A stretch of 64,000 bases of DNA, from positions 11,870-75,869 of the forward strand of contig CAZSIT010000006.1 of NCBI GenBank assembly GCA_964607165.1, read 5' to 3'. The notes beneath the pieces were generated by a model. The model saw nothing but the letters and a program-made list of their open reading frames with translations. It was not told where the DNA came from and made no database searches. Of the stretch, positions 1-64,000 are shown in pieces. Source of the stretch: an uncultured Ignavibacteria bacterium (lineage in GTDB: Bacteria > Zixibacteria > MSB-5A5 > DSPP01). How positions within the stretch are numbered: position 1 is the stretch's first letter; the number at the start of each line of letters is the position of its first letter. A program made the position numbers and the translations under genes.

Positions 1-2540
1 AGCTGGACTATTAGTGGTGGCGGCGGCACCATAATAGGCTCCTCGACCGGCCAATGTGTTACCGTTCAAGCAAGCGGAACCTGCGGAACTTCTTATACCT
101 TAAATTTAACGGTCACCGGCGCCTGCGCCAGCAGCTGCAGCAAAACGGTTCTGGTTAAAGACAACATTAAGCCGACTATTGTCTGTCCGGCCGATATCGT
201 CGCCAGCAACGGCAACTGTTGCGCTAACGTCAGCTTTGCTCCCACCGTTAACGATAATTGCTCGGCAACCTTTGTCTGCACGCCTCCCTCCGGCTTCTGC
301 TTCCCGGTGGGAATGACCACCGTCAAGTGCGTGGCAACGGATGTTTGCGGCAACAAAGATAGCTGCACCTTCAAGATTACGGTCACCGATACGACCAAAC
401 CGACTATCGTCTGTCCGGCTAATATTGTTAAGAACACCGATCCGGGTCTGTGCTGTGCGGCGGCGACTTTTGCGCCCACCACCGGCGACAACTGCCCGGG
501 ACAAACCTTTACTTGTACTCCCCCTTCGGGCACCTGCTTCCCGGTCGGCGTGAATCCGGTAAAGTGTGTGGTGACCGATGCGGCGGGTAACAAGGATAGC
601 TGCAGCTTTACGGTTACGGTTACCGACAATTCCAAACCGACCATTGTCTGCCCGTCCAACATCAGCAAGAGTAACGATCCCGGTCAGTGCTGCGCGGCGG
701 CGACCTTTGCGCCCACCACCGGTGACAACTGCCCCGGAGAGACCTTTAGTTGCACGCCCCCTTCCGGCACCTGCTTCGGCATTGGGACGACTCCGGTCAA
801 GTGCGTGGTGACTGATGCGGCGGGTAACAAGGACAGCTGCACTTTCACGGTGACGGTCAGCGACACCGAGCCGCCTTCCATAGTTTGTCCGGCCGACATC
901 GTGGCCAGCAACGGCGGTTGCTGTGACGTCGTCAACTTTGCACCCACCGTTTCCGACAACTGCCCGGGAGAGACCTTTGCCTGTGTTCCGCCCTCCGGCT
1001 TCTGCTTCCCGGTCGGGATGACCACGGTAACCTGTACGGCCACCGATGCCGCAGGCAATCAAACTCCCTGCAACTTCAAGATTACGGTCACCGATACGTC
1101 CAAACCGACTATCGTCTGCCCGGCTAATATTGTTAAGAACACCGATCCGGGCCTCTGCTGTGCGGTGGCGACCTTTGCACCTACCACCGGCGACAACTGC
1201 CCGGGAGAGACCTTTGTCTGCACGCCTCCTTCCGGCTTCTGCTTCCCAGTCGGCGTGAATCCGGTCAAGTGCGTGGTGACCGATGCGGCGGGTAACAAGG
1301 ACAGCTGCACCTTCACAGTGACGGTCAGCGACAATTCCAAACCGACCATTGTTTGCCCGGCCAACATAACCAAAGGCACCGACCCCGGTCTGTGCTGTGC
1401 CGTGGCGACTTTTGCGCCTACCACCGGCGACAATTGCCCGGGAGAGATTTTTACCTGCACCCCGCCTTCCGGCACCTGCTTCGGCATTGGGACGACTCCG
1501 GTCAAATGCGTGGTGACTGATGCTTCCGGCAACAAGGACAGCTGCACTTTCACGGTGACGGTCAGCGACAACTCCAAACCGACCATTGTTTGCCCGGCCA
1601 ACATTACCAAAGGTACCGACCCCGGTCTCTGCTGCGCGGTGGCGACCTTTGCGCCAACGGTTGGTGATAATTGCCCCAATCCAACCTTCGTTTGCACGCC
1701 GCCTTCCGGCACCTGCTTCAACAAGGGAACGAATACTGTTAAATGTGTGGTGACCGATGCTTCCGGCAACAAAGACAGCTGCACGTTTACGGTAACGGTC
1801 AATGACAATACCAAGCCGACCATCACCTGCCCGGCCAATATCACCAAGGGCACCGACCCCGGTTTGTGCTGTGCGGTGGCGACCTTTGTACCTACGGTTG
1901 GTGACAATTGTCCCGGCCAGACTTTCACCTGCACGCCACCTTCCGGCACCTGCTTTAACGTCGGAACAAACACCGTTAAGTGCGTGGTGACCGACGCCGC
2001 CGGCAACAAGGACAGCTGCACCTTTACCGTAACGGTTACTGACAATACCAAGCCGAACATCGCCTGCCCGGCTAACATCACCAAGGGCACCGACCCCGGT
2101 CTCTGCTGCGCGGTGGCGACCTTTGCGCCAACGGTTGGTGACAATTGTCCCGGCCAGACTTTCACCTGCACGCCGCCTTCGGGAACTTGCTTTGCGATCG
2201 GGACAACCACGGTTAAGTGTGTGGTAACCGACGCCGCAGGCAACAAGGACAGCTGCACCTTCACGGTGACGGTCAATGACAATACCAAGCCAAGCATAGT
2301 TTGCCCGGCCAACATCACCAAAGGCAACGACCCCGGCCAGTGCTGTGCGGTGGCGACCTTTGCGCCGACGGTTGGCGACAACTGCCCTGGCCAGACTTTC
2401 AGCTGTACGCCACCTTCCGGTACCTGCTATCCGCTCGGCGTGAATACGGTCAAGTGCGTGGCAACCGACGCCGCCGGCAATAAAGACAGCTGCACCTTTA
2501 CGGTCACCGTCAACGATACGACCAAGCCCTCCATCGCCTG
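1..2540. repeat. Tandem coding repeat array, period 237 nt (79 aa), at least 11 units, several nearly identical at nucleotide level
   Basis: Recurring nt blocks ...aaaccgaccattgtttgcccggccaacat(c/a)accaaaggcaccgaccccggtctgtgctg... at about 237-nt spacing. The antisense long ORFs (106..2841 and others) are by-products of the repeats. Confidence 0.85.
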
Positions 2541-4563
2541 CCCGCCTGATAAAATAACGCCTCCAAGACAACCCGGAGTCTGTCCGGGCCCGGTGGTGAC
2601 CTATGAAGTACCGGCCACAGACAATTGCCCCGGTCCAATTACTGTAAATTGTATACCTCCATCGGGTTCGGCTTTCCCAGTTGGCATGACTACAGTTAAC
2701 TGCACCGCTACCGATGCCGCTGGCAATCAGAGCTCTTGCAGCTTCAAAGTAACCGTGCCGGCAACAGACCCGACATTCTTTGAATGTAAGGATACCGCCA
2801 GCAGCGCGAGTGTAAACGCCGTGGTGCAGATTCCGATACAAATTACTAATCCAAACCCGGCCTTTATTCTAAGCATCTGCGGCGCCACCCGGAATGGGTC
2901 GCCGGCCGTTCCCACCAATCCGCCGGCCATTCAGAACAACAATACTTTGGTTTGGGCGGTAAATGGGGACACCGGTTTCTGGTGCTTCTGCTTGAAACTT
3001 TCCGACGGATGCGATTCCGGCTTCTGCCAGGCATGCATCCAAGTCAACCCGCAGCAGTGTTTCCGGCTCTGCATTGAGACGGTTCATCCGCGGGTTCTGG
3101 GCGGAGATGTGAATGTATATATCAACAACTTGGTTGAAGCTTTCGACCCGGATGTTTTGCCTTACGGCGGGACCGTGGGCGGCTTTTCCTTCCTGCTCTC
3201 CTACGACTGTTCCTGCCTGCAGTTCATCAGCGCGGCAAAGGGAAGTCTGTTGGTTGAGCAGAGATGGGAGTTCTTCACCTACCGCTTTGGCGCATTGGGC
3301 AATGGCAACTGCGGTTCCGGCTGTCCAACCTGTCTGATTCGGATTGTGGCGATTGCGGACATCAACAACTCCAATATTCATCCGCCGCCTCCGCCGCGCA
3401 AGAACAAGGGACAGTGGGTTTGCTTGAAGTTCCGCACCTCCTCTGACCTGCGCTTGGCCGGGCTCTGCTGCCCGATTAACTGGTGGTGGTTCGATTGCTC
3501 CGACAACACCATCTCCGACTGGAGCGGCAACACGCTCTGGATAGTGGACTCTTTGTATACGCCGGAGGGCAATCCGATTGACTTGGCGACCACCTTCCCG
3601 ACGGTCAATGTAGAGGCCTGCAGCACCCTCACCGGAGGACCGGGAAAGCCGACTCCGAAACCGTGCATCATCTTCTGCAACGGCAAGATTTGCCTGCCGC
3701 CGATAGAGTCTTTGGACGACCGGGGTGATATCAACCTGAACGGGCTTTCCAACGAGATTGCCGATGCGGTCTTGTTTGAAACCTACTTCATCTTTGGAAC
3801 CAGCGTGTTCACCATCAGCGTGCCAGGCCAGACCGCCGCTACCGACATCAACGGCGACGGCCGCCCCTTGACGATAGCCGACCTGGTGGCTTTAACCCGC
3901 ATCATCACCGGTGACGCCAACCCGCTGCCCAAGGCCAATGCCGGCTTGGCTTCGGTTGACTTGAACTGGAGCTCGGACGGCAAGGAGTTGAAGTTTACCA
4001 CTTCCAGCACTTCCGAGATAGGCGGCCTCTTCGTACGCTTTAAATACAGCGGCGACGCCTCCGAACAAAACCTGTCGGCTCTGGCAAACTCTATGAACCT
4101 TAAAGCCAACGTGGCTGAAGGCGAATTAAGAGTATTGATTAACTCCGACATCAAGGGAGCGATGATTCCGGCCGGCAAGGCGACCTTTACGGTGCCGATA
4201 GATGGAGAAGTTGAGTTCGTAGAAGCTCAAGCTTCCAACTATTTTGGCCAGAGCCTGCCGGTGGTGAACAAGGCGACGCCGATACCGACCGCTTTTGGAT
4301 TGAGCCAGAACTATCCCAATCCGTTCAATCCAAAAACCAACTTTGTGCTCGCCTTGCCGGTGGCCAGCCACTACAATGTGACCATCTACAACCTGCTGGG
4401 CGAAGCGGTGCGCACCTTTGAGGGTGATGCTGCAGCCGGCAACAAGGTCATTACCTGGGATGCCACCGACCGCAACGGCAACGCGGTTTCTTCGGGACTT
4501 TACTTCTACAAAGCGGTCGCCGGACAGTTTGTGGCCAAAAAGAAAATGATTTTGATGAGGTAA
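1..4563 (+). CDS. 5'-truncated giant secreted surface protein: at least 12 tandem HYR (hyalin-repeat) domains, Ig-like region, cohesin-like module, dockerin-like Ca-binding module, second beta-sandwich, T9SS C-terminal sorting domain
   Basis: Frame 1 is open from nt 1, with no stop before the listed 307 start. Repeating 79-aa unit CPANI..DPGxCCAxATFAPTxGDNCPGxTFxCTPPSGxCF..VKCVVTDAAGNKDSCTFTVTV matches the HYR consensus. FSFLLSYDCSCLQFISAAKG...CLIRIVAIADINN resembles the cohesin strand 4-5 motif. DINLNGLSNEIADAVLFETYF...DINGDGRPLTIADLVALTRIITG matches dockerin repeats. The C-terminus NYPNPFNPKTNF...YFYKAVAGQFV...KKMILMR is a T9SS CTD. Confidence 0.8.
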   Translation, partial: SWTISGGGGTIIGSSTGQCVTVQASGTCGTSYTLNLTVTGACASSCSKTVLVKDNIKPTIVCPADIVASNGNCCANVSFAPTVNDNCSATFVCTPPSGFCFPVGMTTVKCVATDVCGNKDSCTFKITVTDTTKPTIVCPANIVKNTDPGLCCAAATFAPTTGDNCPGQTFTCTPPSGTCFPVGVNPVKCVVTDAAGNKDSCSFTVTVTDNSKPTIVCPSNISKSNDPGQCCAAATFAPTTGDNCPGETFSCTPPSGTCFGIGTTPVKCVVTDAAGNKDSCTFTVTVSDTEPPSIVCPADIVASNGGCCDVVNFAPTVSDNCPGETFACVPPSGFCFPVGMTTVTCTATDAAGNQTPCNFKITVTDTSKPTIVCPANIVKNTDPGLCCAVATFAPTTGDNCPGETFVCTPPSGFCFPVGVNPVKCVVTDAAGNKDSCTFTVTVSDNSKPTIVCPANITKGTDPGLCCAVATFAPTTGDNCPGEIFTCTPPSGTCFGIGTTPVKCVVTDASGNKDSCTFTVTVSDNSKPTIVCPANITKGTDPGLCCAVATFAPTVGDNCPNPTFVCTPPSGTCFNKGTNTVKCVVTDASGNKDSCTFTVTVNDNTKPTITCPANITKGTDPGLCCAVATFVPTVGDNCPGQTFTCTPPSGTCFNVGTNTVKCVVTDAAGNKDSCTFTVTVTDNTKPNIACPANITKGTDPGLCCAVATFAPTVGDNCPGQTFTCTPPSGTCFAIGTTTVKCVVTDAAGNKDSCTFTVTVNDNTKPSIVCPANITKGNDPGQCCAVATFAPTVGDNCPGQTFSCTPPSGTCYPLGVNTVKCVATDAAGNKDSCTFTVTVNDTTKPSIACPPDKITPPRQPGVCPGPVVTYEVPATDNCPGPITVNCIPPSGSAFPVGMTTVNCTATDAAGNQSSCSFKVTVPATDPTFFECKDTASSASVNAVVQIPIQITNPNPAFILSICGATRNGSPAVPTNPPAIQNNNTLVWAVNGDTGFWCFCLKLSDGCDSGFCQACIQVNPQQCFRLCIETVHPRVLGGDVNVYINNLVEAFDPDVLPYGGTVGGFSFLLSYDCSCLQFISAAKGSLLVEQRWEFFTYRFGALGNGNCGSGCPTCLIRIVAIADINNSNIHPPPPPRKNKGQWVCLKFRTSSDLRLAGLCCPINWWWFDCSDNTISDWSGNTLWIVDSLYTPEGNPIDLATTFPTVNVEACSTLTGGPGKPTPKPCIIFCNGKICLPPIESLDDRGDINLNGLSNEIADAVLFETYFIFGTSVFTISVPGQTAATDINGDGRPLTIADLVALTRIITGDANPLPKANAGLASVDLNWSSDGKELKFTTSSTSEIGGLFVRFKYSGDASEQNLSALANSMNLKANVAEGELRVLINSDIKGAMIPAGKATFTVPIDGEVEFVEAQASNYFGQSLPVVNKATPIPTAFGLSQNYPNPFNPKTNFVLALPVASHYNVTIYNLLGEAVRTFEGDAAAGNKVITWDATDRNGNAVSSGLYFYKAVAGQFVAKKKMILMR

Positions 4564-4704
4564 CTCGATGCGGCATCCGGCCGCTTCTAACAACAACTCC
4601 CGACGAAACTTGTTCCAAAGGGTGGTTTGGGAGGCTCAGGATATAACAGCCCGCCGCAAGGTGGGCTGTTATATTTTTGGAGGTTTTTGCAGAAGAACAA
4701 AAAA

Positions 4705-7683
4705 ATGACATCGAAAGCGTCTTTAATTCTCTTTTCTGCTCTGGTTTGGGTAATTCCTGCCTTCACCCAAGCCGCCATTCCCGACCCAAGAGATTCGGTT
4801 ATCGTCGAGCAGAAAGTCGTGGCTCCGGTTTTTGGCGCTTGCGCTTCTGCGCCGATAAAGGTGCGCGTTTGGGTCACGAACAAAGACAGCCTGGCTAATG
4901 TTACTTTTCCTTTAGAGGAAAAAAGCATTTCCGGCGGTGCTTACGCTATCATATCCCGTCCAGCTAATTGCTCGTCTGCTCGAACCAGTTCGACGGTGTT
5001 TGACTTTCTTTACCCGCCTGGACCCGGGACTGCACGCTTTCCTACCCGGGTCCCCAGTTTCAGTGGTTACCACAGCAACTCGCCAGATACATTTATGTTC
5101 ACAGGCACTTGCGACCCTACAGATGACGATACCAAATTGCCACCTAACTTAACCCGCGCAGCACTGTTGGATATCAAATTTGATAGTGTTACCGGTTTAG
5201 GCCAATTCCAAATCGACTCAACCAAGGTCCTGGGGAACACCTTACAGTTCGTAAGCACGTCGGGGAACGCAATTTTTGTCAACTTCGTCACAGGGATTAT
5301 CGCCAGCTGTGTTCCACATCAGCCCTTTAATAATTGTCAAGGTGCTAGTTCCAGTGTGTTATATGGACGGCCCTTCAATTACGTTTTCGCTTTGGGGGAT
5401 GTGCCAGGGACATATTCAGTAGTCTCCGGCCCAGGAACGATTGATGTCACCGGCTACTATACTTTTGCCGGTCAGTGCCCCCTGGATTTGGGCGGCATTC
5501 CGGTAACGGTTCGGTTTACCAGTAATACCCCACCCGGAGAGTGTGGTAGCGGGTCCGGCGATTGTCAATTCACAATCAAAGTGGTCGACAACCCGCCAGT
5601 CTGTTCACCCAACCAACCAAATATCACCGTTCCTCACGGTACTTTGGCCCAAAACATCATTACCGCTACAGACCCAGACTCGGGAGATGGGACAATAATC
5701 TCTCAATCAAGTGGCCCGGGGGCGGTCGTGGATAATGTGAATGGAACCGCTGACTGGAACTATCAGACTTCCTGCGAGGACGTGGGGCGCTCTCCACAAG
5801 AAGTGAATTTTTTGGTCAGGGATAAATTTGGCTCCTGCAATCCCGGCCCTTCTACCGCCGCCTGTCTTTTCTTTTTGGTTGTTACTAACGCTTCGCCGAG
5901 TATAACCAACTGCCCTTCAGAAACGATTTCTTTGCGGGGCGGTGAGCCGTTTAGTTTGGATTTGAACGCAACCGACACCGACCCGGGTGACAGCGATATA
6001 GATAATCATTTCTTTTTGAAAAGCGGCCCGGCCGGGTTAACCGTTTCACCATCCGGCGTAGTAAATTGGACACCAGATCTCACTCAAACCGATACCTGCG
6101 CGGTCATTGGCGTAAGCGATGCCTGTGGAGCCGCCGACAGCTGTGTAGTCTGCTTCGACGTCGTTTCCGGCCAGAAATTCCGTCTGTGCATTGACGTGGT
6201 TCATCCGCGTTTCCAGGGTGGTGATGTTAACGTTTACATCAACAACCTGGTGGAAGCCTTCGACCCGGACTGCGACACCGCCCACGGCGGCAGCGGCTGT
6301 GTGGGCGGCTTCTCCTTCCTGCTTACCTACGACTGTTCCTGCCTGCAGTTTATCAGCGCGTCCAAGGGACAGTTGTTGATCGACCAGCGCTGGGAGTTCT
6401 TCACCTACCGCTTCGGCGCTTTGGGCAACGGCAACTGCGGTTCCGGCTGTCCAACCTGTCTGATTCGGATTGTGGCGATTGCCGATATCAACAACAGCAA
6501 TATTCATCCGGTACCTTGCCCGCGCCCGAACCAGGGTCAGTGGGTGTGCTTGAAGTTCCGCACCTCCTCTGATTTGCGGTTGGCCGGGCTCTGCTGCCCG
6601 ATTAACTGGTACTGGCTGGATTGCACGGACAACACTGTTTCGGATGCCACCGGCAATTGCCTCTGGATTGCCTGCGCGATTTTGAACACGGACGGGGATA
6701 CCTTACCCCTGCCGACCGAACCGGTCAACGTGTACAACTGCAGATTCAATTCGGGTGGCGAAAACAAGCCGACTCCGAAGCCGTTCATCATCTTCTGCAA
6801 CGGCCAGATTTGTCTGCCGCCTTTGGAGTCCTTGGACGACCGCGGAGACATCAACCTGAACGGTTTGGCCAACGAGATTGCCGACGCGGTCTTGTTTGAA
6901 AGCTACTTCACCTATGGTACCAGCGTGTTTGTAATCAACGTGGCCGGCCAGACCGCCGCTACCGACATCAACAGCGACGGCCGTCCTTTGACGATAGCCG
7001 ACCTGGTGGCTCTGACTCGCATCATCACCGGCGACGCCAACCCGCTGCCCAAAGCCAACGCCGGTGCTGCTTCTGTTGACCTAAACTGGAGTTCAGACGG
7101 CAAGGAGTTGAAGTTTACCACTTCCAGCACTTCCGAGATAGGCGGCCTCTTCGTACGCTTTAAATACAGCGGCGACGCCTCCGAACAAAACCAATCGGCT
7201 TTGGACAATTCTATGAAGCTTAAGGCCGGCGTGGCGGAAGGCGAATTAAGAGTATTGATTAACTCCGATGTCAGGGGAGGTATGATTCCGGCCGGAAAAG
7301 CCACCTTTACTGTGGCGATAGAAGGAGAAGTGGAGTTTGTAGAAGCTCAAGCTTCCAACTATCAAGGCCAGAGCCTGCCGGTGGTAAACAAAAAGGCGGC
7401 TTTGCCCACTTCATTCGCTTTAAGCCAGAACTATCCTAATCCGTTCAATCCGAAGACCAACTTTGTGCTCTCCTTGCCGGTGGCCAGCCGTTACAAGGTA
7501 ACCATTTACAACCTGCTGGGCGAAGCGGTGCGCACCTTCGAAGGTGATGCTGCGGCCGGCAACAAGGTCATTACCTGGGATGCCACCGACCGCAACGGAA
7601 ACACGGTTTCTTCGGGAATTTACTTCTACAAGGCGGTAGCCGGACAGTTTGTCGACAAGAAGAAAATGATTTTGATGAGGTAA
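4705..7683 (+). CDS. Secreted T9SS cargo protein, paralog of the upstream gene: signal peptide, Ig-like/cadherin-like N-terminal domains, then the same cohesin-like, dockerin-like, beta-sandwich and T9SS CTD cassette
   Basis: ATG at 4705 gives MTSKASLILFSALVWVIPAFTQA, a signal peptide. The ORF-track start at 4627 is probably upstream of the true start. The C-terminal 500 aa are nearly identical to the C-terminus of the first protein. The T9SS CTD NYPNPFNPKTNFVLSLP...KKMILMR is present. Confidence 0.8.
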   Translation: MTSKASLILFSALVWVIPAFTQAAIPDPRDSVIVEQKVVAPVFGACASAPIKVRVWVTNKDSLANVTFPLEEKSISGGAYAIISRPANCSSARTSSTVFDFLYPPGPGTARFPTRVPSFSGYHSNSPDTFMFTGTCDPTDDDTKLPPNLTRAALLDIKFDSVTGLGQFQIDSTKVLGNTLQFVSTSGNAIFVNFVTGIIASCVPHQPFNNCQGASSSVLYGRPFNYVFALGDVPGTYSVVSGPGTIDVTGYYTFAGQCPLDLGGIPVTVRFTSNTPPGECGSGSGDCQFTIKVVDNPPVCSPNQPNITVPHGTLAQNIITATDPDSGDGTIISQSSGPGAVVDNVNGTADWNYQTSCEDVGRSPQEVNFLVRDKFGSCNPGPSTAACLFFLVVTNASPSITNCPSETISLRGGEPFSLDLNATDTDPGDSDIDNHFFLKSGPAGLTVSPSGVVNWTPDLTQTDTCAVIGVSDACGAADSCVVCFDVVSGQKFRLCIDVVHPRFQGGDVNVYINNLVEAFDPDCDTAHGGSGCVGGFSFLLTYDCSCLQFISASKGQLLIDQRWEFFTYRFGALGNGNCGSGCPTCLIRIVAIADINNSNIHPVPCPRPNQGQWVCLKFRTSSDLRLAGLCCPINWYWLDCTDNTVSDATGNCLWIACAILNTDGDTLPLPTEPVNVYNCRFNSGGENKPTPKPFIIFCNGQICLPPLESLDDRGDINLNGLANEIADAVLFESYFTYGTSVFVINVAGQTAATDINSDGRPLTIADLVALTRIITGDANPLPKANAGAASVDLNWSSDGKELKFTTSSTSEIGGLFVRFKYSGDASEQNQSALDNSMKLKAGVAEGELRVLINSDVRGGMIPAGKATFTVAIEGEVEFVEAQASNYQGQSLPVVNKKAALPTSFALSQNYPNPFNPKTNFVLSLPVASRYKVTIYNLLGEAVRTFEGDAAAGNKVITWDATDRNGNTVSSGIYFYKAVAGQFVDKKKMILMR
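6178..7683. repeat. About 1.5-kb duplicated 3' gene cassette (partner copy 3061..4563), about 85-90% nt identity with embedded 50-115 nt stretches of 100% identity
   Basis: Identical runs such as aactgcggttccggctgtccaacctgtctgattcggattgtggcgattgc and ggcaaggagttgaagtttaccacttccagcacttccgagataggcggcctcttcgtacgctttaaatacagcggcgacgcctccgaacaaaacc occur in both copies. Confidence 0.9.
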
Positions 7684-7814
7684 CATTAGGAATAGTATGA
7701 GGTTAGAAAATATTCTGTTTAAAGCCGCTTTTTTATTGACATTTAATTGGGCAGGCAGTATACTTAGGGTGGCATCCAGAGGGTGGGAGGCCGGTAAGGA
7801 AGTTGGAGGTTGAT

Positions 7815-9212
7815 ATGAAATTGTCTTATCTTCGCCAAACCGCCCTAAAAATCGCCAAAAAAATCTCATTCTTAATTTTTGCTATCCTTTTGCCTGCTTT
7901 GGCTTCCGCCCAGCCACCCCCATCGCTGACCGATTCGCTGATTCTCGACTGGTGGATATTCGTTCCTGCCGGTCAAACGACCGTCTCGGTCCAAATTTCT
8001 TTGACCAATTCCGTGCCGATTTCCGGCATAACCGGACGAATGGTTTTTGACAACGGTATTTTATCCCCGATAATCGATTCCATTTCCGGCTTTGTTTCGG
8101 CAGAACGGGTTGGGCGAGGGATGGCACTCTCAAATTTCGCTGCCAGGTCACCCCAGCCGGGTGTAATTACTTTCCTTATGCTCACCAATTTTTTCCCAAT
8201 AGAGAAAATCGAGCCGGGCAGTGGCCCCGTCTGCCGGATTAATTTCAACGTCCTCACCGCCAGCGATACCACTACCTGCGTGTATTTTGAAAATGATCCC
8301 GATCCGATTGGCATCAGAAACCAGCTTTCTGACGCCAACGGCTATATCGTTATCCCCTCCCTCCAACCGGGAAGTTTGGTAATCGGGATAGGTAGTCCGA
8401 CCGGCAGTTGCTTTCCAGTCGAACCAATTGACAACACCGGCGATTTGAACTTGAATGGATTGCCATACGAAATCGGCGATTTTGTAACGTTTGAAAATTA
8501 CTTTATATATGGGGATGCAGTTTTTAACATAAACCCAACCGAGCAAGCTCTTGCTTCCGACGTTAACCGGGACGGCCTACTGCTGCGCGTTGCCGACCTG
8601 GTCTTTTTGGAACGAGTCATTCTCGGCGAGATTAATCCCCTCCCGGCACAAACTATTGCATCGGTTTCGGACACGGCTCAATTCGAAATAGTCCAAACCT
8701 CCGACCAATTGGTTCTTTCCTACGCCTCCCCAATCGATTTGAGCGGCTTTTTCCTGCGCCTGACGTTCCTTGGCACGGCTGGAGACCCAATCCGCCTGGA
8801 CTCGTCTCCCAATATGGATTTTGGCAGCCAAATATATCCCGGCGAACTGCGCTTCCTTTTGGTTTCTTCCCTTCAAACCCCTTTGGGGAAAATTCCCGCG
8901 GGCAGCGGGCCTTTGCTTTCCATCCCGTTTAACGGCAATTTAAGAGGCGTTGAAATACAAGCTTCGACCACGGAAGGGGAGGAAGTGGCAACCACCGGCT
9001 CCTATCCCATCGACAGCCGCGGGGACCTGAATGCCGACGGGCTTCTTACCCCCTCCGACGTCGTATCGGAGCTTAATTGTGCACTTGTATCCGCTTTGAA
9101 TTGTCCTCTTTCCCTGACGGATTTGACCTGTGATGGAATGCTCACCACCTCTGATGTAGTCCTTATCTTGAACGCGACATTCTTAGGAGAAACTCTACCT
9201 CAATGTCCTTGA
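7815..9212 (+). CDS. Secreted adaptor-like protein: signal peptide, cohesin-like module, internal dockerin-like module, second beta-sandwich, C-terminal double dockerin repeat (no T9SS CTD)
   Basis: GGAGG lies upstream of the ATG at 7815. MKLSYLRQTALKIAKKISFLIFAILLPALASA is a signal peptide. TTVSVQISLTNSVPISGITGRMVFDNGILSPI...GPVCRINFNVL is cohesin-like. DLNLNGLPYEIGDFVTFENYF...DVNRDGLLLRVADLVFLERVILG is homologous to the dockerin module of the two upstream genes. The C-terminus is DLNADGLLTPSDVVSELNCALVS...LTCDGMLTTSDVVLILNATFLGETLPQCP. Confidence 0.7.
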   Translation: MKLSYLRQTALKIAKKISFLIFAILLPALASAQPPPSLTDSLILDWWIFVPAGQTTVSVQISLTNSVPISGITGRMVFDNGILSPIIDSISGFVSAERVGRGMALSNFAARSPQPGVITFLMLTNFFPIEKIEPGSGPVCRINFNVLTASDTTTCVYFENDPDPIGIRNQLSDANGYIVIPSLQPGSLVIGIGSPTGSCFPVEPIDNTGDLNLNGLPYEIGDFVTFENYFIYGDAVFNINPTEQALASDVNRDGLLLRVADLVFLERVILGEINPLPAQTIASVSDTAQFEIVQTSDQLVLSYASPIDLSGFFLRLTFLGTAGDPIRLDSSPNMDFGSQIYPGELRFLLVSSLQTPLGKIPAGSGPLLSIPFNGNLRGVEIQASTTEGEEVATTGSYPIDSRGDLNADGLLTPSDVVSELNCALVSALNCPLSLTDLTCDGMLTTSDVVLILNATFLGETLPQCP

Positions 9213-9513
9213 TTTCGGTTTAGAGAAAAACCAGCAAAAGCGGAAAACGCAATCTCTGCGAGCCGCTCTTCGTTGTTGGCCAAACAGTTAACCCTTTTTC
9301 GACTTTGACTAAAATAATCCTTCGCAATTGTTGCGAAAATTCTTAACGATTAACAAAATCCGCCTTTGGAGAACCTATTGTAATTCAATAGGTTAAATTA
9401 AATTTGTTCAGGCGGTAAAATCGGCACACTTCTTGATGTTTTATTCAGTTGGCCAACCAGCTTCCTTCACCAAGGTTTTGGTTTGCGCTAGTAAAAGGGG
9501 TTTTTGTAATAAA

Positions 9514-9540
9514 AGTCCCGCCAAAAAGCGGGACTTTTTT
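9514..9540 (+). terminator. Rho-independent terminator hairpin
   Basis: agtcccgcc-aaaaa-gcgggact followed by tttttt. Confidence 0.6.
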
Positions 9541-9541
9541 A

Positions 9542-9570
9542 TTGACAAAAAACTTAAAATCGAATAGATT
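9542..9570 (+). promoter_or_regulatory. Sigma70-like promoter: TTGACA, 17-nt spacer, TAGATT
   Basis: TTGACA at 9542-9547 and TAGATT at 9565-9570, immediately upstream of the riboswitch. Confidence 0.5.
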
Positions 9571-9582
9571 GACGGTTGCAAA

Positions 9583-9745
9583 AGTTTCGGCGCTCGTCGA
9601 GCTTAATAGGGAAGGCGGTTAAAATCCGCCGCAGCCCCGCTACTGTAAGCAGCCGAGCCCGCCGCAAAAAGCCACTGTCCGCCGGAGGCGGATGGGAAGG
9701 CGCGGCGGGTTGCTGTAAGCCAGGAGACCTGCCGGAACAAGAACC
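9583..9745 (+). promoter_or_regulatory. Cobalamin (B12) riboswitch
   Basis: Conserved blocks AATAGGGAAGGCGGTTAAAATCCGCCGCAGCCCCGCTACTGTAAGC and the B12 box GCCAGGAGACCTGCC sit in the 5' leader of a TonB-dependent receptor gene. Confidence 0.85.
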
Positions 9746-9767
9746 ATAAACCTTCGCGGGAAGGAGA

Positions 9768-11963
9768 ATGGAAAGTCTATTCTCGCCCAAGGCGGGAATT
9801 TTTTTTCGCCTTCGGGAAACAGTCAAACTCCTCGTCGCCCTATTGGTGGGGACATCTGTTCCTTTATGGGCGGAATCTAACCTTAAAATCTCCGGTCAAA
9901 TTTTTGATCGTAACACTGGGCAGCCCTTAGGCAGTGTTACCGTCAGAATCATTGAAAGCGGAAATCAAACAAGCACCGATATGCAAGGGAGGTTTACCTT
10001 TTACGATTTGCCAGAAGGAAAGTATCGCCTTGTTTCTAATCCTCCCTCCTATCGTGCTGAAACACTCACTGTAAAAGTTTCCACCGCCGGAACAGCTGAA
10101 ATAGCGTTTTGGCTCGAACCGGAGCCAATAACCGGCCCACCCACAATAGTGACGGCTGACATTACAACCGAGGCAGCTTTGGAACCGAGCTTAGTTTTCA
10201 CGCGCTCGGATATGGAGAAATCGAAAAATCTTTCGATTGCACAATTTCTTTCACATCAGCCCGGGTTGGACATAAAAACGGGCGGAGTTTACGGCTCGAC
10301 GGAAGAGGTGACCATTCGAGGCGGCGCCGCCAATCAGACGCTGGTGCTTTTCGATGGCCGGCCTTTAAACTCCAATCTGGGCGGAACGGCCGATTTAAGC
10401 TTCGTCAGACTGGCTAATCTCGAAAGAATCGAGGTGTACAAAGGAAGCCAAACGGCGCGTTTTGGGCCGGATGCAGTCGCCGGTGTTGTTATTTTAACTT
10501 CCAGAAAGCCGAATCCCCAAGAGCATTTGACTCCACAAATTTCCTATGAAAAAGGAAGTTTTGGATACCAATCAACAAACTTTGAATCGAATCTTGCTTT
10601 CGTACCAAACGCATCCGCCAACATCTTTTATCAAAATCTTTCTAACCGAGGCGATTTTACTTATGCAGATAAAAACGGTGATTATGAGAGGGTGAACAGC
10701 TACGTTTGGACCAACCGGGCAAATGGAAAATTAAGCTATGGAAATTTTGAAACCGCTTTTTTCTGGGCTAAAGCCCGGCGCGGGCTTCCGGGAGCGCTGC
10801 TCCAGCTTACGCCAAACGCCCAAGAAAAAGATGAACGATTTGGAATAACCTTAAACCGGAAGCTGTATTCAAACAGGGGGTGGTTTTTTGAGCCTTCAGC
10901 GAGCTGGGATAAACTTACCCAAAGCTTCAAATTACCTGATGGATTTGTAAAAACTGACACTCGTTATAAAACTGAAAAAAGAAAGCTGGAGACGGGTGCG
11001 GGAAAACGTTTGACAAACCAAAAGTATCAAATCAGTTTTGATTTTCTCGAAAGCTCTTTAAAAGGAGAGGATTTTATCCGACCCAGTCAAAGCCTGGGAA
11101 AGACCATTCGTCGTTCGGGTGGCCTTTCCGCGGCCTTCGACCGGCAAGTGCCGTTCAAAGGCCATTTGTCGGCCAGCGCCTCGGGCGCGTCGAGAATGGA
11201 TTGGACCGACTTCACAAAGCCGGCTTACTCTCCCCTTCTTTCGGCCGCTTTGAATTATGACAAGAAAATCAAAACGAGAGTTTTTGGCTCCTGGGGTAAA
11301 AGCTTCCGGCTGCCGACTTTAGACGCGCTATTCTGGAAAGAGGATGTTTTTGCCGCCGGCAACCCGGCCCTTCTTCCCGAGCGCGCAGAAAGCCGGGAAA
11401 CGGGTTATCGAATTACTTTCCCAATCCTTGGAAAATTGAACTGGGAACAAAATTTCTTTCATAACGACCTGAAGAATCTAATTATCTGGCAAAGACGGTT
11501 TGACGGGAAGTTCATCCCTCAAAACATTTCCAAGGCCAAAATTTTTGGCCGGGAGGAAAAGGCGCTCTGGCAGCTCTCCAAAATTCTTGAACTGGAATTC
11601 AACCATACCCAAACCGAGCCAATAAACGAGGAGGATTTTGTTCTGCATCAAGGAAAACAATTGGTGTTTCGACCGCGACATATTTACAATGCGCGTATTG
11701 CCGCCAGCTACAAAATTGCCACTTTAAATCTAACTGGCCGTTGGGTAAGCAAGCGATTCACCCGGGCTGAAAACACAAAATATTTGCCACCTTATGAAAC
11801 CTACGACGCCTTCTTTGCATTAGCTCCAAAACTCCGGAAATTCAACTGGAACTTTTCTTTAGCCATCGAAAACTTTACAGGCAGACAGTATGAAATTTTA
11901 GAACGTTACCCGGTGCCGTGGCGCAGTTTCAAATTTTCGCTGGAAATCAAATGGAGGGATTAA
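9768..11963 (+). CDS. btuB: TonB-dependent outer-membrane receptor (BtuB-like cobalamin receptor) with N-terminal carboxypeptidase-regulatory-like domain
   Basis: AAGGAG RBS. Signal peptide, CarbopepD_reg-like N-terminus (ISGQIFDRNTGQPLGSVTVRI...GKYRL), plug/TonB-box region (TIVTADI...), 731 aa, C-terminal aromatic residue. A cobalamin riboswitch lies directly upstream. Confidence 0.75.
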   Translation: MESLFSPKAGIFFRLRETVKLLVALLVGTSVPLWAESNLKISGQIFDRNTGQPLGSVTVRIIESGNQTSTDMQGRFTFYDLPEGKYRLVSNPPSYRAETLTVKVSTAGTAEIAFWLEPEPITGPPTIVTADITTEAALEPSLVFTRSDMEKSKNLSIAQFLSHQPGLDIKTGGVYGSTEEVTIRGGAANQTLVLFDGRPLNSNLGGTADLSFVRLANLERIEVYKGSQTARFGPDAVAGVVILTSRKPNPQEHLTPQISYEKGSFGYQSTNFESNLAFVPNASANIFYQNLSNRGDFTYADKNGDYERVNSYVWTNRANGKLSYGNFETAFFWAKARRGLPGALLQLTPNAQEKDERFGITLNRKLYSNRGWFFEPSASWDKLTQSFKLPDGFVKTDTRYKTEKRKLETGAGKRLTNQKYQISFDFLESSLKGEDFIRPSQSLGKTIRRSGGLSAAFDRQVPFKGHLSASASGASRMDWTDFTKPAYSPLLSAALNYDKKIKTRVFGSWGKSFRLPTLDALFWKEDVFAAGNPALLPERAESRETGYRITFPILGKLNWEQNFFHNDLKNLIIWQRRFDGKFIPQNISKAKIFGREEKALWQLSKILELEFNHTQTEPINEEDFVLHQGKQLVFRPRHIYNARIAASYKIATLNLTGRWVSKRFTRAENTKYLPPYETYDAFFALAPKLRKFNWNFSLAIENFTGRQYEILERYPVPWRSFKFSLEIKWRD

Positions 11964-11967
11964 AACC

Positions 11968-13167
11968 GTGAGAAGATTTTTATCATTGTTTCTATTTATC
12001 TTCGTGTTCTTCTGCTATCACCTAATCTCTGCTCAAAGCGCTCGATTGTGGGTGGTGAATGGTTTGGCAGAAACCGCCAGCCGCGTCATTTTAGATAGCG
12101 GAAATGTATCTAACCATATAATTACGCTCGGTTTGATACCCAACCAAATAGTTTCGGAAGGCAATTTTCTCTTGGCCGTAAACTCCGGCTCCAATAATAT
12201 TCAGATTTTCAACCGCCACACGCTGGCCGAAATCGGAACCGTCGAGCTTGGGGCTAACCGAAATCCCTGGAATTTGGTTATGGCCGATTCGACAATCGGC
12301 TATGTGACTAATCTGGTAACCGGAACGGTGTCTAAGTTCAACCGGTTGAGTAGAACAGTACTGAAAGAGTTTTCGGCGGGTCAATCTCCAGAAGGTATTA
12401 CTTATGCCAAAGGGAAAATTTGGGTTTGCAATACGGCATTTAATCCCAACAATTTTTCATACGGCCAAGGCGAAATAGCGGTAATTGACCCGGTAGCCGA
12501 TTCTGTCGTGAAGAAAATAAACGTGGGAACCAATCCACAGGCCATTAAGCAGGCGCCGGATGGAAAACTCATCGCTGTCTGTACGGGAGACTTCGGTTCG
12601 GTCAGCGGTACGCTCTATGTTATTGACCCAATTACGGAAACCGTAACGGATAGCATTCTGACCGGAGGCACCCCCTCCACCGCTGCGGTCACCCACACCA
12701 ACATCGCCTATCTGCCGGCGGGCGGTTTTGTGGGCAGCGGTCTGCTGTTCAAGGTGAACCTGAATACAAAAACGGTTGAACGCGGCCCGGGAAATCCAAT
12801 TTTGGTGGGAACGGGAGCGACGGATGCCATCTACGATATTGACAGCAATTATGTTTATGTAGCCTGTTTTTCGGACGGAACGGTAAGAAAAATAAACTCC
12901 GCCGACTCGGTGGTAACCAGTTTTTTGGCAGGCGATGGCCCGGTTTCACTGGATATCGCCTATCCTTTTCCGCTGGGAGACTTGAATGGAGATGGCCTGT
13001 CAACCTCCGCCGATGCCGTGATTTTGCTCAACTGCGTCTTTTTGGGATGCGCGCCGCCCCCCCGAAATTCCCAAGCCGATGCCAACCGGGACGGCCTTTG
13101 GACCTCCGCCGACGTGGTGTGCGAACTAAATCACGTTTTTCTGGGAAGCCGATTGCCCTGCCGTTGA
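11968..13167 (+). CDS. Secreted YVTN-family 7-bladed beta-propeller protein with C-terminal double dockerin repeat; candidate BtuG-like surface B12-capture protein
   Basis: Signal peptide. Contains the IGYVTN motif and repeated 40-residue blades. C-terminus DLNGDGLSTSADAVILLNCVFLG...DANRDGLWTSADVVCELNHVFLGSRLPCR. The gene starts 5 nt after btuB, inside the riboswitch operon. Confidence 0.6.
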   Translation: MRRFLSLFLFIFVFFCYHLISAQSARLWVVNGLAETASRVILDSGNVSNHIITLGLIPNQIVSEGNFLLAVNSGSNNIQIFNRHTLAEIGTVELGANRNPWNLVMADSTIGYVTNLVTGTVSKFNRLSRTVLKEFSAGQSPEGITYAKGKIWVCNTAFNPNNFSYGQGEIAVIDPVADSVVKKINVGTNPQAIKQAPDGKLIAVCTGDFGSVSGTLYVIDPITETVTDSILTGGTPSTAAVTHTNIAYLPAGGFVGSGLLFKVNLNTKTVERGPGNPILVGTGATDAIYDIDSNYVYVACFSDGTVRKINSADSVVTSFLAGDGPVSLDIAYPFPLGDLNGDGLSTSADAVILLNCVFLGCAPPPRNSQADANRDGLWTSADVVCELNHVFLGSRLPCR

Positions 13168-13179
13168 GAAAGGAGCGAT

Positions 13180-13530
13180 ATGAAAAAACTTTTCCTTATA
13201 ATTACGATTCTGACCCTAACGATTAGCTGTGGAACAAAGGAAAAAACAGATACATCCGCGCAGCTTGACACCACCCTGACCGTGAGCTATTTTGGCGCCC
13301 AGGGTAAAACGGTGCTCAAACTTCTGGAAACTTCTCACAGAATAGAAAAGAAATCTTCCTCTATTGGAAGTTTTGTGGAATCGATAGATGGCGTGAAAAA
13401 TCGTTCCAATCGTTTTTGGCTCTACTATGTGAATGGGAAAAAACCGGATGTGGCTTCGGATCGATATACGACTCACACAAACGACACCGTTGAATGGCGT
13501 TTTGAAGCCGCGATAAAGGAGGAAAAATGA
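13180..13530 (+). CDS. DUF4430-like small lipoprotein (domain family associated with cobalamin uptake loci)
   Basis: MKKLFLIITILTLTISCG resembles a lipoprotein signal. FWLYYVNGKKPDVASDRYTTHTNDTVEWRF matches the DUF4430 W.YyVNG...Y.l.dgD.i.W.y pattern. Confidence 0.55.
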   Translation: MKKLFLIITILTLTISCGTKEKTDTSAQLDTTLTVSYFGAQGKTVLKLLETSHRIEKKSSSIGSFVESIDGVKNRSNRFWLYYVNGKKPDVASDRYTTHTNDTVEWRFEAAIKEEK

Positions 13531-14021
13531 TTTATCTATTCGCTTTGCTTGCCGTAGTCTTGAGGCTTTTGCCCCACGCCCCCAATTTTGCCCCGATGGG
13601 AGCTTTGGCGCTTTGGGCCGGAATGTCGGGCGACAAAAGAAAAGTTTGGATTCCCTTGCTGGCAGTTTTCTTCAGCGACTTATTCCTGGGTGGCTACCCC
13701 GGTTTTGTTTGGGTTTATGCCTCATATTTTTGCATATTTTTCAGCGGATATTTAACCAAGCAAACTTCCGGCTTGGCCCGATACCTCGGAGCGCCAATAG
13801 CCGGCGCCTCCATTTTTTATTTGGTTTCCAATTTTGGGGTCTGGGCCGGCGGCTCGATGTATCCGGCGACCCCGGGCGGCTTGGCCCAATGCTATGTGGC
13901 CGCCCTGCCGTTTTTTCGCAATACCCTGGCGTCGGATGCCTTGTATTTCAACGCTTTCATCCTCCTTAACAAAATCTTTGCAACGCTAAAAAATTATCAA
14001 TTGGCGTTAAGGTTTCGTTAA
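13527..14021 (+). CDS. Small polytopic membrane protein, possible ECF-type S-component / BtuM-like solo vitamin transporter
   Basis: ATGA start/stop overlap with the upstream gene. 164 aa with about 5 hydrophobic helices. LPHAPNFAPMGALALWAGM is reminiscent of S-component motifs. It is the last gene of the B12 riboswitch operon. Confidence 0.4.
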   Translation: MIYLFALLAVVLRLLPHAPNFAPMGALALWAGMSGDKRKVWIPLLAVFFSDLFLGGYPGFVWVYASYFCIFFSGYLTKQTSGLARYLGAPIAGASIFYLVSNFGVWAGGSMYPATPGGLAQCYVAALPFFRNTLASDALYFNAFILLNKIFATLKNYQLALRFR

Positions 14022-14035
14022 AAAAATAAAAAAGT

Positions 14036-14070
14036 AAAAAGCCCTTCTCTTTGGAGAGAAGGGCTTTTTT
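14036..14070. terminator. Bidirectional rho-independent terminator
   Basis: aaaaagcccttctc-tttgg-agagaagggctttttt between convergent genes. Confidence 0.7.
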
Positions 14071-14119
14071 ACTTCGAACGAAGTTTTCGAAAAATTACAG
14101 CATGCGCTAAACGAACCCG

Positions 14120-14827
14120 TCAGTTGCGAACCGAGGTTGAATCACCGGTTTTAGGTGAACCCAGAAATTTCCAATCTGCAAAAGCCGGCATCGTATCTTT
14201 GAAGTTGCTTTCCAGGAAAAACTCGGAGGAGAAAAGAACGGCGACAAACAAATGATTATTCTTTCGAAATACGGTGACAATTTCCGCCCGGAATTCCGAA
14301 CCGGTAATCGGGCCGGCTTTTTGTTCGGAGAAATACTCGGTCATATTCCGTAAAAGGGTCAGCTGCACGCCCGGCTGCCCCGCCACGCTAACCCGGCTGC
14401 GCTTAATTTCCTTGTCGCTGGGGCGCCAGTCCAAAACCTTCAAATATTCTCCTTTGCCTTTCCAGCTCGTTTCCCCAAAAAGACGGTCCAAGAATTGATC
14501 GGGGGAAAAAGAAAGCGTGTCGGCCAGAATCAAAAACCTTGGGCGGGTTCCCGCATTGGAACGTTCGTTGGAAAACCTTGGATTAATTTGAACGTCGCTT
14601 TTTTCCATTGCCACTCGAATTAAGGAAGGCTCATCTTTCACGCGTGCCTTCCATGTTTTCGGCACCGAGGTGGAATAACCAATAAGCGAGTCGCTGAAGG
14701 TATTCTTCTCCAGAACGCCGGTTTTAATCTTATCCTTTGAGAAAGTAATTGGGCTGAAAGCAAACAGGCCAAGCAGGCCCATCAAGAAAATAGACGTTGA
14801 ACGCCGCATACACTCCCCTTTGCTCAA
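14120..14827 (-). CDS. Secreted hypothetical protein (signal peptide), co-operonic with the M48 peptidase
   Basis: MRRSTSIFLMGLLGLFAFSPITFS is a signal peptide. The true start is probably 14809. I recognise no domain. Confidence 0.5.
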   Translation of the reverse strand: MSKGECMRRSTSIFLMGLLGLFAFSPITFSKDKIKTGVLEKNTFSDSLIGYSTSVPKTWKARVKDEPSLIRVAMEKSDVQINPRFSNERSNAGTRPRFLILADTLSFSPDQFLDRLFGETSWKGKGEYLKVLDWRPSDKEIKRSRVSVAGQPGVQLTLLRNMTEYFSEQKAGPITGSEFRAEIVTVFRKNNHLFVAVLFSSEFFLESNFKDTMPAFADWKFLGSPKTGDSTSVRN

Positions 14828-15636
14828 GGTAATCGCTTCTTCATTTGTGAATAGGTTTCTTTCCCGGATTTTCCACCGGCTGGCAATTTTTTGATTTCCA
14901 TTTCCAATTTAGCTATTCGCTCTTGGGTCTGCGGATGGGTGGCGGTCAGCTTTTCAAAAGTCGAACGCTCTCCTTTTTCACCGGCGCCCAGTTTGTTAAA
15001 CATCCGGAGCGTCCCTTCCGGATTATACCCGGCTCGCTGCATATAAACGAGCCCAAAACGGTCAGCCTCCAGCTCGTGGCTGCGGCTGTAACCGGTGAGA
15101 GCGATGCCTAAAACAACGTTTAGCGCCTGCTGCGCGGCCGGGCTTTTGTCGCCAAAAGCCAATGCTTCCACGGCGGAAATGCCGACCACCGGCTGCATCT
15201 GACGGACGGCATGGCGGCCATCCACATGCCCGATTTCGTGGCCCAAAACGGCCGCCAGCTCGGCTTCATCATCCATCAATTTTAAAAGGCCTGTGTATAT
15301 GAAAAGCGGCCCGCCCGGAAGCGCAAAGGCGTTGATTTCTTTTGAATCAAGAACCGTGAAACTATAGCGGACGTCTTTTCTTTCCGAGAACTGTGCCAAA
15401 GATTGGCCGATTGCGTCAACATAATTTTGCCAGGCGCTGTCGGCCAATACTTTGGACTGTGATAAGACCTGTTGTTGGGCCTGTTTGCCCATTGAGGTTT
15501 CCGTGCCGCTTCCAATAAAGACCAAACTTTTCTTGCCCCCCGGCCCGGTTGTGGCGCAAGAAAGAGAAATCAAAGCTATCGCATTGAAAAAAACGGAAAG
15601 CCGCTGGCAGCTTACGCTGGGTAAGTAAGCCTTCAT
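14824..15636 (-). CDS. M48-family Zn metallopeptidase (YcaL/BepA-like, periplasmic)
   Basis: HEIGHVDGRH HExxH motif, signal peptide, 270 aa. Confidence 0.75.
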   Translation of the reverse strand: MKAYLPSVSCQRLSVFFNAIALISLSCATTGPGGKKSLVFIGSGTETSMGKQAQQQVLSQSKVLADSAWQNYVDAIGQSLAQFSERKDVRYSFTVLDSKEINAFALPGGPLFIYTGLLKLMDDEAELAAVLGHEIGHVDGRHAVRQMQPVVGISAVEALAFGDKSPAAQQALNVVLGIALTGYSRSHELEADRFGLVYMQRAGYNPEGTLRMFNKLGAGEKGERSTFEKLTATHPQTQERIAKLEMEIKKLPAGGKSGKETYSQMKKRLP

Positions 15637-15671
15637 TCTTATTTTAAGATATAGTTTTTTATCGAGCGGTC

Positions 15672-15702
15672 AAATAAAAAAGCCCCCGCCTCGGCGGGGG
15701 CT
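15672..15702 (-). terminator. Rho-independent terminator for the GH57 operon
   Basis: On the minus strand, agcccccgcc-gagg-cgggggct followed by tttttatttg. Confidence 0.65.
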
Positions 15703-15810
15703 TGTCCTCAAAAAAGGGTCCTATTTAACTTCCTCGACAGCTTTAACGGCAATAGCCATACTGTCGCCAAAGCTATGCACGGTACCGGTAACCCTAAGTA
15801 GCTTAAAAAA

Positions 15811-16158
15811 CTACAGCTTAATCTTTTCGGCCAAATCTCCCAAAAAAGGAACTTTCCAATCACGGCCCTGGAGCACTTGCAGGACGCCGTAAAACGACGC
15901 CAGCAGAGCCAAAATCAAAACAAATGCCCAAAAATGCTGGGAGATAAAAGGCAAATAAAAAATTAAAGCCAGCATCTCCACCATAAAAAGGACCAGCCCC
16001 TGTTTGCCGTGGCGCAGGGCAAAACTATTATGCCGCATCTTTAAAAGGGGAACGAAACACATAAAAGGGATGTAGGCTAAAAGCGCCGCCGCTTTCCCCT
16101 CTTCTATTTCCTGCGCTTCGGATAAGTTCTCTTTTTTTATGAGCTCTTCAGTACCCAC
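15811..16158 (-). CDS. Small membrane protein (DUF4870-like)
   Basis: Two to three TM helices. Abuts the GH57 stop codon. Confidence 0.45.
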   Translation of the reverse strand: MGTEELIKKENLSEAQEIEEGKAAALLAYIPFMCFVPLLKMRHNSFALRHGKQGLVLFMVEMLALIFYLPFISQHFWAFVLILALLASFYGVLQVLQGRDWKVPFLGDLAEKIKL

Positions 16159-18267
16159 TTAAACCTGCCAGTTGCTTTTTTCAATCAGATCGTCCAGCGT
16201 CATCTGGAGTATCGAAAGCATTCGATAAATATACTCAGGTTCTTTGCTCCGGTATGTAAAATTAAAATACAGCACCCGGTCTTTCAAGTATTTCTCCATC
16301 CATTTTCTTTCCAGGGAAAATTCCAGAGCTTTTGCAAAATAAAATTGTACGGGCACCTTCTCATCCAAAGGTTGAATCACGGTACCATCCAGACGAATAA
16401 CCAAACTCAACAGATTTTCCTTCCCAAATAGAATTTCCAGCGAATCCTCTGTTTGAGGAACGAATCCATTCTGAAAATTTAAGCGGAAAAAAAGCTTTTC
16501 CTTATTATATCCATACCACACTTTATCCAGGGGCTGTTTTTGGAACATTGCCCCCCCGCCAGTGGAAAACGAATAACAACCCGCCTCGGACCATTCATAA
16601 AAATCGGTTTCCAGACCATCTATTACGGGATGAATATATCCGCCAGGTAATGTTCCCGAGGAACTATTTTCGGAAATGGGGAAACCGAGTTCTGTCGGCG
16701 GCGGCTCATCCAAAAGTTCATAGACATAGCGCAAATTTTCTCGAAAAAGCAGGTCGAAAACTGGCCGCTCGGCTGAAAAGTTTTCATCTCCATACCACCA
16801 GAACCAGTCGCTTCCTTCGGCAATTAAAATATGACGATAGGCCTCCTCTGACTGCTCGGGCGTCAATGACAACTTTTTCTTCTCCCACAGCTGGCGGGCA
16901 TCGCGCAAAAGAGACCACGCCCGATTGTCCTCCGGATGCCCGATCCAAATTCTGAAGTTTTTATTTATCCAGCTGCCCGGCCAAATGCCGGTTAAAACCG
17001 GCAGACTGGGGGCCGAATCGAAGTACTCCTTCAAAGTCACGGTCTCCAGGTGAGGATTGTCCGACAATTTTGAGTATAATCCTTCAAGAAAAAAATGCCC
17101 GTCTTTTGGATAAAACTCCCAGGCATTTTCGCCGTCCAGAATTATCGTAACTAAACCATTTTCCAGTTGCCCGGCAGAATCAAGCATACTGCGGATTCGA
17201 TAGAGCTCGCCCAAGAAATAGTCAACCGCTTTCTCGGCTTCCCAATTACGAAAGGTAAAACCAATCAAATCCGACAGAAAACGATTTCTAAAAACCATTC
17301 CTATTGAGCCGGAAGGGCCGGAAAAGCGATAGCCGGTGGAAAGAGCCAAAATCTTTTCCTCCGGCGAGGCCGGATTTTGCGGCAGGGAGGCAAATAGAAT
17401 CTCTTCATCGGTGGCCGTCCAGCTGAAGTTAGATGAAGCAAACAAACCCAAAGTTTCGTTAGAAACGGCTCCTTCCGCCGGCCAAACTCCGTCCGGCTTT
17501 TTGCCGAATCTCTTCCAATGTGATTCAAGCGCAAGCTTCAGTTGGGCCCTGGCGTCTTCCGCAAAGCGAAAGGGAGAAGTTGCAAAAGAAGAATTAGGGT
17601 CGGAAACCTTTGCCACCTCGCTGTCAAAAAGCAGGGGGAGAATCGGATGAAAATAAGGAGTCGTGGAAAGTTCAATTCTTCCCTCTTCAACGAGCTTTTT
17701 ATACGTCGGAATTATCTTGGAAAGATGCGCCCTTTGCCACACTGCTAAGTCTTTTTTATCCTTCTCGGAGAATCCTCCGCTTTTATTAATCAAACCAGAT
17801 ATAAGTGGATCGCTCCAAAATTCCGGGTCCACCCAGGCCAGGTTGGTCCAAACTTGTAAATCGACCCAATCGGCAGGCTCCCAGTTTTTCCAGTTCCGAC
17901 TTTGGGATTTTTGATGCAGTTCGAAAAAGCGTCGATGGGGCCGGATGGCCGTTTCCAAAGGCAAGACAAAAGCACGGTTTATCAAAAATTCCTTTTCCTG
18001 TTCGTTTAACCGGTCGGCGGGTTTTAAGGCGAGTTCGAATTCGTGGTCCGGTTCTCCCGTTTTTGAACATACCTCCAGCTGCTCTAAAAGTGAAGGAACC
18101 AGGTTAAAATTCAGGCGAAGATTCCCAAACCGCGCCGCCAAAAGCGGCATATCCAGATAATCTTTTAACCCATGCAGGCGCACCCAGGGGAGCCGGGCCG
18201 TTTTTTCCCGCGGCATAAAATACCACGGCTGGTGCATATGCCAGAGAAAGGCTACTTTTAATTTCAT
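16159..18267 (-). CDS. Glycoside hydrolase family 57 (alpha-amylase / 4-alpha-glucanotransferase / branching-enzyme type)
   Basis: N-terminus VAFLWHMHQPWYF (the GH57 HxHQP signature). 702 aa. Confidence 0.8.
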   Translation of the reverse strand: MKLKVAFLWHMHQPWYFMPREKTARLPWVRLHGLKDYLDMPLLAARFGNLRLNFNLVPSLLEQLEVCSKTGEPDHEFELALKPADRLNEQEKEFLINRAFVLPLETAIRPHRRFFELHQKSQSRNWKNWEPADWVDLQVWTNLAWVDPEFWSDPLISGLINKSGGFSEKDKKDLAVWQRAHLSKIIPTYKKLVEEGRIELSTTPYFHPILPLLFDSEVAKVSDPNSSFATSPFRFAEDARAQLKLALESHWKRFGKKPDGVWPAEGAVSNETLGLFASSNFSWTATDEEILFASLPQNPASPEEKILALSTGYRFSGPSGSIGMVFRNRFLSDLIGFTFRNWEAEKAVDYFLGELYRIRSMLDSAGQLENGLVTIILDGENAWEFYPKDGHFFLEGLYSKLSDNPHLETVTLKEYFDSAPSLPVLTGIWPGSWINKNFRIWIGHPEDNRAWSLLRDARQLWEKKKLSLTPEQSEEAYRHILIAEGSDWFWWYGDENFSAERPVFDLLFRENLRYVYELLDEPPPTELGFPISENSSSGTLPGGYIHPVIDGLETDFYEWSEAGCYSFSTGGGAMFQKQPLDKVWYGYNKEKLFFRLNFQNGFVPQTEDSLEILFGKENLLSLVIRLDGTVIQPLDEKVPVQFYFAKALEFSLERKWMEKYLKDRVLYFNFTYRSKEPEYIYRMLSILQMTLDDLIEKSNWQV

Positions 18268-18281
18268 TCGAGCGGCCGGGG

Positions 18282-18968
18282 CTACTCCCGCCGATCGAAA
18301 ATCCCCTGACGCGCCATATAGAGGAGGGCCTGGTTATGCTGCTCCCGGTAGATGGGAAAATCTTTGCGCAGTTGGGCCAAAAGCTTTCGCGCCTCTACGG
18401 AGTCTCCCAAAATGCTGTAGTTGCGGATGGCCCCGACCAAATAATCCGGGGTTTGAAAATTATTCTTGGAAGTCTTGATGGCTTTCATAAAGGCATCCGC
18501 CGCTTCTTTATTTTTGCCTTTCTTTTCGTAACAAACGCCCAAACCGGCGGATGCGGAGGATTTTGAAATTTCGTTGCCGTCCCCGCTGCTTAAAAATTTT
18601 CCGTAGTACAGCTCGGCCTGATTGTAGTCGCCGCTTTCAAAATAAGCATTGGCGAGATAATACGACCCTTTGCTGCCCGCCGACGTTCCGGCATGCTTTT
18701 CCACCAGCTGCCGAAGGTCCTGCAGGGCTAAGGGAACTTGTCCGCTTTGCAATTCCAGGTTGGCGCGGGTCAAAAGCGCCTCGGCTTTGACATCTTTTTC
18801 GCGCCGGCCGTTAATAAACCAAATGCCCGCCAGAATAATAACGGCAAGAATTCCTGCGCCCCACAAAAACCGCTCCCGGTTTTCATTTATATAGGTGCGC
18901 GCTTTAAATGCCCCGGTAACCAAGGGGTCATCTTTTAACTCGTGCTTGGTCAGTCTTTTCTCGGCCAT
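18282..18968 (-). CDS. YfgM-like TPR protein (N-terminal TM anchor plus periplasmic TPR-like domain)
   Basis: Short cytoplasmic N-terminus, TM helix WGAGILAVIILAGIWFI, then a TPR-like helical domain. Confidence 0.55.
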   Translation of the reverse strand: MAEKRLTKHELKDDPLVTGAFKARTYINENRERFLWGAGILAVIILAGIWFINGRREKDVKAEALLTRANLELQSGQVPLALQDLRQLVEKHAGTSAGSKGSYYLANAYFESGDYNQAELYYGKFLSSGDGNEISKSSASAGLGVCYEKKGKNKEAADAFMKAIKTSKNNFQTPDYLVGAIRNYSILGDSVEARKLLAQLRKDFPIYREQHNQALLYMARQGIFDRRE

Positions 18969-19020
18969 AACCTCACTTCATCCAAAATATTTACACTTTC
19001 AAATCATTCGCAAAAAAACT

Positions 19021-20562
19021 CTACAGGCGGGTAAAGTATCCCGTAAATCCGACGAAAACACGATGCTGCCGTAACCGGTGGAACAAAGTCGCGCTCGAAG
19101 CGCGGCTGGCTCGAAGATAGGTGGTATAATCGTAGGCCACGTCTAACACCACCTGATTCCAACGGACGCCCAGACCCGCGGAAGCGCCAAAACCTTTGGC
19201 AGACCGGTCCTCGTCGAAGTTATCATACACCAGTTTTACGGTCGAAATGGTGTCAATATCGTTTCCTTGGGCATCCTTTATCACCGAATCCTCATAGGTA
19301 GGAAAATAAGCAGAGGAAAACGGGAAAAGACTGGTAAGCGTTCGAATCGGGAGGTTCCTAACGCCCCCTCGTACCGCCACCTGCCCAAAACCGGGGTTAA
19401 AGTTGTACTCCCAGCCCAACCGCACCTGATGGGTGGAAGTCATACCTACCGATGCGCTGCCCAACTGAAGTGTGGCAAAATTGGAAAATGGAAACACAAA
19501 AAATCGACGAGTTTTTAATTCAGCCGCCCCCCAGTTGGTGTAGGTATAATCAAAATCGACCAAAAGCGATTTCCCGAATGTGTATGACAAACCCACCGAG
19601 GCCGAAAGAGGCAGCTTTAGATAAGAATCGGTGAAAAATAACAGGCCCGGCAGAACGGAGACGTCCGGAAGGCCGGAAACCAAGACCGTATCGTATAAGC
19701 CGATATCCATATTGGACTTTAAGGCAAAAACATTTTTACGGCCCGAACCGAAGCTGGGAACCCTGCCGGCAACACCCAGGCGGGCTTTTTTGTATTCCAC
19801 CTGGGCTCCCAAAAGCAGGCTGGAGCCGCGGTAATCAACCTTATTGGCCAAACGCTGCTTGAACACAGCCGTTTCTTCCCCATTCTCCTTGTTGACCGTA
19901 AAAGGCCCGATAAAAAGGTTGAGGGTGTCGGAAGACCCGCCCTGATAAATCTGAAAATTGGCCCCAAAAGAAAATTTCCCATATCGAGTGGCGGCGGCAA
20001 AGTTGAAAGCGCCCAATTTTCCACTCGACTGGCGGTCAAAAGCAGCGTTGGCTATACTTATAACCCCGTTAAGTTCTAATGGTATAAAGCCATCAGCTCG
20101 ATCCGCGTAGAATTGATCGGCCACGGTAGAATAAGCAAAAGCACCTACGAAAGTATGCCCGACAATCTTTCCGGTAGAAGCCACCGCTCCAAAATCAAGC
20201 CCGTCGAAGGAATCTATATTTTTCTGGTCTATGACCGGATTTTGTACCCCGGGATTAGCTTGCTGGGTACGAATGCCCGGCCGGTTGTAACGATAAACAA
20301 TCGAAGTCTGCGTGCGGTTCAAAGTGGACAAACCGGCCGGGTTGTAGCCTATTGAGGATAAATCTCCGCTAACTCCCAGATACGCTCCGCCCATTCCCCG
20401 CGCCGCCACGCCCGCCCCGGAAAAATTCAGGTCCAAGCCCGGCAATTGAAAGGGCAGAGCGGCCGGCTGCAAAAAATCCCCTGGGGTGGGAATATAATTC
20501 TGCGCCCGGGCCGGCAATGCCAACAAGATAAAAATCGATACTAATCCCAAAAATCTTCGCAT
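19021..20562 (-). CDS. Outer-membrane beta-barrel of the FadL/PorV superfamily (PorV-like T9SS shuttle candidate)
   Basis: GAGGTG RBS before the ATG at 20562. Signal peptide MRRFLGLVSIFILLALPARA. N-terminal motif GAGVAARGMGGAYLGVSGDLSSIGYNPAGLS. Pattern rich in alternating beta-strands. Confidence 0.5.
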   Translation of the reverse strand: MRRFLGLVSIFILLALPARAQNYIPTPGDFLQPAALPFQLPGLDLNFSGAGVAARGMGGAYLGVSGDLSSIGYNPAGLSTLNRTQTSIVYRYNRPGIRTQQANPGVQNPVIDQKNIDSFDGLDFGAVASTGKIVGHTFVGAFAYSTVADQFYADRADGFIPLELNGVISIANAAFDRQSSGKLGAFNFAAATRYGKFSFGANFQIYQGGSSDTLNLFIGPFTVNKENGEETAVFKQRLANKVDYRGSSLLLGAQVEYKKARLGVAGRVPSFGSGRKNVFALKSNMDIGLYDTVLVSGLPDVSVLPGLLFFTDSYLKLPLSASVGLSYTFGKSLLVDFDYTYTNWGAAELKTRRFFVFPFSNFATLQLGSASVGMTSTHQVRLGWEYNFNPGFGQVAVRGGVRNLPIRTLTSLFPFSSAYFPTYEDSVIKDAQGNDIDTISTVKLVYDNFDEDRSAKGFGASAGLGVRWNQVVLDVAYDYTTYLRASRASSATLFHRLRQHRVFVGFTGYFTRL

Positions 20563-20881
20563 ACTGCACCTCGTTTCTTTCATACAAAAACTCGAATTTA
20601 GAGCTTAATTTCCTTATGTCAAACGCTTTCTGACATATTCTAAACGAGCTTCCCCCTAAATCCTTACCTCTATCAACACCTACGCACCACTAAGTTAAAC
20701 AAGGCCGCCCCGAAGGTCAAGTGCTACGTGGCTGCAAAAGGCAACAAGGACAACCTACAAAGAAGGGCTTGGCAAGTTTTTCAAACAACTCGAAAACCAT
20801 AAATTCCCTACCTCAACAAACTTATTTTCTTTACTTTCCACAAAATGAAAATGTTTAGAAAGATAAAAAGAGAAGAAAAGT

Positions 20882-23107
20882 ATGAAGGCGTCAAAGAATA
20901 ATAGGACCCAACCGCAAATCTTCAATAAGGCAAAAGCTTGGGCGCTGGGACTTGTTTTGCTATTCAGCCTGTCCATTGCCTTGCGGCTGGCGGTCTTGGC
21001 GCAAAGCCGGGGGACGGTCGCGTTTGAAACTCCGGTTCTGGACTCACGATTTTACCTGGAGGCCGGCCAACAAATCGCCCAGGGTAGTAACCCGTCTAAC
21101 CGGCCCTATTTCATGAATCCCGGCTATATCTGGACGGTGGCTTTATTCAGCAGGATTTTTGACGACCCCAAACTTCCACTCCTTATTTTTCAGATTATAA
21201 TCGACTCTCTTACCTGTTTATTAACGGCGGTTTTAACCCGCCGGCTCTTTGGCCAATTAGCCGGGTTGGCGGCCGGAACGCTATTGGCTGCCAACGGTTA
21301 TCAGATTCTTTCCGCCACACGAATCCTGCCGGAAACCATCGCCGCTTTTTTACTGGTGGTTTTTGTCATCATACTTGTCCGAACCACAGAAAAACCGGCG
21401 GGCATGCGGCTATTTTTCTCCGGCACGCTCCTGGGGCTCTTATCGTTGCTTCGAACCAACGCCCTGCTAATTATTTTATTTGCTTTCGCTTTCTTTGCCA
21501 TTACCTGGAGAAAAGACCGGTTGGCGAAAACGGCACAAAGAATTTTGCTGTTCGCAACTGGAGTCGCAATCATTATTGCGCCGGTGACTATTAGAAACGT
21601 AACCGCAGGAAAAGACCGGGTTTTAATAGCTTCAAGCGGCGGGGTGAACTTCTATTTAGGTAACGTCACGGAAAGTGACGGGCGCTTTATATCTTTGAAT
21701 CAACTTCCCCTTGCCCCCGGCCAATTCGACGACGACCCCAGCGGCGGACGATTCGAGAGAACCATTCAGGCCTTTGCCGAAAAACAGGAAGGCCGTCCGC
21801 TGAAACCTTCGGAAGTGTCGGCTTTCTGGATGCGTAGGGGATTAAAGGAGATATTCGATCATCCAACGGACTGGATTTTTCTCCTGTTTCGAAAAACTTT
21901 TCTCTTCTTCAATTCTTTTGAAATTCCGCAGATTGACAACCTGTATTTCCTCAAACAATACGTCCCCATTCTCAAACCCTTGAGCTTCATTTCAAGGATA
22001 CTTTGGCCCTTAACGTTATTCGGTTTTCTTTTCCTGCTTAAAAAACCAAGCCATTCAAGCGCGCTTTTATTGGTGTTTATCGGTTATGCGATTTCGGTGA
22101 TTCTCTTTTTTGTTACCGCCCGCCACCGGCTTCCGGTGGTGCCGCTGGCTGCCTGTTTTGCCGGCTGGGCGATATCCTTATTTGTCGTCCAAATACGAAA
22201 GTGGGAGTCAAAGCCACTTTTCCTAAAGGGCACGGTTCTGGCTGTATGCGGCATTGTTGCCAACCTAAATCCGGCCGTTGGCCAGTGGGTGCCGCTCGAA
22301 TCGGAGGCATCTGCCCAAAGCTGGTTTAGCCCAAGCGCCGAGTATTTGGACTTTCCCAGTCAATACAACAACATGGCGGCTCTGCTTTTGGAGAAAGGGG
22401 AATTTGTTGGCGCAGAAACTGAATGCCGTCGAGGTTTAGCGTTCAAGCCTTACCACCCTACCCTGCTTTACAATTTAGGGCGGGCCTTGGTGGCCGAGCA
22501 AAAATACTCCGAGGCCGGGCAGGTATTGGAGCAAAGTCTAAATTTTCAACCCAACAACGCCGAAGTTGCAGCCCTTTTAGGAGAAACCCGCTACAAAGCC
22601 GGCGACTTAAAAGGGGCGCGCGATGCGCTGGAACGGGCGGTGAGCCTCTCACCGGCTTTGGCCGGCGCCTGGAACACACTGGGGCCAACTCGTTTCCAAT
22701 CGGGGGACACCGTGGGAGCGCTCCAAGCTCTGCAAGAAGCTGAACGCTTAGCTCCCGGATGGTACCAACCCTGCTATAACAAGGCAATACTGCTAACGCG
22801 TCTTAAACGTTATAGGGAGGCTCTTGCCGTTCTCGATTCGCTCTCCTTGCTCTATCCGGCGAACCGCGAAGTAACCCTGGCGTTGGCCAATTCTTTAGTC
22901 GGCGCCGGGCAATTCAGCCGGGCCGATAAAATTCTTAACGACCTGATTGCCAAACATCCGGATGATCTCGGCGCCCTGCTAACTTTGGCTGAACTGAACT
23001 TAAACCGGGGAGAGAAAACTCAAGCGCGAGTCTTCGTTTTGCGCGCGCTTTCGATTAATCCCCAGAGCCGGCGCGCATTGGATTTGCTAAGGGAGACGAC
23101 TAAATAA
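20882..23107 (+). CDS. Polytopic GT-C-like (ArnT/PMT-type) membrane glycosyltransferase domain fused to C-terminal TPR repeats
   Basis: About 11 TM helices in the N-terminal 450 aa. The C-terminus has multiple TPR-like repeats (AxxLxxxG/YxxA). Confidence 0.55.
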   Translation: MKASKNNRTQPQIFNKAKAWALGLVLLFSLSIALRLAVLAQSRGTVAFETPVLDSRFYLEAGQQIAQGSNPSNRPYFMNPGYIWTVALFSRIFDDPKLPLLIFQIIIDSLTCLLTAVLTRRLFGQLAGLAAGTLLAANGYQILSATRILPETIAAFLLVVFVIILVRTTEKPAGMRLFFSGTLLGLLSLLRTNALLIILFAFAFFAITWRKDRLAKTAQRILLFATGVAIIIAPVTIRNVTAGKDRVLIASSGGVNFYLGNVTESDGRFISLNQLPLAPGQFDDDPSGGRFERTIQAFAEKQEGRPLKPSEVSAFWMRRGLKEIFDHPTDWIFLLFRKTFLFFNSFEIPQIDNLYFLKQYVPILKPLSFISRILWPLTLFGFLFLLKKPSHSSALLLVFIGYAISVILFFVTARHRLPVVPLAACFAGWAISLFVVQIRKWESKPLFLKGTVLAVCGIVANLNPAVGQWVPLESEASAQSWFSPSAEYLDFPSQYNNMAALLLEKGEFVGAETECRRGLAFKPYHPTLLYNLGRALVAEQKYSEAGQVLEQSLNFQPNNAEVAALLGETRYKAGDLKGARDALERAVSLSPALAGAWNTLGPTRFQSGDTVGALQALQEAERLAPGWYQPCYNKAILLTRLKRYREALAVLDSLSLLYPANREVTLALANSLVGAGQFSRADKILNDLIAKHPDDLGALLTLAELNLNRGEKTQARVFVLRALSINPQSRRALDLLRETTK

Positions 23108-23155
23108 AATCGGGATTTCAAAACGCTATGTAGTTTTGACGTCGAAGATTTAATT

Positions 23156-25414
23156 TTATCCGCTCAAGGTTTTACTTTTTACTTCAAGCAACCACTTTTG
23201 AAATTCCGTCTCTTTCCGGATTTCATCCAGGAACGGGTTGTATTCCAAAAAGACCCATAAAATTTTGTTTTCTTTTATTCCCCTTTTTATCCATTCAAAA
23301 GCCTTAGCTTGGTCTTGCAGAAGAACGTAGGTCAAAATCAAGTTTTCTACGACATCTTCATCCAACGACATCTCTTTCAACGCTTTCTTCAACTCTGCTT
23401 TTGCCTCGGACACTTTTCCCAGCCCGGCATGGATAGCCGCCAGGCCCGAAACTCCCGCCGGATCGCCGCCGTGGACGCTAACGTACTTGTGCATACATTC
23501 CAAAGCCGCGGCGTAATTTCCTTGAAAAAAATAAATTCTGGAAAGTATGAAATTTCCAATTTCCTGATGGGCCGGTTCTTTGGATTGCAAAACGCGCTGA
23601 ATACTCGCTTCCGCCTGAAGGAAATTATTTAAGCCCAGATAGAAGCGGGCCAAAAGCCACAAGGCCAGATACAGGGTGGGGTCGTTTTCGTAGGCCAACC
23701 GATACTCTTGCTCGGCTTTCTCAAATTCTCCCAGATAGAGATAGGTTGTACCTAAATTAGCCCGAGCCACCGCCAGCGTTGTATTAAGTTGCAAGGCCCT
23801 GCGGAGATGCTCTTTCGCCTTTTTAAATTGCCAGACCTTATAGTAATACGTGCCTAACGCTTTGTGGGCTTCGGCACTATAAGGATCTTTATCCACCGCT
23901 TGCAGGGCGGCAATTTCCGCATCTTTAAGAATTTGCTTGTCGCTTTCAAAACCCCGATCAATCAATTGAATGTAGCTGTCCGCCAAACCCGCATACGCCA
24001 GCACGTAATCCGGGTCAATCGTCAGAGCCTGCCTGAAAAACTGAACGGCTCTCCATAAGTCTTCTTTGTCGTACTTATGATACAAACTTCTCCCTTTAAG
24101 GTATAATTCGTATGCCTCCAAGCTGCCCCGATACCGCTGGCCAATATCTTCTTCTTCCTTTTTGGAAACTTTTCCCTTTATCGCCCGGGCAATATCCTTG
24201 GCTAATTCTTCCTGAAGTTCAAAAACCTGCTTAAACTCACGGATGTACGTATCGCCCCACAAGTTAGCCAGCGTTTTGGGATCTACCAACTGGGCCGTAA
24301 TTCTTATGCGCTCCCCTTGCTTCCATACCGATCCCCGTAAGATATGGTCAACTTTCAATCGTTCCGCAAGAAAGGGAATATCGACTGGTTTATCTTTAAA
24401 AGGCCGAACCACATCGCGCGCTCGTACTTGAACACCCTCAATTTTGGTTAAATCGTTGATTATTTCTTCGGTAATTCCGTCCGAGAAGTATTCGGTCTCT
24501 CGGTCTTCGCTTTTATTTTCGAAAAACAGAACCGCGATAGACTTTTGGGCCGGTGGTTCCAGCTCTCTTTGTTCCGTCGTCCGCCCTTTGGTTTTATCCT
24601 TGAATCCTTTTAGTTCGGCCAATAAATCTTCGGTGTCTTTAAACCGATCCTCTTTTTTCTTTGCCAGGGCTCGGTCGACAATCTTCTGAAGCTCAACCGA
24701 AGCCTGCTGATTGTATCGACTTAGCGGAAGGGGATCGTCAAATTGAATGGCGTAATAAATGGCCGCCTTGTGTTCCCCATCAAAGGGAAGGCGGCCGGTA
24801 ATCATTTCGTACAAAACTACCCCAAAGGAGAAAATATCGGTTCTGGCGTCAATCTCCTTATCGCCACGGGCTTGCTCGGGAGAAGTATATCCCTCCGTTC
24901 CCATCGTCACACCGCTTTGGGTCAACCGGGAAGCATCCTTGAGCCGGGCCAACCCAAAATCGATTAACTTTACTTGGTCGTCCCGATAAAGCAGAATATT
25001 CTTTGGGGTGATATCGCGATGAGTCACTCCGACTCGGTGAGCGGCGTTCAATCCTTCGCAAATTTTAATCCCAATATCAACGGCCCGGCCTATTGGAACG
25101 CCTGAATGACCAATTGATTCTTTTAAAGATTTTCCGTCAATATACTGCATGGAAATGTAGTACCGGCCGTCAAATTCGCCGACGTCATAAACGGTTATAA
25201 TATTTTGATGGTCCACAGCGGCAATGGATACCGCCTCCCGTCGAAATCGGCTCTTGGCCTCTTCATCGGAACTGTATTCTGAATTTAAAACCTTGAGCGC
25301 CACTTTACGGGGCAAATTAAGGTCTTCGGCCAACCAGACCACTCCAAAGCCGCCCCGGCCCAGCTCTTTAAGTATTTTGAAATGGGAGAAGGTTTGGCCT
25401 ATCATCGGGCCCAT
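23156..25414 (-). CDS. Ser/Thr protein kinase with C-terminal TPR array
   Basis: GRGGFGVVWLA Gly-loop, AHRVGVTHRDITPKNILL catalytic loop, DFG, then TPR repeats. The probable start is MGPMIGQ (the ORF extends to 25513). Confidence 0.8.
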   Translation of the reverse strand: MGPMIGQTFSHFKILKELGRGGFGVVWLAEDLNLPRKVALKVLNSEYSSDEEAKSRFRREAVSIAAVDHQNIITVYDVGEFDGRYYISMQYIDGKSLKESIGHSGVPIGRAVDIGIKICEGLNAAHRVGVTHRDITPKNILLYRDDQVKLIDFGLARLKDASRLTQSGVTMGTEGYTSPEQARGDKEIDARTDIFSFGVVLYEMITGRLPFDGEHKAAIYYAIQFDDPLPLSRYNQQASVELQKIVDRALAKKKEDRFKDTEDLLAELKGFKDKTKGRTTEQRELEPPAQKSIAVLFFENKSEDRETEYFSDGITEEIINDLTKIEGVQVRARDVVRPFKDKPVDIPFLAERLKVDHILRGSVWKQGERIRITAQLVDPKTLANLWGDTYIREFKQVFELQEELAKDIARAIKGKVSKKEEEDIGQRYRGSLEAYELYLKGRSLYHKYDKEDLWRAVQFFRQALTIDPDYVLAYAGLADSYIQLIDRGFESDKQILKDAEIAALQAVDKDPYSAEAHKALGTYYYKVWQFKKAKEHLRRALQLNTTLAVARANLGTTYLYLGEFEKAEQEYRLAYENDPTLYLALWLLARFYLGLNNFLQAEASIQRVLQSKEPAHQEIGNFILSRIYFFQGNYAAALECMHKYVSVHGGDPAGVSGLAAIHAGLGKVSEAKAELKKALKEMSLDEDVVENLILTYVLLQDQAKAFEWIKRGIKENKILWVFLEYNPFLDEIRKETEFQKWLLEVKSKTLSG

Positions 25415-25617
25415 TATCTTGCGGGCTCTATCAAAAAAATCATCCGGCAAACTTCGACAGTTCAATAATTTTACACAAAAATGAATAATAACAAATTGGG
25501 CAATGTTAAACAACCGAATAAAGCTTAACGGTCAATCTGAAAGGGCCGCCAACCCGTCGGGAAAGCCCCAAACCAATTGGAGAAAAATGAAGAACCGGAT
25601 AAATGCGATGAAAACAA

Positions 25618-25693
25618 TAGCCCCGGCCCGATTCGAACGGGCGACCAACGGTTTAGGAAACCGCTGCTCTATCCAATCTGAGCTACGGGGCCC
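25618..25693 (-). tRNA. tRNA-Arg (anticodon CCT)
   Basis: The minus strand reads GGCCCCGTAGCTCAGATTGGATAGAGCAGCGGTTTCCTAAACCGTTGGTCGCCCGTTCGAATCGGGCCGGGGCTA. Cloverleaf with anticodon loop TTCCTAA, T-loop TTCGAAT, G1-U72 wobble, no encoded CCA. Confidence 0.85.
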
Positions 25694-25736
25694 TAAACCA
25701 AAAGTAGAAAATGGCCGCCGGAAAAACAAGCGGCGC

Positions 25737-28118
25737 TTAGATCTCCGTGCAGACAGGCCCCAAGGGGATTCCTAAAAACGCGTAGTTTAAAAGGATGATT
25801 ACGTCAGCCGAGGTTAATAGACAATCGCCGTTAAAATCTCCCTGCGCGGGGGTGAGCACCGGGGAACCGAGGAACACGGCATTCATATAAATGACCACGT
25901 CGGCAGCATTCACGTTGCCGTCGGTATTGAAATCCCCCCGGATGGGGGCGCCCGAAACGGCAAAGTCATCTATTCCCCCTTCGACATTGGAGTCTCCCTG
26001 CCGGTCGGAAACGACCGCCCGGAAACGCATATTATTGGTCACCGGCAGAAGGCCGCTAAGGGTAAACTGCTTTAAAGCCCAGGTGTTTTGGGTAAAACGA
26101 TATTTTTCCAAAGAGACCCAGGTCGAGCCGCCGTTGTTGGAAATCTCGGTTCGAATGGTGTCCTGGGTGGGATTGGCACCCCCGTTGTTGGAAAACCAGC
26201 GCCAGTAGGATAAAACCGGGTTTAGGTACCCGGAAAGGTCCATAATCGGTGAATACAAGGTCGTTTTGCCGGCATCCACATCGTGGTCTTGAAAGGCCTG
26301 GTTAGGTTTAAGCTGGCCGGTGATATAGCACATTTGCCCGGGAATGGCGCTATGGTCTGCGCCTGGCTGCGTTTGGAAATTGACGTCATTATAATCGGCA
26401 AGCGGTATAACCCGCTCCCAGATGCCGGCCGTCGCATCATCGGCTGAATCGCCTATTGTCCAGCCCTGGTCAAATTCGAGCAGGTCGTTATATCCGGGCG
26501 CAAGCTGGTAATTGCGGCTAACCACTCCGCTGGGTGGGACCGTCAAAGTTTCCGCCTTGGTCACCAATCCCCACTTGCCCGCAAAAATTGCCAAAGACAC
26601 TCCCGCCGGGACCGTGAGCGAAAAATTGCCGGAAGCATCGGTAGTATCTTCAAACAAGATGTCGTCGGCAACCCCCACCCGGACGCCGGAGGGAGAAAGA
26701 GAAGAAGCCGCCAAGCCCAAAACCGCCGCCGTTCCGGAAAAAGTGCCAGTGGGCAAAGGAGTTAAAGCAACATTTAAAGTTACGCTATCCGACAAAACGG
26801 CATTGACCACAACTGTGTCGGTTACGAAGCCGAACCGATTTACTTCTATTTGCCTTGGGCCATCCACGGTACGGATGGAGAAATGCCCGTTGGCTTCACT
26901 CAAAACCGACTTATCCACGTCGATTAAGCGGACTTGCGCGCCGGGAATCGGCATTCCGCTGCCCATTTCTGTGACCTGGCCCACAATTTTCCCGGCTTTG
27001 GCATTGTTAAAGCTAAAAACAAATAGGCCGTACTTTCTATCATAAGCAGTGATGACACCGGAATTGAAGTACGGGTAAACGTCCCAGCAACCGTCAAACC
27101 CGCCCGCGTCGAAGTCTGAAAAAGTATCATAACTCCCAACTTCGACAGGGTAGGTCGGGTCCTCAATGTCAAGAATCCTGATTCCCTCCGAATAATAAGC
27201 AAGATAGGCATAGTTACCTTTTACAAAAACATTGTGCACGGTGCGGTTGGGTGCCGCTTCGTACGAACCCACCTGGGTGATGGAGGCAGGGAAACGCACA
27301 TCCCAGACCAAGAGGTGGCCGCCGGGATTAACCTCGTCGGTTGTAAAAAGATATTTCCCGTCTTCGGTAGTCCAGGTATTGTGCGTAAACGCACCCGGAT
27401 ACAATACATCTGCGAGACGAACTGGAGCGGATTTATTGGCGATGTTTACGGCCGAAAACCCGCCGCCCAACCAGGCAACGTAGGCGGTGTCCCCTTTGAC
27501 AAAACTGTCGTGAGATTGCTTAAGCCCCCCTCCTCCAGCGGGAGGAGCCAAATGCGAAACCTGCAACGGGGCGGTTGGATTGGCCAGGCTCACAATCCAC
27601 CAATCGTCGGAGGCCCCGTTCATTCCCAAGTAGGCGTAGTCCCCGTCAATATGAACGGTATGCGCTCCGTTGGGCGCTGTGGAATTCGCCGCCAGCGAAC
27701 CGGGATATTGACCGACCGTAGAAGCGGTATATGGATTTGAAAGATTGATAATCTGCAGAGCGGCCCGCGTACTTCCTCCCCCTTGATTAACGGCATAGGC
27801 CCAGCGTTGATAGGTTCGCACCTGCTTTAAATCAGAAGCACCAGACGCTATGGAGATTGTCTTCGCCAAAACCGGAACGCTCGGGTTAGTTATGTCAACA
27901 ATGTCAAGTTGAATCCCGTTAGCCTCTGGCGCCGACGCCCGGCAGACTAAAGCAAATTCCCGGCCGATTGAATCGGTGTATCCCCAGCCTCCTCTGGTAG
28001 GGCCCGGCCTATTGGAAAGGAGAGTTATATTCTTAATCTGAGCCGACGCCGGGAAAGAAAATAGAAAAACGGAAGTCAAAACTGTAAGGCTAAAAAAAGC
28101 TCTCTTAAGGCGGTACAT
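25737..28118 (-). CDS. Secreted LVIVD-repeat beta-propeller (choice-of-anchor-B-like) protein with carboxypeptidase-regulatory-like domain and C-terminal double dockerin repeat
   Basis: GAGGAG RBS before the ATG at 28118 (MYRLKRAFFSLTVLTSVFLFSFPASA is a signal peptide). Propeller repeats. GKIVGQVTEMGSGMPIPGAQVRLID is CarbopepD_reg-like. C-terminus DFNTDGNVNAADVVIYMNAVFLG...DFNGDCLLTSADVIILLNYAFLGIPLGPVCTEI. Confidence 0.65.
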   Translation of the reverse strand: MYRLKRAFFSLTVLTSVFLFSFPASAQIKNITLLSNRPGPTRGGWGYTDSIGREFALVCRASAPEANGIQLDIVDITNPSVPVLAKTISIASGASDLKQVRTYQRWAYAVNQGGGSTRAALQIINLSNPYTASTVGQYPGSLAANSTAPNGAHTVHIDGDYAYLGMNGASDDWWIVSLANPTAPLQVSHLAPPAGGGGLKQSHDSFVKGDTAYVAWLGGGFSAVNIANKSAPVRLADVLYPGAFTHNTWTTEDGKYLFTTDEVNPGGHLLVWDVRFPASITQVGSYEAAPNRTVHNVFVKGNYAYLAYYSEGIRILDIEDPTYPVEVGSYDTFSDFDAGGFDGCWDVYPYFNSGVITAYDRKYGLFVFSFNNAKAGKIVGQVTEMGSGMPIPGAQVRLIDVDKSVLSEANGHFSIRTVDGPRQIEVNRFGFVTDTVVVNAVLSDSVTLNVALTPLPTGTFSGTAAVLGLAASSLSPSGVRVGVADDILFEDTTDASGNFSLTVPAGVSLAIFAGKWGLVTKAETLTVPPSGVVSRNYQLAPGYNDLLEFDQGWTIGDSADDATAGIWERVIPLADYNDVNFQTQPGADHSAIPGQMCYITGQLKPNQAFQDHDVDAGKTTLYSPIMDLSGYLNPVLSYWRWFSNNGGANPTQDTIRTEISNNGGSTWVSLEKYRFTQNTWALKQFTLSGLLPVTNNMRFRAVVSDRQGDSNVEGGIDDFAVSGAPIRGDFNTDGNVNAADVVIYMNAVFLGSPVLTPAQGDFNGDCLLTSADVIILLNYAFLGIPLGPVCTEI

Positions 28119-28305
28119 AAATAAGCTCCTCTTTTTAACTTCCAAACAAATCACCAACTCACCGGCAAGAACCGGCACTGCCCAACACCCTCAAAAGTAG
28201 TATAAGTCCTAAGACCTTATCTGTCAATCACTTTTTCGGGTTCAACCAGGTCTGAAAGAGGAGGAGCCCCCCCGTAAAAAAAGCTCCGAATAAGTTAGCT
28301 GGGCC

Positions 28306-30540
28306 CTAAATTTTCGGAGTTGCGCTTGAATCCAAGGCTGTAAAATTATGTTTTGAAACGGTCTTTTGAATTAAGGGAAATGTGACCATAAAAGTAGTTC
28401 CTTTCCCGACCTCGCTGGTCACCTCAATGTCCCCACTGTGAGCTTTAATTACGTTATAGCTGACGGTAAGGCCCAAACCTGGGCCGGAATACCGAGTATC
28501 TCCATAAATCCCTTTGGTGGAAAAGAAAGGGTCAAATATCCTGGGCAGGTTTTCGGGCGAAATGCCGCAGCCGGTATCCGCCACCAAAACCTGTAATCCC
28601 TTAATAGAGGGCTTGACCGTAATCGTTATGTTTCCATCTTTTTCAATAGCATGGGCGGCGTTCACCAAAAGGTTTAAAAAGACCTGCACCAGCTGATTGG
28701 GCTGGCCTATAAACGGCGGCACTTGCTCGATTTTCCATTCGAGCCGTAAGTTTTTATCTTTAATTTCCTGCGCCGCCAAGCCGGCCGCCTCCCGCAAAAC
28801 TTTTTCGATGTCTATCGGCAGCCAGCTCTCTTCTGCGCTCTTGTTGGAAAAGGTTAACAGGTTCCGAACCAATTTTCTGGCCCGCTCGGTAATCCGGACA
28901 ATTTGGTCCAAATCCTTCTCAATGTGGTCGTACTGTCCAACTTCCCGCGCCAGACTGGCGTATCCCATTATCCCGCCCAGCAAATTGTTGAATTCATGGG
29001 CAAATCCGGCCGCCAGAGTGCCGACTGAATCCATTTTTTGGCTGTACAAAAGCTGCCGTTCCAACTTTCTCTTTTCGGTGACATCTCGAAGTACCGAACG
29101 CACGAACATTCCCCCCTCGCTGGATAAAAACCGCCGCGAGTGAATCTCCACGTCCAAAACCTTACGGTTTGGGAGAACGAGCTGGATGGGGCATCCGGAC
29201 TCTTCTTCGGAATGCAAAACTTTCCGCAAATGATACTGCCAAATCTCCTGTGAATCGGAATGAACCCAATCCGCAAAAGGCCGTCCAAGCATATCGGTTT
29301 TGGAAACCTCCAAAATCCTTTCTTGCGTCCGGTTACAGACAACCACCACCCCCGAAGAATCCAGGGTCTGGTACATATCCGGCGCATTTTCATACAGGTC
29401 GGCCAATTTCGCTTCCGATTGCTGTACTTCTTCAAAAAGATGTGCATTTTCCAAAGCCGTCGAGCTCTGATAAGCAAAAGCTCGCACCAAGCTCAAAAAA
29501 TTTCCAGGGTCTTCGTGGGTGTTTTCAGCCGAAATTAAAAGCCGGCCAAAAACCTGCCCTCGGCGGGAAACCAAAGGGGCGATAAAAAAGCGGACCAGCC
29601 CCAGGTCAGTTAAACTTTCTTTCAAGGGCAGGGGCCAATTTCTCGAATGGGTTATGTTGTAATAACGGCATTCCTTCTCTTCCAACCACTCGCTTTTCAC
29701 TTGGTCGTCAACGGCCGCCAAAAGGGAGGCTAATTTTCGTGCCGGGACAAGCAAATTATTGCTCAATCCCCTTTCAAAAACAGACGGAGTCCTTTCGTAA
29801 AAAGTCAAAAGTAAAGCCCGGGAACCGCTCAAAAGCTTGCGCGCCGACTCCACAATTAAAGTCATTACCTCCTCCTGCTGGCGCGAGGAGGAGATTTCCA
29901 CCGCCAGACGATTCAAGACCGAAAGCCGCAGGTTTTGCTTCCGGCTTTTCTCAAAGAGGCGGGAATTGGTAATGGCGACTCCAAGTTGGTCGGCGATGAT
30001 TTGCAGAGTCAAAACGTCCGCCGGTGAAAAGGCGTTCAGCTCGGAGCTTTGCACATCCAGAGTTCCCAGAAGCTCTCCTTCCACTTTGACCGGCACGGTA
30101 AGTTCCGAACGCGTGTCCGACAGCTCTTCTACGTAAGAAAAAACAGGGTCTTTGGAGACGTCATTGGACAAATGCGGTTGGCCGGTCCGGGCTACCTGCC
30201 CGTTGATACCTTTCTCCAAAGACAGGCGCCGCCCAACGGTAGAGCGAACCCCTTTATAATCCCCTTTTCCTGCTCCAACTACTAACTCATCCGTCTCCTC
30301 GTCTAACAAAAATATATGCACTTGGTAGTAACCAAAATGGTCATGCAGAAGCTCCGCTACATACGGCAGCAACTCCTCCAGAGAAAGAAAGCCGGCTATC
30401 CGCGCCGCCACTTTGCTGAGAGTTTCTAACGATTTTGACCCGCCGGCTTCTCTATGCGTTTGGGAATGATCTTCCATAGATAATGGGAAATCTCTTTCTA
30501 AATTTCGAAAATCTCCTTCTAAAAAATACCTCCTGCCCAT
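28306..30540 (-). CDS. Sensor histidine kinase (GAF, GAF, PAS, HisKA, HATPase_c)
   Basis: H-box AHEFNNLLGGIMGY. N/G boxes LLVNAAHAIEKDG and DTGCGISPENLPRIFDPFF...GPGLGL. Start uncertain. Confidence 0.8.
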   Translation of the reverse strand: MGRRYFLEGDFRNLERDFPLSMEDHSQTHREAGGSKSLETLSKVAARIAGFLSLEELLPYVAELLHDHFGYYQVHIFLLDEETDELVVGAGKGDYKGVRSTVGRRLSLEKGINGQVARTGQPHLSNDVSKDPVFSYVEELSDTRSELTVPVKVEGELLGTLDVQSSELNAFSPADVLTLQIIADQLGVAITNSRLFEKSRKQNLRLSVLNRLAVEISSSRQQEEVMTLIVESARKLLSGSRALLLTFYERTPSVFERGLSNNLLVPARKLASLLAAVDDQVKSEWLEEKECRYYNITHSRNWPLPLKESLTDLGLVRFFIAPLVSRRGQVFGRLLISAENTHEDPGNFLSLVRAFAYQSSTALENAHLFEEVQQSEAKLADLYENAPDMYQTLDSSGVVVVCNRTQERILEVSKTDMLGRPFADWVHSDSQEIWQYHLRKVLHSEEESGCPIQLVLPNRKVLDVEIHSRRFLSSEGGMFVRSVLRDVTEKRKLERQLLYSQKMDSVGTLAAGFAHEFNNLLGGIMGYASLAREVGQYDHIEKDLDQIVRITERARKLVRNLLTFSNKSAEESWLPIDIEKVLREAAGLAAQEIKDKNLRLEWKIEQVPPFIGQPNQLVQVFLNLLVNAAHAIEKDGNITITVKPSIKGLQVLVADTGCGISPENLPRIFDPFFSTKGIYGDTRYSGPGLGLTVSYNVIKAHSGDIEVTSEVGKGTTFMVTFPLIQKTVSKHNFTALDSSATPKI

Positions 30541-30720
30541 AATTTGGGCAAACGCCCTTTCCCAAAGGAAAAGAGCCCGCTACAAACATATATCGGCTAA
30601 AAACGGCTAACCTGAAATTGTTCAAGCAGTTGAAACTCGATAAGGTTCTTTTCACGCCGATATACGAATTGAGGTGGAACGGCAGCACACTATTTGCTGT
30701 TAAAATTAACGGGAGGAGCA

Positions 30721-33126
30721 ATGCCGAAAGAGACTACCGAACCTAACTTTGCCATACCGCACGAGCTGCCAGTAGTGCCTTTAATATCGGCGGTAATCTT
30801 TCCGCACGGCGTCACCTCTCTTCACGTACGCCTCGAAAAAAACATTCGCCTTTTAGAGGAGAATCCCCAGGAAGACAGTCTGGTCTGCGTGGTTGCCCAG
30901 AAGGATAAAGCCGCCTCCATCGAAAAACTGGACGATTTATACCGAATCGGAGTGGCCGCCCGTATCATCCAGCGAATGAATATGCCCAATCACACCATTC
31001 AGGCCGTTTTTCACGGTCTCAACCGGGTGGAGCTGGAAAGTTTGACCAAAACCAATCCGTACTTGATGGCCCGCCTCCATCCCGTGCATTCGCGGGAGGC
31101 CCAGTCGGTTGAAACCGACTTATTGATTGCCGAGGCTTTAAGTCTTTTCGAACAACTCGTATCTCTGGATTCCCATTATTCGTCTGAATTGGTCAACGTT
31201 CTCAAATTGAATCTCTCAACCACCGGCCACTTCGCCGATTTAATGGCCGGCTATCTGCAGCTTCCTCTCCCGGAGAAGCAATCCATAATGGAAGCGTTGG
31301 ATACCAAAGAAAGGCTTCACCGCCTGTTGGAGTCGCTGAATCGCGAAGTCAACAAAAGAAAAGTGGAAACGGACGTTCAGACAAAAGTTCAAAAGGAACT
31401 GGAAAAAAACCAACGCGAATATTTTCTGCGCCAGGAACTGGCCACCATCCAAAAAGAACTGGGGGAAAACCAAACCGAAAAAAGCGAAGCCGCCCGAATG
31501 CGCCGGCTGTTAAAAAAAGCCGGCCTCCCCCGCGAAGTCAAAAAGGAAGCAAACGAAGAGTTGGCCAAACTGACTAAACTTTCAAGCGCTTCTCCCGAAT
31601 ATTATGTCGCTTACAATTATCTCGACTGGGTAATTCATCTCCCCTGGAACGACAGCGCCAATGAAAACAAGGACCTAAGCTACGCCGAGGAGGTTCTGAA
31701 TAACGACCACTACGGTTTGGCTAAAGTGAATGAGAGAATTTCGGAGTTTCTGGCCGTTCGCAGCCTGAAAAAAGATGCCTCCGGCCCCATTCTCTGCCTG
31801 GCCGGCCCGCCCGGCGTCGGAAAAACTTCTTTGGGCCGCTCGATTGCCAAAGCCACCAACCGGCCTTTCGTCCGCGTTTCGGTCGGCGGAATGAAGGACG
31901 AGGCGGAAATTAAAGGCCACCGCCGAACCTACATAGGGGCAATGCCCGGAAAAATCATCCAGGGGCTGCGCCGAGCCGGAAGCAAAAACCCGGTTTTCCT
32001 GTTGGATGAAATCGACAAACTGGGCGCCGATTATCGCGGCGACCCTTCCTCTGCCCTTATGGAAGCCTTGGACCCGGAGCAAAACCGGCAATTTCGGGAT
32101 TACTTCATTGATTTGCCCTTTGACCTTTCGCAGGTGATGTTTCTAACCACCGCCAACGTTCTGGATACCATCCCGGCGGCCCTGCGCGACCGGCTGGAAG
32201 TAATCGAACTTCCCGGATATACCAATGAAGAGAAGCTGGAAATTGCCACAGGTTACCTTCTCCCCGCGGCCCTGGAAGCAAACGGCATTTCATCCAAAAA
32301 TCTGGCTTTGCAGCCGAAGGTGCTGGAAAAACTGCTGACGGAATACACGCGCGAAGCCGGCGTCCGTCAGTTTTCCCGGCTCATCTCCTTATTGGCTCGC
32401 AAAGCGGCTACTCAAGTAGCCAAAAAAAATGCGGCCAAAATAACCGTCACTCCCGAACGCCTGGAGGAGTTGCTCGGTCCACCGCCCTTTACGCCCGAAA
32501 CCTGCTTAAAAAGGTCAGAAGTTGGAGTAGCCGCCGGTTTGGCCTGGACTCCCGCAGGCGGAGAGCTTTTGTTCATTGAGGCGGCCCGAATGAGGGGTAA
32601 AAACAAGCTGATTGTAACCGGACACTTAGGTGAAGTGATGACCGAATCGGTGCAGGCAGCCCTGTCGTTCGTCCGTTCGCATGCCGCCGAGTTGGGAATC
32701 AACTCTCCCAACTTTGATCGCTACGACCTGCACATTCACTTTCCGGAAGGAGCTATACCCAAAGACGGGCCCTCGGCCGGACTGGCCGTCGTAGTAGCGC
32801 TATCTTCCCTTTTTTCCGAGCGCCCGGTTCGTCACGATTTGGCGATGACGGGAGAAATCACCTTGAGGGGCAAAGTGCTGCCGGTGGGAGGAATTAAAGA
32901 GAAGGTCCTGGCCGCCTATAGGGCCCAAATAACCGAAGTAATACTCCCCGAGGGAAATCGTAAGAACTTACCCGATATACCCAGGGAAATCCAATCCAAG
33001 CTTACCCTTACTTTCGTTTCCGAAGCTTCCCAAGCCATCGAACGCGCCTTGATTAACATCATTCTGCCAAAAGCGGAAGATTCGGAAACCTTAAAGGCCC
33101 TGAAAAAGCCCGGCCCAAAAAACTAA
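30721..33126 (+). CDS. lon: ATP-dependent Lon protease
   Basis: GGAGG RBS. LON N-domain, Walker A GPPGVGKTS, catalytic PKDGPSAG. Confidence 0.9.
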   Translation: MPKETTEPNFAIPHELPVVPLISAVIFPHGVTSLHVRLEKNIRLLEENPQEDSLVCVVAQKDKAASIEKLDDLYRIGVAARIIQRMNMPNHTIQAVFHGLNRVELESLTKTNPYLMARLHPVHSREAQSVETDLLIAEALSLFEQLVSLDSHYSSELVNVLKLNLSTTGHFADLMAGYLQLPLPEKQSIMEALDTKERLHRLLESLNREVNKRKVETDVQTKVQKELEKNQREYFLRQELATIQKELGENQTEKSEAARMRRLLKKAGLPREVKKEANEELAKLTKLSSASPEYYVAYNYLDWVIHLPWNDSANENKDLSYAEEVLNNDHYGLAKVNERISEFLAVRSLKKDASGPILCLAGPPGVGKTSLGRSIAKATNRPFVRVSVGGMKDEAEIKGHRRTYIGAMPGKIIQGLRRAGSKNPVFLLDEIDKLGADYRGDPSSALMEALDPEQNRQFRDYFIDLPFDLSQVMFLTTANVLDTIPAALRDRLEVIELPGYTNEEKLEIATGYLLPAALEANGISSKNLALQPKVLEKLLTEYTREAGVRQFSRLISLLARKAATQVAKKNAAKITVTPERLEELLGPPPFTPETCLKRSEVGVAAGLAWTPAGGELLFIEAARMRGKNKLIVTGHLGEVMTESVQAALSFVRSHAAELGINSPNFDRYDLHIHFPEGAIPKDGPSAGLAVVVALSSLFSERPVRHDLAMTGEITLRGKVLPVGGIKEKVLAAYRAQITEVILPEGNRKNLPDIPREIQSKLTLTFVSEASQAIERALINIILPKAEDSETLKALKKPGPKN

Positions 33127-33451
33127 GCTTAATAAAATGCACAGTCTCCAGACCTAGGCAACTCTTGTTCAAACAAATGACCGGAAAGTAAAAGCCCAAA
33201 CGCATACGCCGTCAAAAACCAGCTCCCCTTCTGGCGCACTCTTCAGAGTGCGAATAGAGGTTCGCCCCGCCAAGCGGGGCGCCGGAAAAAGTTGGTTTCC
33301 TTCCCTTCTCCAAGGGAGCCACGACCACCTAAACCCCAACAAAAGAAGCGTAAACCCTCTAGCCAACGACATTGAAAATTATTAACTATATTTAGAAACA
33401 ATACACTAAGCTTCATAAAAGTTTTTTGCGTTTGGTTTTGAAGACCGGAAT

Positions 33452-33916
33452 TTACCTGAACGGCGAGGTCTTTTGAAAATCGGGTCGGCCGTTTCGCAAA
33501 AGAAAATGGCGCGTGGAATAGGGGCTTTTTGAAAGAACCACCTGCTTGGCCAAATGATTCTCCTCATTTAACACAACCGGCCCCATCAAATCCACGGCCG
33601 CATCCTGCGGGCAGCCGGAAGGAACGCTGACTAATACAAAAACCTTCAGCTTTTTTGCGTCAACAATTTTCAGTTCCCCCAGTTCCCGCGGATCGACTTC
33701 GATTCGATAATCGGCAAAGAAGTGCGCAGGATCAACCAGTGGAAAAGCAACGCTCGGATCTTCGGCCGATTGGAACCAAACAAACGGGGCGGTATGGGAT
33801 GGCTCGACCAGATAATACTCCTTTAGCCCCTCAAACCCCAGAATTCCTTTGGGGATTACGATAGTATCGTTCTTATCAACTTCCAATTTTCCAAACCGGT
33901 TGGTCACGATTTCCAT
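33452..33916 (-). CDS. fliW: Flagellar assembly factor FliW
   Basis: GILGFEGLKEYYLVEP...PFVWFQSAEDPSVAFPLVDP is the FliW family signature. Confidence 0.8.
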   Translation of the reverse strand: MEIVTNRFGKLEVDKNDTIVIPKGILGFEGLKEYYLVEPSHTAPFVWFQSAEDPSVAFPLVDPAHFFADYRIEVDPRELGELKIVDAKKLKVFVLVSVPSGCPQDAAVDLMGPVVLNEENHLAKQVVLSKSPYSTRHFLLRNGRPDFQKTSPFR

Positions 33917-34065
33917 ATTGTAGGCTCTTCCACCGGTAAGGCTATACGCTTTTTTGGTTCTTCGAAGTCATCCAATTCTTCTCCTACTCGTATTGCTAAT
34001 ATCGGCAGCTTCCGGGAATTTGGACACCGTTCTTAAGCGGCATGATTTTAGATTATAAGAAACCA

Positions 34066-34488
34066 TCATCCCCTGGCCTTTTCATTTCCGACTATACGGC
34101 CAATCGCTTCGCCCAGTTCGCGGATCTTGTAGGGCTTGGCAATAACTCCGGCAAAACCATACTTTTCAAACTCGGACATAACCGGATCATTGGAATAACC
34201 GCTCGATACCACCGCCTTTAGTTCGGGGTGGATTTCCCGAAGACGGGCAAGGGTCTCCCTGCCGCCCAATCCGCCCGGAACGGTCAAATCCAGTATCACC
34301 GCGTCGAAGGGCTGTCCGGCTTCCATAGCCTGTGAATAGAGTTCGACCGCGCGATTCCCATCTTCAGCCAGAACCACCTCGTAACCAACGTAATTCAACA
34401 TCTTGGCGCAAACGTTGCGAATGATTTCCTCGTCATCCATTACCAAAATCTTTCCCTTTTCGGTCACCACTTTATCCTCCGTCTCCAA
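34066..34488 (-). CDS. Single-domain response regulator (CheY-like receiver)
   Basis: KILVMDDEEI...VILDLTVPG...KPY are receiver-domain motifs. 140 aa. It sits between csrA and fliW. Confidence 0.8.
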   Translation of the reverse strand: METEDKVVTEKGKILVMDDEEIIRNVCAKMLNYVGYEVVLAEDGNRAVELYSQAMEAGQPFDAVILDLTVPGGLGGRETLARLREIHPELKAVVSSGYSNDPVMSEFEKYGFAGVIAKPYKIRELGEAIGRIVGNEKARG

Positions 34489-34738
34489 TCTCAGTCAACG
34501 CGGTTTTCCAAAAGGGGTCAGGCAGAAAACCGGCTACCCGGCATAATTTCCAATTGAACACAACGGTCCCGATCAGTCTTCATAATAGACAAACCCGCTG
34601 TCCGGGCCGTCGGGCAATTTTCTTGGATCGAACGGACGATCGGGGTAAGAGTTGCGATCCGAAGAATTCTTATGGTCTATATTTGAATGTTTGTTCCCAA
34701 ATTCATTTTTTTCGCTCTCGGATGTCTTCGACTTTCTG

Positions 34739-35056
34739 CTAAATATCCCCATTTTTCCTCTCCCTCGTATGGTTTTCCTTTGCTTTGCGAAAATGGATCT
34801 CGGCCGGTTTATTTTTCTTCAGCTCTCCCGTTTTCTCCAACATCGATTTTACCTCCCGCAAATCGGAATCGGAAACCTTTGCCGCTTCGCGGTTTTCGTC
34901 CTGAATTTTCAGATATACTTCCTCGCGATGCACCATCACCTCCGGCGGCGCATCCACGCCCAAGCGAACCTGGCGCCCAAAAACGCCCAGAATGGTGACT
35001 TTGATGTGCTCCCCGATGGTGATGGACTCTCCCAGCTTGCGTGTCAGAATCAGCAT
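34739..35056 (-). CDS. csrA: Carbon storage regulator CsrA (with about 35-aa C-terminal extension)
   Basis: [48 protein letters not shown] is the canonical CsrA fold sequence. Confidence 0.85.
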
Positions 35057-35508
35057 AAGCCCTCCTTGGCATTAGATTTATCGGCTGTTTATCGTCAAGC
35101 CATAAGCGCAAAACAGCGCCAAGAGCATTGGCAAGAATTCCGCCGTGCTTTAAACAAGAAAACCCGGTTTTGATAAACGGGTATTTTGATTACAAAACAG
35201 CCGACTTCACGGCCAAAGGCAAGATTAAGAGTATTAAAATCACCAGCCAAAACAAAAGTTTCTTCATCTTTTCCTTCCTAAGAAAAAAAATTCAAGTCGT
35301 TCATTCCTCCACTCATCTTTTCATAAGGCAACCCAAATGCCATATTCCAAGTCGCTTCGATTATTTCTAAATCGTTGGGCGATTTGGTCTTGACGCCAAA
35401 ACAGGGGACACGTGAAAATAAAACCCGGACAAAAAGCAACTTTTTCCAAACCACCCAGGAACATTTTTCCGTGCTTGTTGCTCTATCTATCTTAGGTATA
35501 TTTATTGT

Positions 35509-36846
35509 ATGAACGGGAGCCACTGTGTCCCAAAAACAATCTTAGGTCTTCTATTTTTGATTTCTACGGCAATTGCCCAACCGAAAGTGGAGATTAAATA
35601 TCGATTGAACGGCCCCGCCGGTTCTCACTTCGGCTGGAGCGTTTCAAAAATAGGAGACGTCGATGGCGACTACGCGCCCGATATCATAATCGGTGCGCCC
35701 CAGGCCTCTCCAAACGGTAAAACCGCCGCCGGCTCAATTTTCATCTACTCCGGCAAAACCGGGAAACTAATTTCCAGAAAGGATGGAGCCAACGCTGCCG
35801 ACCGCTTCGGACAAATCCTTTGCGGTTTTGCCGACCTGAATGGCGACCCAAAAGGAGATTTTGCCGTAGGCCTTCCGGAAGCGGATCCGGATGGAAAAAT
35901 CCAGGCCGGTTCGGTATTGGCTTTTTCCGGAACAAACGGCCGGCTGCTTTATCAAGTAAACGGGCGCGCGCCGTTTGAGCTTTTTGGCCAGACACTATGT
36001 AACGCGGGTGATGTAAACCGGGATGGCCACGAAGACTTTGCCGCCGGCGCTCCAAATGCAAGTTCGGGAGCGAATGCGGCGACCGGAGCAATACGGGTTT
36101 TTTCCGGGCAGGACGGCCGGCTTATTTTCGAAGTCCCGGGCCAACAACCCGGCGAACTATTAAGTGTTTGTGCCGCCGCCGAAGACGTGAACGGTGATGG
36201 ATTTGCCGATTTACTCATCGGCCATCCCAATGCCGATTGGAAGGGAATAAAACAAGCCGGCATCGTTCAAATCTTTTCCGGCGCGCTAAACGGCGCTAAC
36301 CGATTGCTGTTTGAATTGGGCGGCAACAAGGAAAGACAGAACTTCGGCCAATATCTCGCCGGAGCGGGCGACCTGAACGGCGATAAAAGAGCCGACTTTA
36401 TCGTCGGCGCGCCGATTGATTGCCACAATGGCGAAGCCTTCGTTTACTCTGGAGGTACCAAAAATCTTCTTTTTCATTTGTCCCATCCTCCCGGCCAATT
36501 CTGTCATTTCGGAGAGACCGTAACCGCCGCAGGAGATTTGGATGGAGACGGAATTCAAGATTTGGCGGTCGGAAGCGCTACCGACTCACCCGAGGGAAAA
36601 AGTTTGGCCGGCCATTTGAAACTCTTTTCCGGCGCCACCGGTAAAGAATTTTTTGACCTCAAAGGCACCGAACCCGAAAGCCGCCTTGGTTTTTCGGTTG
36701 CCGCTCTGGGAGACGTTGACGCTGATGGAGCCACTGAATTTGCGGTTGGCGTTCCCTATGCCACTTCGACCAAAGGGCCGCAAGGGGGGCAGGTTTTAAT
36801 TTTCACATTGCAGGCCAAAACCCGCTCAAAAACGACTGAAAAATGA
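35509..36846 (+). CDS. Secreted FG-GAP/VCBS-repeat beta-propeller protein
   Basis: Signal peptide. Repeated GDVNGDG..D.[IL]VGAP units (FG-GAP Ca-binding repeats). Confidence 0.7.
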   Translation: MNGSHCVPKTILGLLFLISTAIAQPKVEIKYRLNGPAGSHFGWSVSKIGDVDGDYAPDIIIGAPQASPNGKTAAGSIFIYSGKTGKLISRKDGANAADRFGQILCGFADLNGDPKGDFAVGLPEADPDGKIQAGSVLAFSGTNGRLLYQVNGRAPFELFGQTLCNAGDVNRDGHEDFAAGAPNASSGANAATGAIRVFSGQDGRLIFEVPGQQPGELLSVCAAAEDVNGDGFADLLIGHPNADWKGIKQAGIVQIFSGALNGANRLLFELGGNKERQNFGQYLAGAGDLNGDKRADFIVGAPIDCHNGEAFVYSGGTKNLLFHLSHPPGQFCHFGETVTAAGDLDGDGIQDLAVGSATDSPEGKSLAGHLKLFSGATGKEFFDLKGTEPESRLGFSVAALGDVDADGATEFAVGVPYATSTKGPQGGQVLIFTLQAKTRSKTTEK

Positions 36847-36929
36847 GCCGGCAAAAATTCCGCCGCCCTTGAAAAAACAAGTTTGCAAGGCCGTCTTGTT
36901 TCCAACCCGCTTCAGTATATCTTAAGCGC

Positions 36930-37856
36930 ATGTCTCCGGTCTTTGAATTGGAAAAACTTTCTTATCCTGAAATTGATGCTTTGGAACGGGACAAAACTCT
37001 CGTATTCCTACCCCTCTCTCCGCTCGAGGAGCACGGCACCCATCTGCCGGTTGGAGTGGATTTCTTTAATGCCGCTTTCTTTGCCCGCCAAGCGGCGGAA
37101 AACTTGGTCGCCGAGCGGCCCGACCTAAACGTTCTTTTGTACCCCTGCATTCCAATTGGAACCAATACCTTTCAAATGGTCGGTTCCATCTGGGTAACGG
37201 CGAAAACATTAAAGCGCTTGATTGTTGAAATTGCGAGTTCTTTGGCCAAGTTCGGTTTCCGTAAAATTGCGCTTTTCTCGGCCCACGGCGGTCCCTTGCA
37301 CCTCCTCGCTTTGGAGGAGGCTTGCTTTCACGCCCGCCGCAAGCTGCGCGCAGAAATCATCCTCCCCGGACAGGCCCCGACCATAAAATTCTTGCGCGGC
37401 CAATACACTTCCCAAGTCGAAAACGCCCTGGGCCGCAAGCTGACCGAAGAAGAAAAAAAAGCCCTGCCCCACGATTTTCACGCCGGTTGGTGGGAAACTT
37501 CGATGATGTTATTCCTCTTTCCCCAACTGGTCAAGCCGGAATACAAAAAATTAGACCCGGTTTTAGCCGGCTTGAAAGACTTGCGAACGTCAGCTATTCC
37601 AAAATTGGGAAAAGGTGAAGGGTATATGGGCTCGCCGGCTTTGGCTTCGAGAGAATTTGGCCAGGCTACCGCCGACCTTTTCTGCCGTATTGGTCATTCA
37701 ACTCTTCTAAAGTTAGCCAAAGGCGAGGACACATCGGAGGAGACCGAGACCATTTTGACCCAAATCGTTCGCTGGAAATTCTGGCTTAGCCGGGCACTGG
37801 TTCTCTCCGGTATTATCCTAATCCTCTTTCTCTTTTTCAAAGGCGTTCTGCATTGA
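36930..37856 (+). CDS. Creatininase-family amidohydrolase with C-terminal TM helix
   Basis: LVFLPLSPLEEHGTHLPVGVD is the creatininase metal-binding N-terminal motif. The C-terminus LVLSGIILILFLFF is hydrophobic. Confidence 0.6.
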   Translation: MSPVFELEKLSYPEIDALERDKTLVFLPLSPLEEHGTHLPVGVDFFNAAFFARQAAENLVAERPDLNVLLYPCIPIGTNTFQMVGSIWVTAKTLKRLIVEIASSLAKFGFRKIALFSAHGGPLHLLALEEACFHARRKLRAEIILPGQAPTIKFLRGQYTSQVENALGRKLTEEEKKALPHDFHAGWWETSMMLFLFPQLVKPEYKKLDPVLAGLKDLRTSAIPKLGKGEGYMGSPALASREFGQATADLFCRIGHSTLLKLAKGEDTSEETETILTQIVRWKFWLSRALVLSGIILILFLFFKGVLH

Positions 37857-38118
37857 GAAAACTTAGAAACTCTCCATTTGACAGAGCGGAAGAACACTCG
37901 TAACTTAAAGCTTTAATATTTTTGTTTGGTTTTAGAGATTAGCAATTCTATGCAAGCGCTTTCAATGGGATGATTCCCACACTCAAAACCGGGTGATAAC
38001 AAAAAGGCTGACAAACAGTTACTGCTCTAATTTTCTGGTAGTCTTCGGGCACAAAGGTTGCGTGGTTAAAGCACGGGAAAAGCCCCGCAAGCCTGGGGCC
38101 GAAAAAAGGAGAAAACGG

Positions 38119-40017
38119 ATGAAAAATGTTCTAAGGTTTATTCTTATTTTACATCTAATCGCCGCAACAACCGTTCTTGCCCACGATGGCAAAGACCATC
38201 CCAAACTGGTTGTTGTTGCCAACAACTTGAACTTTTGTACACACGCCATCGTAGGTGGTCAGACGCCCGCGCCGGGACCAAAGATTTTGAGGGTTCGCGG
38301 CGCCAACAACGAAGATTTGGATGAAGAAAAACCGGCGACCTTGCTCTGGAAAGCCACAGCGTCAGAAGGTTGGATAAAAATTAGCCCTGACTCCGGTTTG
38401 ACCCCTTCGGAAGCCACGGTTTGGGTTGACCCGGCGGGGTTGGAATTGGGCGAACACGATGGAGAAATTCGTTTCGATACCCCTGGACAACTAAAACCGC
38501 GTTTCGTCCAAGTAAAATTCAGGATACACGCGCCGCTGCCTGGTTTAGTTCTCGAACCGAACGAGATTCACTTTTTCGGAACCGCCTTTTCCAATCAAAT
38601 CCTAACCGACAGCGTTCGGGTAACGGCTTCCGGAAACACCGAAGTCGAATTTGAAGTTTCTAACTCCCAGCGTTGGCTTGCTGTAATTCCTAATGAAGGT
38701 GAAATTCCTGCTGTTGTTAAGCTTAAAGCCTTCGTCGATTCCCTAATTCCTGGAACATACTACGATACCGTAATCTTTCGCGCCGCCAGCGGAGAAAATG
38801 CCCAAGAACCAGATAACCACGGCTGCGGCAAAGACGATGAGCTTTCGGCCCTGCTGCCGGTCACACTTTCTATTACATCAAACGGGCCGGGAGCTTTGGA
38901 GGTTGTTCCCAGACAGCTCGGCTTTGCCGCCACCTTTGGGGGCCCGAACCCCCAGTCGCAACAGCTGTTCATTTCCGTGCGTGAATCATTGCAGGCGCCC
39001 TGGGAAGCCCATCATAACCAAAGCTGGCTTTCTTTAGACCCCGCTTCCGGCACGGCAACCGGCGATCCCTCGGAAATTACGGTGGATGTTGCGGTGGACA
39101 GCCTTCCGCCCGGCCCCTACGTCGATTCAATATTTTTCATCTCTCCAAATGCCGGCATCGACGGCGCTCTGGTAATAGTTTTCCTGCAAATATTCCCTTC
39201 TTCGGGACTATCCGACAGCGTCGCCATAGCCGATTTGACCATTCCCCTTACAAGTCCCATAACCAAATTTTCCGTTCCGATTTTCGCATCAAACACTCAA
39301 GCCGTCCGTTCTATCATCCTTCCGCTGCGTTTCGAAGACGGGCAAACGGTTTTGGACTCGGTAACCTTTTTGGGCGGGCGGGCGGAATTCGCCGATTTGA
39401 AGTTCTTTCTGCGTTTAGCCGACCCCAAAGAGTTTCTATTGCTTATCGGTTTTATCGCAACGCCGGCTCTGCCCCCCGGTTCAGGCACCATCGGCTGGCT
39501 GCACTTCACCACCACCGGATTTCCACCGCAAGGAATCGATACGTTGATTATTGACTCCACCAGCGTCTCCAATCCGATTTCATCCTCAATGGGAAATGTG
39601 ACCTTGCAGCAAAGTCTTTCGATCTCTTACATTGTCACTATCGGGGGCAATCTTTTCATTCTAAATCCGGCTTTCAAGAAGGGAACCGTAATTCTCGCCG
39701 TCCCTTCGGCGGCCGAAGACCGGGACGGCAACCGGCCCAAAAAATTCAGCCTGGCGCAAAATTATCCCAACCCGTTCAATCCGCAAACCTCGATCGCCTA
39801 CACTTTGCCCAAAGCGGCCACCGTTCGGCTTGATGTTTTTGATATCTTGGGACGAGCAGTTACGACCCTATTGGACAAGGAACAGTCCGCTGGCACCTAC
39901 AACGTTATTTGGGATGGGCGCGACCGAGAAGGCAACGTGGTTTCCACTGGAATCTATTTCTACCGGTTCAAAACCGACGAATATTCGGAAACCAAAAAAA
40001 TGCTCTTCGTGAAGTAA
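38119..40017 (+). CDS. Secreted protein of unknown function with T9SS C-terminal sorting domain
   Basis: GGAG RBS and ATG at 38119 (MKNVLRFILILHLIAATTVLA is a signal peptide). C-terminus FSLAQNYPNPFNPQTSIAYTL...GIYFYRFKTDEYSETKKMLFVK. Confidence 0.7.
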   Translation: MKNVLRFILILHLIAATTVLAHDGKDHPKLVVVANNLNFCTHAIVGGQTPAPGPKILRVRGANNEDLDEEKPATLLWKATASEGWIKISPDSGLTPSEATVWVDPAGLELGEHDGEIRFDTPGQLKPRFVQVKFRIHAPLPGLVLEPNEIHFFGTAFSNQILTDSVRVTASGNTEVEFEVSNSQRWLAVIPNEGEIPAVVKLKAFVDSLIPGTYYDTVIFRAASGENAQEPDNHGCGKDDELSALLPVTLSITSNGPGALEVVPRQLGFAATFGGPNPQSQQLFISVRESLQAPWEAHHNQSWLSLDPASGTATGDPSEITVDVAVDSLPPGPYVDSIFFISPNAGIDGALVIVFLQIFPSSGLSDSVAIADLTIPLTSPITKFSVPIFASNTQAVRSIILPLRFEDGQTVLDSVTFLGGRAEFADLKFFLRLADPKEFLLLIGFIATPALPPGSGTIGWLHFTTTGFPPQGIDTLIIDSTSVSNPISSSMGNVTLQQSLSISYIVTIGGNLFILNPAFKKGTVILAVPSAAEDRDGNRPKKFSLAQNYPNPFNPQTSIAYTLPKAATVRLDVFDILGRAVTTLLDKEQSAGTYNVIWDGRDREGNVVSTGIYFYRFKTDEYSETKKMLFVK

Positions 40018-40032
40018 TCTCGAGTAAAGGCA

Positions 40033-40079
40033 AAACCGCCTAAACCGGCTCCCCTCCGGCCGGCCTTAGGCGGTTTTTT
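40033..40079. terminator. Bidirectional rho-independent terminator
   Basis: aaaccgcctaa...ttaggcggtttttt between convergent genes. Confidence 0.7.
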
Positions 40080-40590
40080 GTTTGGAGAAAATCTGGCGGG
40101 ACAACAGCTCGCGCAGCTTTTCGTCAAAAATCCCGGCGCCGGCAGGTAAAAAGCCGTCCGGCAAATCCGACTGCAAATGCTGCATCATCTCGCGGGTCAA
40201 AAACTCAATTCCAACCAAGCATTTCCCATCCCCGCAGTTTTCCGAACGCTTCACCCGCCCCGCCACGTTTTCCAGATGACAATTTTCAAATAGGCCGATT
40301 TTCAAAAGCATATAATCGGAGGGCTCCACCCAGGTATCGGTCTCTAATAGAATCCCGCCTCCGGAGAGGTTCAAAATCTTGCCCGTCCAGGCGCCCTCCG
40401 CCGGGGCGCCCAAAGGCCGGGTCAGGGGGAGCCGAAAGGGAACAAACGTTACCGGTGAAGAAATTTCGATGCGCACGAACCGCCGCGGGTGGCGCGCGGC
40501 AGGCGCCTGCCGGCGTACTTTTGTCGGGCTTGCCATGGCCACTTTTTTTTGCGTTTTCCTATGCTCTTTCTTTTCGATAGCTTTCCGCAT
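40066..40590 (-). CDS. PilZ-domain c-di-GMP-binding protein
   Basis: RHPRRFVR (RxxxR) and ILNLSGGGILL (D/NxSxGG) motifs. Immediately downstream of fliA. Confidence 0.65.
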   Translation of the reverse strand: MRKAIEKKEHRKTQKKVAMASPTKVRRQAPAARHPRRFVRIEISSPVTFVPFRLPLTRPLGAPAEGAWTGKILNLSGGGILLETDTWVEPSDYMLLKIGLFENCHLENVAGRVKRSENCGDGKCLVGIEFLTREMMQHLQSDLPDGFLPAGAGIFDEKLRELLSRQIFSKQKTA

Positions 40591-40608
40591 TCTTCCTCCT
40601 ATTGCCGG

Positions 40609-41370
40609 CTACTCGTGGGCAAACTTATCTTCAATCATCCCGCGCAGTTTCAAAACCGACTTGGTGTGAATCTGCGAAACGCGCGATTCTGAAATTTTCA
40701 TCACTTCGCCGATTTCCTTTAGCGTCAATTCTTCGTAGTAATACAGGGCGACCACTAACTTCTCCTGCTCCGAAAGCCGGGTTATGGAATTGGTCAGAAA
40801 AGCTTTTAATTCATCCTTTTCCAAATCTCCCAGAATATTATCTTTGGTCGAGGCCCCGACCGTTTCCACCCGCGGCACCTGCCGGTTGTCCTCTTCGCGA
40901 TACACCAGCTCGTCCAAAGACAAAATCGTGGTGCCGGAAACATCGTCCAAATCCCAGAGCAGGTCTTTGACCGAAATCCTAAGCGCCTTGGCCAGTTCGG
41001 TATCATTGGGTATGCGCCCCAATTTGTTTTCTAACTTGGCGACGGTGCGCTCGATGGCCCGCGACTTGGCGCGCGTGGAACGCGGCACCCAGTCCAGGGC
41101 GCGCAGTTCGTCCAAAATGGCTCCGCGGATGCGCGGCACGGCGTAGGTCTCGAACTTTACCCCCCTTTTCGGGTCAAAATTTTTCAAAGCTTCTATTAAA
41201 CCTATCACGCCGGTAGAGACCAGATCGTCCAGTTCCACCGAACGCGGAAACCCAATCGCCATTCGCCCCGCCACGCCTTTTACCAGCGGCAGATACTGCA
41301 CCAAAAGCTCTTCCCGCGCTTTCGGGTCATTAGTCTTCCGATAACTCTGCCACGATTTTTCTACGTTCAT
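40609..41370 (-). CDS. fliA: RNA polymerase sigma factor FliA/WhiG (sigma-28) family
   Basis: Sigma-70 regions 2/3/4. YLPLVKGVAGRM...ETYAVPRIRGAILDELR. C-terminal HTH LTLKEIGEVMKISESRVSQIHTKSV. Confidence 0.7.
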   Translation of the reverse strand: MNVEKSWQSYRKTNDPKAREELLVQYLPLVKGVAGRMAIGFPRSVELDDLVSTGVIGLIEALKNFDPKRGVKFETYAVPRIRGAILDELRALDWVPRSTRAKSRAIERTVAKLENKLGRIPNDTELAKALRISVKDLLWDLDDVSGTTILSLDELVYREEDNRQVPRVETVGASTKDNILGDLEKDELKAFLTNSITRLSEQEKLVVALYYYEELTLKEIGEVMKISESRVSQIHTKSVLKLRGMIEDKFAHE

Positions 41371-41915
41371 TTCCCCTTCCTTTTGCTTTTCAAATGAACC
41401 GGACTGCTTTTCTTCCTATCGCTTCGACGAACTCGAATGCTCTTTGCCACCGTCTCGGTTGACGGAATTTGATTTGGCTGCACAATCTCACCCACCATCA
41501 CCAAAGCCGAGACCATTCCCTGCCGAGCCGCTGCGAAAAGCTCATTCGGGCAATCTTTCCAGAGAACCGCCCCTTGAACTTTGGTTACGGTCGGTTTCGG
41601 CTTTTCTTTTTTGGAGGCAACGCCGGTTTTTCTTGCCGGCGTTTTCAAGCTTTCTTTGGTAGTGGTGGGAAACTCAAACTTTTTGTAACCGCCATTGCCC
41701 GAATTGCCGGAAGGCGGAATGAAATCTTGGCGCACAAAACGGTTTTTCTTGGCATTTAGTGCGTGGCGAAGAATCTTTCTCTCCGCCTGCTCATTCTGCA
41801 CAACTCGAAAAATCCCGCTCCCACTGTCATTCTGAACGAAGTGAAGAATCTGGGCTTGGGCGGGGTCTTCTTGTTTTATCCTTAAAGAAAGCCTTCCACT
41901 TGGGGCAAAAGCCAT
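41367..41915 (-). CDS. Hypothetical protein, translationally coupled to fliA; start uncertain
   Basis: 4-nt overlap with fliA. The ORF extends to 42059, but its first 48 codons are encoded by an interspersed repeat element. An internal Met is at 41915. Confidence 0.35.
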   Translation of the reverse strand: MAFAPSGRLSLRIKQEDPAQAQILHFVQNDSGSGIFRVVQNEQAERKILRHALNAKKNRFVRQDFIPPSGNSGNGGYKKFEFPTTTKESLKTPARKTGVASKKEKPKPTVTKVQGAVLWKDCPNELFAAARQGMVSALVMVGEIVQPNQIPSTETVAKSIRVRRSDRKKSSPVHLKSKRKGK

Positions 41916-41940
41916 CTTTTCTGTCTGCTTGTGGTGAGCG

Positions 41941-42014
41941 GACTTGTCCCGACTTGTTCCGCTTGCGTTGAGCGCAGCGTGAACGAGCGCAGCCGAGGAA
42001 GCGTAGTCGAGGGA
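41941..42014. repeat. Copy of the interspersed CGAGCG...GTAGTCGAGGGA repeat family
   Basis: cttgtcccgac...cgagcgcagccgaggaagcgtagtcgaggga. Related copies at 45318-45340 (inverted), 45524-45560, 56516-56560, 57307-57378 and 58218-58241. Confidence 0.8.
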
Positions 42015-42369
42015 GTCGAACCGCCAAACTCCTATTTTGACCGGCATCTTTTCAATCACGGGGCTTAGTTAATCAAACCCCGTGCCCTTATGCCTGAATT
42101 TGGCAACTATCTAACCCTTTGATTTCTAAGGGGTTACAAACTCGACTTTAGGGTCAGCCGTGTATGTCGGAAAACTTTTCCAAAAAGGGGCGGAAAAAAG
42201 GGGCTTTTTCACAAGCAAGTATGGGAGTTACCCTATAGCAAAAAACAAGATTTTTGCATTTTGAAATCAGTTGAAAAAATGCATAAACAGAATCTTTGTT
42301 TCCCTGTTGCAAGCTAAACAAAAAATTGTGGGTTGATTTTTGAAGGTAAAAGGACGAGATTTTCTGTCG

Positions 42370-45303
42370 ATGGCTCCCAAAGAAGTTCTCGAATTAGTCG
42401 AACAATTCGAGCGGAATATTGATTCCTATCGAAACCCGGCCTACAACGAAGCCCAGGTCCGTCAGGAATTCATAAACCCGTTATTTGAAGCGCTCGGTTG
42501 GGATATGGCCAACCGGCAGGGGTATGCCGAGGCGTACAAGGAAGTCATCCACGAAGCGGCGGTAAAAGTCGGAGCGGCAACCAAAGCCCCGGATTACGCC
42601 TTCCGCATCGGCGGAACCAAAAAATTCTTTTTGGAAGCCAAAAAGCCGGGGGTGGACCTAAAGAACAATTCCGAACCGGCCTATCAGCTTCGGCGCTACG
42701 CCTGGAGTGCCAGACTGCCGCTTTCCATTCTGACCGACTTCGAGGAATTCGCCGTCTATGATTGCCGGATAAAACCCTCTCCCAAAGACAAGGCCAGTGC
42801 GGGGCGGACTCTTTACTTAACCTATCGCGAATACGAATCCCGGTGGGCGGAGATTGCCGGGATTTTTGACAAACAGTCCATCCAGCAAGGTTCTTTTGAC
42901 CGCTATGCCGAAGGGGCCAAAGGGAAGCGGGGCACTTCGCCGGTGGACGACGCTTTCCTGAAAGAGATTGAGGACTGGCGTTCCGAACTGGCCCACAACA
43001 TCGCCCGGCGCAATCCCCGGCTGAAAGTGCGCGACCTGAACTTTGCCGTTCAGCGCACCATCGACCGCATCATCTTTTTGCGGATGTGCGAAGACCGGGG
43101 CATCGAATCCTACGGCCAGTTGCAGAGTTTGTTGAATGGAGTGAATGTCTATTCCCGACTCAGGCAAATCTATGATTTGGCGGACGACAAATACAATTCC
43201 GGGCTCTTTCATTTTCAGCCTGAAAAAGACCGTGCCGAACAACCAGATGAGCTAACACCAAAACTCAAAATAGATGACAAGGTTCTGAAAGACATTATCA
43301 GCCGCCTGTATTACCCCGAAAGCCCCTACGAATTCTCGGTTTTGAGCGGCGACATTCTGGGCAACGTCTATGAACAGTTTTTGGGCAAGGTCATTCACCT
43401 CACCAAAACCCATCAAGCCCGTATTGAAGAAAAGCCGGAGGTCAAAAAGGCGGGCGGGGTTTATTATACGCCCAAATACATTGTGGATTACATCGTCAAA
43501 AACACGGTCGGCAAGTTGTGCGAGAATAAAACTCCAAAGCAGATCGAAAAACTGAAAATCTTGGACCCGGCCTGCGGCTCCGGCTCGTTTTTAATCGGCG
43601 CTTACAGCTATCTTTTGGACTATCACCGTGAATGGTATGAAAAAAAACGTGGTGGAACGACCCCCTCCGACCCTTCGGGTCTCGTCCCCCTTCGTAAGGG
43701 GGACAGAAATGAGATTTTTCAGGGTTCGGGCGGGGAGTGGTATTTGACCACGCAAAAGAAAAAGGAAATCCTTTTGAACAACATCTACGGGGTGGACATC
43801 GACAGCCAGGCGGTGGAGGTAACCAAGCTGAATCTTTTGCTTAAAGTTTTGGAAAATGAAACGAAGGATACGCTGGAAAGCCAGATGAAGCTCTGGCGGC
43901 ACCGGGCTTTGCCGGATTTGGGGAACAACATCAAATGCGGGAATTCGCTGATTGGGCCGGATTATTATCACGGGAAACAGTTGAGTTTGTTGGATGAAGA
44001 GGAACAGCTAAAGGTCAACCCTTTTGATTGGAAAGCAGAGTTTTCCGAGACCATTAAATCAGGCGGATTTGATGCGGTTATTGGGAATCCGCCGTATACA
44101 CTCATAGGATCGGACCAACCTGATCAACAAGCCTATTTGAGGGTAGGGTTTAAACTAAGTGCGTATAAGATTAACACGTACCTGCTGTTCCTAGAACGAG
44201 GTTTAAGCCTCCTTGGTAAAGATGGAGCCATTCTCGGATACATCATCCCGAAATCACTGGTGTTTAATACATACTTTGAAGGCACTAGACGGAGCTTACT
44301 TTCGGATTTTGCTATTCCGGAAATTATTGAAATCCGAGACAAGGTTTTTGAAAACGCTGAAGTGGGAGATAGTATTCTATTCTTTGCTCAGTGTCACAGG
44401 GCTCCTCAGACGAATACGTTAGTTTACTCCAAGGTTCGAAACATTTATCCAGTATTTGAATTGCTTGAGAAATACCGCTCTCCACAAAAAAAATTGCTCT
44501 CTCAGAGTCATCCTTCGTTCTTTTTCAGCAGCTTTGCGATCAATGTTCCGACGAAGGAATTAGACCAACTAGCTGATGTTTCGAATGGCCTTAATCCAGG
44601 CAACGTCCGACAAATTCTTTTCAGTAAGAGAAAAGCAAGTTCGAAACATCAACGACTTCTTCTCGGTCGGGACATACAGCATTACATCCTTCACTGGTCT
44701 GGCACTTGGGTCAATTATGATCCTGCCCTGAAGAATCGACTAAAGCTCGCTGATACGAAATCAAAGAGGGGAATGACGGCACAAAAACGTGTAGATTTTG
44801 CATTACGCGATCCTGAGATTTACGCTAAAAACAAGATAATGATAAGGAAAACTGCAGATCATATCGTTGCCTCACTCGACACGATGGGATTCTACTTCGA
44901 TTCTCTCTCCTATGGGGTACAAGTGCTTGAAAGTTGTGCCCTGTCCCCAAAATATTTGCTTGGCTTGCTCAATTCTCAGTTATTGAATTACATCCATGGC
45001 TCTTTCTCCATGAATAAGGAGAAGGTCTTTGCGAAGGTCCTGGCGGAAAATCTCAAACGGCTACCTATCCGGATCATAAACTTCTCGGATCCCACGGACA
45101 AACTCCGCCACGACCGCATGGTGCAATTTGTCGAGCAAATGCTAACGCTCCACAAGCAATTGGCGGTTGCAAAAACTCCCGATGACAAAACCCGCCTGCA
45201 GCGGCACATCGACGCCGCCGACCGGCAGATTGACCAGTTGGTGTATGAGCTGTATGGGCTGACGGAGGAGGAGATTGCGGTGGTGGAGGGGAAAGCAACC
45301 TAA
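42370..45303 (+). CDS. Type IIG restriction-modification enzyme (fused PD-ExK endonuclease, gamma-class N6-adenine methyltransferase, target-recognition domain; MmeI-like)
   Basis: The N-terminus APDYAFRIGGTKKFFLEAKKP is a PD-(D/E)xK motif. Methyltransferase motif I is LDPACGSGSFL and motif IV is IGNPPY. The roughly 350-aa C-terminal region is TRD-like. About 978 aa from the ATG at 42370. Confidence 0.75.
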   Translation: MAPKEVLELVEQFERNIDSYRNPAYNEAQVRQEFINPLFEALGWDMANRQGYAEAYKEVIHEAAVKVGAATKAPDYAFRIGGTKKFFLEAKKPGVDLKNNSEPAYQLRRYAWSARLPLSILTDFEEFAVYDCRIKPSPKDKASAGRTLYLTYREYESRWAEIAGIFDKQSIQQGSFDRYAEGAKGKRGTSPVDDAFLKEIEDWRSELAHNIARRNPRLKVRDLNFAVQRTIDRIIFLRMCEDRGIESYGQLQSLLNGVNVYSRLRQIYDLADDKYNSGLFHFQPEKDRAEQPDELTPKLKIDDKVLKDIISRLYYPESPYEFSVLSGDILGNVYEQFLGKVIHLTKTHQARIEEKPEVKKAGGVYYTPKYIVDYIVKNTVGKLCENKTPKQIEKLKILDPACGSGSFLIGAYSYLLDYHREWYEKKRGGTTPSDPSGLVPLRKGDRNEIFQGSGGEWYLTTQKKKEILLNNIYGVDIDSQAVEVTKLNLLLKVLENETKDTLESQMKLWRHRALPDLGNNIKCGNSLIGPDYYHGKQLSLLDEEEQLKVNPFDWKAEFSETIKSGGFDAVIGNPPYTLIGSDQPDQQAYLRVGFKLSAYKINTYLLFLERGLSLLGKDGAILGYIIPKSLVFNTYFEGTRRSLLSDFAIPEIIEIRDKVFENAEVGDSILFFAQCHRAPQTNTLVYSKVRNIYPVFELLEKYRSPQKKLLSQSHPSFFFSSFAINVPTKELDQLADVSNGLNPGNVRQILFSKRKASSKHQRLLLGRDIQHYILHWSGTWVNYDPALKNRLKLADTKSKRGMTAQKRVDFALRDPEIYAKNKIMIRKTADHIVASLDTMGFYFDSLSYGVQVLESCALSPKYLLGLLNSQLLNYIHGSFSMNKEKVFAKVLAENLKRLPIRIINFSDPTDKLRHDRMVQFVEQMLTLHKQLAVAKTPDDKTRLQRHIDAADRQIDQLVYELYGLTEEEIAVVEGKAT

Positions 45304-45665
45304 CCCCCTGCCCCTTCCCCTCGACTACGCTCGGGACAAGCCCGATGCGGGAAGGGGTGTCGGGCACGCGGCAGTGTGCCCCTACAAAATCACCCCCTGT
45401 ATGTCCCCCCCATACGGGTTAGATTCAACTTAAATACAGGGGGACAAAATATCCGTTTTGTTTTTTCTGCCCCCCCTCTTTGATTTCTTTGTCCCCCTTT
45501 TTTCAAGGGGGACGAGGCTCGACCTGTCCCGAGCGAAGCCGAGGAAGCGTAGTCGAGGGAAGAGCCGGAGGGGGTGGCACTTTTTTCTGCCCCCCTCCTT
45601 GATTTCTCTGTCCCCCTTTCTTCAAGGGGGACGAGGCTCAAAGAGCCGGAGGGGGTAGTTTTTTC
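45304..45665. repeat. Repeat-rich noncoding island: inverted CGAGCG-family copy, 120-nt tandem duplication (45461-45640), GTCCCCCT...AGGGGGAC hairpins
   Basis: The unit ttttttctgcccccctc(t/c)ttgatttct(t/c)tgtccccctttNttcaagggggacgaggctc is present twice. ORFs 45390..45641 and 45458..45658 are artifacts. Confidence 0.8.
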
Positions 45666-46544
45666 CTACCGCCTCTCCCCCAACTTAAAAACTTTTAGTT
45701 GAGCAGATATCGAGCCGATTAAAACCCGGCTTTTCATTAAGATGGGAACCCGCAGCCGGTCATCGGTCAGCCAGACTTTGATTTTTCCCTGATGCTCAAA
45801 AATGCCGGAGGTTTTCAAAAGCGGCTCGACTACGATGGTGCGAAAAGTGCCCGCCGGCACCGTTATCCTTTCTTTTTTAACCACCTTGACTTCGAGCGAA
45901 TATTTCTTTCCATCCGAAAAAGTCTCCATAAAAATCGATTTTCCCACTTCCAGCCGAATCGTGCGCACGTAGTAAAGAGAACTTAAAGCATCTTGCACAA
46001 AATCGGCGGCATCGAGCGTATCCTTGGGAGTATAGATTTTATGCTTGACCTGGTCAAAATCCGCCAGCTTGAACGAAAGATACCCCCCCTCGTGCACGTT
46101 TTTTTGAAAATGCCAGGGAAAAAGCCCGTTGGCGTCCAAGATGGAATAGTTGTAATCCTCCACGTAGTACAACTTGGCCAAGGCGGAATACGATTTCGCC
46201 GTTGAAACCAGCTCGTAGGATTTATGCCCCTTATAATTCACCTTGCGGCGGACTTCCAGGGTGGCCGTGCCGGCTTTGATGAAACCGTAGCCGACTTCGT
46301 ATTCCAGATATTCTCCCGGCCCGAAAGCTTCGTTGGGCAAAACCCGCAGAGGGAGAAGGTAATTGGTGTCCAACAAAATTCCGGCCGTATCCGCCGGTGG
46401 AGAGATTCGGGTGGTATCCGTCGCCGTTACTTCCGCTCCAGCCCGGAAGGTCAGTGCGGCAATTAAAAGCCCTGCCCCAACCAAATGTAGGGGCGAGGCG
46501 TGCCTCGCCCAGGGCGGGGAAACCCCGCCCCTACCAATCGTCAA
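45666..46544 (-). CDS. Secreted DUF3108-like protein
   Basis: Signal peptide LHLVGAGLLIAALTFRAGA. About 250-aa all-beta region. Non-ATG (TTG) start, so the exact start is uncertain. Confidence 0.45.
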   Translation of the reverse strand: MTIGRGGVSPPWARHASPLHLVGAGLLIAALTFRAGAEVTATDTTRISPPADTAGILLDTNYLLPLRVLPNEAFGPGEYLEYEVGYGFIKAGTATLEVRRKVNYKGHKSYELVSTAKSYSALAKLYYVEDYNYSILDANGLFPWHFQKNVHEGGYLSFKLADFDQVKHKIYTPKDTLDAADFVQDALSSLYYVRTIRLEVGKSIFMETFSDGKKYSLEVKVVKKERITVPAGTFRTIVVEPLLKTSGIFEHQGKIKVWLTDDRLRVPILMKSRVLIGSISAQLKVFKLGERR

Positions 46545-46567
46545 TCTTCAATCCTCAATCGTCAATG
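46535..46567. repeat. CAATCGTCAAT direct-repeat motif (2 copies, 17-nt spacing) next to a GGGGCGAGG...CCTCGCCC / GGGCGGGG...CCCCGCCCCTAC hairpin
   Basis: ccaatcgtcaatcttcaatcctcaatcgtcaatgg. Homologous motifs at 51039-51075 and 58455-58491. Confidence 0.8.
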
Positions 46568-46570
46568 GTT

Positions 46571-47059
46571 TCACCGCTTTCCTGCCCGTTGCAAAATTGA
46601 AGAAAAAACCCGCCGCAGCGACTCTTCGATTTCAAAAAAAGAGCGCTGATAATCGGCCGGCCCCCCGCCAATTGGATCGCGCACGGAAAAAGAGGGGTCG
46701 GTCTTCACCGGCTCCGGAAAGCTTTTCAAGAGGAAGGTTTTGTTTCCGGCCGATGAATCGTGCAATAAAATCTCTTCCCGATGTTCCGGCGTCATTGTCA
46801 AAATCAAATCCGCTTTTTCGACCAACTCATCGGTCACCGACCGAGCGCGATGGCCGGAAAGGTCAATTCCCCATTCTGTCGAAGTTTTAACCGCCAGTTC
46901 CGTGGCGGGCATCCCCTCCAAGGCCGCCGTGCCGGCGGAGTCGACGTTGATGTCTGAAATTCCTCCCTCCGCCAGCATTTTATTCAAAATACCCGCTGCC
47001 ATCGGGCTGCGGCAGGTATTTCCCGTGCAGACCAAAAGAATGCTGAAATTTTTATCCAT
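46571..47059 (-). CDS. Low-molecular-weight protein-tyrosine phosphatase
   Basis: LLVCTGNTCRSPMAAG is the CX5R P-loop. DPIGG is the catalytic Asp loop. Confidence 0.85.
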   Translation of the reverse strand: MDKNFSILLVCTGNTCRSPMAAGILNKMLAEGGISDINVDSAGTAALEGMPATELAVKTSTEWGIDLSGHRARSVTDELVEKADLILTMTPEHREEILLHDSSAGNKTFLLKSFPEPVKTDPSFSVRDPIGGGPADYQRSFFEIEESLRRVFSSILQRAGKR

Positions 47060-47705
47060 TACGAATTGGAATTCTGATTTTTTTCAAAAACGTCTCTAAT
47101 TTCTTATACCCTTCTCCCCGGCGTAAAATGACGGCTTCCGTCGCTCCGAACTCCACCACAGTCGAAACGCCCGATAAAGGTAGTAGGCCGGCGTCCAAAA
47201 TCAAGTCAACTTTAAGGGCAAATTCTCGTACGACTTTTCGACCGGAACGAAGGGGGCGTTGGCCGCTTCGATTGGCCGAAGTGGCTACCAAAGGGGAGCC
47301 GACTCTGCGCACGAGCGCAGTTAAAAGCGGAGAATCGGGCCAGCGCAACCCAACTTTACCCTTCGAAACGCAAGCCCTCGGCAACCGGCCGTGAGCCGAG
47401 AGCACGAAGGTATACGGCCCCGGCAAAATTCTTTTTAGCTTAAAAAAATATTTTGGCCTGTTTTTTGAATGCTGCAGTATCTCGCTCCAACTTGAAACAA
47501 AAATCGAAAACGGCTGGGCAATCTTCCGTCCTTTAATCTTTGCTATTCGTTTAATCGCAAGAGGAAAAGTTATCGAAGCAGCCAGTCCATACACCGTATC
47601 GCTCGGCAACACAGCCACCCCGCCGGTTTTCAAAACTCTATCAGCCTGCAATAAAACCGGAGAAGCAACTCGGTTTGATTTAATTTGGAGAACGACAGCC
47701 GGCAC
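47052..47705 (-). CDS. tsaC: L-threonylcarbamoyladenylate synthase (TsaC/YrdC family)
   Basis: LKTGGVAVLPSDTVYGLAA is the YrdC signature. 217 aa. Confidence 0.8.
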   Translation of the reverse strand: MPAVVLQIKSNRVASPVLLQADRVLKTGGVAVLPSDTVYGLAASITFPLAIKRIAKIKGRKIAQPFSIFVSSWSEILQHSKNRPKYFFKLKRILPGPYTFVLSAHGRLPRACVSKGKVGLRWPDSPLLTALVRRVGSPLVATSANRSGQRPLRSGRKVVREFALKVDLILDAGLLPLSGVSTVVEFGATEAVILRRGEGYKKLETFLKKIRIPIRNG

Positions 47706-47714
47706 AAAACCAGC

Positions 47715-48794
47715 TTAGAGGAATCTTTTTAAATTTGGGTCGGCGGCCAATTTTTCGGTGACTTCCTTCAAATCCGCCACCCGTGTTTTGTGCGCCACCA
47801 GAACTAAATCGTCCGCCTTCACCACCACCAAATCGGAAACGCCGAAGGTCACCACCAATCCTTCCCCCTCATTGACAACCGTGGTCTCGTACGAGGAAAA
47901 AAGCTTCCCCGGCCCTACACAGATGTTGTTTTGTCGGTCCGGCTTGCGAACCCGCTCCAAAGCCAAAAAACTCCCCACATCGTCCCACATAAAATTGGAT
48001 TGGATGGTTAATACGTTGGAGGCTTTCTCCAGAACCGCAAAATCAACCGAAATCGCTTCCGCTTCAGTGAAAAGTTTCAGCCGCGCTTCCCACTCGTTTG
48101 GCTTCCCAATAGATTCCGAATAAGTTTTCAAAAGCGAAAACATCGTCGATTGATGTTGCCCCAACGCCTTCAAAAAACCTTCTGCCGACCAGATAAATAT
48201 CCCCGAATTCCAAAGATGTTTTCTATCGAGATAATATTCGTGCGCCACGGTCCGGTTCGGCTTTTCCTTAAAGCGCGCCACTTTGAAAAGCTCCACGCCG
48301 TCAACGGAGGTCTCTTTCTCTCCCAGTTCAATGTAACCATAACCGGTTTCCGGCCTCGTTGGCACCACCCCAACCGTGATGAGGTAATCCCCCTGCTCGG
48401 CTGCAACCGCTGCCGCCCTTAAAGTCTGCGCCAGCCGTTCTTTCGGCTCGATGAAGTGGTCCGACGGCAAAACTACCATCATTGCCTGGGGATCTTTTTT
48501 GAGAAGATGAACAGCCGCCAGCCCAATGGCCAAACAGGTGTTTTTCCCCTCCGGCTCAAGCAAAAGATTTTTTTCCGAAAGTGCTTGAACCTTTTCCAAA
48601 ATCGGTTGCTTTAAAAGCTGACCGGCGACAATTAAGGTTTGCTCCGGCGGCAAAAATGCGGAAACCCGTTCGATGGTGTCTTCCAAAAGCGTTTTATCGG
48701 AAAGAACTTTTAAAAATTGTTTCGGACTTCCGGCGCGGGATAAAGGCCAAAAACGCTCCCCCTTCCCCCCGGCCATCACTACCGCATAGTTCAT
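47715..48794 (-). CDS. Mannose-1-phosphate guanylyltransferase (GDP-mannose pyrophosphorylase)
   Basis: MNYAVVMAGGKGERFWPLSRAGSPKQFL is the NTP-transferase N-terminus. 359 aa, no PMI domain. Confidence 0.8.
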   Translation of the reverse strand: MNYAVVMAGGKGERFWPLSRAGSPKQFLKVLSDKTLLEDTIERVSAFLPPEQTLIVAGQLLKQPILEKVQALSEKNLLLEPEGKNTCLAIGLAAVHLLKKDPQAMMVVLPSDHFIEPKERLAQTLRAAAVAAEQGDYLITVGVVPTRPETGYGYIELGEKETSVDGVELFKVARFKEKPNRTVAHEYYLDRKHLWNSGIFIWSAEGFLKALGQHQSTMFSLLKTYSESIGKPNEWEARLKLFTEAEAISVDFAVLEKASNVLTIQSNFMWDDVGSFLALERVRKPDRQNNICVGPGKLFSSYETTVVNEGEGLVVTFGVSDLVVVKADDLVLVAHKTRVADLKEVTEKLAADPNLKRFL

Positions 48795-48806
48795 TCGGAG
48801 GCCAAT

Positions 48807-49823
48807 CTAACCGGCGTTTTTATCGCTGTCAAGCTGGCCCGCTTCCGAGGCCGCTTTCAGTGAAAGATGCTCTTTTTTCAGATGGTACAGTCCGGCCAAA
48901 GTTATGGGGAAATACTGCAGGGCGTGGGTAACGATGGAAACCGCCAGCGCAGTTTCTTTGCTGACCTGGAAAAGCGACAGCGACAAAACGGTGAAGGCCT
49001 GAAAAGTTCCGATAAACCCCGGCGCTGCCGGCAGCATTATCCCCAGCGAAACCACCACCAGCCAGGTGAACCAGGCCAAAGGCGCCAGATGCAGACCAAA
49101 CGCCAAAAGCATAAAATAGCTGTTAAAAGCAGCAAGCGCCCAAACAAAGAGGGACAGAACGCTAAGATAGGCGACGCCCGCCGCGCTTCCCATCACCGAA
49201 AGCCCGGTAACAAACTTGCTGAAAACTTCCGCCCCTAAACCGGACATTTTCTTCGGGAAGAAGGCCAAAATCTTGGCCGCCGCTTTCTGACTTGCCGCCG
49301 GCCAGCGTTTCAAAGCCGCTAGAAAAAGCAAAAGCAAAAGGCTTATTCCCAGCGCCAAATAGCCGACGTTGTCCAACCATTCCACCTGCGCCAAAGCCGG
49401 CAGCGAAACCAAAACCCAGACTAAAAATATCAAGAGCGCAAACATATCGAAGACTCGCTCCAGGGCAATGGTCGCCATAGCCGCCGAGCGCGAAACTCCT
49501 CCTGTCGTGCCTATGGAATAAGGCCGCACAAATTCTCCCAACCGAAAGGGCAGAACGTTGTTGGCCATAAAACCGATCATTGTGGAAGCGTAAACTTTGG
49601 ACAGCGGCACCTTGCCGACCGGATCCAACATCACTTTCCAGCGCACCGCCCGCAGCCACATCCCCAGAAAAGTCAAAACCAAATTTGGGAATAAATACCA
49701 ATAATTCGCCCCCTTCATTGACAGCCAGACTTCGGCTAAATTCACCTTGCGGAAAGCCAGCCACAAAAAAAACGCCCCGATGAGAAAACCGATAAGGTAA
49801 CGTTTCTTCAGCCTCTTTTTCAC
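48807..49823 (-). CDS. Flippase-like membrane protein (lysylphosphatidylglycerol-synthase TM-region family, UPF0104)
   Basis: 8 TM helices. N-terminus LIGFLIGAFFLWLAFRKVNLAEVW is typical of this family. Confidence 0.55.
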   Translation of the reverse strand: MKKRLKKRYLIGFLIGAFFLWLAFRKVNLAEVWLSMKGANYWYLFPNLVLTFLGMWLRAVRWKVMLDPVGKVPLSKVYASTMIGFMANNVLPFRLGEFVRPYSIGTTGGVSRSAAMATIALERVFDMFALLIFLVWVLVSLPALAQVEWLDNVGYLALGISLLLLLFLAALKRWPAASQKAAAKILAFFPKKMSGLGAEVFSKFVTGLSVMGSAAGVAYLSVLSLFVWALAAFNSYFMLLAFGLHLAPLAWFTWLVVVSLGIMLPAAPGFIGTFQAFTVLSLSLFQVSKETALAVSIVTHALQYFPITLAGLYHLKKEHLSLKAASEAGQLDSDKNAG

Positions 49824-50938
49824 TTTTTCCCCGCCAGCTCTTCAATCAGCTTAATCATTTCTTCTGCCGAGCGGTCCCAGGAAAATCGTTGCGACCATTC
49901 CCAAGCCCCGACTTCCAGCTGCTGGCGTAAATTCGCATCGGACAAAACTTGCTTCAAAAGCCCCGCCAGCTGGTCAATTTCCCCATAACGATACAAAAGT
50001 CCGGATTTCCCTTGTGAAACCGAGTCTCTAAGCCCCGGAACGTCCGGGCAAATCACCGGCGTTCCACAGGCGTTCGCCTCGATATTGGTCAACCCCCACC
50101 CTTCCTTGAGCGAAGGGCAGACCACCACCCAGGCTTTCTGCAGCCAGGCCACTTTTTCATCCTTTGCAACAAAACCGGTGAAAGTTACCCGTGACTCGAT
50201 TCCCAGCTGCCGAGTAATATCCAAAAGCCGTGGCTTGTCATCCCCTTCACCGACTATTATAAGGCGCGCTTTCGGAAAATCGGCGGCAACTTGTGCAAAC
50301 GCTTTGAGCAAATGATCTACGCTTTTATATTTCTTTAGCCGTCCCAAATATACGACGAGTGGTTCTTTTTCTTTCACAACGTTAGGGGCTTTATTATAGA
50401 GTGAAAAATCCGTCCCGCAGTGCACAACTTTTATGTCATCCGGAAAAATCCCTCGCTCGATTAAATCTTTTTTTGTGCTTTCCGAAATCACACAGTACTT
50501 TTTCCCCTGATAAACCCGCCGAATCGGCTTTTCCGCCAGGTAAATGTATATCCCGACCAAAAAGTTAATTTCCTGAAATACCGCATCCGAAAAAAGATGC
50601 GGCACAATCACCAAAGTCGGCAATTTCTGAAAAAGGGGCGAATAAAATGGAATCTTGTTCACATCCTCCAGCACTACATCATAGCCGTTTTTCTTCAGTT
50701 CCTTTTTGAGCATAAAGGGAACAAACCAGTTGAAGGTAAAATCGTTTCCCTTTCTGACCATTCGGATGCCTTCTACAATCTCTTCGGAACTCCCGCCCGG
50801 AAAATTGGAAGTCAAAAGCGTGACCGAATGCCCCATTTTCACAAACCGCCGCAAATTTTCTTCCAGATGCACCTCCGCCCCTCCAGCCAAAGGATTTTTC
50901 AAATCCCGCCAGTTAATCGCCAGTATTTTCAAAGACAT
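49820..50938 (-). CDS. Glycosyltransferase family 4
   Basis: EGWGLTNIEANACGTPVICPDVPGLRDSV (E-x7-E motif). 4-nt overlap with the downstream flippase-like gene. Confidence 0.8.
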   Translation of the reverse strand: MSLKILAINWRDLKNPLAGGAEVHLEENLRRFVKMGHSVTLLTSNFPGGSSEEIVEGIRMVRKGNDFTFNWFVPFMLKKELKKNGYDVVLEDVNKIPFYSPLFQKLPTLVIVPHLFSDAVFQEINFLVGIYIYLAEKPIRRVYQGKKYCVISESTKKDLIERGIFPDDIKVVHCGTDFSLYNKAPNVVKEKEPLVVYLGRLKKYKSVDHLLKAFAQVAADFPKARLIIVGEGDDKPRLLDITRQLGIESRVTFTGFVAKDEKVAWLQKAWVVVCPSLKEGWGLTNIEANACGTPVICPDVPGLRDSVSQGKSGLLYRYGEIDQLAGLLKQVLSDANLRQQLEVGAWEWSQRFSWDRSAEEMIKLIEELAGKK

Positions 50939-51038
50939 GAGAAATTAGAAGGGGGTAACCCCGGAGCCCCCGCTCCGGGGTTTTCTGAAATAAAGCGAAG
51001 GACACCAAAAAATCGGGGCAGTGGGTTGAAGGCGACAC

Positions 51039-51075
51039 TCAATCGTCAATCTTCAATGATTCAATCGTCAATTCT
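51039..51075. repeat. CAATCGTCAAT direct-repeat motif, second copy
   Basis: ctcaatcgtcaatcttcaatgattcaatcgtcaattc, overlapping the proS stop codon. Confidence 0.8.
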
Positions 51076-52789
51076 AATCAATCCTCTCCCACAATTTTTT
51101 GAAATACTCCACCGCCTCACCAACCGGTGTGCTCGAACTTTCTTTGGTCTTGCGGACTTTGAACTCCAACTTCCCCTCCTTCAACCCCCGGTCGCCGATG
51201 ACGATTTGAATCGGAATGCCGATTAAATCGGCATCTTTGAACTTCACTCCCGCCCGGTCGTTCCGGTCGTCCAGAAGCGGCTCAATTCCGGCTGCGCTGA
51301 ATTCTTGATACAGCTTTTCCGCCACCTCCGCCTGCTTCGGGTCATCCATTTTGACCGGAATAATTTCAACCTGGAAAGGCGCCATCGTCTTCGGCCAGAT
51401 AATGCCGTCCGCATCGTGGAACTTTTCCACTGCCGCCTGTGCCGTGCGGGTAATCCCGATGCCGTAGCTGCCCATAATGAAAGGCTTCTCTTCCCCTTTT
51501 TCATCCAGAAACGTTGCTTTCAAAGAGGCCGAGTATTTGGTGCCCAGAGAAAAAGTGTTGCCCACTTCAATTCCGCGTGAAGCTGCGAGCTTCCCTTTTC
51601 CGCAAGCCGCACAGCTTTCCCCTTCAACAGCCACCTTGATGTCGGCTACCCGTGACGGTTTGAAGTCCCTCCCAGCATTTATGTTTTTGATATGGTAATC
51701 TCCTTCGTTGGCGCCGGAGACGAAGTTCGGAAGAGCGGCAACTTCGGTGTCGGCGATGATTTCCACGCCCGAAAGTCCCACCGGCCCGGCAAACCCCACC
51801 GGCGCTTTCGTAATCCGCCGAACATCCTCCGCCCCTGCCAGCTCCAGCTCATTACTGCCAACTAAATTTTTGAGCTTGACGAAACTAATTTCCCGATCGC
51901 CGCGAACCAGCGCCGCCACAAAGCCGTTATCCGTTTTGAAAATTAGTGTTTTGACGAACTTCTGCACTGGCAGCTTCAAAAAAGTGGCTACATCTTCCAC
52001 TGTCATCACGTTCGGTGTGTCCACTTTTTCAGCCGGCAGTTCCTTTTCCGTTGCCGGAGGGGTCTCATTGAAGCTGGCCCGGTCGGAATGCACGGCGTAG
52101 TCGCAGTTGGTGCAGGTGAAAATAACGCTCTCCCCTCCTTCGGTATCGACCAAAACAATAAACTCGTGCGCCGATTTGCCTCCCATCGCGCCGGTGTCGG
52201 ATTCGACTTTCACCGTCTCCAGCCCGCAGCGTTGAAAAGTGGCAAAGTAAGCATCAATCATCTTTTGATAGCTTTTCTTAAAGCTTTCCTCCGTGGCATC
52301 GAAACTGTAAGCGTCTTTCATTATAAATTCGCGCCCGCGCATTAAGCCGAAGCGGGGCCGTATTTCATCCCGAAACTTCACCTGAATCTGATACAGGTTA
52401 ATCGGCAGTTGGCGGTAGGAGCGCAACTCCCCTTTGACCAAGGAGGTGACAATTTCCTCGTGCGTCGGGCCCAAAACCAAATCTCTGCCGTGCCGGTCTT
52501 TCAGCCGTATCAGTTCCTTGCCGATCGTATTCCACCTTCCGCTCTCCTGCCAGATTTCTGCCGGGTGCAAAACCGGCATCGTAATTTCCACCGCCCCCTG
52601 CCGGTTCATCTCTTCCCGAACGATTTGGGAGATTTTCAAAAGCGTGCGTTGAAAAAGCGGCAGGTAGATGTAAACTCCGGACGAAAGCTTCCTTATCATC
52701 CCCGCCCGCAAGAGAAGCTGATGCGAAATCAGCTCCGCCTCGGTCGGCACCTCCCGCAATGTCGGTATAAAAGTCTCGCTCCAGCGCAT
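51074..52789 (-). CDS. proS: Prolyl-tRNA synthetase (bacterial type with editing domain)
   Basis: MRWSETFIPTLREVPTEAE...LLLRAGMIRK N-terminus, class II motifs, 571 aa. Confidence 0.9.
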   Translation of the reverse strand: MRWSETFIPTLREVPTEAELISHQLLLRAGMIRKLSSGVYIYLPLFQRTLLKISQIVREEMNRQGAVEITMPVLHPAEIWQESGRWNTIGKELIRLKDRHGRDLVLGPTHEEIVTSLVKGELRSYRQLPINLYQIQVKFRDEIRPRFGLMRGREFIMKDAYSFDATEESFKKSYQKMIDAYFATFQRCGLETVKVESDTGAMGGKSAHEFIVLVDTEGGESVIFTCTNCDYAVHSDRASFNETPPATEKELPAEKVDTPNVMTVEDVATFLKLPVQKFVKTLIFKTDNGFVAALVRGDREISFVKLKNLVGSNELELAGAEDVRRITKAPVGFAGPVGLSGVEIIADTEVAALPNFVSGANEGDYHIKNINAGRDFKPSRVADIKVAVEGESCAACGKGKLAASRGIEVGNTFSLGTKYSASLKATFLDEKGEEKPFIMGSYGIGITRTAQAAVEKFHDADGIIWPKTMAPFQVEIIPVKMDDPKQAEVAEKLYQEFSAAGIEPLLDDRNDRAGVKFKDADLIGIPIQIVIGDRGLKEGKLEFKVRKTKESSSTPVGEAVEYFKKLWERID

Positions 52790-52855
52790 AGATTCTTAAT
52801 TTAACATCCAAGTGAAAAGTTTCAACAATTTTATATGAGAGAGTTACCGGCCTTC

Positions 52856-55087
52856 CTAAGTCTCAAAATGTTTCCACTCCTCTTTGGCCCGTTCCAAAAT
52901 CTGCTGGCAGCGTTTTTCCCCACGCAACTTTTGAAGAAAGGGATCGTATTGGGCCAGCATGGGATAGTTGATGAGACCCAAGTTCACCGCATTTTCCAGC
53001 CACTCCAACGCCTTCTCTTTTTCGTCATTCGCGGCATAACCCGCCGCCAGATGCCACGACCACTGGCCATCGCGCTTGGCCGTGGTGCGCACCTCCTCGG
53101 TCACCTGCTCCAAAGCCAGCTGTTTTTCCCCTTTTAATCCATACAGCAACAAAAGAACTATCCGGTCGAAAAACGTGGGCGGCTCAATTCTTTGCAAAAC
53201 GTCAACGAACCGAACCGCTTCCTGGACGCGGCCGGAATAGGCTAGGGCCAAGCCAAACGCAAAGCGGTGAAGCGGGCTGGCCGGATCCGTCTGGTAGGCT
53301 TTTTCGAGCGGGGCGAAGGCCTCGTCAAAGTGACCGTCTTGAAAGTGTATCCATCCGTGCAGCAATTGGCCGACTACGTTCAGCGGGTCAATTCTCAAAA
53401 AGCGGTCGACAAAGTTTCTGGATTCTTCGATCTTGCCATAATTCGCATACGTGATGGCGAGCCAATACAGGCTTTCCGCGTCAAAGGGATCTTCGGCCAA
53501 AACCTGCTTGAGATGACGGTATCCGGACCGTTGATCCCCCCTAAAGGAGCTATCTATGACGCCGCGCAGGCGGTGGGCATGCACGGAATGGGGGTCAAGG
53601 GCCAACGCCTTCTTGGCCGACTCCTCGGCTTTGGCAATGTACTCCTCCTGCCGGTAGCCGGCGTTAACCAGTTGAAAATAGACGTACCCCTGCGAGGCGT
53701 ACAAAAGGGGGTTCTCCCCCACCTGCTCGAGCGCCCGGTTCAAAAGCTCGAGCGCCTGCTCCAGCTCCTCCTCTTTCCAACTGTGAATGGCATAGCGGGC
53801 GCGCAGGTAGCAGTCGTACGCCTGGACATTGGTGATGGGATGTTGCGCAAGCTTGGCTTTTTCTTCCGAGGTGAGCTTGAGTTTCAAGGCCTCGGCAATG
53901 GAGTGCGACACTTTTTCCTGAATTTCAAAGATGTCCTCCACCGTTCCACTGTATTTTTCCGCCCACAGGTGCGCGTCGCTGGCCGCGTCAATCAACTGCG
54001 CCGTGATGCGCAGCTGGCTGCCGGATTTTCGCACGCTCCCTTCCAATACGTAGCGCACGTTCAGCTCTTTGCCGATGGTTCTGACGGTCTTGCGGGTACC
54101 CTTAAGCGTCATGGCCGACGAACGGGAAATTACCCGCAAGGAGTGTATATTCGACAGATCGGCGATTACCTCTTCAGTCAGGCCGTCGCTGAAATATTCG
54201 TTGTCTTTATCCGGGCTGATGTTCTCAAAGGGGAGCACCACGATGGACTTCTCTCCCGGCGATGAGGGGGCCACCTCGGCAGAGACTCTAAACGCTTTCA
54301 AATCCGCCGCCAAATCGTCCGCCGACTGATACCGCATGGCGCGGTCTTTTTGCAAAGTTTTGTCAACCACTCTTTGCAGTTCCGCTGGGACATCGCTTTT
54401 GTAGCGTGCCAAAGGCTCCGGTTTTTCGAAACAAATAGAGTAGCTAATGGTGGCATTGTGCTCCCCCACAAAAGGCAATTTCCCGGTGATTAATTCATAC
54501 AGAACTATTCCTAAAGAAAACAGGTCGCTGCGTCGGTCTATTTCCTCCCCTTTTGTTTGCTCCGGAGACATGTAAGAGATGGTTCCAACAGCGGAGCCCG
54601 TTTCGGTTAGCTTGCCTGCTCCTTTCAACTTAGCCAGCCCAAAATCCATAATTTTCACGACATCATCTTTTGTTACCATTATGTTTTCCGATTTAATGTC
54701 GCGATGCACAATCCCTTTTTTATGGGCGGCGGCCAAGCCTTCGGTTATCTGAATGCCAATTTCTAAGACGCGATTTAACCTCAAATTCTCTTTGGCAAGC
54801 TCTTTCAAAGTCTTGCCTTCGACGTATTCCATCGCTATGAACGACTTGTCATCCACCTCGCCGATGTCATAAACGGTGGTTATATGTTGATGATTGATGG
54901 CCGAGGCGCCCTTGGCTTCTTGGATAAACCGGGCTTTGGCAGACGGGTCATCCAATAAATGCTCCGGTAAGAACTTGAGGGCAACGATGCGGTCTAAACG
55001 GGTATCCTGGGCTTTATAGACCACGCCCATCCCCCCTTCGCCTAATTTTTCCAAGATTTTGTAGTGAGAAACTGTTTTCCCTATCAT
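52856..55087 (-). CDS. Ser/Thr protein kinase with C-terminal TPR array (paralog of 23156..25414)
   Basis: GEGGMGVVYKA, HRDIKSENIMV, DFG, TPR repeats. Confidence 0.85.
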   Translation of the reverse strand: MIGKTVSHYKILEKLGEGGMGVVYKAQDTRLDRIVALKFLPEHLLDDPSAKARFIQEAKGASAINHQHITTVYDIGEVDDKSFIAMEYVEGKTLKELAKENLRLNRVLEIGIQITEGLAAAHKKGIVHRDIKSENIMVTKDDVVKIMDFGLAKLKGAGKLTETGSAVGTISYMSPEQTKGEEIDRRSDLFSLGIVLYELITGKLPFVGEHNATISYSICFEKPEPLARYKSDVPAELQRVVDKTLQKDRAMRYQSADDLAADLKAFRVSAEVAPSSPGEKSIVVLPFENISPDKDNEYFSDGLTEEVIADLSNIHSLRVISRSSAMTLKGTRKTVRTIGKELNVRYVLEGSVRKSGSQLRITAQLIDAASDAHLWAEKYSGTVEDIFEIQEKVSHSIAEALKLKLTSEEKAKLAQHPITNVQAYDCYLRARYAIHSWKEEELEQALELLNRALEQVGENPLLYASQGYVYFQLVNAGYRQEEYIAKAEESAKKALALDPHSVHAHRLRGVIDSSFRGDQRSGYRHLKQVLAEDPFDAESLYWLAITYANYGKIEESRNFVDRFLRIDPLNVVGQLLHGWIHFQDGHFDEAFAPLEKAYQTDPASPLHRFAFGLALAYSGRVQEAVRFVDVLQRIEPPTFFDRIVLLLLYGLKGEKQLALEQVTEEVRTTAKRDGQWSWHLAAGYAANDEKEKALEWLENAVNLGLINYPMLAQYDPFLQKLRGEKRCQQILERAKEEWKHFET

Positions 55088-55227
55088 GTCGTATGATTAT
55101 TATGCTTTCTTGTCACAGGAAAGTAAAGCCCCATTTGACCTCCCCAATCGATCACGATATTTTAGCTTGGTAGGAAAATGACATTAAACCTTTGCCGGAC
55201 ATAGTTGTCGAACAAAGTGAGAGGATT

Positions 55228-55809
55228 ATGACCGCTGGGGAAGACCGGGAACTGGTAGCCCGCTTCAAATCCGGCGACCAGAACGCCTTCAACCAGCTGG
55301 TCCGGCTCTACCAAAAGAAGGTGTATCTGGTTGCCTTCCGGATGGTCAGAGATGAAGAAGAGGCCAAAGACTTGATGCAGGAGGTGTTTGTAAAAATGTA
55401 CGGTGCGCTGAAAGATTTCCGGGGGGAAGCCAGCGTTTTCACCTGGGCCTACCGCGCCACGGTCAATTTAGCCATCAACCAGATTCGCCGCAAAAAAATC
55501 ATCTCCTGGGTGCCGCTGGTGGAAGCGGAAGAAAAACCGGCGGAGGAGAAAGAAGGTTTGAGCGAGCGCGAGACGGCGGAATTGAGAAAGGCCATAGCCG
55601 AAGCGGTAAAAAAACTCCCCCCCAAGCAACGGGCGATATTTATCTTGCGGCATTACGATGAACTGTCAAACGATGAGATTGCAAAGATTGTTGGAAAATC
55701 GGTGGGAGCGGTAAAGGCCAACTATTTTCAAGCCCTGCAGAAGATGAAAAAACATCTCGCCGGCTGGAAATCGATGGTGACTGGAAGTGTGGACTATGAA
55801 CTGCGATAG
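55228..55809 (+). CDS. ECF-family RNA polymerase sigma factor
   Basis: GAGAGGA RBS before the ATG at 55228. Sigma-70 region 2 (YLVAFRMVRDEEEAKDLMQEVFVK) and region 4 (LSNDEIAKIVGKSVGAVKANYFQAL). Confidence 0.8.
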   Translation: MTAGEDRELVARFKSGDQNAFNQLVRLYQKKVYLVAFRMVRDEEEAKDLMQEVFVKMYGALKDFRGEASVFTWAYRATVNLAINQIRRKKIISWVPLVEAEEKPAEEKEGLSERETAELRKAIAEAVKKLPPKQRAIFILRHYDELSNDEIAKIVGKSVGAVKANYFQALQKMKKHLAGWKSMVTGSVDYELR

Positions 55810-55937
55810 CACCAACCTGACCGGCGCAACTATATTAACCGGCGCAGACTTCAGTCTGCGAAAAACTTGGCGCACTCGCACTCTAAAGAGTGCGCCCGGA
55901 TTTAGTAGATGGATGCTAACAGAAAGCGCAAATTGTT

Positions 55938-56486
55938 ATGAGCTGCGATAGATTTGAAAAAGAATTGGAAAAACCGGGAAATTGGCAAACCCTCCAAGTC
56001 AATGATGTTTTCACTCGGCATCGGCAAGGGTGTCCGGTTTGCCAAAAGAAATTCGCCGAATACGCCCAGCTCTTCGAGGCGTTGAAAAGCGATGCCCCAG
56101 CGATGCCGGACGAATCTTACTGGGCCGCCTTCCCGGCTTTGGTTCGCGAAAGAATTGAAAGCCGGAAAGCTCACCACGTTTGGAAGCCCGTTCTGGCTTG
56201 GGGTTCTGGCCTGGCCGCTTTGCTCGTGATTGTTGGAGTTGTTTTCTTCCGCCCCGGACAAGAGCCGGACCTGTCCAATATGACTGCCAGCGAGGCGTTC
56301 AACTATCTAACTCCGGAAAACAACATAAACGGCACGGCAAATTTGTCTGAAAATGCGCTTACTTCTTTCTCCGCCCAGGCCGAAGAGGAACTGATTGGCA
56401 AATACGAAGTGGATGCATTAGTTTATACTTTAAGCGAAGAGGAGTTGCAAAAATTGGAAGAGAGGTTGAAAAGCTTTAAATTATGA
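55938..56486 (+). CDS. Anti-sigma factor (zinc-finger N-terminus, single TM)
   Basis: HRQGCPVCQKKF (H..C..C) and TM LAWGSGLAALLVIVGVVFF. Directly downstream of the ECF sigma gene. Confidence 0.6.
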   Translation: MSCDRFEKELEKPGNWQTLQVNDVFTRHRQGCPVCQKKFAEYAQLFEALKSDAPAMPDESYWAAFPALVRERIESRKAHHVWKPVLAWGSGLAALLVIVGVVFFRPGQEPDLSNMTASEAFNYLTPENNINGTANLSENALTSFSAQAEEELIGKYEVDALVYTLSEEELQKLEERLKSFKL

Positions 56487-56515
56487 AAATCCCTTTCGTA
56501 GCCGACACTTCTTTA

Positions 56516-56560
56516 CCCCGAGCGGCTTGTTCCGAACGAAGCCGAGGAAAGTCGAGGGGA
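56516..56560. repeat. CGAGCG-family interspersed repeat copy flanked by direct repeats tttcgtagccgRcactt
   Basis: ccccgagcggcttgttccgaacgaagccgaggaaagtcgagggga. Flanking repeats at 56497-56513 and 56595-56611. Confidence 0.7.
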
Positions 56561-56678
56561 GTGCCGGAATCCCGTTTGTCTTCCGTAGCCTTTCGTAGCC
56601 GGCACTTTAGTGCCGGAGTCGTTTCAAAAAGGCGTTGGAAACTTTTAAACTATGAACCATAAAAAACGAGGTGGGGCA

Positions 56679-57215
56679 ATGAAAAAATTGAGTATGATTT
56701 TTGGACTGGCGTTCCTTTTTCTTGTCGCCGGCGGGGCGGAAGAGAGCTTTGCCCAAAGAAAATTCGCCCAGCGCGGTATGCGCCAGCGCCCGTTTGGCAA
56801 TCCCGACCGCAAACAGCGCGCCGAGCGTTTCGATATGCTGATGAAAATGAAGCTGGTCGAAGTGCTGGATTTGTCTCCCGAACAGGGGGACAAATTTCTG
56901 CCTGCTTTCAACCAGTACCGCAGCCGCAACCAGCGTTTTTTGCGCGCCCGCGGCGAAATTATGCAAAGCCTGGCCCGCTACGTGCGCACGCAAATGGGTA
57001 ATCTGGAAACGGATGAAAATCCGGAAGAGCTAACCGAGCGCCAGTTGCAGGAACGGCTGGCCAAGCTGGCCGAAATCCGGCGCCAGCAGGAAGCCAACCG
57101 CGACGAGTTTTACAAACAGACCGGCGCTATACTTTCCATAAGACAGGCGGCCCGGCTGGTTGTCTTCGAAGAAATGTTCGCCCGTGAAATTTTGAGAAAC
57201 CTGCCTAACCCATAA
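56679..57215 (+). CDS. Periplasmic Spy/CpxP-like (LTxxQ-motif) protein
   Basis: GAGGTG RBS. Signal peptide MKKLSMIFGLAFLFLVAGGAEESFA. LSPEQGDKF and LTERQLQERL motifs. Confidence 0.6.
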   Translation: MKKLSMIFGLAFLFLVAGGAEESFAQRKFAQRGMRQRPFGNPDRKQRAERFDMLMKMKLVEVLDLSPEQGDKFLPAFNQYRSRNQRFLRARGEIMQSLARYVRTQMGNLETDENPEELTERQLQERLAKLAEIRRQQEANRDEFYKQTGAILSIRQAARLVVFEEMFAREILRNLPNP

Positions 57216-57302
57216 AAAATGGTAGCGGAAACCCTGGCCGTTGCCCGGCTTCGGGCAGGCCTTTAGGTTTCCAATACCAACAAAAAGAAGGAGGAACAAA
57301 CA

Positions 57303-58136
57303 ATGACTTGTCCCGATCTATTCCGACCTGTCCCGAGCGTAGTCGAGGGAGCGAAGCCGAGGAAGCGTAGTCGAGGGAAACGGTACCTGTTACTAACACT
57401 TGCAGTGGTTTTCATTTTGGGCTTAGCTTTAACCGCCAACGCCCAGCGCAAGAAAACAAAGCCGGAAGAGCCGAAAAAGAGAGCGGAACTGAACCTTTCT
57501 GACGAACAGAAACAAAAACTTGCCGCCATCCACCGCCAGGCCGCCAAAGAGCGCATCCGCCTGCACGCCGACCAACAAATTGCGCGGCTGGAACTCCAGG
57601 AAATGTTGCAGGCTGACCAGCCCAATCAAGCCACCCTCAACAGTAAAATTGAACAATTGGCCGAGCTAAACCGCCAAATGACCAAAAACCGGCTGGATAA
57701 TATGCTGGCTGCCCGCTCGGTTCTGACCAAAGAGCAAAGAATGACAATGCGTCAGATGATGGGTAAGCGGATGGCCAGAATGCACGGCCAAAAGAAAATG
57801 AAAATTTTCCGCTTCCACCGTGGCCCGGGTGGTCCCGGCGGCGGCCCGGGAATGATGATGTTCCAAAAGCGGGGCAAGCCGATGGGTATGGAACAGGAAG
57901 AAATGATGGAGGAAGAGGAATCGGCAGAACCGGAAGATTCCGATGAAGTTGGCACTCTGGAGGGAATTGGTTTCCCGCAGGATGAAGACTTCGCCGAACT
58001 CAATCCGATGGACTTTGGAGAACCGGACGAATTCGATCCATCAAATACACAGCCGTTCGACTGGGAAGATTTTGATGAACCCGCTCCAATGCCCGGTTTC
58101 CGCTCCTTTTCACCGGAAGACGCCGGCTGGCAATAG
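57303..58136 (+). CDS. Periplasmic Spy/CpxP-like (LTxxQ-motif) protein with unusually long signal-peptide n-region encoded by a repeat element
   Basis: Strong AAGGAGGAAC RBS. Codons 2-25 (CPDLFRPVPSVVEGAKPRKRSRGK) are read through a CGAGCG-family repeat copy (57307-57378). An h-region and AxA cleavage site follow. LSDEQKQKL and LTKEQRMTM motifs. Confidence 0.6.
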   Translation: MTCPDLFRPVPSVVEGAKPRKRSRGKRYLLLTLAVVFILGLALTANAQRKKTKPEEPKKRAELNLSDEQKQKLAAIHRQAAKERIRLHADQQIARLELQEMLQADQPNQATLNSKIEQLAELNRQMTKNRLDNMLAARSVLTKEQRMTMRQMMGKRMARMHGQKKMKIFRFHRGPGGPGGGPGMMMFQKRGKPMGMEQEEMMEEEESAEPEDSDEVGTLEGIGFPQDEDFAELNPMDFGEPDEFDPSNTQPFDWEDFDEPAPMPGFRSFSPEDAGWQ

Positions 58137-58157
58137 ATTATCATTTGTTTATTTGTA

Positions 58158-58192
58158 GGGGCGGGTTTTTTCTCAACCCGCCCTTATTTTTT
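58158..58192 (+). terminator. Rho-independent terminator
   Basis: gggcggg-ttttttctcaa-cccgccc followed by ttatttttt. Confidence 0.7.
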
Positions 58193-58454
58193 GTGAAAAC
58201 GTAGGGGCGTACCTTTACTTGTCCCGAGCGTAGTCGAGGGAGGTGCGCCTTAGGGGTGAACCTTTTAGGTTCACCCCTACTTTCCCCACAGAGGAAATGT
58301 AGGTGCACAATACTATTGTGCCTTTGTCCCTTCTCCTCGTAGGAGAGGGACCGAGGGTGAGGCCCGCAGGGGCGGGCCGGGGTGGACAAATCCCTGTTCC
58401 CTAATCTCCAATCCCTGTTTTTGTAGGGGCGAGGTCTCCTCGCCCTTCGTTTTC

Positions 58455-58491
58455 CAATCATAAATGATACAATGATTCAATCGTCAATCTC
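58455..58491. repeat. CAATCGTCAAT motif, degenerate third copy
   Basis: caatcataaatgatacaatgattcaatcgtcaatctc, preceded by the hairpin gtaggggcgaggtctcctcgccc. Confidence 0.7.
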
Positions 58492-58622
58492 TTTTTTTCC
58501 CTTGCCGAAAATTCTTTTTCAGATATACTACCGTCCTCTTTTTTAGGAGGCCTGTCCCGACACGTTTCAAATTTGTGAAGGAAACTATGCCGAGGGACAA
58601 AAACCGTTGTTAAGGAGAGTGG

Positions 58623-61391
58623 ATGGCAAAAAGAGGTAGACCGCGAAAAGTTAGTGTAGTTAACACAAAGGCATACAAAGAGATAACCAAAAAACGGCGG
58701 TCCGAAAAACCGCCGCCGAAAGATAGTAAATTCATCTACTTTTTCGGCGGCGGCAAAGCCGAAGGGAACGGACAAATGAAGGATTTACTGGGTGGCAAAG
58801 GGGCTAACTTGGCCGAAATGGTCAACCTTGGTATCCCGGTTCCGCCTGGCTTTACGATAACCACCGAAGCTTGTAACCTATTTTACAAAAACGACTTAGA
58901 TAGTCCCAAGTGGCTTAACGATGAAACCCGCCGCTATATGGGCAAAATAGAGCGGGAAATGGGAAAAAAGTTCGGTGACTCCAATGACCCGCTTTTAGTC
59001 TCGGTCCGCTCCGGCGCCAAGTTTTCAATGCCGGGAATGATGGACACCATTCTGAACCTCGGTTTAAACGACGTAACGGTTAAGGGGCTGGCCAAAAAGT
59101 CCAAAAACGAGCGCTTTGCCCAGGATTCTTACCGCCGATTCATCCAGATGTTCGCCGCCGTGGTTCTGGGCATCGAAAAATCGGAGTTCGAAGAAATCAT
59201 AACCAAGAAAAAGGAGCAGCGCCAGATTAAACAGGACTCTTCGCTCTCGGTTGATGACTTGAAAGATATAATCCAAAAATTCAAGGTCTTAATCAAAAAG
59301 AAAACCGGTGAAGATTTTCCCGCCGACCTGTATCAGCAGCTGGAAATGGCCCGAGACGCGGTTTTCAAATCCTGGAACAATCCCCGCGCCATTGAATACC
59401 GTCGGCTCTACAGCATTCCCACGAATATCGGAACCGCCGTCAACGTGCAGACAATGGTTTTTGGCAATATGGGTGAAACTTCCGCCACTGGCGTCGGCTT
59501 CACCCGCAATCCATCCACCGGCGAAGATGCCTTCTACGGCGAATATTTGATCAACGCCCAAGGGGAAGACGTGGTCGCCGGCATCCGCACCCCCTCGCCG
59601 ATTAAAGAGCTGGACAAAAAGATGCCCGCCGTGGCCAAACAGTTGAAATCGATTACGACCAAGCTGGAGCGCCACTACAAAGACCTGCAGGATTTCGAAT
59701 TCACCGTGCAGGAAGGCAAACTCTTTATGCTCCAGACCCGTGTTGGCAAACGCACCACCCAGGCCGCCGTCAAAATCGCCGTCGATATGGTCAAAGGAAA
59801 AATGCTCTCCAAAGAAGAGGCGCTTTTGCGCATCGACCCGGAAGATTTGAACCAGCTTTTGCATCCCCGCATTGACCCCGACAAGGAAATTCGTGTCATC
59901 GCCAAAGGCTTGGCCGCCTCTCCCGGGGCGGCCTCCGGCCGGGTCGTTTTCACCGCCGAAGAGGCGGTGCGTATGGCCCAAAAGGGGGAAAAAGTGTTAT
60001 TAGTCCGGCAGGAAACCAATCCGGACGACATTCACGGAATGGTGGTGGCAGAGGGAGTTTTGACGGCGCGCGGTGGAATGACCTCCCACGCCGCCGTAGT
60101 GGCGCGCGGGATGGGGAAACCCTGCGTCGCTGGCACCGAGCAGATGAAAGTGAACGAGGAAAAACGCTTCTTCTCCGTCGGCAGCATGGTCGTTCGCGGC
60201 CTGGAGCTCTTAACCATCAACGGCTCCACCGGCGAAGTGATTTTGGGAGAAGTCCCGACCGTGGAGGCCGAGCTGACCGGCGAGTTTGCCGAGTTTATGC
60301 ACTGGGCCGATAAAATTCGTCAGCTAAAGGTGCGCGCGAATGCCGACACGCCCCACGACGCCGAAGTCGCTTTTAAATTCGGAGCCGAAGGTATCGGCCT
60401 CTGCCGCACCGAACATATGTTTTTCGCTCCGGAACGCATCTCCCTCGTGCAGGAAATGATTATGGCCGCCAGCCGGGAGGAGCGCAAAAACGCCCTGGCC
60501 AAACTTCTTCCCTTTCAGAAGGCCGATTTCAAAGGAATCTTTTTAGCGATGAAAGGCAACCCGGTGACGATACGCACGCTGGACCCGCCGTTGCACGAGT
60601 TTTTGCCCAAGCGCGAAGTTTTGATGGTCGAAATTGCCGAGCTAAAAGCGAAAGCCGGCGACCCGATCAAACTCGCTGAAAAAGAACACCTTTTAAAGCG
60701 CGTCGAAGAACTGACCGAGTTTAACCCAATGCTGGGCCACCGCGGCTGCCGGCTGGGGATAACCTATCCGGAGATAACCGAGATGCAGGCCAAAGCCATT
60801 TTCGAAGCCGGCATCGAGGCGGTCAAAAATGGAGTCGAAGTCCACCCCGAAATTATGATTCCCTTGGTCGGCTTTCCCGCGGAGTTCAAACACCAAAAAG
60901 AAATTATCGACCGGGTCGCCGACGAAGTGCTCTCCAAATCAAAATCTAAATACAAGTTCAAGTATATGGTCGGCACAATGATAGAAGTCCCCCGCGCGGC
61001 GCTCTTGGCCGATAAGATTGCCGAAGATGCCGAATTCTTTTCTTTCGGCACCAACGACCTCACCCAGTTGACGCTCGGATTTTCGCGCGACGACGCCGGC
61101 AAGTTCCTAAAGGACTATCAAGAAAAGGGTATTTTGCCCAAAGACCCCTTTGTTCATCTCGAAACCGAAGGGGTCGGCGGGATGATTAAAATGGCCATCG
61201 AAAAAGGGAAGAAAACCCGCAAAGATTTGAAAGTCGGCATCTGCGGCGAGCACGGCGGCGACCCGGAATCCATCGCCTTCTGCAACGAAATTGGTTTAGA
61301 CTACGTCTCCTGCTCCCCCTATCGCGTGCCCATCGCCCGCTTGGCCGCCGCCCACGCCGTACTCGGAAAGGCAACCGTAGCTTCAAAGTAA
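58623..61391 (+). CDS. ppdK: Pyruvate, phosphate dikinase with about 35-aa basic N-terminal extension
   Basis: AAGGAG RBS. LLGGKGANLAEM ATP-grasp motif. Phospho-His region TARGGMTSHAAVVARGMGKPCV. C-terminal PEP-utilizing TIM barrel (GICGEHGGDP). The N-terminus MAKRGRPRKVSVVNTKAYKEITKKRRSEKPPPKDSK precedes the conserved FIYFFGGG. Confidence 0.9.
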   Translation: MAKRGRPRKVSVVNTKAYKEITKKRRSEKPPPKDSKFIYFFGGGKAEGNGQMKDLLGGKGANLAEMVNLGIPVPPGFTITTEACNLFYKNDLDSPKWLNDETRRYMGKIEREMGKKFGDSNDPLLVSVRSGAKFSMPGMMDTILNLGLNDVTVKGLAKKSKNERFAQDSYRRFIQMFAAVVLGIEKSEFEEIITKKKEQRQIKQDSSLSVDDLKDIIQKFKVLIKKKTGEDFPADLYQQLEMARDAVFKSWNNPRAIEYRRLYSIPTNIGTAVNVQTMVFGNMGETSATGVGFTRNPSTGEDAFYGEYLINAQGEDVVAGIRTPSPIKELDKKMPAVAKQLKSITTKLERHYKDLQDFEFTVQEGKLFMLQTRVGKRTTQAAVKIAVDMVKGKMLSKEEALLRIDPEDLNQLLHPRIDPDKEIRVIAKGLAASPGAASGRVVFTAEEAVRMAQKGEKVLLVRQETNPDDIHGMVVAEGVLTARGGMTSHAAVVARGMGKPCVAGTEQMKVNEEKRFFSVGSMVVRGLELLTINGSTGEVILGEVPTVEAELTGEFAEFMHWADKIRQLKVRANADTPHDAEVAFKFGAEGIGLCRTEHMFFAPERISLVQEMIMAASREERKNALAKLLPFQKADFKGIFLAMKGNPVTIRTLDPPLHEFLPKREVLMVEIAELKAKAGDPIKLAEKEHLLKRVEELTEFNPMLGHRGCRLGITYPEITEMQAKAIFEAGIEAVKNGVEVHPEIMIPLVGFPAEFKHQKEIIDRVADEVLSKSKSKYKFKYMVGTMIEVPRAALLADKIAEDAEFFSFGTNDLTQLTLGFSRDDAGKFLKDYQEKGILPKDPFVHLETEGVGGMIKMAIEKGKKTRKDLKVGICGEHGGDPESIAFCNEIGLDYVSCSPYRVPIARLAAAHAVLGKATVASK

Positions 61392-62258
61392 AATATTTTT
61401 AATCACTAATCCCTGATTCCTGTTTTCTTTGTCCTCCTTGGCAAGGGGGACAAAAATCGAGGTTTTTTTGCAGCGGTTTTGTCAAAAAAACAAAAAAATA
61501 CCCTATCGAGTTTTCCCTGATACAAAATCGATGGCGATTTTGTGGGGAAACTGGGAAAACCTCACCTTTTGTCCCTGGCGGTGGCACGAGGCCTCGGCTC
61601 GGGCCCTCCCTCTCCTTAAAAAGGAGAGGGAGGGCGGGTTGGAAACCCGCCCTACGTCCTTTCCTTTTTGAGTTCTGTGTGTGCGGGATTTAGGCGGTAT
61701 GGGATGGGGAGCAAGGTCTGGCCTTCTTCCCCTTGCTTGCCCATTTTTCTGGTTTGCCATTCACGCGCAGGCAAGGGGCGCGTCCGCGCTATTTTGGTAC
61801 CACACTTATCCTCTCTCTTACTTGCAGGATAAGCGGGCTTAAAGTTTCAGGGAGACATACTGCCTTTGAACCCCGGGAGGGTGAAGGATTCCGGTTTCCT
61901 TCAACTCTTTTGGGGCCAATCCGGTCCTGGCCGGGCCGGTGACCGGCCGGATAAACACACATCCCTGGCCGTGCACGAGCGCTCGGCTCGGGCAGGCCCT
62001 CTACTAATAGTCGACCACCGTTTTTTGCCTCAATTTTTGTTTAGAATTTGCATTTTGACTTACCCCCTCCGGCGCTCTGCGCCTCGTCCCCCTTGAACAA
62101 AGGGGGACAAATAAAAACAGTGATTAGAGATTAGGGATTCGTCCGCCCCACCACCGCTCCAAAATCTGTCCCCCTGTATTTAAGGGGGACTTACAGGGGG
62201 TGTTTTACTACCTTTCCTCCGAAACTTACGTATATTTAACGGATATGGGGACAGGCCA
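61392..62258. repeat. 867-nt noncoding repeat island (GTCCCCCT..AGGGGGAC hairpins, GGGCGGGTT..AACCCGCCC hairpin, two CACGAG..CTCGGCTCGGGC copies) with imperfect terminal inverted repeats
   Basis: taatcactaatccctgattcc at 61401-61421 versus cagtgattagagattagggattcg at 62118-62141. Hairpins at 61427-61452, 61607-61635, 62086-62108 and 62177-62200. Confidence 0.6.
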
Positions 62259-64000
62259 ATGAAAAAAATCGCCCTTGGAATCGCCTCCGCCTTGCTCTTT
62301 TTCGCTTTTTCCGCCTTTGCCGCCGTCATCCGCGTTCCCCAAGACCAGCAGACGATACAAATGGCAATCGATTCAGCCGCTAATGGCGACACCGTTCTTG
62401 TAGAACCCGGCACCTATGCAGAACACATTGATTTCAAGGGAAAGGGCATATTAGTCAAATCAAGAGCAGGTGCAGATAGCACAATTATAAGAAAAATTGC
62501 GGACGGCTTCTTTTTGGTTAGAATGTTGTCAGGCGAGCCAAGCTCAGCAATTCTGGATGGTTTTACGTTAATCGGATCTTCTACAGTTGCAGTGGACATG
62601 AATTCGGATGGAGTTATCAGGAATAATATCATAACGGGAAATGCAGGAGGTGGAATTGCCTGCTTGTATGGTTATCCAAAAATAGAACGTAATTTGATAG
62701 TTTCGAACGGAGGAAGTTATGGAATATACGTATATCCCTGCAACGGCGTTCCTGGAAAAGTAGAAAATAATTCAATAGCATATAATAATGGGGTTGGATT
62801 ATACATAGACGATGGCTTGTGTACTTCAACATTTCTAATCCGCAACAATATCGTTTTCTCGAATTCGAGTTATGGGATCTATGCACGCGGTGGGGTCCAC
62901 AATCTAAAATACAACTGCGTGTTCGCCAATACACCTGGAAATTATTTCGGCATACTGCCTGGATTGACTGATATAAGTGTTAACCCATTGTTTGTCGGCG
63001 GTTCTCCCTTTGATTACCATCTTCAATCCCATTCCCCCTGCATCGATGCTGGTGACCCGTCAACGCCCGTGCCGCCCAAGGGCGGAACGCGGGTGGACAT
63101 CGGTGCTTTTGAATTTGAATTGGGGCCGGCTTTTACCTTGATTTCACCGGCTAATTCGAATGTAGAAATAACTCAAACGCCAACTCTTGTATGGCATAAA
63201 TTGGCCGACTCTTTTACGACTACACAGTTTTCATACCTCGTGATTTATGACGACACCATTTCATTCACCAGTCCCGATTATTCTCCCAGTTCATTCGATA
63301 CTTCCTATCAGGTCAGCCCGCCTTTGCCTTATGGCAAAACATTTTATTGGAAGGTTCGGGCGGTCGATGATTCGGCACAGCTCGTCTATAGCAAAGATAC
63401 CCGGACTTTCAAAATCGATACCCCGCCCACAATCCCGACCGATATTTCCCCCGACAGCGGGGATGTTTTGGATTTCAACGACTATCTCATCTGGTTGGAA
63501 GGCAGCGACCCCGACCCGGGGGATAACGTCATCTATCAACTGCAAATAGATGACGACCCGGCTTTCGCCAATCCGGAAGTTGACCAAGGCGGCATAACCG
63601 GAAATAATTCAGCCGGTGAAGAAAAGCCGGCCATTCTTTCCGCTCTTAGCAACGCCATCGCCATTCAATTGAAAAATTTGACCAATCATACCAATTTGAA
63701 AGATGACTCTGCTTATTTTTGGCGGGTTCGCAGCATCGATAACCACGGCCTTGGTTCCAACTACACCGCTGGCACCCGCAGTTTCACTTTGAATTTGCAG
63801 AACACCGCTCCCAATCCGGTGCCGGGCGGTTTTTCTCCGGCAGGTAATCAAATCGTTGCCAACAATCACCCTAATATGTCGTGGTTTGCCGCCACCGACC
63901 CGGATACCGAGGACACACCGGCCACTTTGCAATACAACATCCGCCTGGACACGGACGGGGAAATTGCCAATAATTTCAGATTTCAATACACCACTTCTCC
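62259..64000 (+). CDS. 3'-truncated secreted protein: signal peptide, right-handed parallel beta-helix (PbH1) repeats, fibronectin-III-like domains (NOT in the supplied ORF track)
   Basis: I translated frame 3 by hand from the ATG at 62259 with no stop to nt 64000. MKKIALGIASALLFFAFSAFAAV is a signal peptide. Repeats NNIITGNAGGGIACLYGY, NLIVSNGGSYGIYVY, NNSIAYNNGVGLYIDD and NNIVFSNSSYGIYARG. Later FYWKVRAVDDS and YFWRVRSIDNHG (FN3-like W..R..D motifs). Confidence 0.75.
   Translation, partial: MKKIALGIASALLFFAFSAFAAVIRVPQDQQTIQMAIDSAANGDTVLVEPGTYAEHIDFKGKGILVKSRAGADSTIIRKIADGFFLVRMLSGEPSSAILDGFTLIGSSTVAVDMNSDGVIRNNIITGNAGGGIACLYGYPKIERNLIVSNGGSYGIYVYPCNGVPGKVENNSIAYNNGVGLYIDDGLCTSTFLIRNNIVFSNSSYGIYARGGVHNLKYNCVFANTPGNYFGILPGLTDISVNPLFVGGSPFDYHLQSHSPCIDAGDPSTPVPPKGGTRVDIGAFEFELGPAFTLISPANSNVEITQTPTLVWHKLADSFTTTQFSYLVIYDDTISFTSPDYSPSSFDTSYQVSPPLPYGKTFYWKVRAVDDSAQLVYSKDTRTFKIDTPPTIPTDISPDSGDVLDFNDYLIWLEGSDPDPGDNVIYQLQIDDDPAFANPEVDQGGITGNNSAGEEKPAILSALSNAIAIQLKNLTNHTNLKDDSAYFWRVRSIDNHGLGSNYTAGTRSFTLNLQNTAPNPVPGGFSPAGNQIVANNHPNMSWFAATDPDTEDTPATLQYNIRLDTDGEIANNFRFQYTTS

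Follow-up and report, generated by a model that had tools for sequence, protein, structure and literature searches.

Two neighbouring genes of an uncultured Zixibacteria-like organism, designated A and B here, begin with entirely different domains and end in a closely similar stretch of 1.5 kb. The question raised by this locus is whether the shared C-terminal half, hereafter the cassette, was copied once and left to diverge or has been exchanged repeatedly between the two genes, and how the different N-terminal halves, the passengers, came to be mounted on it. The original prediction was recent, patchy gene conversion in a modular system. The window, i.e., the whole 64,000-nt stretch of DNA analysed, contains the following features at this locus.

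1..4563, + strand: gene A, at least 1520 aa by translation, its left end lying outside the window; 11 HYR repeats at about 1-2560, an Ig-like linker at 2560-3060, then the cassette
3061..4563, + strand: cassette A, 500 aa plus stop codon, with boundaries from repeat and blastn comparisons
4640..4683, + strand: terminator-like hairpin 3' of gene A, with a 16-bp stem, a GCAA loop and a T run
4702..7683, + strand: gene B, 993 aa by translation from the ATG at 4702; a signal-peptide-like N-terminus at 4702-4773, an Ig-like passenger to 6177, then the cassette
6178..7683, + strand: cassette B, 501 aa plus stop codon
7815..9212, + strand: gene C, a third, distant relative of A and B recognized by tblastn and blastp; a cohesin-like N-terminus, a dockerin-like module plus sandwich, and a second dockerin-like module at the C-terminus

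The passengers of A and B are unrelated, as had been claimed: the best blastp match between them has E = 0.021 and nucleotide similarity is nil. Pfam searches bear out their assignment as an HYR array and Ig-like domains, respectively. In gene A, HYR (PF02494) matches 11 stretches above the cut-off (409.8 bits, E = 2e-125), and the repeats have a period of 237 nt in the DNA. Gene B matches Big_9 (Ig-like), FlgD_ig and Por_Secre_tail; its N-terminus, MTSKASLILFSALVWVIPAFTQAA, looks like a signal peptide from the translation, and the passenger shares 41-48% identity with the passengers of P0003, P0007 and P0011.

The cassettes are direct repeats, 3.1 kb apart. Similarity begins at 3059-3061 and 6176-6178 and stops one base past the stop codons (4564 and 7684); the flanking sequence is unrelated and homology breaks off sharply both at 3061/6178 and at the stop codons, so that the boundaries first proposed, 3061-4563 and 6178-7683, are exact. 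Over 1494 aligned nt the two copies are 83.6% identical, with 245 mismatches and 15 gap columns. By blastn, identity amounts to 83.7% between 3061-3509 and 6178-6635 and to 88.2% in the 3' block of about 920 nt (3646-4564 against 6766-7684); the anticipated 85-90% is slightly too high for the cassette overall. Four stretches stand out in the alignment.

3304..3356, + strand: second identical tract, 53 nt, equal to 6430-6482
3505..3700, + strand: variable, unconverted patch (segment S2 plus edges), with its B copy at about 6631-6820
3976..4072, + strand: identical tract of 97 nt, the youngest conversion tract, equal to 7096-7192
4435-4478: identical tract of 44 nt, equal to 7555-7598

Several further exact tracts of 20-32 nt are present. 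Identical tracts of 50-115 nt had been expected; those of 97 and 53 nt fall in that range, the former being the longest in the cassette alignment, and no exact tract of 115 nt was found there. Uniform divergence, the outcome that had been named as speaking against conversion, is not seen either, the identity tracts standing beside a variable patch (135-200 nt; core 3510-3645) of only ~53% nucleotide identity. Without an outgroup, the 97-nt tract reaches nominal significance only: for the unchanged run of 34 codons, the permutation p ranges from 0.006 to 0.024 depending on the segments included.

A much sharper view was obtained with an outgroup. The gene-A cassette of an orthologous syntenic locus in a close relative (L100, cassette A_L100) served this purpose; it is the sole close outgroup and lies on a metagenome contig. 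The neighbouring genes of L100 are 86-95% identical to those of the window at the amino acid level, and its gene A ortholog is 88% identical. In the three-way comparison, A and B agree against the ortholog at 100 sites and B and the ortholog agree against A at 62 (binomial p = 0.0035), and these discordant sites are strongly clustered (runs test, z = -6.24). Fifteen consecutive sites at 3978-4068 unite A and B of the window against A_L100 (permutation p = 0.0003), and a second segment, 3324-3384, reaches p = 0.047. Within the 97-nt tract the paralogs are identical, whereas A is separated from its ortholog by 15 differences; the ortholog differs at 8 synonymous and 4 non-synonymous codons. As these ortholog differences are mostly synonymous, constraint at the nucleotide level cannot explain the identity, and the tract was therefore exchanged after the split of the two organisms. 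In a sliding comparison with A_L100, cassette A resembles cassette B more than it resembles its ortholog in three patches only: 3261-3385, which contains the 53-nt tract, 3948-4097 and 4323-4522. Faster evolution in the L100 lineage could inflate the excess of sites shared by A and B, yet it would not cluster them. GC-biased gene conversion was also considered and rejected: in the 97-nt tract, 7 of the 8 synonymous differences are GC-ending in the window and AT-ending in L100, but over all sites where A equals B the count is 44 against 37, which gives no signal.

Divergence at synonymous sites varies accordingly along the cassette, with dS from 0 to above 1 inside one gene. For about 80% of the cassette, dS between A and B is 0.41 against 0.49 between A and its ortholog, and in three old, near-saturated patches (3135-3173, 3505-3700 and 4243-4302) it is about 1.1, values which are descriptive only as the young and old patches were delimited after inspection of the data. 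Patchiness is therefore borne out by the clustered sites and the discordant segments, and the word recent holds only in a relative sense: most of the cassette, with dS of about 0.4, is roughly as old as the split from the nearest relative, and the 97-nt tract alone is truly young.

The same relative provides direct evidence of reshuffling, which had been put forward as a possibility. In L100, the slot of gene B is occupied by a different gene, P0001, between flanks 93.5-96% identical to those of the window, and a more distant syntenic locus, L101, holds a P0001-type gene in the same slot; evidently, whole-gene replacement has also happened here. The left edge of the replaced segment is the hairpin at 4640..4683, which has a folding energy of -26.9 kcal/mol (RNAfold) and is kept in L100 with an altered loop; it was found by intergenic comparison and folding, the promoter and terminator scan having missed the terminator of gene A. 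Downstream, gene C has an ortholog in L100 (87% identical). Its dockerin-like and sandwich part shares 37% amino acid identity with cassette residues 214-399 (Pfam Dockerin_1, E = 0.058); it has no sorting domain and no trace of conversion with A or B. A metagenome scan with the B passenger returned one true B-type locus only, L083 (3.6 kb), and tandem cassette genes elsewhere in Zixibacteria genomes are only 37-53% identical at the amino acid level. The cassette scan of species-representative genomes was swamped by the generic sorting-domain motif, and its best relative, at 43% identity, is useless for dating.

Gene B is thus a newcomer in this slot, and it might have arrived from another strain or locus with a cassette that was already A-like, its similarity to A being inherited from the donor. 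This possibility we consider rather unlikely, although it is the strongest of the alternatives. Over the cassette as a whole, B is indeed the odd one out against the two A copies at 150 sites, compared with the 100 and 62 given above. Nevertheless, B is nearer to the resident A (83.7% nucleotide identity) than to A_L100 (81.1%), and in the 97-nt tract it agrees with the resident A at 15 positions that are different in the ortholog, which requires exchange after arrival whatever the origin of B. Import accounts for where gene B came from and not for the patches in its cassette.

The ancestry of the individual segments was examined in neighbour-joining trees. S1, S3, S4 and S5 each place A and B together as sisters (bootstrap 100, 99, 99 and 75, respectively); S2, the variable patch, where dS is 1.3 and dN 0.61, does not. 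In S2, A shares 14 informative sites with P0013 and only 1 with B, and the discordance is highly significant (Fisher p = 2e-11 and 5e-8); the state of A is shared with P0013 and that of B with P0014. Sharing of states with foreign proteins indicates separate ancestry rather than fast divergence. These results bear upon the simplest alternative, in which a single duplication and fusion gave B its cassette from A and the copies then diverged, uneven constraint and codon bias producing the tracts and patches. The whole-cassette average of dS, 0.50 between A and B against 0.45 for the ortholog, is what one event near the split could give; dN and dS climb together in the variable patches, and the high GC3 leaves fewer effective synonymous sites. 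A single event is nonetheless improbable in our estimation, since it leaves unexplained the clustering of the site patterns, the run of 15 sites at which the ortholog differs mostly synonymously, the foreign affinities of both S2 copies and the wide range of dS within one gene.

An assembly or binning artefact, in which a short-read assembler crossed between the repeated cassettes or mixed strains, is very improbable: the uncultured source makes a metagenome assembly probable, and de Bruijn graphs can be led astray by repeats of 84-88% identity that contain exact runs as long as 97 nt, but gene B is joined on its left (~4673-4701) within unique sequence beside a conserved terminator, the locus is collinear with L100 on either side at 93.5-96% identity, both reading frames are unbroken across 1.5 kb, and a path switch within an identical run swaps the downstream parts without creating identity and would give one switch rather than many small patches.

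Repeated conversion between the two cassettes, together with whole-gene replacement, is therefore the reading that we prefer, and its direction is suggested by codon composition. GC3 steps up at 6178, from 0.52 in the B passenger to 0.70 in cassette B; gene A has a GC3 of 0.70 in both genomes, and P0001 has 0.48. Transfer mainly from A to B would follow, because the cassette of B has the unusual codon composition of A, composition being the only guide to direction. A point against it is that S2 of B is GC3-rich too, though its sequence is not A-like. Further cassette paralogs may lie outside the window and may be the true donors, for instance of S2 of B and of an A-specific cluster at 3485-3501. 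Seven proteins with B-homologous passengers carry another type of S4-S5, and the S4-S5 of B nests among cassettes of the HYR type (bootstrap 87 and 79). The sorting-domain copy of B is 91% identical in nucleotides to the copy of A and only 77% to that of P0001. We also considered whether the old patches of B are relics of a displaced P0001-type gene and rejected the idea: B shares few states with P0001 (7402-7422 and one codon near the stop), these few are also the consensus states of the family, and S2 of B shows no likeness to P0001.

What, then, is being exchanged? The AlphaFold model of cassette A has a mean pLDDT of 86, and the cassette divides into four parts.

3061..3696, + strand: cohesin-fold domain, residues 1-212 of the cassette; B copy at about 6178-6816
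3703..3915, + strand: dockerin-like module, residues 215-285; B copy at 6823-7035
3949..4275, + strand: second, small cohesin-like beta-sandwich, residues 297-405; B copy at 7069-7395
4297..4563 including the stop codon, + strand: T9SS type A C-terminal sorting domain of gene A; in gene B, 7417..7683 including the stop codon, + strand

Foldseek comparison of residues 1-212 with the PDB retrieves many type I and type II cohesins (E 1e-10 to 1e-6, TM 0.66-0.76, target-normalised), and the domain is accordingly assigned to the cohesin fold, which is defined as a nine-stranded jelly-roll. The Pfam search of the same residues gives no match to any family, Cohesin (PF00963) included, even at E <= 5. 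At E <= 1e-3, Cohesin is recognized in 16 of 56 homologs, the best match having E = 1.9e-9, and profile comparison with PDB cohesins yields E = 0.006. The dockerin-like module has two DxNxxG loop-helix segments, with the motifs DINLNGLSNEIAD and DINGDGRPLTIAD about 40 aa apart, and three helices are predicted in the structure model. Canonical dockerin loops have a D..D spacing of 12; here the spacing is 13 residues. Dockerin_1 (PF00404) scores 14.6 bits (E = 0.039), below the cut-off of 22.9; 2 of 56 homologs pass at 1e-3, and the PDB dockerin profile matches with E = 0.07. For the model of residues 212-413 (pLDDT 86, pTM 0.84), the best Foldseek matches of the small sandwich are again cohesins, 2xdh, 2jh2 and 1g1k (E 3e-5 to 5e-5, TM ~0.5). 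Taking a sorting domain to be a match of ~70-100 aa at the very C-terminus above the curated cut-off, both proteins have one: TIGR04183 covers the last ~80 residues with 38.8 bits (E = 6.6e-10) in A and 38.6 bits (E = 8e-10) in B, against a cut-off of 23. Por_Secre_tail (PF18962) is borderline (25.3-27.3 bits against 27) and FlgD_ig scores 34-35 bits against 27. The sorting domain suggests that both proteins would be secreted and anchored by the T9SS; machinery genes (PorK/L/M/N, Sov/SprA, PorU/V) are absent among the 12 other ORFs of the window that were scanned.

The combination of varied passengers with one conserved cassette, as had been supposed from this pair, extends to more than 800 proteins, mostly labelled as Zixibacteria, in which HYR, He_PIG, Big_9, Cadherin_4, PKD, Y_Y_Y or an extra cohesin precede the cassette. 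The top-ranked papers of a literature search for Zixibacteria with cohesin or dockerin do not mention Zixibacteria.

Taken together, a probable course of events can be outlined. HYR (A) and Ig-like (B) passengers are mounted on a common module of 500 aa, in the order cohesin-fold domain, dockerin-like module, small cohesin-like sandwich and, at the end, T9SS type A sorting domain. The cohesin-like and dockerin-like modules would serve in assembly between proteins. The cassettes would exchange sequence by non-reciprocal homologous recombination in tracts of tens to a few hundred bases, and successive events of differing age would have left the mosaic, i.e., one difference-free tract of 97 nt, about 80% at or above the similarity of the orthologs, and three old patches that conversion never reached or that were filled again from elsewhere. 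Gene B has displaced another cassette-bearing gene, which occupies the slot in related genomes, so that short conversion and whole-gene replacement both act at this locus.

A more far-reaching proposal, which we regard as doubtful, is that Zixibacteria build a self-assembling surface lattice from the cassette, anchored through the T9SS and corresponding to a cellulosome without enzymes. Conversion between co-resident paralogs would then keep the cohesin and dockerin interfaces mutually compatible, the conversion-resistant patch 3505-3700 in the cohesin-fold domain would carry the paralog-specific choice of partner, and gene C, with its cohesin-like part, two dockerin-like modules and no anchor, would encode a soluble cross-linker.

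Apart from that proposal, a conserved module of 500 aa has been defined in more than 800 uncharacterised proteins, and it is a candidate protein-assembly device. Short conversion tracts and whole-gene replacement are found together at one conserved locus, upstream of a TonB-dependent receptor. Moreover, with cassettes of this sort present, orthology assignment, tree building and assembly can all go astray for these surface-protein families.

The nearest parallel among T9SS cargo is the rgpA, kgp and hagA genes of Porphyromonas gingivalis, which share repeated C-terminal adhesin modules, show combinatorial domain modularity and belong to a setting in which recombination among surface-protein alleles generates diversity (PMC5266723). 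As here, differing N-terminal domains precede common C-terminal modules with a T9SS sorting domain at their end, and the shared regions there contain repeats that are identical within and between genes (PMC5266723). The modules differ, being cleaved-adhesin and DUF2436 in P. gingivalis and cohesin-like and dockerin-like here. Those repeats are identical enough to break assemblies, whereas the cassettes are 84% identical and form a fine mosaic; the P. gingivalis genes are dispersed in a Bacteroidota pathogen and those of the window lie in tandem in an uncultured Zixibacteria-like organism.

In Cloacimonadota, cellulosome-like proteins with a T9SS C-terminal domain have been inferred (PMC8542988). 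That case resembles the present one in the FCB-group host and in the C-terminal sorting domain proposed for attachment to the cell surface (PMC8542988). With cohesin-dockerin systems in general, the cassette has in common its cohesin-fold domains (Foldseek TM ~0.7) and what looks like a duplicated dockerin-like loop-helix module. Unlike in cellulosome-type systems, the cohesin-like and dockerin-like modules adjoin in one polypeptide, throughout the more than 800 proteins; the passengers are Ig-like domains or HYR arrays instead of enzymes, a scaffoldin with tandem cohesins is absent, and the sequences of the window fall below the Pfam cut-offs for cohesin and dockerin.

Concerted evolution by gene conversion is well known from tufA/tufB in Salmonella and from the opa and pil families in Neisseria. 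The cassettes of A and B share with these the non-reciprocal homologous recombination between paralogs of one genome, paralogs that are closer than orthologs, and mosaic tracts that break off sharply where homology ends. They differ in that exchange is confined to the C-terminal halves of the genes, the N-terminal halves being unrelated, in that the tracts are short and homogenisation is incomplete (dS ~0.4), and in showing no sign of programmed or phase-variable switching. The pair illustrates, with good documentation, an evolutionary process that is already known, and does not constitute a new kind of system; its value lies in a clean, quantified case of concerted evolution confined to the shared, putatively anchoring half of modular and probably secreted proteins, in a phylum without a cultured model.

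Gene A and gene B lie in tandem and share a C-terminal module of about 500 aa (the cassette), while gene C is a third, distant relative downstream.

Before base 1 to 4563, + strand: gene A, long open reading frame in tandem with gene B
4640-4683: terminator hairpin of gene A, just before the replaced segment discussed below
4702-7683, + strand: gene B, long open reading frame, open from 4627
7815-9212: gene C, cohesin-like at the N-terminus, with a dockerin-like module and sandwich that match the cassette at 37% identity, and dockerin-like a second time at the C-terminus

Both blastn and a search for repeats picked out 3061-4563 and 6178-7683 as the sole strongly similar stretches. The similarity starts abruptly at 3059-3061 and 6176-6178 and ends one base past both stop codons, and the DNA flanking both cassettes is unrelated. 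The original prediction had these limits and the similarity right, but its 85-90% identity was too high: codon-guided alignment gave 83.6% over 1494 nt (88% in the 3' 920 nt, 84% in the 5' 450 nt and ~53% in the patch between). The exact tracts, put at 50-115 nt, do exist, the longest being 97, 53 and 44 nt rather than 115. The N-terminal passengers, 11 HYR repeats in gene A and Big_9-type Ig-like domains in gene B, are unrelated in sequence, as had been claimed (best blastp E = 0.021). The HYR array (1-2560) has a 237-nt period and 10-11 copies of 67-83% mutual identity; a 911-aa antisense ORF in this region (106-2841, - strand) is most likely spurious.

An AlphaFold model of the cassette, with 56 homologs as input and a mean pLDDT of 86, shows four parts.

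aa 1-212: cohesin fold (PDB cohesins, TM 0.66-0.76, E down to 1e-10)
aa 215-285: dockerin-like module, three helices around two DxNxxG loops (Pfam only E = 0.039)
aa 297-405: small sandwich, best matches again cohesins (TM ~0.5)
aa 413-500: T9SS type A sorting domain (TIGR04183, 38.8 bits, cut-off 23)

The roles known for such folds suggest that A and B are surface proteins exported by the T9SS, with a shared tail that would serve in export and anchoring and probably in protein-protein assembly. Gene C is without the sorting domain. Genes containing a C-like part adjoin genes with B-like passengers at two further loci (L081 and L083) too, so the two gene types tend to travel together.

Divergence between the two cassettes, whose uniformity would have spoken against conversion, is very uneven, with identity tracts. 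Overall dS is 0.50 and dN 0.11 (Nei-Gojobori), and dS reaches 0.95 in cassette codons 1-50, 0.33-0.48 over most of the cassette, 1.3 (dN 0.61) in the variable patch at aa 151-192 and 0 in the 97-nt tract. Among codons for the same amino acid, the longest run without synonymous change is 34 codons (permutation p = 0.006-0.024, depending on the segments included). From A and B alone this run is a suggestive hint of conversion rather than proof, because codon bias or constraint could contribute.

A contig of a close relative (L100) carries the orthologous locus and supplies an outgroup.

Gene 1: gene-A ortholog, 88% aa identity, truncated by the contig end
Gene 2: P0001, in the slot where the window has gene B
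Gene 3: gene-C ortholog, 87% identity
Gene 4: TonB-dependent receptor, 86% identity, equal length
Gene 5: 399-aa protein, 95% identity, followed by further genes in the order of the window

The cassettes of A, B and the gene-A ortholog were compared base by base, giving nucleotide identities of 87.1% for A/ortholog, 83.7% for A/B and 81.1% for B/ortholog. A and B agree against the ortholog at 100 sites, A and the ortholog against B at 150, and B and the ortholog against A at 62; without exchange, the first and last counts should be equal (binomial p = 0.0035). The discordant site patterns are strongly clustered along the cassette (runs test z = -6.24). Within the 97-nt tract, 15 consecutive sites have A equal to B and the ortholog different (permutation p = 0.0003). 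Of the codons at which the ortholog differs there, 8 are synonymous and 4 non-synonymous; the tract is therefore not frozen by constraint, and A and B exchanged it later than the split of the two organisms. In sliding windows, A is nearer to B than to its ortholog at 3261-3385, 3948-4097 and 4323-4522, and A and B are much more distant at 3086-3210, 3461-3700 and 4223-4347. A and B differ by a dS of 0.41 over ~80% of the cassette, versus 0.49 for A/ortholog, and by one of 1.10 within the old patches; these values are descriptive only, because the patches were delimited after seeing the data. The pattern is the one to be expected if short conversion events took place repeatedly and at different times, and on the strength of this outgroup test the predicted patchy conversion proves essentially right. 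At 3485-3501, B equals the ortholog against A at six consecutive sites (WWFDCS in A, YWLDCT in the others; permutation p = 0.023); this A-specific cluster may be a short tract that gene A received from a third paralog lying beyond the window.

With the 500-aa cassette as query, >800 proteins were matched, the best at 53-62% identity, and nearly all those with taxon labels come from Zixibacteria metagenome-assembled genomes. Their N-terminal parts carry HYR, He_PIG, Big_9, Cadherin_4, PKD, Y_Y_Y or an extra cohesin module, which bears out the expectation of varied passengers on one cassette. Homologs of the gene B passenger occur in seven proteins (P0003, P0007, P0009, P0010, P0011, P0012 and the L083 gene), with 41-48% identity in the three aligned (P0003, P0007, P0011), and the C-terminal halves of all seven belong to a distinct type. 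When the cassette was divided into successive segments S1-S5, neighbour-joining placed A and B as sisters in S1, S3, S4 and S5 (bootstrap 100, 99, 99 and 75). In S4 and S5 the pair is nested in HYR-type cassettes (bootstrap 87 and 79), apart from the proteins with B-like passengers. In S2 (the patch at aa 151-192) they are not sisters: A has 14 informative sites in common with P0013 versus 1 with B, against 12 versus 114 elsewhere (Fisher p = 2e-11), and the same test for B with P0014 gave p = 5e-8. These trees and site-sharing tests indicate that the cassette of gene B is a mosaic of several ancestries. P0013, a partial protein on a 1.3-kb metagenome contig, is closest known to gene A in S2 and S3 (71-76% identity), its S4 groups with cassettes of B-like-passenger proteins, and its sorting domain represents still another type. 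Its cassette is thus also mosaic, and therefore segment exchange seems common across the family.

The slot of gene B (window 4673-7683, L100 3808-6136, and 3040-5274 in L101, a more distant syntenic locus) has different occupants in close relatives. By blastn, window and L100 are collinear to ~4680 and again from 7414. The intergenic flanks of the slot (93.5% and 95.8% identity) are better conserved than the adjacent coding DNA (85-89%). In its sorting domain, B matches A at 91% identity but P0001 at only 77%. The gap in collinearity and this A-like sorting domain show that the stretch from just past the hairpin to the stop codon of B was replaced relative to L100. P0001 has an extra cohesin module and a cassette just 53% identical. 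Since a P0001-type gene (P0004) fills the slot in L101 as well, ahead of a C-like gene and a TonB-dependent receptor, the P0001 type is probably ancestral in the slot and gene B a newcomer. Where cassette genes stand in tandem in L100, L007 and L009, they share only 37-53% aa identity, and the 83% identity of A and B is thus specific to the window lineage.

GC3 stays at ~0.70 along the whole of gene A, in the window and in L100 alike; it is 0.52 in the passenger of gene B, 0.48 in P0001 and 0.48-0.66 (mostly <0.60) in other window genes. In the B cassette it is 0.70, with the step falling exactly at 6178; the step is much smaller or absent in the L083 gene (0.72 to 0.80) and P0012 (0.82 to 0.83), which favours an A-like donor. 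The unconverted patch of gene B (6631-6820) has a GC3 of 0.78-0.80, rich like the A-like parts, with a sequence that is not A-like.

Downstream lie a TonB-dependent receptor that contains CarboxypepD_reg, the 399-aa protein (both within 9768-13167), and ORFs corresponding in relatives to an M48 peptidase (14824-15636) and a GH57 enzyme (16159-18267). L100 and L101 keep this order (9768-13167, 14824-18267), which places the surface-protein genes at the start of a conserved gene block. Farther on are another T9SS type A sorting-domain protein, with BACON_2 (37993-40017; its sorting domain has 41% identity to the cassette's), and a 987-aa fused restriction-modification enzyme of Eco57I/MmeI type with N6_Mtase and TaqI_C domains (42340-45303).

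Gene conversion leading to concerted evolution of paralogs is a textbook process; compared with it, the fine-grained mosaic is particular to A and B, as is the adjacency of cohesin-like and dockerin-like modules in one presumably anchored polypeptide. Proteins with cohesin and dockerin domains and a T9SS C-terminal domain were inferred in Cloacimonadota (PMC8542988). The nearest parallel is rgpA, kgp and hagA of Porphyromonas gingivalis, T9SS cargo genes in which differing N-terminal domains are joined to common C-terminal adhesin repeats in a combinatorial modularity (PMC5266723).

Follow-up and report, generated by a model that had tools for sequence, protein, structure and literature searches.

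Type I dockerins of the clostridial cellulosomes (PF00404; PDB 4dh2, 2vn6, 1ohz) are modules of about 65 residues, located C-terminally on secreted proteins and built from two ~22-residue F-hand repeats, in which DxNxDG....D loops are followed by helices. The adaptor and anchoring scaffoldins, such as ScaA/ScaB of A. cellulolyticus and CipA X-Doc with SdbA/OlpB of C. thermocellum, join cohesins to dockerins. In these systems, an X module accompanies a rarer dockerin type that is confined to scaffoldins, the anchoring proteins combine a cohesin with a surface-attachment domain, and the scaffoldin genes are clustered. In the Cloacimonadota, an FCB-group candidate phylum, C-terminal dockerins on signal-peptide proteins and a cohesin scaffoldin with a T9SS-type C-terminal domain (CTD) have been inferred for 'Ca. 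Stygibacter' (PMC8542988).

We have studied a 64,000-nucleotide stretch of DNA (the window) from an uncultured bacterium of the Zixibacteria. It shares the features listed above with 'Ca. Stygibacter', including the FCB-group affiliation. However, in 'Ca. Stygibacter' the cargo consists of hydrolases and peptidases, the scaffoldin carries tandem cohesins and CBMs, and neither a Cys-stapled terminal dockerin subfamily nor nutrient-capture cargo is described (PMC8542988). The features of the locus are listed in Table 1.

Table 1. Features of the locus, in window coordinates.
Feature	Position	Strand	Details
HYR-repeat surface protein, large, cut by window edge	1..4563	+	translation; jackhmmer, A4 profile
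Its cohesin-like module	3070..3741	+	
Its long dockerin-like module	3724..3930	+	
Its X module	3946..4275	+	
Its T9SS C-terminal sorting domain	4306..4560	+	
T9SS-anchored scaffoldin-like protein, 1018 aa	4627..7683	+	TIGR04183 38.6 bits, cutoff 23
Its uncharacterised 'PDPRDS' domain	4771..5331	+	
Its cohesin-like module	6187..6861	+	
Its long dockerin-like module	6844..7050	+	
Its X module	7063..7392	+	
Its T9SS type A sorting domain	7432..7671	+	
Gene A, 465 aa	7815..9212	+	signal peptide, cohesin-like, long dockerin-like, X module, Cys-dockerin tail
Gene A cohesin-like module (aa 31-205)	7905..8429	+	Pfam Cohesin E=0.0069, 17 bits; cutoff 24.1
Gene A internal long dockerin-like module	8439..8645	+	GDLNLNG..EIGD ... 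DVNRDG..RVADLV; weak PDB dockerin matches
Gene A X module	8661..9008	+	~115-aa beta-sandwich, pLDDT 80-90
Gene A Cys-dockerin tail	9018..9209	+	4 Cys, ends LPQCP; independent HMM E 2e-28
Cobalamin riboswitch, heads operon containing gene B	9571..9750	+	Rfam RF00174, 115.4 bits; gathering score 31.5
TonB-dependent receptor (BtuB position)	9768..11963	+	Plug + CarboxypepD_reg; orthologue has TonB_dep_Rec_b-barrel
Gene B, 399 aa	11968..13167	+	signal peptide without lipobox, BtuG-like YVTN beta-propeller, Cys-dockerin tail
Gene B Cys-dockerin tail	12973..13164	+	4 Cys, ends LPCR; HMM E 4e-25
DUF4430 gene	13180..13530	+	Pfam; synteny kept in a relative
DUF6580 gene	13527..14021	+	Pfam; synteny kept in a relative
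Gene C, 793 aa	25737..28118	-	signal peptide, choice-of-anchor B/LVIVD propeller, CarboxypepD_reg, region without assigned domain, Cys-dockerin tail
Gene C Cys-dockerin tail	25740..25940	-	2 Cys (loop-2 GDC, terminal VCTEI); HMM E 1e-20

Three unrelated secreted proteins end in a dockerin tail

Genes A, B and C, all present in the window's list of open reading frames, end in tails of ~65 residues with two Ca-loop/helix repeats: ...RGDLNADGLLTPSDVVSELNCALVSALNCPLSLTDLTCDGMLTTSDVVLILNATFLGETLPQCP in gene A, ...LGDLNGDGLSTSADAVILLNCVFLGCAPPPRNSQADANRDGLWTSADVVCELNHVFLGSRLPCR in gene B and ...RGDFNTDGNVNAADVVIYMNAVFLGSPVLTPAQGDFNGDCLLTSADVIILLNYAFLGIPLGPVCTEI in gene C. The start codon of gene C is backed by an exact protein match on record and those of genes A and B by orthologues; for gene A this is P0151, which is 87% identical and starts at the equivalent position. 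A six-frame regex scan of the window finds the motif in these three genes only. Likewise, a tail HMM made from 90 tails of other contigs, with the window and a syntenic contig left out, matches only them among 643 window ORFs, far beyond chance.

The earlier note had proposed this shared tail together with a regular expression for it. The expression holds as a consensus but individual repeats deviate: the first repeat of gene A ends in ALVS, not FLG, and its second has DxT, repeat 1 of gene B has DAV, and repeat 2 of gene C has GDC in place of DG. The cysteine reported near the ends is indeed there, second from the end in genes A (QCP) and B (PCR) and fifth in gene C (VCTEI).

Dockerin_1 is the sole Ca-motif family in Pfam that matches the three proteins (23.2 bits in gene C, 20.7 in gene B and 14.0 in gene A; threshold 22.9), and no EF-hand or TSP_3 match is found in them at E<=0.1. 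The AF2 model of the gene C tail (pLDDT 88.3) superposes on type I dockerins at 2.2-3.5 A. In Foldseek its best 39 PDB matches are all solved dockerins (TM 0.6-0.79), and EF-hand proteins come up only with E>1 and a TM of about 0.2. The tail also has the repeat length, spacing and helix pattern of a canonical dockerin. It is a single type-I-like dockerin module with two F-hand repeats predicted to bind Ca. The dockerin assignment of the earlier note is thereby borne out; as two repeats make up one module, its term 'double-dockerin' is a misnomer.

A distinct and abundant subfamily

The tails form a distinct, abundant dockerin subfamily that is mostly overlooked by Pfam (13/82 and 20/51 at 1e-4). 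It differs from the type I clostridial dockerins in its site at the very C-terminal end of proteins exported via Sec, in a characteristic DVVxxLNxVFLG helix, in 2, 4 or 6 conserved cysteines with a paired pattern, and in a PxPC ending (consensus ...VFLGxPxPC, then 0-4 residues beyond the last Cys). It also differs in its varied, mostly non-enzymatic cargo (propellers, beta-helices and Ig-like domains, not CAZymes) and in its host, a diderm candidate phylum.

The tail is widespread on unrelated cargo beyond this window. The tail profile matches 9,520 representative proteins, and in 79 of the best 147 the tail is very C-terminal; the named relatives are mostly Zixibacteria. Across 74 metagenome loci there are 112 C-terminal tails, with up to 9 in 77 kb at the densest sampled locus. 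In these loci, the tail lies <=8 aa from the stop codon in 112/118 tail ORFs, and every one of the 112 terminal tails has a Cys within its last 6 residues. Of 64 tail proteins in which a signal peptide is recognisable, none has a lipobox, and no conserved dedicated gene is seen in the flanks of the tail genes.

All 94 unique tails have the terminal Cys, and 89 of them have the loop-2 Cys. The LNC Cys and the linker Cys co-occur (66/11/0/17, p = 1e-11), as does a third pair (p = 2e-8), and the counts per tail peak at 2, 4 and 6, with 82% even. Gene B and its orthologues are without the loop Cys and gain one in helix 3, a pattern retained in P0001 and P0104. Given the covariation and the even counts, disulfides are expected rather than a free reactive thiol. 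This indicates that the terminal Cys is probably the disulfide partner of a Cys within or beside the second Ca loop and not an anchoring residue. From this co-occurrence among related sequences, the tail would be stapled by one to three disulfides.

Cohesin-like modules are encoded next to the tails

Gene A has an adaptor-scaffoldin-like architecture. In Foldseek, its AF2 model matches the type II cohesin dyad 3l8q best (E 1e-9, aligned over 434 columns), and about 40 single cohesins come next. The family profile of its cohesin-like module (A3) matches only cohesins in PDB (best 3l8q, E 2e-7), and the module aligns to 5nrm_A in Foldseek with TMt 0.65 and rmsd 2.5 A. The long dockerin-like region is modelled with helices at aa 220-270. 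The X module has no sequence-profile match in PDB; hhalign aligns it to A3 with 82% probability (E 1e-5), and it may tentatively be considered a reduced cohesin-like fold.

The two preceding genes encode proteins with the same series of modules followed by a T9SS CTD. A syntenic orthologue of the first has 1882-1934 aa, with HYR and FlgD_ig. The second also holds a Big_9 domain; its orthologue has a faint Cohesin match and FlgD_ig, and its homologues P0156 and P0162 carry a precomputed Pfam Cohesin. The profile of these neighbour cohesin-like modules (A4) matches only cohesins in PDB (best 1g1k, E 3.6e-4). Within the window, cohesin-like modules are thus found in the two T9SS-anchored proteins and in gene A itself, with three to six cohesin-fold modules <=9 kb from gene A, and a partner on T9SS cargo, as the earlier note had suggested, is encoded adjacent to the tails. 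As in the known adaptor scaffoldins, gene A joins a cohesin and a dockerin. However, the proteins here are anchored to an outer membrane by T9SS CTDs and not to a Gram-positive wall by SLH or sortase, the X module comes after the long dockerin and not before it, and there are one or two cohesins per protein, not long tandem arrays.

The same cohesin, long dockerin and X scaffold is terminated by a T9SS CTD in w307, w4627, P0154, P0157, P0158, P0160 and P0162 and by a Cys-dockerin in gene A, P0151, P0072, P0152 and P0153, i.e., the two alternate on a common scaffold. In about 890 kb of tail-bearing DNA, recognisable cohesin modules of either type lie near tails at no more than four loci, namely this one, its syntenic relative and two others. 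Many cargo proteins would have to share a few cohesins.

The cargo of genes B and C

Gene B is a YVTN-type propeller, as described before, matching TIGR02276 and DUF5074. Its PDB matches are BtuG1 (8PTD/8PTF, E 4.4e-5) and 8BLW_B. In Bacteroides, BtuG is a lipoprotein of the cell surface (PDB 8PTD, 8BLW; PMC10404256). Gene B takes the position of BtuG in an operon headed by a cobalamin riboswitch: it comes immediately after a TonB-dependent receptor gene, which ends 4 bases upstream, and is followed by a DUF4430 gene. This and the DUF6580 gene close the operon. In contrast to BtuG, gene B has no N-terminal lipobox, nor do the signal peptides of its orthologues, and it has a C-terminal Cys-dockerin. 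Gene B thus looks like a putative BtuG-like catcher of B12, with predicted B12 binding judged from weak sequence similarity and gene position, without the lipid anchor of BtuG.

Gene C matches the choice-of-anchor B model (TIGR04312, 142 bits, cutoff 100) as well as LVIVD and CarboxypepD_reg, which confirms its previous description. Its tail fills the slot of the anchoring signal, taken by a T9SS CTD, PEP-CTERM or LPXTG in other choice-of-anchor proteins. Unlike these signals, a dockerin docks one protein to another as a folded module and is not consumed by a sortase-like enzyme.

Proposed function of the tail

Dockerin tails and cohesins on surface-fixed proteins are encoded side by side, and we therefore suggest a plug-and-socket system for many proteins. 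The tail, a Cys-stapled dockerin, would plug non-covalently and Ca-dependently into cohesin modules, which would be held at the outer membrane via the T9SS CTDs of the two neighbouring proteins, with gene A as an adaptor that bears both cohesin and tail. We give this reading a probability of about 0.6. We infer the Ca binding, the cohesin-dockerin pairing, the surface location and the cargo's crossing of the outer membrane, and the partners are assigned by guilt by association. Several observations count against docking: recognisable cohesins lie near tails at few loci, the cohesin-like modules are below the Pfam cutoff, the second dockerin type of the scaffoldin-like proteins could be the real ligand of their cohesins, and there is no evident outer-membrane route for the tail-bearing cargo.

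The tail might instead be a dockerin-fold Ca module that does not use cohesins, acting as a stabilising cap or binding LPS, polysaccharide or another protein, a role that is suspected of many orphan dockerins outside cellulosomes. Dockerins that lack a known cohesin are reportedly widespread, the loci sampled have far more tails than detectable cohesins, only 2/51 cargo proteins have a Pfam-recognisable cohesin, and no conserved partner gene adjoins the tail genes. However, a few scaffoldin genes serve many scattered dockerin genes in cellulosomal bacteria too. Together with the cohesins near gene A, the fusion of cohesin and tail within it, and the alternation with a bona fide surface-anchoring domain, this makes a cohesin-free role rather unlikely.

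Even less probably, the tail would be a genuine sorting signal that a dedicated secretion or attachment machine recognises and perhaps cleaves or modifies at its last Cys, comparable to T9SS CTD/PorU, PEP-CTERM/exosortase or LPXTG/sortase. The strictly terminal position, the invariant Cys 0-4 residues from the end, the choice-of-anchor cargo and the replacement of the T9SS CTD would all fit. However, the dockerin fold is alpha-helical and T9SS CTDs are beta-sandwiches, the tails have no TIGR04183 or Por_Secre_tail match, and their sequences lack the hydrophobic helix and basic cluster of PEP-CTERM, LPXTG and GlyGly-CTERM. Further, the terminal Cys covaries with an internal one, and no candidate processing enzyme recurs in the flanks. 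The earlier note's idea of a sorting or anchoring tag, and its interpretation overall, is therefore partly supported: the tail behaves as a swappable anchor, and nothing points to a sorting signal handled by a secretion or sortase machine. Convergence of a generic EF-hand or thrombospondin-type-3-like Ca repeat is disfavoured and highly improbable, as the structure search and repeat pattern outweigh the near- or sub-threshold Dockerin_1 scores of genes A and B and the EF-hand matches of one family member, P0009.

If the docking of tails to surface cohesins is true, many non-enzymatic proteins, including propellers and beta-helices, Ig-like adhesins and a catcher of B12 that resembles BtuG, would be displayed on the cell surface of this organism.

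A terminal dockerin on three unrelated secreted proteins

Three secreted proteins in the window end in the same module of approximately 65 residues, referred to here as the tail or Cys-dockerin. The three ORFs, genes A, B and C in the table below, are as the earlier note described them. The start of gene A is backed by its 87%-identical orthologue P0151, gene C has an exact protein match on record, found by database look-up solely on a 4-kb Logan contig, and the exact look-up for gene B returned no record. Each protein carries an SPase-I-type signal peptide, and the cargo domains are mutually unrelated. Profile matches bear out the YVTN propeller proposed for gene B (YVTN/DUF5074-type) as well as the LVIVD repeats and CarboxypepD_reg domain proposed for gene C, which also passes the curated cutoff of the choice-of-anchor B family (TIGR04312, 142.2 bits vs a cutoff of 100).

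Features of the window, with positions in nucleotides
Feature	Position	Strand	Remark
First upstream gene	1..4563	+	Runs off the window start; T9SS-anchored
Long dockerin-like module	3724..3930
Second upstream gene	4627..7683	+	T9SS-anchored
PDPRDS domain	4771..5331		Residues 49-235 of the second upstream protein
Long dockerin-like module	6844..7050
Gene A	7815..9212	+	Scaffoldin-like, with tail
Long dockerin-like module	8439..8645
Hairpin	9516..9545		GC-rich, followed by a T-run (aaaagtcccgcc...gcgggactttttt)
B12 operon	9571..14021		Riboswitch, TonB receptor, gene B, DUF4430, DUF6580
Cobalamin riboswitch	9571..9750		115 bits
TonB-dependent receptor	9768..11963		Follows the riboswitch
Gene B	11968..13167	+	Propeller, with tail
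Gene C	25737..28118	-	LVIVD and CarboxypepD_reg, with tail
FG-GAP protein	35509..36846		No tail
BACON_2 protein	37993..40017		A further protein with T9SS C-terminal domain (CTD)
Restriction-modification enzyme	42340..45303		Large, single-chain, Eco57I/MmeI-like (type IIG-like), with TaqI_C specificity domain

A six-frame regex scan of the 64 kb finds the tail motif in genes A, B and C only. The same three genes are the only matches among 643 window ORFs (E = 2e-28, 4e-25 and 1e-20) to an HMM whose 90 training tails come from unrelated metagenome contigs, with the window and its syntenic relative left out. The recurrence of the tail is confirmed and is not due to chance. The repeat pattern given in the earlier note holds as a consensus, but single repeats differ from it at one or two positions. 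A Cys does lie near the very end, second from last in genes A (QCP) and B (PCR) and fifth from last in gene C (VCTEI), and the tails finish in ...LPQCP, ...LPCR and ...PVCTEI.

As read from the sequence, the tail consists of two tandem repeats of approximately 22 residues, each a 12-residue Ca loop (DxNxDGxxxxxD) followed by a helix. The only Ca-motif family in Pfam that matches is Dockerin_1 (PF00404), and the matches are marginal: against a gathering score of 22.9 bits, gene C lies above (23.2 bits) while genes A and B lie below (14.0 and 20.7 bits). An AF2 model of the gene C tail, made from a 47-sequence alignment, has a pLDDT of 88.3, and DSSP places its helices at residues 22-34 and 54-66, directly after the loops. 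A Foldseek search of the PDB with this model returns nothing but solved dockerins among its top 39 matches; most are type I, TM-scores are 0.6-0.79 and rmsd is 2.2-3.5 Å. The tail is one dockerin module. Thus, the dockerin assignment stands, but since two repeats make up a single dockerin, the tail is not a "double dockerin".

An abundant subfamily largely missed by Pfam

The tail is widespread outside the window, whereas its absence elsewhere had been named as an outcome that would refute the earlier reading. An exhaustive search of 1.84 billion representative sequences with a profile of the three tails returned 9,520 proteins at E<=1e-3, of which 642 reach E<=1e-10, and the tail lies within 6 residues of the C-terminus in 79 of the 147 top proteins bearing the domain. 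Seven close tails used in a metagenome scan gave 131 relatives at 74 loci. These loci and the window together contain 118 tail-bearing ORFs, some of them on contigs from one population that was assembled from each of two samples; at a 90% identity cutoff, the ORFs of 150 aa or longer represent 84 different tail proteins. The position is nearly strictly terminal, with 112 of 118 tails ending at most 8 residues from the stop codon, and all 112 terminal tails have a Cys among their last six residues. Large contigs can be dense in tails, up to 9 in 77 kb or 7 in 35 kb. The consensus is [RK]GD[LM]NxDGxLTxxDVVLxLNCVFLGxGxCxxxxADxNCDGxLTxxDVVxELNxVFLGxPxPC.

Five of the named relatives belong to "candidate division Zixibacteria" or "Zixiibacteriota" and two come from a single "Limisphaerales" MAG; one relative already carries the annotation "dockerin type I repeat-containing protein". 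The homologues of gene A are likewise from Zixibacteria. A profile scan of genome contigs with the three-tail alignment gave only generic dockerins, from Clostridia, Planctomycetota and others.

Tail-bearing proteins differ widely in their cargo, which is mostly non-catalytic and spans 56 Pfam families in all. FG-GAP is found in 23 of 82 proteins, and other cargo includes BNR/Sortilin propellers, HYR, CarboxypepD_reg, BACON, beta-helix, NosD and M6 peptidase domains. Most tail proteins have a signal peptide, and none of the 64 with a recognisable one has a lipobox. A Pfam match to the tail is found in just 13 of 82 proteins, and in 20 of 51 in another set (E<=1e-4). By sequence, the tail represents a distinct and abundant dockerin subfamily that Pfam largely misses. 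The window also encodes an FG-GAP protein without a tail, FG-GAP being the commonest tail cargo elsewhere.

Candidate cohesins and the anchor slot

The candidate partner modules sit on gene A and on the two genes directly upstream of it. The N-terminal module of gene A has a weak Pfam Cohesin match (PF00963, E 0.0069, 17 bits vs a cutoff of 24.1), and all PDB matches of its family profile are cohesins, with ScaB 3l8q in the lead (E 2e-7). The AF2 model of gene A has an overall pLDDT of 65.7, with 70-90 in the tail and in the X module, a beta-sandwich of approximately 115 residues, and about 60-78 in the cohesin-like module. A structure search with this model puts the type II cohesin dyad 3l8q at the top (E 1e-9 over 434 aligned columns) and some 40 single cohesins below it, e.g. 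5nrm_A (TMt 0.65, rmsd 2.5 Å). The N-terminal module of gene A is thus predicted to have the cohesin beta-sandwich fold, with moderate model confidence in that region. The two upstream proteins both end in a T9SS type A sorting domain (TIGR04183, 38.6 bits vs 23 for the second) and have in common a "WEFFTYR...ADINN" module. In the PDB, the family profile of this module likewise matches cohesins and nothing else (top match 1g1k, E 3.6e-4), and two homologues, P0156 and P0162, carry a precomputed Pfam Cohesin assignment (PF00963). The cohesin-bearing T9SS cargo that the earlier note proposed to look for thus appears to be encoded next to gene A.

A longer dockerin-like module (GD[LI]NLNG..EI.D...) is common to all three proteins as well, and its first loop, GD[LI]NLNGxxxEIxD, is one residue longer than the canonical loop. 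This module is always followed by the X module and occurs only in scaffoldin-like proteins, with 8 ORFs in the approximately 890 kb of tail loci plus the window. The arrangement recalls the type II X-Doc dyads borne on scaffoldins. A sequence-profile search of the PDB with the X module gave nothing significant, but hhalign relates it to the gene A cohesin profile (82%, E 1e-5), and from this and the dyad match it is probably a reduced cohesin-like sandwich.

The scaffold of cohesin, long dockerin and X module has two kinds of end. It ends in a T9SS CTD in the two upstream proteins and in the homologues P0154, P0157, P0158, P0160 and P0162, and in a Cys-dockerin in gene A, its orthologue P0151 and the homologues P0072, P0152 and P0153. 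As far as sequences can tell, this is direct evidence that the tail fills the anchor slot, in line with the earlier suggestion that it acts as a swappable anchor. The same logic separates anchoring from adaptor scaffoldins in cellulosomes. In two further scaffolds, P0156 and P0159, the end is a different dockerin subtype (...FGLGPPPPC...MFNAGPPPVPCP) that likewise has a Cys one residue from its end, so a C-terminal Cys staple does not seem confined to the DVVxxLNxVFLG subfamily.

The order of T9SS-cohesin genes, gene A and B12 operon is kept in an 87%-identical relative. Across some 890 kb surrounding 115 other tail genes, modules of these two cohesin types are found only on the syntenic contig and at two further loci. 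The cohesin genes therefore appear clustered and few, as they are in cellulosomal bacteria. The sole recurrent non-tail neighbours at the 74 loci are T9SS-CTD proteins and a common kinase-like family; no dedicated partner or processing enzyme recurs. That the tail is an orphan dockerin, used without any cohesin, we regard as a minor but appreciable possibility; the cohesin-like modules encoded beside gene A point to docking instead.

The first upstream gene encodes a Cys-rich, HYR-like repeat of approximately 80 aa in at least 10 near-identical copies, and its orthologues are 1882-1934 aa long. The second opens with an uncharacterised domain of approximately 185 aa, here called PDPRDS (PDPRDSxIIE...ITNKDSL...SGGAY...YHSxSPDxF...DIKFDSV...VNFVKG). 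At least 20 other proteins contain this domain, nearly all of them with a Cys-dockerin tail and often with no other cargo (e.g. P0113, P0143, P0144, L064:1031-1852, L076:7870-8703 and L081:124-1029). The domain has no Pfam match, no PDB match and no significant hhalign match to either cohesin-like profile, and could be another docking or self-assembly unit.

A BtuG-like propeller in a B12 locus

Gene B starts four bases 3' of a TonB-dependent receptor gene that follows a cobalamin riboswitch, and is itself followed by a DUF4430 and a DUF6580 gene. This operon has the style of a Bacteroides B12 capture locus, here in a Zixibacteria-like genome. The hairpin between gene A and the riboswitch points to separate transcription of gene A and the operon. 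The BtuG of Bacteroides is a lipoprotein exposed at the surface, where it caps BtuB and is tethered by its N-terminal lipid. The best PDB match of gene B is an archaeal YVTN S-layer propeller, and phmmer relates gene B weakly but specifically to Bacteroides BtuG1 (8PTD/8PTF, E 4.4e-5) and to 8BLW_B (E 1.5e-4), which are BtuG1 and BtuB-BtuG entries (PMC10404256; bioRxiv 10.1101/2024.02.16.580637). With its propeller repeats, riboswitch and TonB receptor, gene B resembles a BtuG in being a beta-propeller encoded beside a receptor in the BtuB position of a B12-regulated locus. However, neither gene B nor its orthologues have a canonical lipobox, and the signal peptide of the orthologue P0167 is without any Cys; they carry the Cys-dockerin instead. 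A protein that has to work at the surface thus seems to have exchanged a lipid anchor for the tail, and by this analogy gene B lends independent support to the tail as a surface anchor.

The terminal cysteine as a probable disulfide partner

The Cys pattern was counted in 94 unique terminal tails from the metagenome loci, and the first tail data set gives the same picture. The terminal Cys (C4) is present in all 94, followed by 0-4 residues; a Cys at the fourth position of the second Ca loop (C3, NCDG) is found in 89, one at the end of helix 1 (C1, LNC) in 77 and one in the linker (C2, GxC) in 66. C1 and C2 clearly occur together (both in 66 tails, C1 only in 11, C2 only in none, neither in 17; p = 1e-11), and when C2 is missing an alternative linker position is filled. 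Cys at approximately 4-5 residues before loop 1 and at two residues before the second loop form a third co-occurring pair (p = 2e-8). The number of Cys per tail peaks at 2, 4 and 6 and is even in 82%, and tails with two Cys retain C3 and C4. Gene B and its orthologues are a compensatory case, where C3 is absent (NRDG) and a Cys in helix 3 (VVCELN) accompanies C4; in gene C and its orthologue P0092, C3 has moved to loop position 6.

From these statistics over related sequences, we infer that the terminal Cys forms a disulfide by which the C-terminus is tied back to the region of the second Ca loop, and that up to two more such staples can be present. The co-occurrence and the even counts argue against a free attachment or lipidation site; a lipidated terminal Cys was rejected on these grounds, and this Cys, whose role the earlier note proposed to test, is better explained as a disulfide partner. 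That the tail is a genuine sorting signal with a reactive Cys at its end is very unlikely, as it has a dockerin fold without signal-like features, its Cys are even-numbered and co-varying, and no associated enzyme was found at the 74 loci. The secreted proteins of the source organism are generally very Cys-rich.

Known sorting signals were also considered. None of the three tails matches the T9SS type A CTD (TIGR04183 / PF18962), a beta-sandwich of approximately 70-90 aa, and they are helical; PEP-CTERM, LPXTG and GlyGly-CTERM signals were discarded because the C-termini lack a hydrophobic stretch and have no NCBIfam match. The tail as a convergent EF-hand or TSP3 repeat, which in its generic form had been named as the other refuting outcome, is scarcely credible, as genes A, B and C have no such Pfam match at E<=0.1, and calmodulin-like EF-hand structures match the gene C tail model only at E>1, with TM about 0.2.

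A possible mechanism of surface display

We suggest that tail-bearing proteins would be exported by Sec and then fold in the periplasm, where they may load Ca and form their disulfides. The C-terminal dockerin would dock non-covalently, in a Ca2+-dependent manner, on the cohesins of T9SS-anchored or adaptor scaffoldin-like proteins, for which candidates are encoded nearby, and the cargo would be shown on the cell surface. The outer membrane could be crossed through a T2SS or by co-export with T9SS substrates; the rest of the window is housekeeping and holds no Dsb, T2SS or T9SS machinery genes.

The T9SS moves folded proteins. Folded and oxidised Cys-dockerins could dock on cohesin-bearing T9SS substrates already in the periplasm and cross the outer membrane as passengers. 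Proteins with both cohesin and dockerin, such as those like gene A, could further daisy-chain with the many small proteins made of a PDPRDS domain and a Cys-dockerin into a non-covalent surface lattice, which would show nutrient-capture proteins, e.g. the BtuG-like B12 binder. This combination of hitch-hiking and daisy-chaining is speculative, and we hold it to be unlikely.

Relation to known systems and significance

Dockerins outside cellulosomes are known. For Cloacimonadota, dockerin-bearing enzymes together with a cohesin scaffoldin anchored by T9SS have been inferred (PMC8542988). Our literature search found no paper tying Zixibacteria to dockerin, cohesin or cellulosome, and none on Cys-stapled dockerins. 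The following appear to be new: a sharply defined, disulfide-stapled and strictly terminal dockerin subfamily, most of which escapes Pfam; the scale it reaches in Zixibacteria and the non-enzymatic nature of its cargo there; the cluster of scaffoldin-like genes next to it, with their T9SS anchors; and the BtuG-like cargo.

As Pfam misses most tails, tail proteins are under-annotated in metagenomes. The small disulfide-locked dockerins could serve as surface-display parts, and the proposed mechanism raises a concrete and testable question, namely how docked cargo passes the outer membrane. If the mechanism is true, cohesin-dockerin assembly would reach from Gram-positive cellulosomes to general surface display in an uncultured diderm phylum, with a T9SS domain as the anchor and mostly non-enzymatic cargo, including a likely vitamin B12 catcher of a kind that is held by lipid in Bacteroides.

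Follow-up and report, generated by a model that had tools for sequence, protein, structure and literature searches.

A cobalamin riboswitch operon from an Ignavibacteria bacterium encodes a putative corrinoid import pathway with a dockerin-tailed BtuG-like propeller and a DUF4430-DUF6580 pair

We analysed a window of 64,000 nucleotides of DNA from an uncultured Ignavibacteria bacterium (GCA_964607165.1 CAZSIT010000006.1:11870-75869), in which positions 9542 to 14070 hold a cobalamin riboswitch and four closely spaced genes. The preceding gene is closed by a hairpin and T-run at about 9516-9541. It is followed by a sigma-70-like promoter (TTGACA, 17 nt spacer, TAGATT; 9542-9570, + strand), in line with the promoter noted in a first-pass annotation of this DNA; this site is a consensus match only (10/12), its hexamers are invariant across three related loci (L001, L003 and L005), and it abuts the aptamer start directly. 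The aptamer itself (9571-9750, + strand) matches Rfam model RF00174 over its full length, 1-189, with 115.4 bits (E 3e-28; gathering score 31.5), which bears out the riboswitch named in that annotation. It is the sole riboswitch in the 64 kb window, and the orthologous aptamers in L001, L003 and L005 score 110-116 bits. The aptamer ends 17 nt before the AUG of the first gene, and the DNA at 9751-9807 (+ strand), judged by its sequence, is probably the expression platform: a hairpin at 9751-9764 contains the RBS of the AUG at 9768, codons 4-13 of the first gene hold a second hairpin (9779-9807) that resembles a terminator and has a T8 run, and this stretch is nearly invariant in four relatives, whereas the coding sequence further downstream diverges.

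The four + strand open reading frames (9768-11963, 11968-13167, 13180-13530 and 13527-14021) encode proteins of 731, 399 (GTG start), 116 and 164 amino acids. The second gene starts 4 nt past the first, a gap of 12 nt separates the second from the third, and the start of the fourth overlaps the stop of the third by 4 nt, exactly the tight operon that had been described. A hairpin terminator with a 15-bp stem and with A and T runs on its flanks (14036-14069, not assigned to a strand) ends the unit and is common to it and a convergent downstream gene. Riboswitch and four genes recur together in three related MAGs, with protein identities of 65-73%, and the unit is thus real and conserved.

The first gene (9768-11963, + strand) encodes a TonB-dependent outer-membrane receptor with an N-terminal CarboxypepD_reg domain (CarbopepD_reg_2, 3e-14) and a Plug domain (3.7e-22); a beta-barrel domain is recorded for its orthologues at 65-70% identity. 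As anticipated, its top sequence matches in the PDB are all BtuB, among them E. coli BtuB (1.4e-19) and Bacteroides thetaiotaomicron BtuB1 (2.5e-16 over aa 137-729). Its best NCBIfam model is TonB-B12, far under the equivalog cut-off, and it falls below the cut-offs of both TIGR01779 and PRK10641 (117.6 versus 599.7 bits and 95.9 versus 836). The receptor is BtuB-like by its context and best sequence match, and is not an equivalog.

The first 335 of the 399 residues of the second protein (11968-12972, + strand) comprise a signal peptide and a seven-bladed YVTN beta-propeller that is homologous to BtuG. The YVTN repeat model TIGR02276 is matched at 50 bits (cut-off 27.9), and the AF2 model (pLDDT 94.3) has 27 strands arranged in seven blades. 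Foldseek aligns it with BtuG1, BtuG2 and BtuG3 at E 1e-18 to 2.6e-20 and target-normalised TM scores of 0.75-0.80; ranks 2-17 are occupied by these proteins or the B. uniformis homologue 3DSM and by nothing else, and the E-values of the matches below them are worse by four to five orders of magnitude. The propeller family profile finds BtuG1 at 9e-22, BtuG3 at 1e-16 and BtuG2 at 6e-15, so that predicted structure, Foldseek and profile agree on the suspected kinship to BtuG. The archaeal S-layer YVTN propeller 1L0Q is the top match by both sequence and fold and scores at least as well as BtuG, and the BtuG similarity is therefore in part a generic YVTN signal. This match fits the view that the propeller is periplasmic or of a generic YVTN surface-layer type, that its dockerin is a mere calcium-binding module and that the nearby "cohesin" is upstream by coincidence. 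We think such an account improbable: the BtuG structures rank close together among the matches, well apart from other propellers, and the position beside a BtuB-like receptor under a B12 riboswitch is kept in several phyla. BtuG binds B12 directly and with high affinity through residues on one face of its propeller, and those of BtuG2 that contact B12 have been described (PMC13616437). The window propeller, as a homologue, may capture B12 as BtuG does.

The way in which this propeller is anchored bears on the same question. It has no lipobox, since Cys16 (in the context VFFC) is not conserved among relatives and the N-terminus is a plain signal peptide ending ISAQ/SA, but it carries a C-terminal type I dockerin-like module (aa 336-399; 12973-13167, + strand), as the first-pass annotation had it. 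The two dockerin repeats, DLNGDGLSTSAD and DANRDGLWTSAD, contain DxNxDGxxxxxD calcium loops, and the tail folds into three short helices in the AF2 model. It matches the PDB dockerin 2Y3N_B (E 2e-4) and, at aa 336-383, Pfam Dockerin_1 (PF00404; E 4.9e-4), the latter at 20.7 bits and so under the gathering score of 22.9; several propeller orthologues carry PF00404 above threshold. Orthologous propellers have three alternative anchors, namely a lipobox with acidic, LES-like residues (an export signal found in tail-less orthologues), a T9SS C-terminal domain or a dockerin. Such interchangeable anchors in one family, two of them undoubted surface-targeting signals, argue for surface display and against a generic or periplasmic protein. 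The dockerin-tailed form, with a Sec signal only and neither T9SS tail nor lipobox, has no evident path across the outer membrane and so might be periplasmic, a point in favour of that alternative, as is the presence of dockerins on unrelated proteins in the window. Several proteins encoded in the window are T9SS-tailed.

The protein encoded immediately upstream (7815-9212, + strand), outside the riboswitch unit, had been put forward as a cohesin-like scaffold that tethers the propeller. It is a secreted protein whose N-terminal domain is weakly cohesin-like and which carries two dockerin-like modules (aa 208-279 and 401-466). The full-length protein gave no significant match in a Pfam scan, and the excised aa 40-200 match Pfam Cohesin (PF00963) at E 0.0036, with 17.9 bits against a gathering score of 24.1; the one supporting result for a cohesin is a BLASTP match (E 8e-6) to a genuine cohesin domain of L001, a relative in which a cohesin (Pfam 33 bits) carries a T9SS tail. 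The role of tethering scaffold is equally weak, as the protein has no anchor and itself bears dockerin-like modules, and the neighbour upstream of the riboswitch unit varies among relatives. The weak cohesin similarity and the variable neighbour would suit a coincidental proximity. This protein is a possible docking partner of the dockerin-tailed propeller.

The third gene (13180-13530, + strand) encodes a DUF4430 lipoprotein of 116 aa; the earlier assignment is corroborated by a PF14478 match of 59.5 bits (4.5e-16; gathering score 23.8) and by the lipobox LTISC. The DUF4430 profile A3 matches the beta-domain of haptocorrin (TCN1, residues 329-433) at E 5.6e-5, that of transcobalamin-2 (TCN2) at 0.018 and intrinsic factor at 0.6. 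By sequence profile, then, the lipoprotein is homologous to the beta-domain of the eukaryotic B12 carriers, and we infer that it binds B12.

The fourth gene (13527-14021, + strand) encodes a six-helix membrane protein of 164 aa that belongs to Pfam family DUF6580 (PF20221; 129.6 bits versus a gathering score of 27). It had been annotated as a small S-component-like permease, and with regard to fold this stands, in that the protein matches all S-components and BtuM best, ahead of S-components from ECF complexes. Neither of the families suggested for it was retained. The window protein matches DUF6580 in place of ECF_trnsprt (PF12822) and has no match to the S-component family models PF12822 and PF07155; the BtuM chains in the PDB were unmatched at E up to 10 by either the single sequence or profile A1, and the L3 cysteine that defines BtuM is absent. 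The only PDB sequence match of the DUF6580 profile is CbrT (6FNP_A), at a weak E of 0.17, and among 32 relatives two match ECF-ribofla_trS (6.7e-5) and one matches ECF_trnsprt (0.51). Residues R13, P16, H17, N20, D51, G55, N102, F103, W106 and Y112 are invariant in the family, and the conserved residues map to L1, L3 and L5, which are predicted to lie at the outer face; L3 reads GGYPG, and the sole conserved cysteine is the nearly invariant C122 in L5/H6. We predict that this protein is an inner-membrane corrinoid permease.

Comparison of 77 DUF6580 loci across numerous phyla ties this large uncharacterised family to B12. A B12 riboswitch is present in 35 of the loci, directly upstream of DUF6580 in 8 and upstream of it, linked by a chain of same-strand genes, in 16; a TonB receptor adjoins DUF6580 in 29 of 77, and a DUF4430 gene lies immediately upstream in 14 of 77, Patescibacteria included. 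BtuG-type lipoproteins occur in the Bacteroidota and Ignavibacteria loci. Patescibacteria have no outer membrane, and there the context consists of NrdJ (class II RNR), a PduO-type adenosyltransferase, DUF4430 and DUF6580, with no other transporter within these operons. In the Latescibacteria operon L088 (riboswitch-btuF-btuC-btuD-TBDT-propeller-cobC-cobU-cobT-cobS), on the other hand, an orthologous propeller in lipoprotein form is accompanied by btuFCD. That orthologous propeller and receptor go with btuFCD in Latescibacteria, and DUF4430-DUF6580 with organisms that lack an outer membrane, lends indirect support to the idea that the DUF4430-DUF6580 pair replaces BtuFCD at the inner membrane.

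One alternative is that DUF6580 is a conventional ECF S-component like CbrT, which would need an EcfAA'T module encoded elsewhere, with DUF4430 as a CbrS-like capture partner. The CbrT match, the weak matches of relatives to ECF families and a fold that fits all S-components would agree with this, and the Patescibacteria cluster parallels the nrdJ-cbrS-cbrT-pduO cluster of Lactobacillus delbrueckii (PMC5997447). We nevertheless consider it unlikely: a scan of window ORFs of 150 aa or longer turned up no gene for an ECF module, nor did one adjoin DUF6580 in the loci inspected; structurally, BtuM is a better match than the ECF-bound S-components; and DUF6580, as BtuM, is frequent in Gram-negative lineages, where it neighbours TonB receptors. 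The same scan of the window found no FecCD or Peripla_BP_2 gene, in keeping with the claim that the operon has no btuCDF.

A further possibility is that the operon serves the outer membrane only, with a BtuFCD or ECF system encoded elsewhere performing the inner-membrane step; DUF6580 would then not import intact cobalamin but would carry cobinamide, lower ligand or another precursor, or process the corrinoid, for example as a decyanase, a chemistry that BtuM itself possesses (PMC6072759). Our view of the host genome is one 64 kb window, and the remainder may encode btuCDF or an ECF module. In the Acidobacteriota locus L074, btuFCD-like genes neighbour a riboswitch-TBDT-DUF6580 unit, and in seven loci DUF6580 is accompanied by a BtuF-like Peripla_BP_2 protein, so that a one-for-one replacement of BtuCD by DUF6580 should not be assumed. 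We give this possibility only a small chance all the same: BtuC is absent from 76 of the 77 loci and precedes the riboswitch in the one that has it nearby, the ABC genes of L074 likewise precede the riboswitch and might transport something other than B12, and Patescibacteria, whose DUF6580 operons hold no other transporter, need the finished cofactor.

We thus favour as the likely reading that the four genes form a corrinoid import pathway, repressed by B12, that reaches through the whole envelope, across both membranes. The data show the riboswitch, the operon layout, the homologies and folds, and the recurrence of the gene contexts; what we infer in this model is that each protein binds B12, where each resides, in which order the corrinoid is handed on, how dockerin and cohesin form a tether and what supplies the energy. 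At low intracellular cobalamin the riboswitch would permit expression of all four genes. The BtuG-type propeller would trap corrinoid at the cell surface, held there by its C-terminal dockerin, presumably on a cohesin-bearing surface protein and not by a Bacteroides-style N-terminal lipid anchor, and would hand it to the BtuB-like TonB-dependent receptor. In the periplasm the membrane-tethered DUF4430 lipoprotein would take the corrinoid over and present it to the DUF6580 six-helix permease, which would move it across the inner membrane in the manner of BtuM or CbrT, instead of BtuFCD.

The B12 carriers transcobalamin, haptocorrin and intrinsic factor (4KKI, 5NO0, 2PMV) contact B12 through a beta-domain of about 100 residues that is homologous to DUF4430, and a W80-containing FW motif aligns between this domain and the DUF4430 protein; the bacterial protein is the beta-domain alone, lacking the alpha-domain, is anchored by lipid or helix and is encoded with a permease. 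The two calcium-binding dockerin repeats recall non-cellulosomal cohesin-dockerin modules and T9SS-anchored surface proteins, but in our case the dockerin sits on a nutrient-capture propeller and not on a glycoside hydrolase, and the candidate for a partner cohesin is a weak one.

The DUF6580 protein shares a likeness with two B12 transporters. The B12-specific S-component CbrT of L. delbrueckii (PMC5997447; 6FNP) resembles it in sequence below significance and has a parallel gene cluster in Patescibacteria, but CbrT depends on an EcfAA'T module, none of which was seen in the window. BtuM of Thiobacillus denitrificans (PMC6072759; 6FFV, 8OVV), which works as a solitary B12 transporter of S-component type and also as a decyanase, is likewise small (~20 kDa), with six helices in an S-component fold, conserved residues on the outer-face loops, a btuB-type gene beside it and no ECF module nearby. 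DUF6580 differs in being a separate sequence family, in lacking the invariant cobalt-ligating L3 cysteine (Cys80) and having R13, H17, N20, D51 and the nearly invariant C122 as its conserved set, in being paired here with a putative DUF4430 binder, and in its spread across many phyla including Patescibacteria, whereas BtuM is found mainly in Proteobacteria.

The closest parallel at the outer membrane is the BtuB-BtuG B12 capture system of B. thetaiotaomicron (PMC6143338, PMC10404256), in which a B12 riboswitch and a TonB-dependent receptor are likewise followed directly by a seven-bladed propeller, and to whose BtuG1-3 (BT1954, BT1490, BT2095) the window propeller is homologous in sequence profile and fold. 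Environmental Bacteroidota and Ignavibacteria loci with a lipoprotein propeller keep this gene order. The window unit lacks the BtuH, BtuJ and BtuK genes of the Bacteroides system, has DUF4430 and DUF6580 as its inner-membrane partners in place of BtuFCD, and bears a C-terminal dockerin instead of the lipobox and lipoprotein export signal of Bacteroides BtuG; in other lineages a T9SS tail is present. Finally, BtuG had been described as exclusive to Bacteroidota, whereas the host of this operon is placed outside that phylum.

Across the 64 kb window Rfam detects a single riboswitch, a cobalamin aptamer of full length (RF00174, 9571-9750, forward strand; 115.4 bits, E 3e-28, where the gathering score is 31.5), and a promoter-like site, TTGACA-17-TAGATT, abuts it at 9542-9570; a hairpin and T-run at about 9516-9541 end the gene before this promoter. 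The first-pass annotation had described a textbook cobalamin riboswitch and promoter in front of four tightly packed genes, and this layout is confirmed. The genes, all on the forward strand, encode a BtuB-like receptor (gene 1, 9768-11963, 731 aa), a propeller (gene 2, 11968-13167, 399 aa, GTG start), a DUF4430 lipoprotein (gene 3, 13180-13530, 116 aa) and a DUF6580 protein (gene 4, 13527-14021, 164 aa), and these coordinates agree exactly with gaps of 4 and 12 nt followed by a 4-nt overlap of genes 3 and 4. The unit ends with a 15 bp hairpin flanked by A/T runs (14036-14069), and the gene downstream of it is convergent. The riboswitch and all four genes are also present in three related MAGs (L001, L003 and L005), with protein identities of 65-73% and aptamers of 110-116 bits; the closest named relatives belong to candidate division Zixibacteria. 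No btuCDF genes, which encode the classical inner-membrane B12 importer, were found within the 64 kb window or about 16 kb of each relative.

In the segment 9751-9807, codons 4-13 of the receptor frame harbour a terminator-like hairpin that has eight T, and a second, alternative hairpin there pairs the ribosome binding site and AUG. The hairpin DNA is nearly invariant in the three relatives and the coding sequence 3' of it diverges. The segment probably serves as an expression platform acting on both transcription and translation, or else the true start codon lies further downstream. On the far side of the operon, a 235-aa frame with no family match (14120-14827, reverse strand) converges on the terminator; all three relatives have an M48 peptidase in the syntenic position. 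Near this frame lies a 115-aa frame (15811-16158, reverse strand) whose counterpart in the relatives is a weak MamF_MmsF match. The window also encodes a single-polypeptide restriction-modification enzyme of the Eco57I/MmeI type (42340-45303, forward strand; HSDR_N, N6_Mtase, Eco57I and TaqI_C).

Gene 1 has a CarboxypepD_reg domain at its N-terminus and a Plug domain, and a TonB-dependent barrel domain is recorded in its orthologues. Among NCBIfam models it matches that of the TonB-dependent B12 receptor best, at 117.6 bits versus an equivalog cut-off of 599.7, and its best sequence matches among all solved structures are E. coli BtuB (1.4e-19), B. thetaiotaomicron BtuB1 (2.5e-16, over residues 137-729) and BtuB3. 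By best match and context it is classed as BtuB-like and not as a strict equivalog.

The YVTN repeat model matches gene 2, and its AlphaFold model (based on 44 homologues, pLDDT 94.3) has seven four-stranded blades and a three-helix tail. In a Foldseek comparison with the PDB, the first rank went to 1L0Q, an archaeal S-layer YVTN propeller, and ranks 2-17 to BtuG1, BtuG2, BtuG3 and a B. uniformis homologue (E 1e-18 to 3e-20, target TM 0.75-0.80, identity 18%; PDB codes were assigned to BtuG1-3 via the depositing papers), after which the next match drops to E 8e-15. A profile of the propeller family matches BtuG1 at 9e-22, BtuG3 at 1e-16 and BtuG2 at 6e-15. Loops with the motifs PNQ, NPW, NPQ and CTGD are conserved in the propeller. 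Since the Foldseek block and the family profile both match BtuG, the propeller is, as judged by sequence and predicted fold, a homologue of this Bacteroides surface B12 trap, as had been suspected; the similarity is in part a generic YVTN signal, since 1L0Q scores equally well. A closer kinship with BtuK (DUF5074, BT1486/7) was considered and rejected: the DUF5074 Pfam match is sub-threshold, and BtuK2 (4R5O) appears only at Foldseek rank 47, with E 1e-11 versus the far lower values of the BtuG block.

The propeller was also expected to lack a lipobox and to carry a dockerin tail. It has a plain signal peptide and no cysteine conserved among its relatives, and its C-terminal 64 residues hold two calcium-type DxNxDGxxxxxD loops, matching Dockerin_1 at a sub-threshold 20.7 bits (gathering score 22.9) and solved dockerins at E 2e-4. 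Homologues of the propeller take three forms. The Zixibacteria form (about 400 aa) bears a dockerin, a second form (about 440 aa) a T9SS C-terminal sorting domain, and a third (about 340 aa) a lipobox cysteine with acidic residues after it. The dockerin form recurs in a second Zixibacteria lineage as riboswitch-DUF6580-TBDT-dockerin propeller (L089; TBDT, TonB-dependent receptor), a T9SS-tailed one lies in riboswitch-...-propeller-TBDT-second propeller (L087), and a lipoprotein one is found in Latescibacteria in the order riboswitch-btuF-btuC-btuD-TBDT-propeller-cobC-cobU-cobT-cobS (L088). In Ignavibacteria and environmental Bacteroidota the propeller beside the receptor and DUF6580 is a lipoprotein of about 350 aa with an acidic post-cysteine motif, and to judge from these features is of the classical BtuG type. 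Because anchors swap within one orthologous family, which is the best argument at hand, we infer that the dockerin form would likewise reach the cell surface; we keep this conditional since a route across the outer membrane is not evident.

The frame at 7815-9212, directly upstream and outside the riboswitch unit, encodes a secreted protein that had been proposed as a cohesin-like scaffold for the propeller. At full length it has no significant match in Pfam or PDB sequence searches; excised residues 40-200 match Pfam Cohesin below its gathering score (17.9 bits, E 0.0036) and, by BLASTP at E 8e-6, a domain in a relative's 325-aa protein, which has a T9SS tail and whose domain passes the Cohesin threshold. 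The upstream protein also contains two dockerin-like modules and itself lacks an anchor. Because the Cohesin match is sub-threshold, the upstream neighbour of the operon differs in each of the three related MAGs, and a dockerin is found on an unrelated protein of the window, these data point only weakly to a cohesin-like scaffold, and the specific pairing with the propeller is unproven. We accordingly place less confidence in a dockerin-cohesin tether than in the overall import route discussed below.

The unrelated protein (25737-28178, reverse strand, 813 aa) combines an LVIVD repeat and CarboxypepD_reg with a C-terminal dockerin that scores above the Pfam cut-off, so that dockerin tails can be called a general trait of the proteins secreted by this bacterium. 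Three large surface proteins with T9SS C-terminal sorting domains are encoded at 307-4563 (HYR repeats), 4627-7683 (Big_9) and 37993-40017 (BACON_2); the second may also hold a dockerin-like module, to judge from an iterative search. Cohesin-like domains indicated in the first two by jackhmmer, started from the relative's cohesin domain, were disregarded as possible profile drift: the first-round E was only 0.013, and the excised segments gave no Pfam cohesin.

Gene 3 matches PF14478 at 59.5 bits and has the lipobox LTISC, in agreement with its earlier description as a DUF4430 lipoprotein. A family profile of 18 members, in which W80 and W106 are invariant, matches the haptocorrin beta-domain (residues 329-433) in the PDB at E 5.6e-5, the isolated transcobalamin-2 beta-domain at 0.018 and intrinsic factor at 0.6. 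On these matches the gene 3 protein is a bacterial homologue of the B12-contacting beta-domain of animal carriers. The literature searched yielded nothing relevant on a link between DUF4430 and B12, or on CbrS.

Gene 4 belongs to PF20221 (129.6 bits), and its relatives bear the NCBI name 'DUF6580 family putative transport protein'; we found no mention of DUF6580 in the literature searched. Of the earlier proposal of a small S-component-like permease, the BtuM-like fold and context hold, and membership in ECF_trnsprt or BtuM does not, the Pfam family being DUF6580 instead. Sequence links between DUF6580 and S-components are faint: CbrT is the only PDB match of the family profile (E 0.17), and two of 32 members match ECF-ribofla_trS (6.7e-5). 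Fourteen residues are invariant in the family (R13, P16, H17, N20, D51, G55, F97, N102, F103, W106, Y112, G118, P128 and F129) and C122 nearly so. Because the conserved residues lie in loops L1, L3 and L5 and adjoining helix ends, and basic residues in the remaining loops, the predicted topology is N-in with the conserved pocket outward, as in S-components. An exhaustive HMMER search gave 6,752 clusters at 50% identity (4,996 at E <=1e-10), nearly all single-domain proteins of 165-240 aa.

A scan with one genome per species yielded 80 loci from many phyla, and DUF6580 was placed in 77. Rfam found a cobalamin-clan riboswitch in 11 of 16 loci, and nhmmer, whose sequence-only model likely undercounts, in 35 of all 77 (8 directly upstream of DUF6580, 16 upstream via a same-strand gene chain, 11 elsewhere in the locus); the window has one riboswitch in its 64 kb. 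All nhmmer matches were confirmed by Rfam in the 22 loci examined both ways, and AdoCbl-II sites in L010 and L022 were detected by both. Neighbours of DUF6580 include a TonB receptor (29/77), a propeller (14/77), DUF4430 immediately upstream (14/77), a BtuF-like binding protein (7/77) and BtuC (1/77). By these genomic associations DUF6580 appears as part of the B12 regulon across phyla.

Patescibacteria have no outer membrane, and here DUF4430 and DUF6580 stand in an operon with NrdJ (class II ribonucleotide reductase) and a PduO-type adenosyltransferase, in the order NrdJ-PduO-DUF4430-DUF6580; the same operon occurs in some MAGs labelled Gammaproteobacteria. DUF6580 could need an ECF module encoded elsewhere, such as CbrT uses; no ECF module genes were seen beside these operons. 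In one locus (L007, 1632-5060) the reductase is split by an intein with a LAGLIDADG endonuclease, with PduO, DUF4430 and DUF6580 downstream. A frame of 440-466 aa with no Pfam match lies just downstream of DUF6580 in Patescibacteria-type loci (L042 7324-8724; L066 6583-7905; L075 3140-4507), in L075 directly after a weak riboswitch match (nhmmer, sequence only, E 2e-4), and may be another B12-linked protein.

BtuF-like (Peripla_BP_2) genes adjoin DUF6580 at L008 4983-5981, L026 2323-3249, L044 1171-2154 and L060 6484-7464 (only in the first two is the domain confirmed by Pfam), and neither BtuC nor BtuD lies within 6 kb of these pairs. As DUF6580 is found with a BtuF-like protein in seven loci, both its partner and its exact substrate may differ from case to case; there are hints that it may accept B12 from DUF4430 or BtuF-like binders depending on lineage. 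Ignavibacteria riboswitch-TBDT-DUF6580 operons can also include a Diphthami_syn_2 (PF01902) gene (L008 4231-4923; L024 2824-3612).

Receptor and propeller sit with BtuFCD in Latescibacteria and DUF4430 and DUF6580 occur alone in Patescibacteria; the Zixibacteria operon is therefore an outer-membrane module (receptor and propeller) joined to an inner-membrane module (DUF4430 and DUF6580). While the homologies, folds and contexts are shown by the analysis, we infer the binding, location, hand-off order, tether and energy source in the following scheme. Low B12 would permit operon expression through the riboswitch, the BtuG-type propeller would capture corrinoid outside the cell, and the BtuB-like receptor would then import it; the tethered DUF4430 protein would take it over in the periplasm, and DUF6580, translationally coupled to DUF4430, would carry it across the inner membrane. 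We consider such a B12 import route through the four-gene operon quite probable. Against it stands an Acidobacteriota locus (L074, 42-6489) in which genes for BtuF-, BtuC- and BtuD-like proteins directly precede a riboswitch-TBDT-DUF6580 unit; no other of the 77 loci has BtuC nearby, and the ABC genes of L074 lie upstream of the riboswitch.

A broader proposal, which with all its parts together we regard as tentative and somewhat short of an even chance, is that DUF4430 and DUF6580 form an unrecognised, widespread two-part cobalamin importer, in which a tethered transcobalamin beta-domain homologue would capture B12 and a solitary S-component-fold permease would transport it. The pair would serve bacteria without BtuCDF, from Patescibacteria to the FCB group, and in Zixibacteria would share a single operon with a BtuB-BtuG outer-membrane module whose propeller would be displayed by a dockerin-cohesin link, the first use of that link in nutrient uptake; the pair would further point to bacteria as the source of the domain by which animal carriers bind B12.

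BtuCDF is missing from about half of the bacteria that depend on B12, and most of these have an unknown inner-membrane transporter (PMC6072759). DUF6580 gains a specific predicted function that is cheap to test, and with it a partner, DUF4430; for uncultured lineages, these annotations could improve predictions of B12 auxotrophy and exchange. BtuG-type traps reach beyond Bacteroidota and have a modular surface anchor (lipid, T9SS tail or dockerin), and a relative of the transcobalamin/intrinsic-factor beta-domain in B12 operons bears on the origin of animal B12 carriers.

Already known were the riboswitch, the BtuB-like receptor and the concept of a B12-trapping propeller. New are a non-Bacteroidota homologue of BtuG whose anchor is a dockerin or T9SS tail, the conserved pairing of DUF4430 with DUF6580, the placing of a bacterial transcobalamin beta-domain relative in B12 uptake operons, and the predicted assignment of the uncharacterised DUF6580 to B12 uptake. 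A review of the Bacteroides system from 2026 treats BtuH and BtuJ relatives in phyla other than Bacteroidota, is silent on BtuG there, and describes inner-membrane import as known by homology only (PMC13616437). The definition of BtuG is that of a surface lipoprotein exclusive to Bacteroidetes, bearing a lipobox and export signal (PMC6143338), whereas the gene 2 propeller has neither and carries a dockerin instead. The Patescibacteria operon has a parallel in the nrdJ-cbrS-cbrT-pduO cluster through which CbrT was discovered (PMC5997447). Finally, DUF6580 resembles BtuM, its closest structure, in predicted fold and in context, but differs from it in belonging to another family, in having no BtuM sequence match and in lacking the L3 cysteine that is the defining feature of BtuM (PMC6072759).
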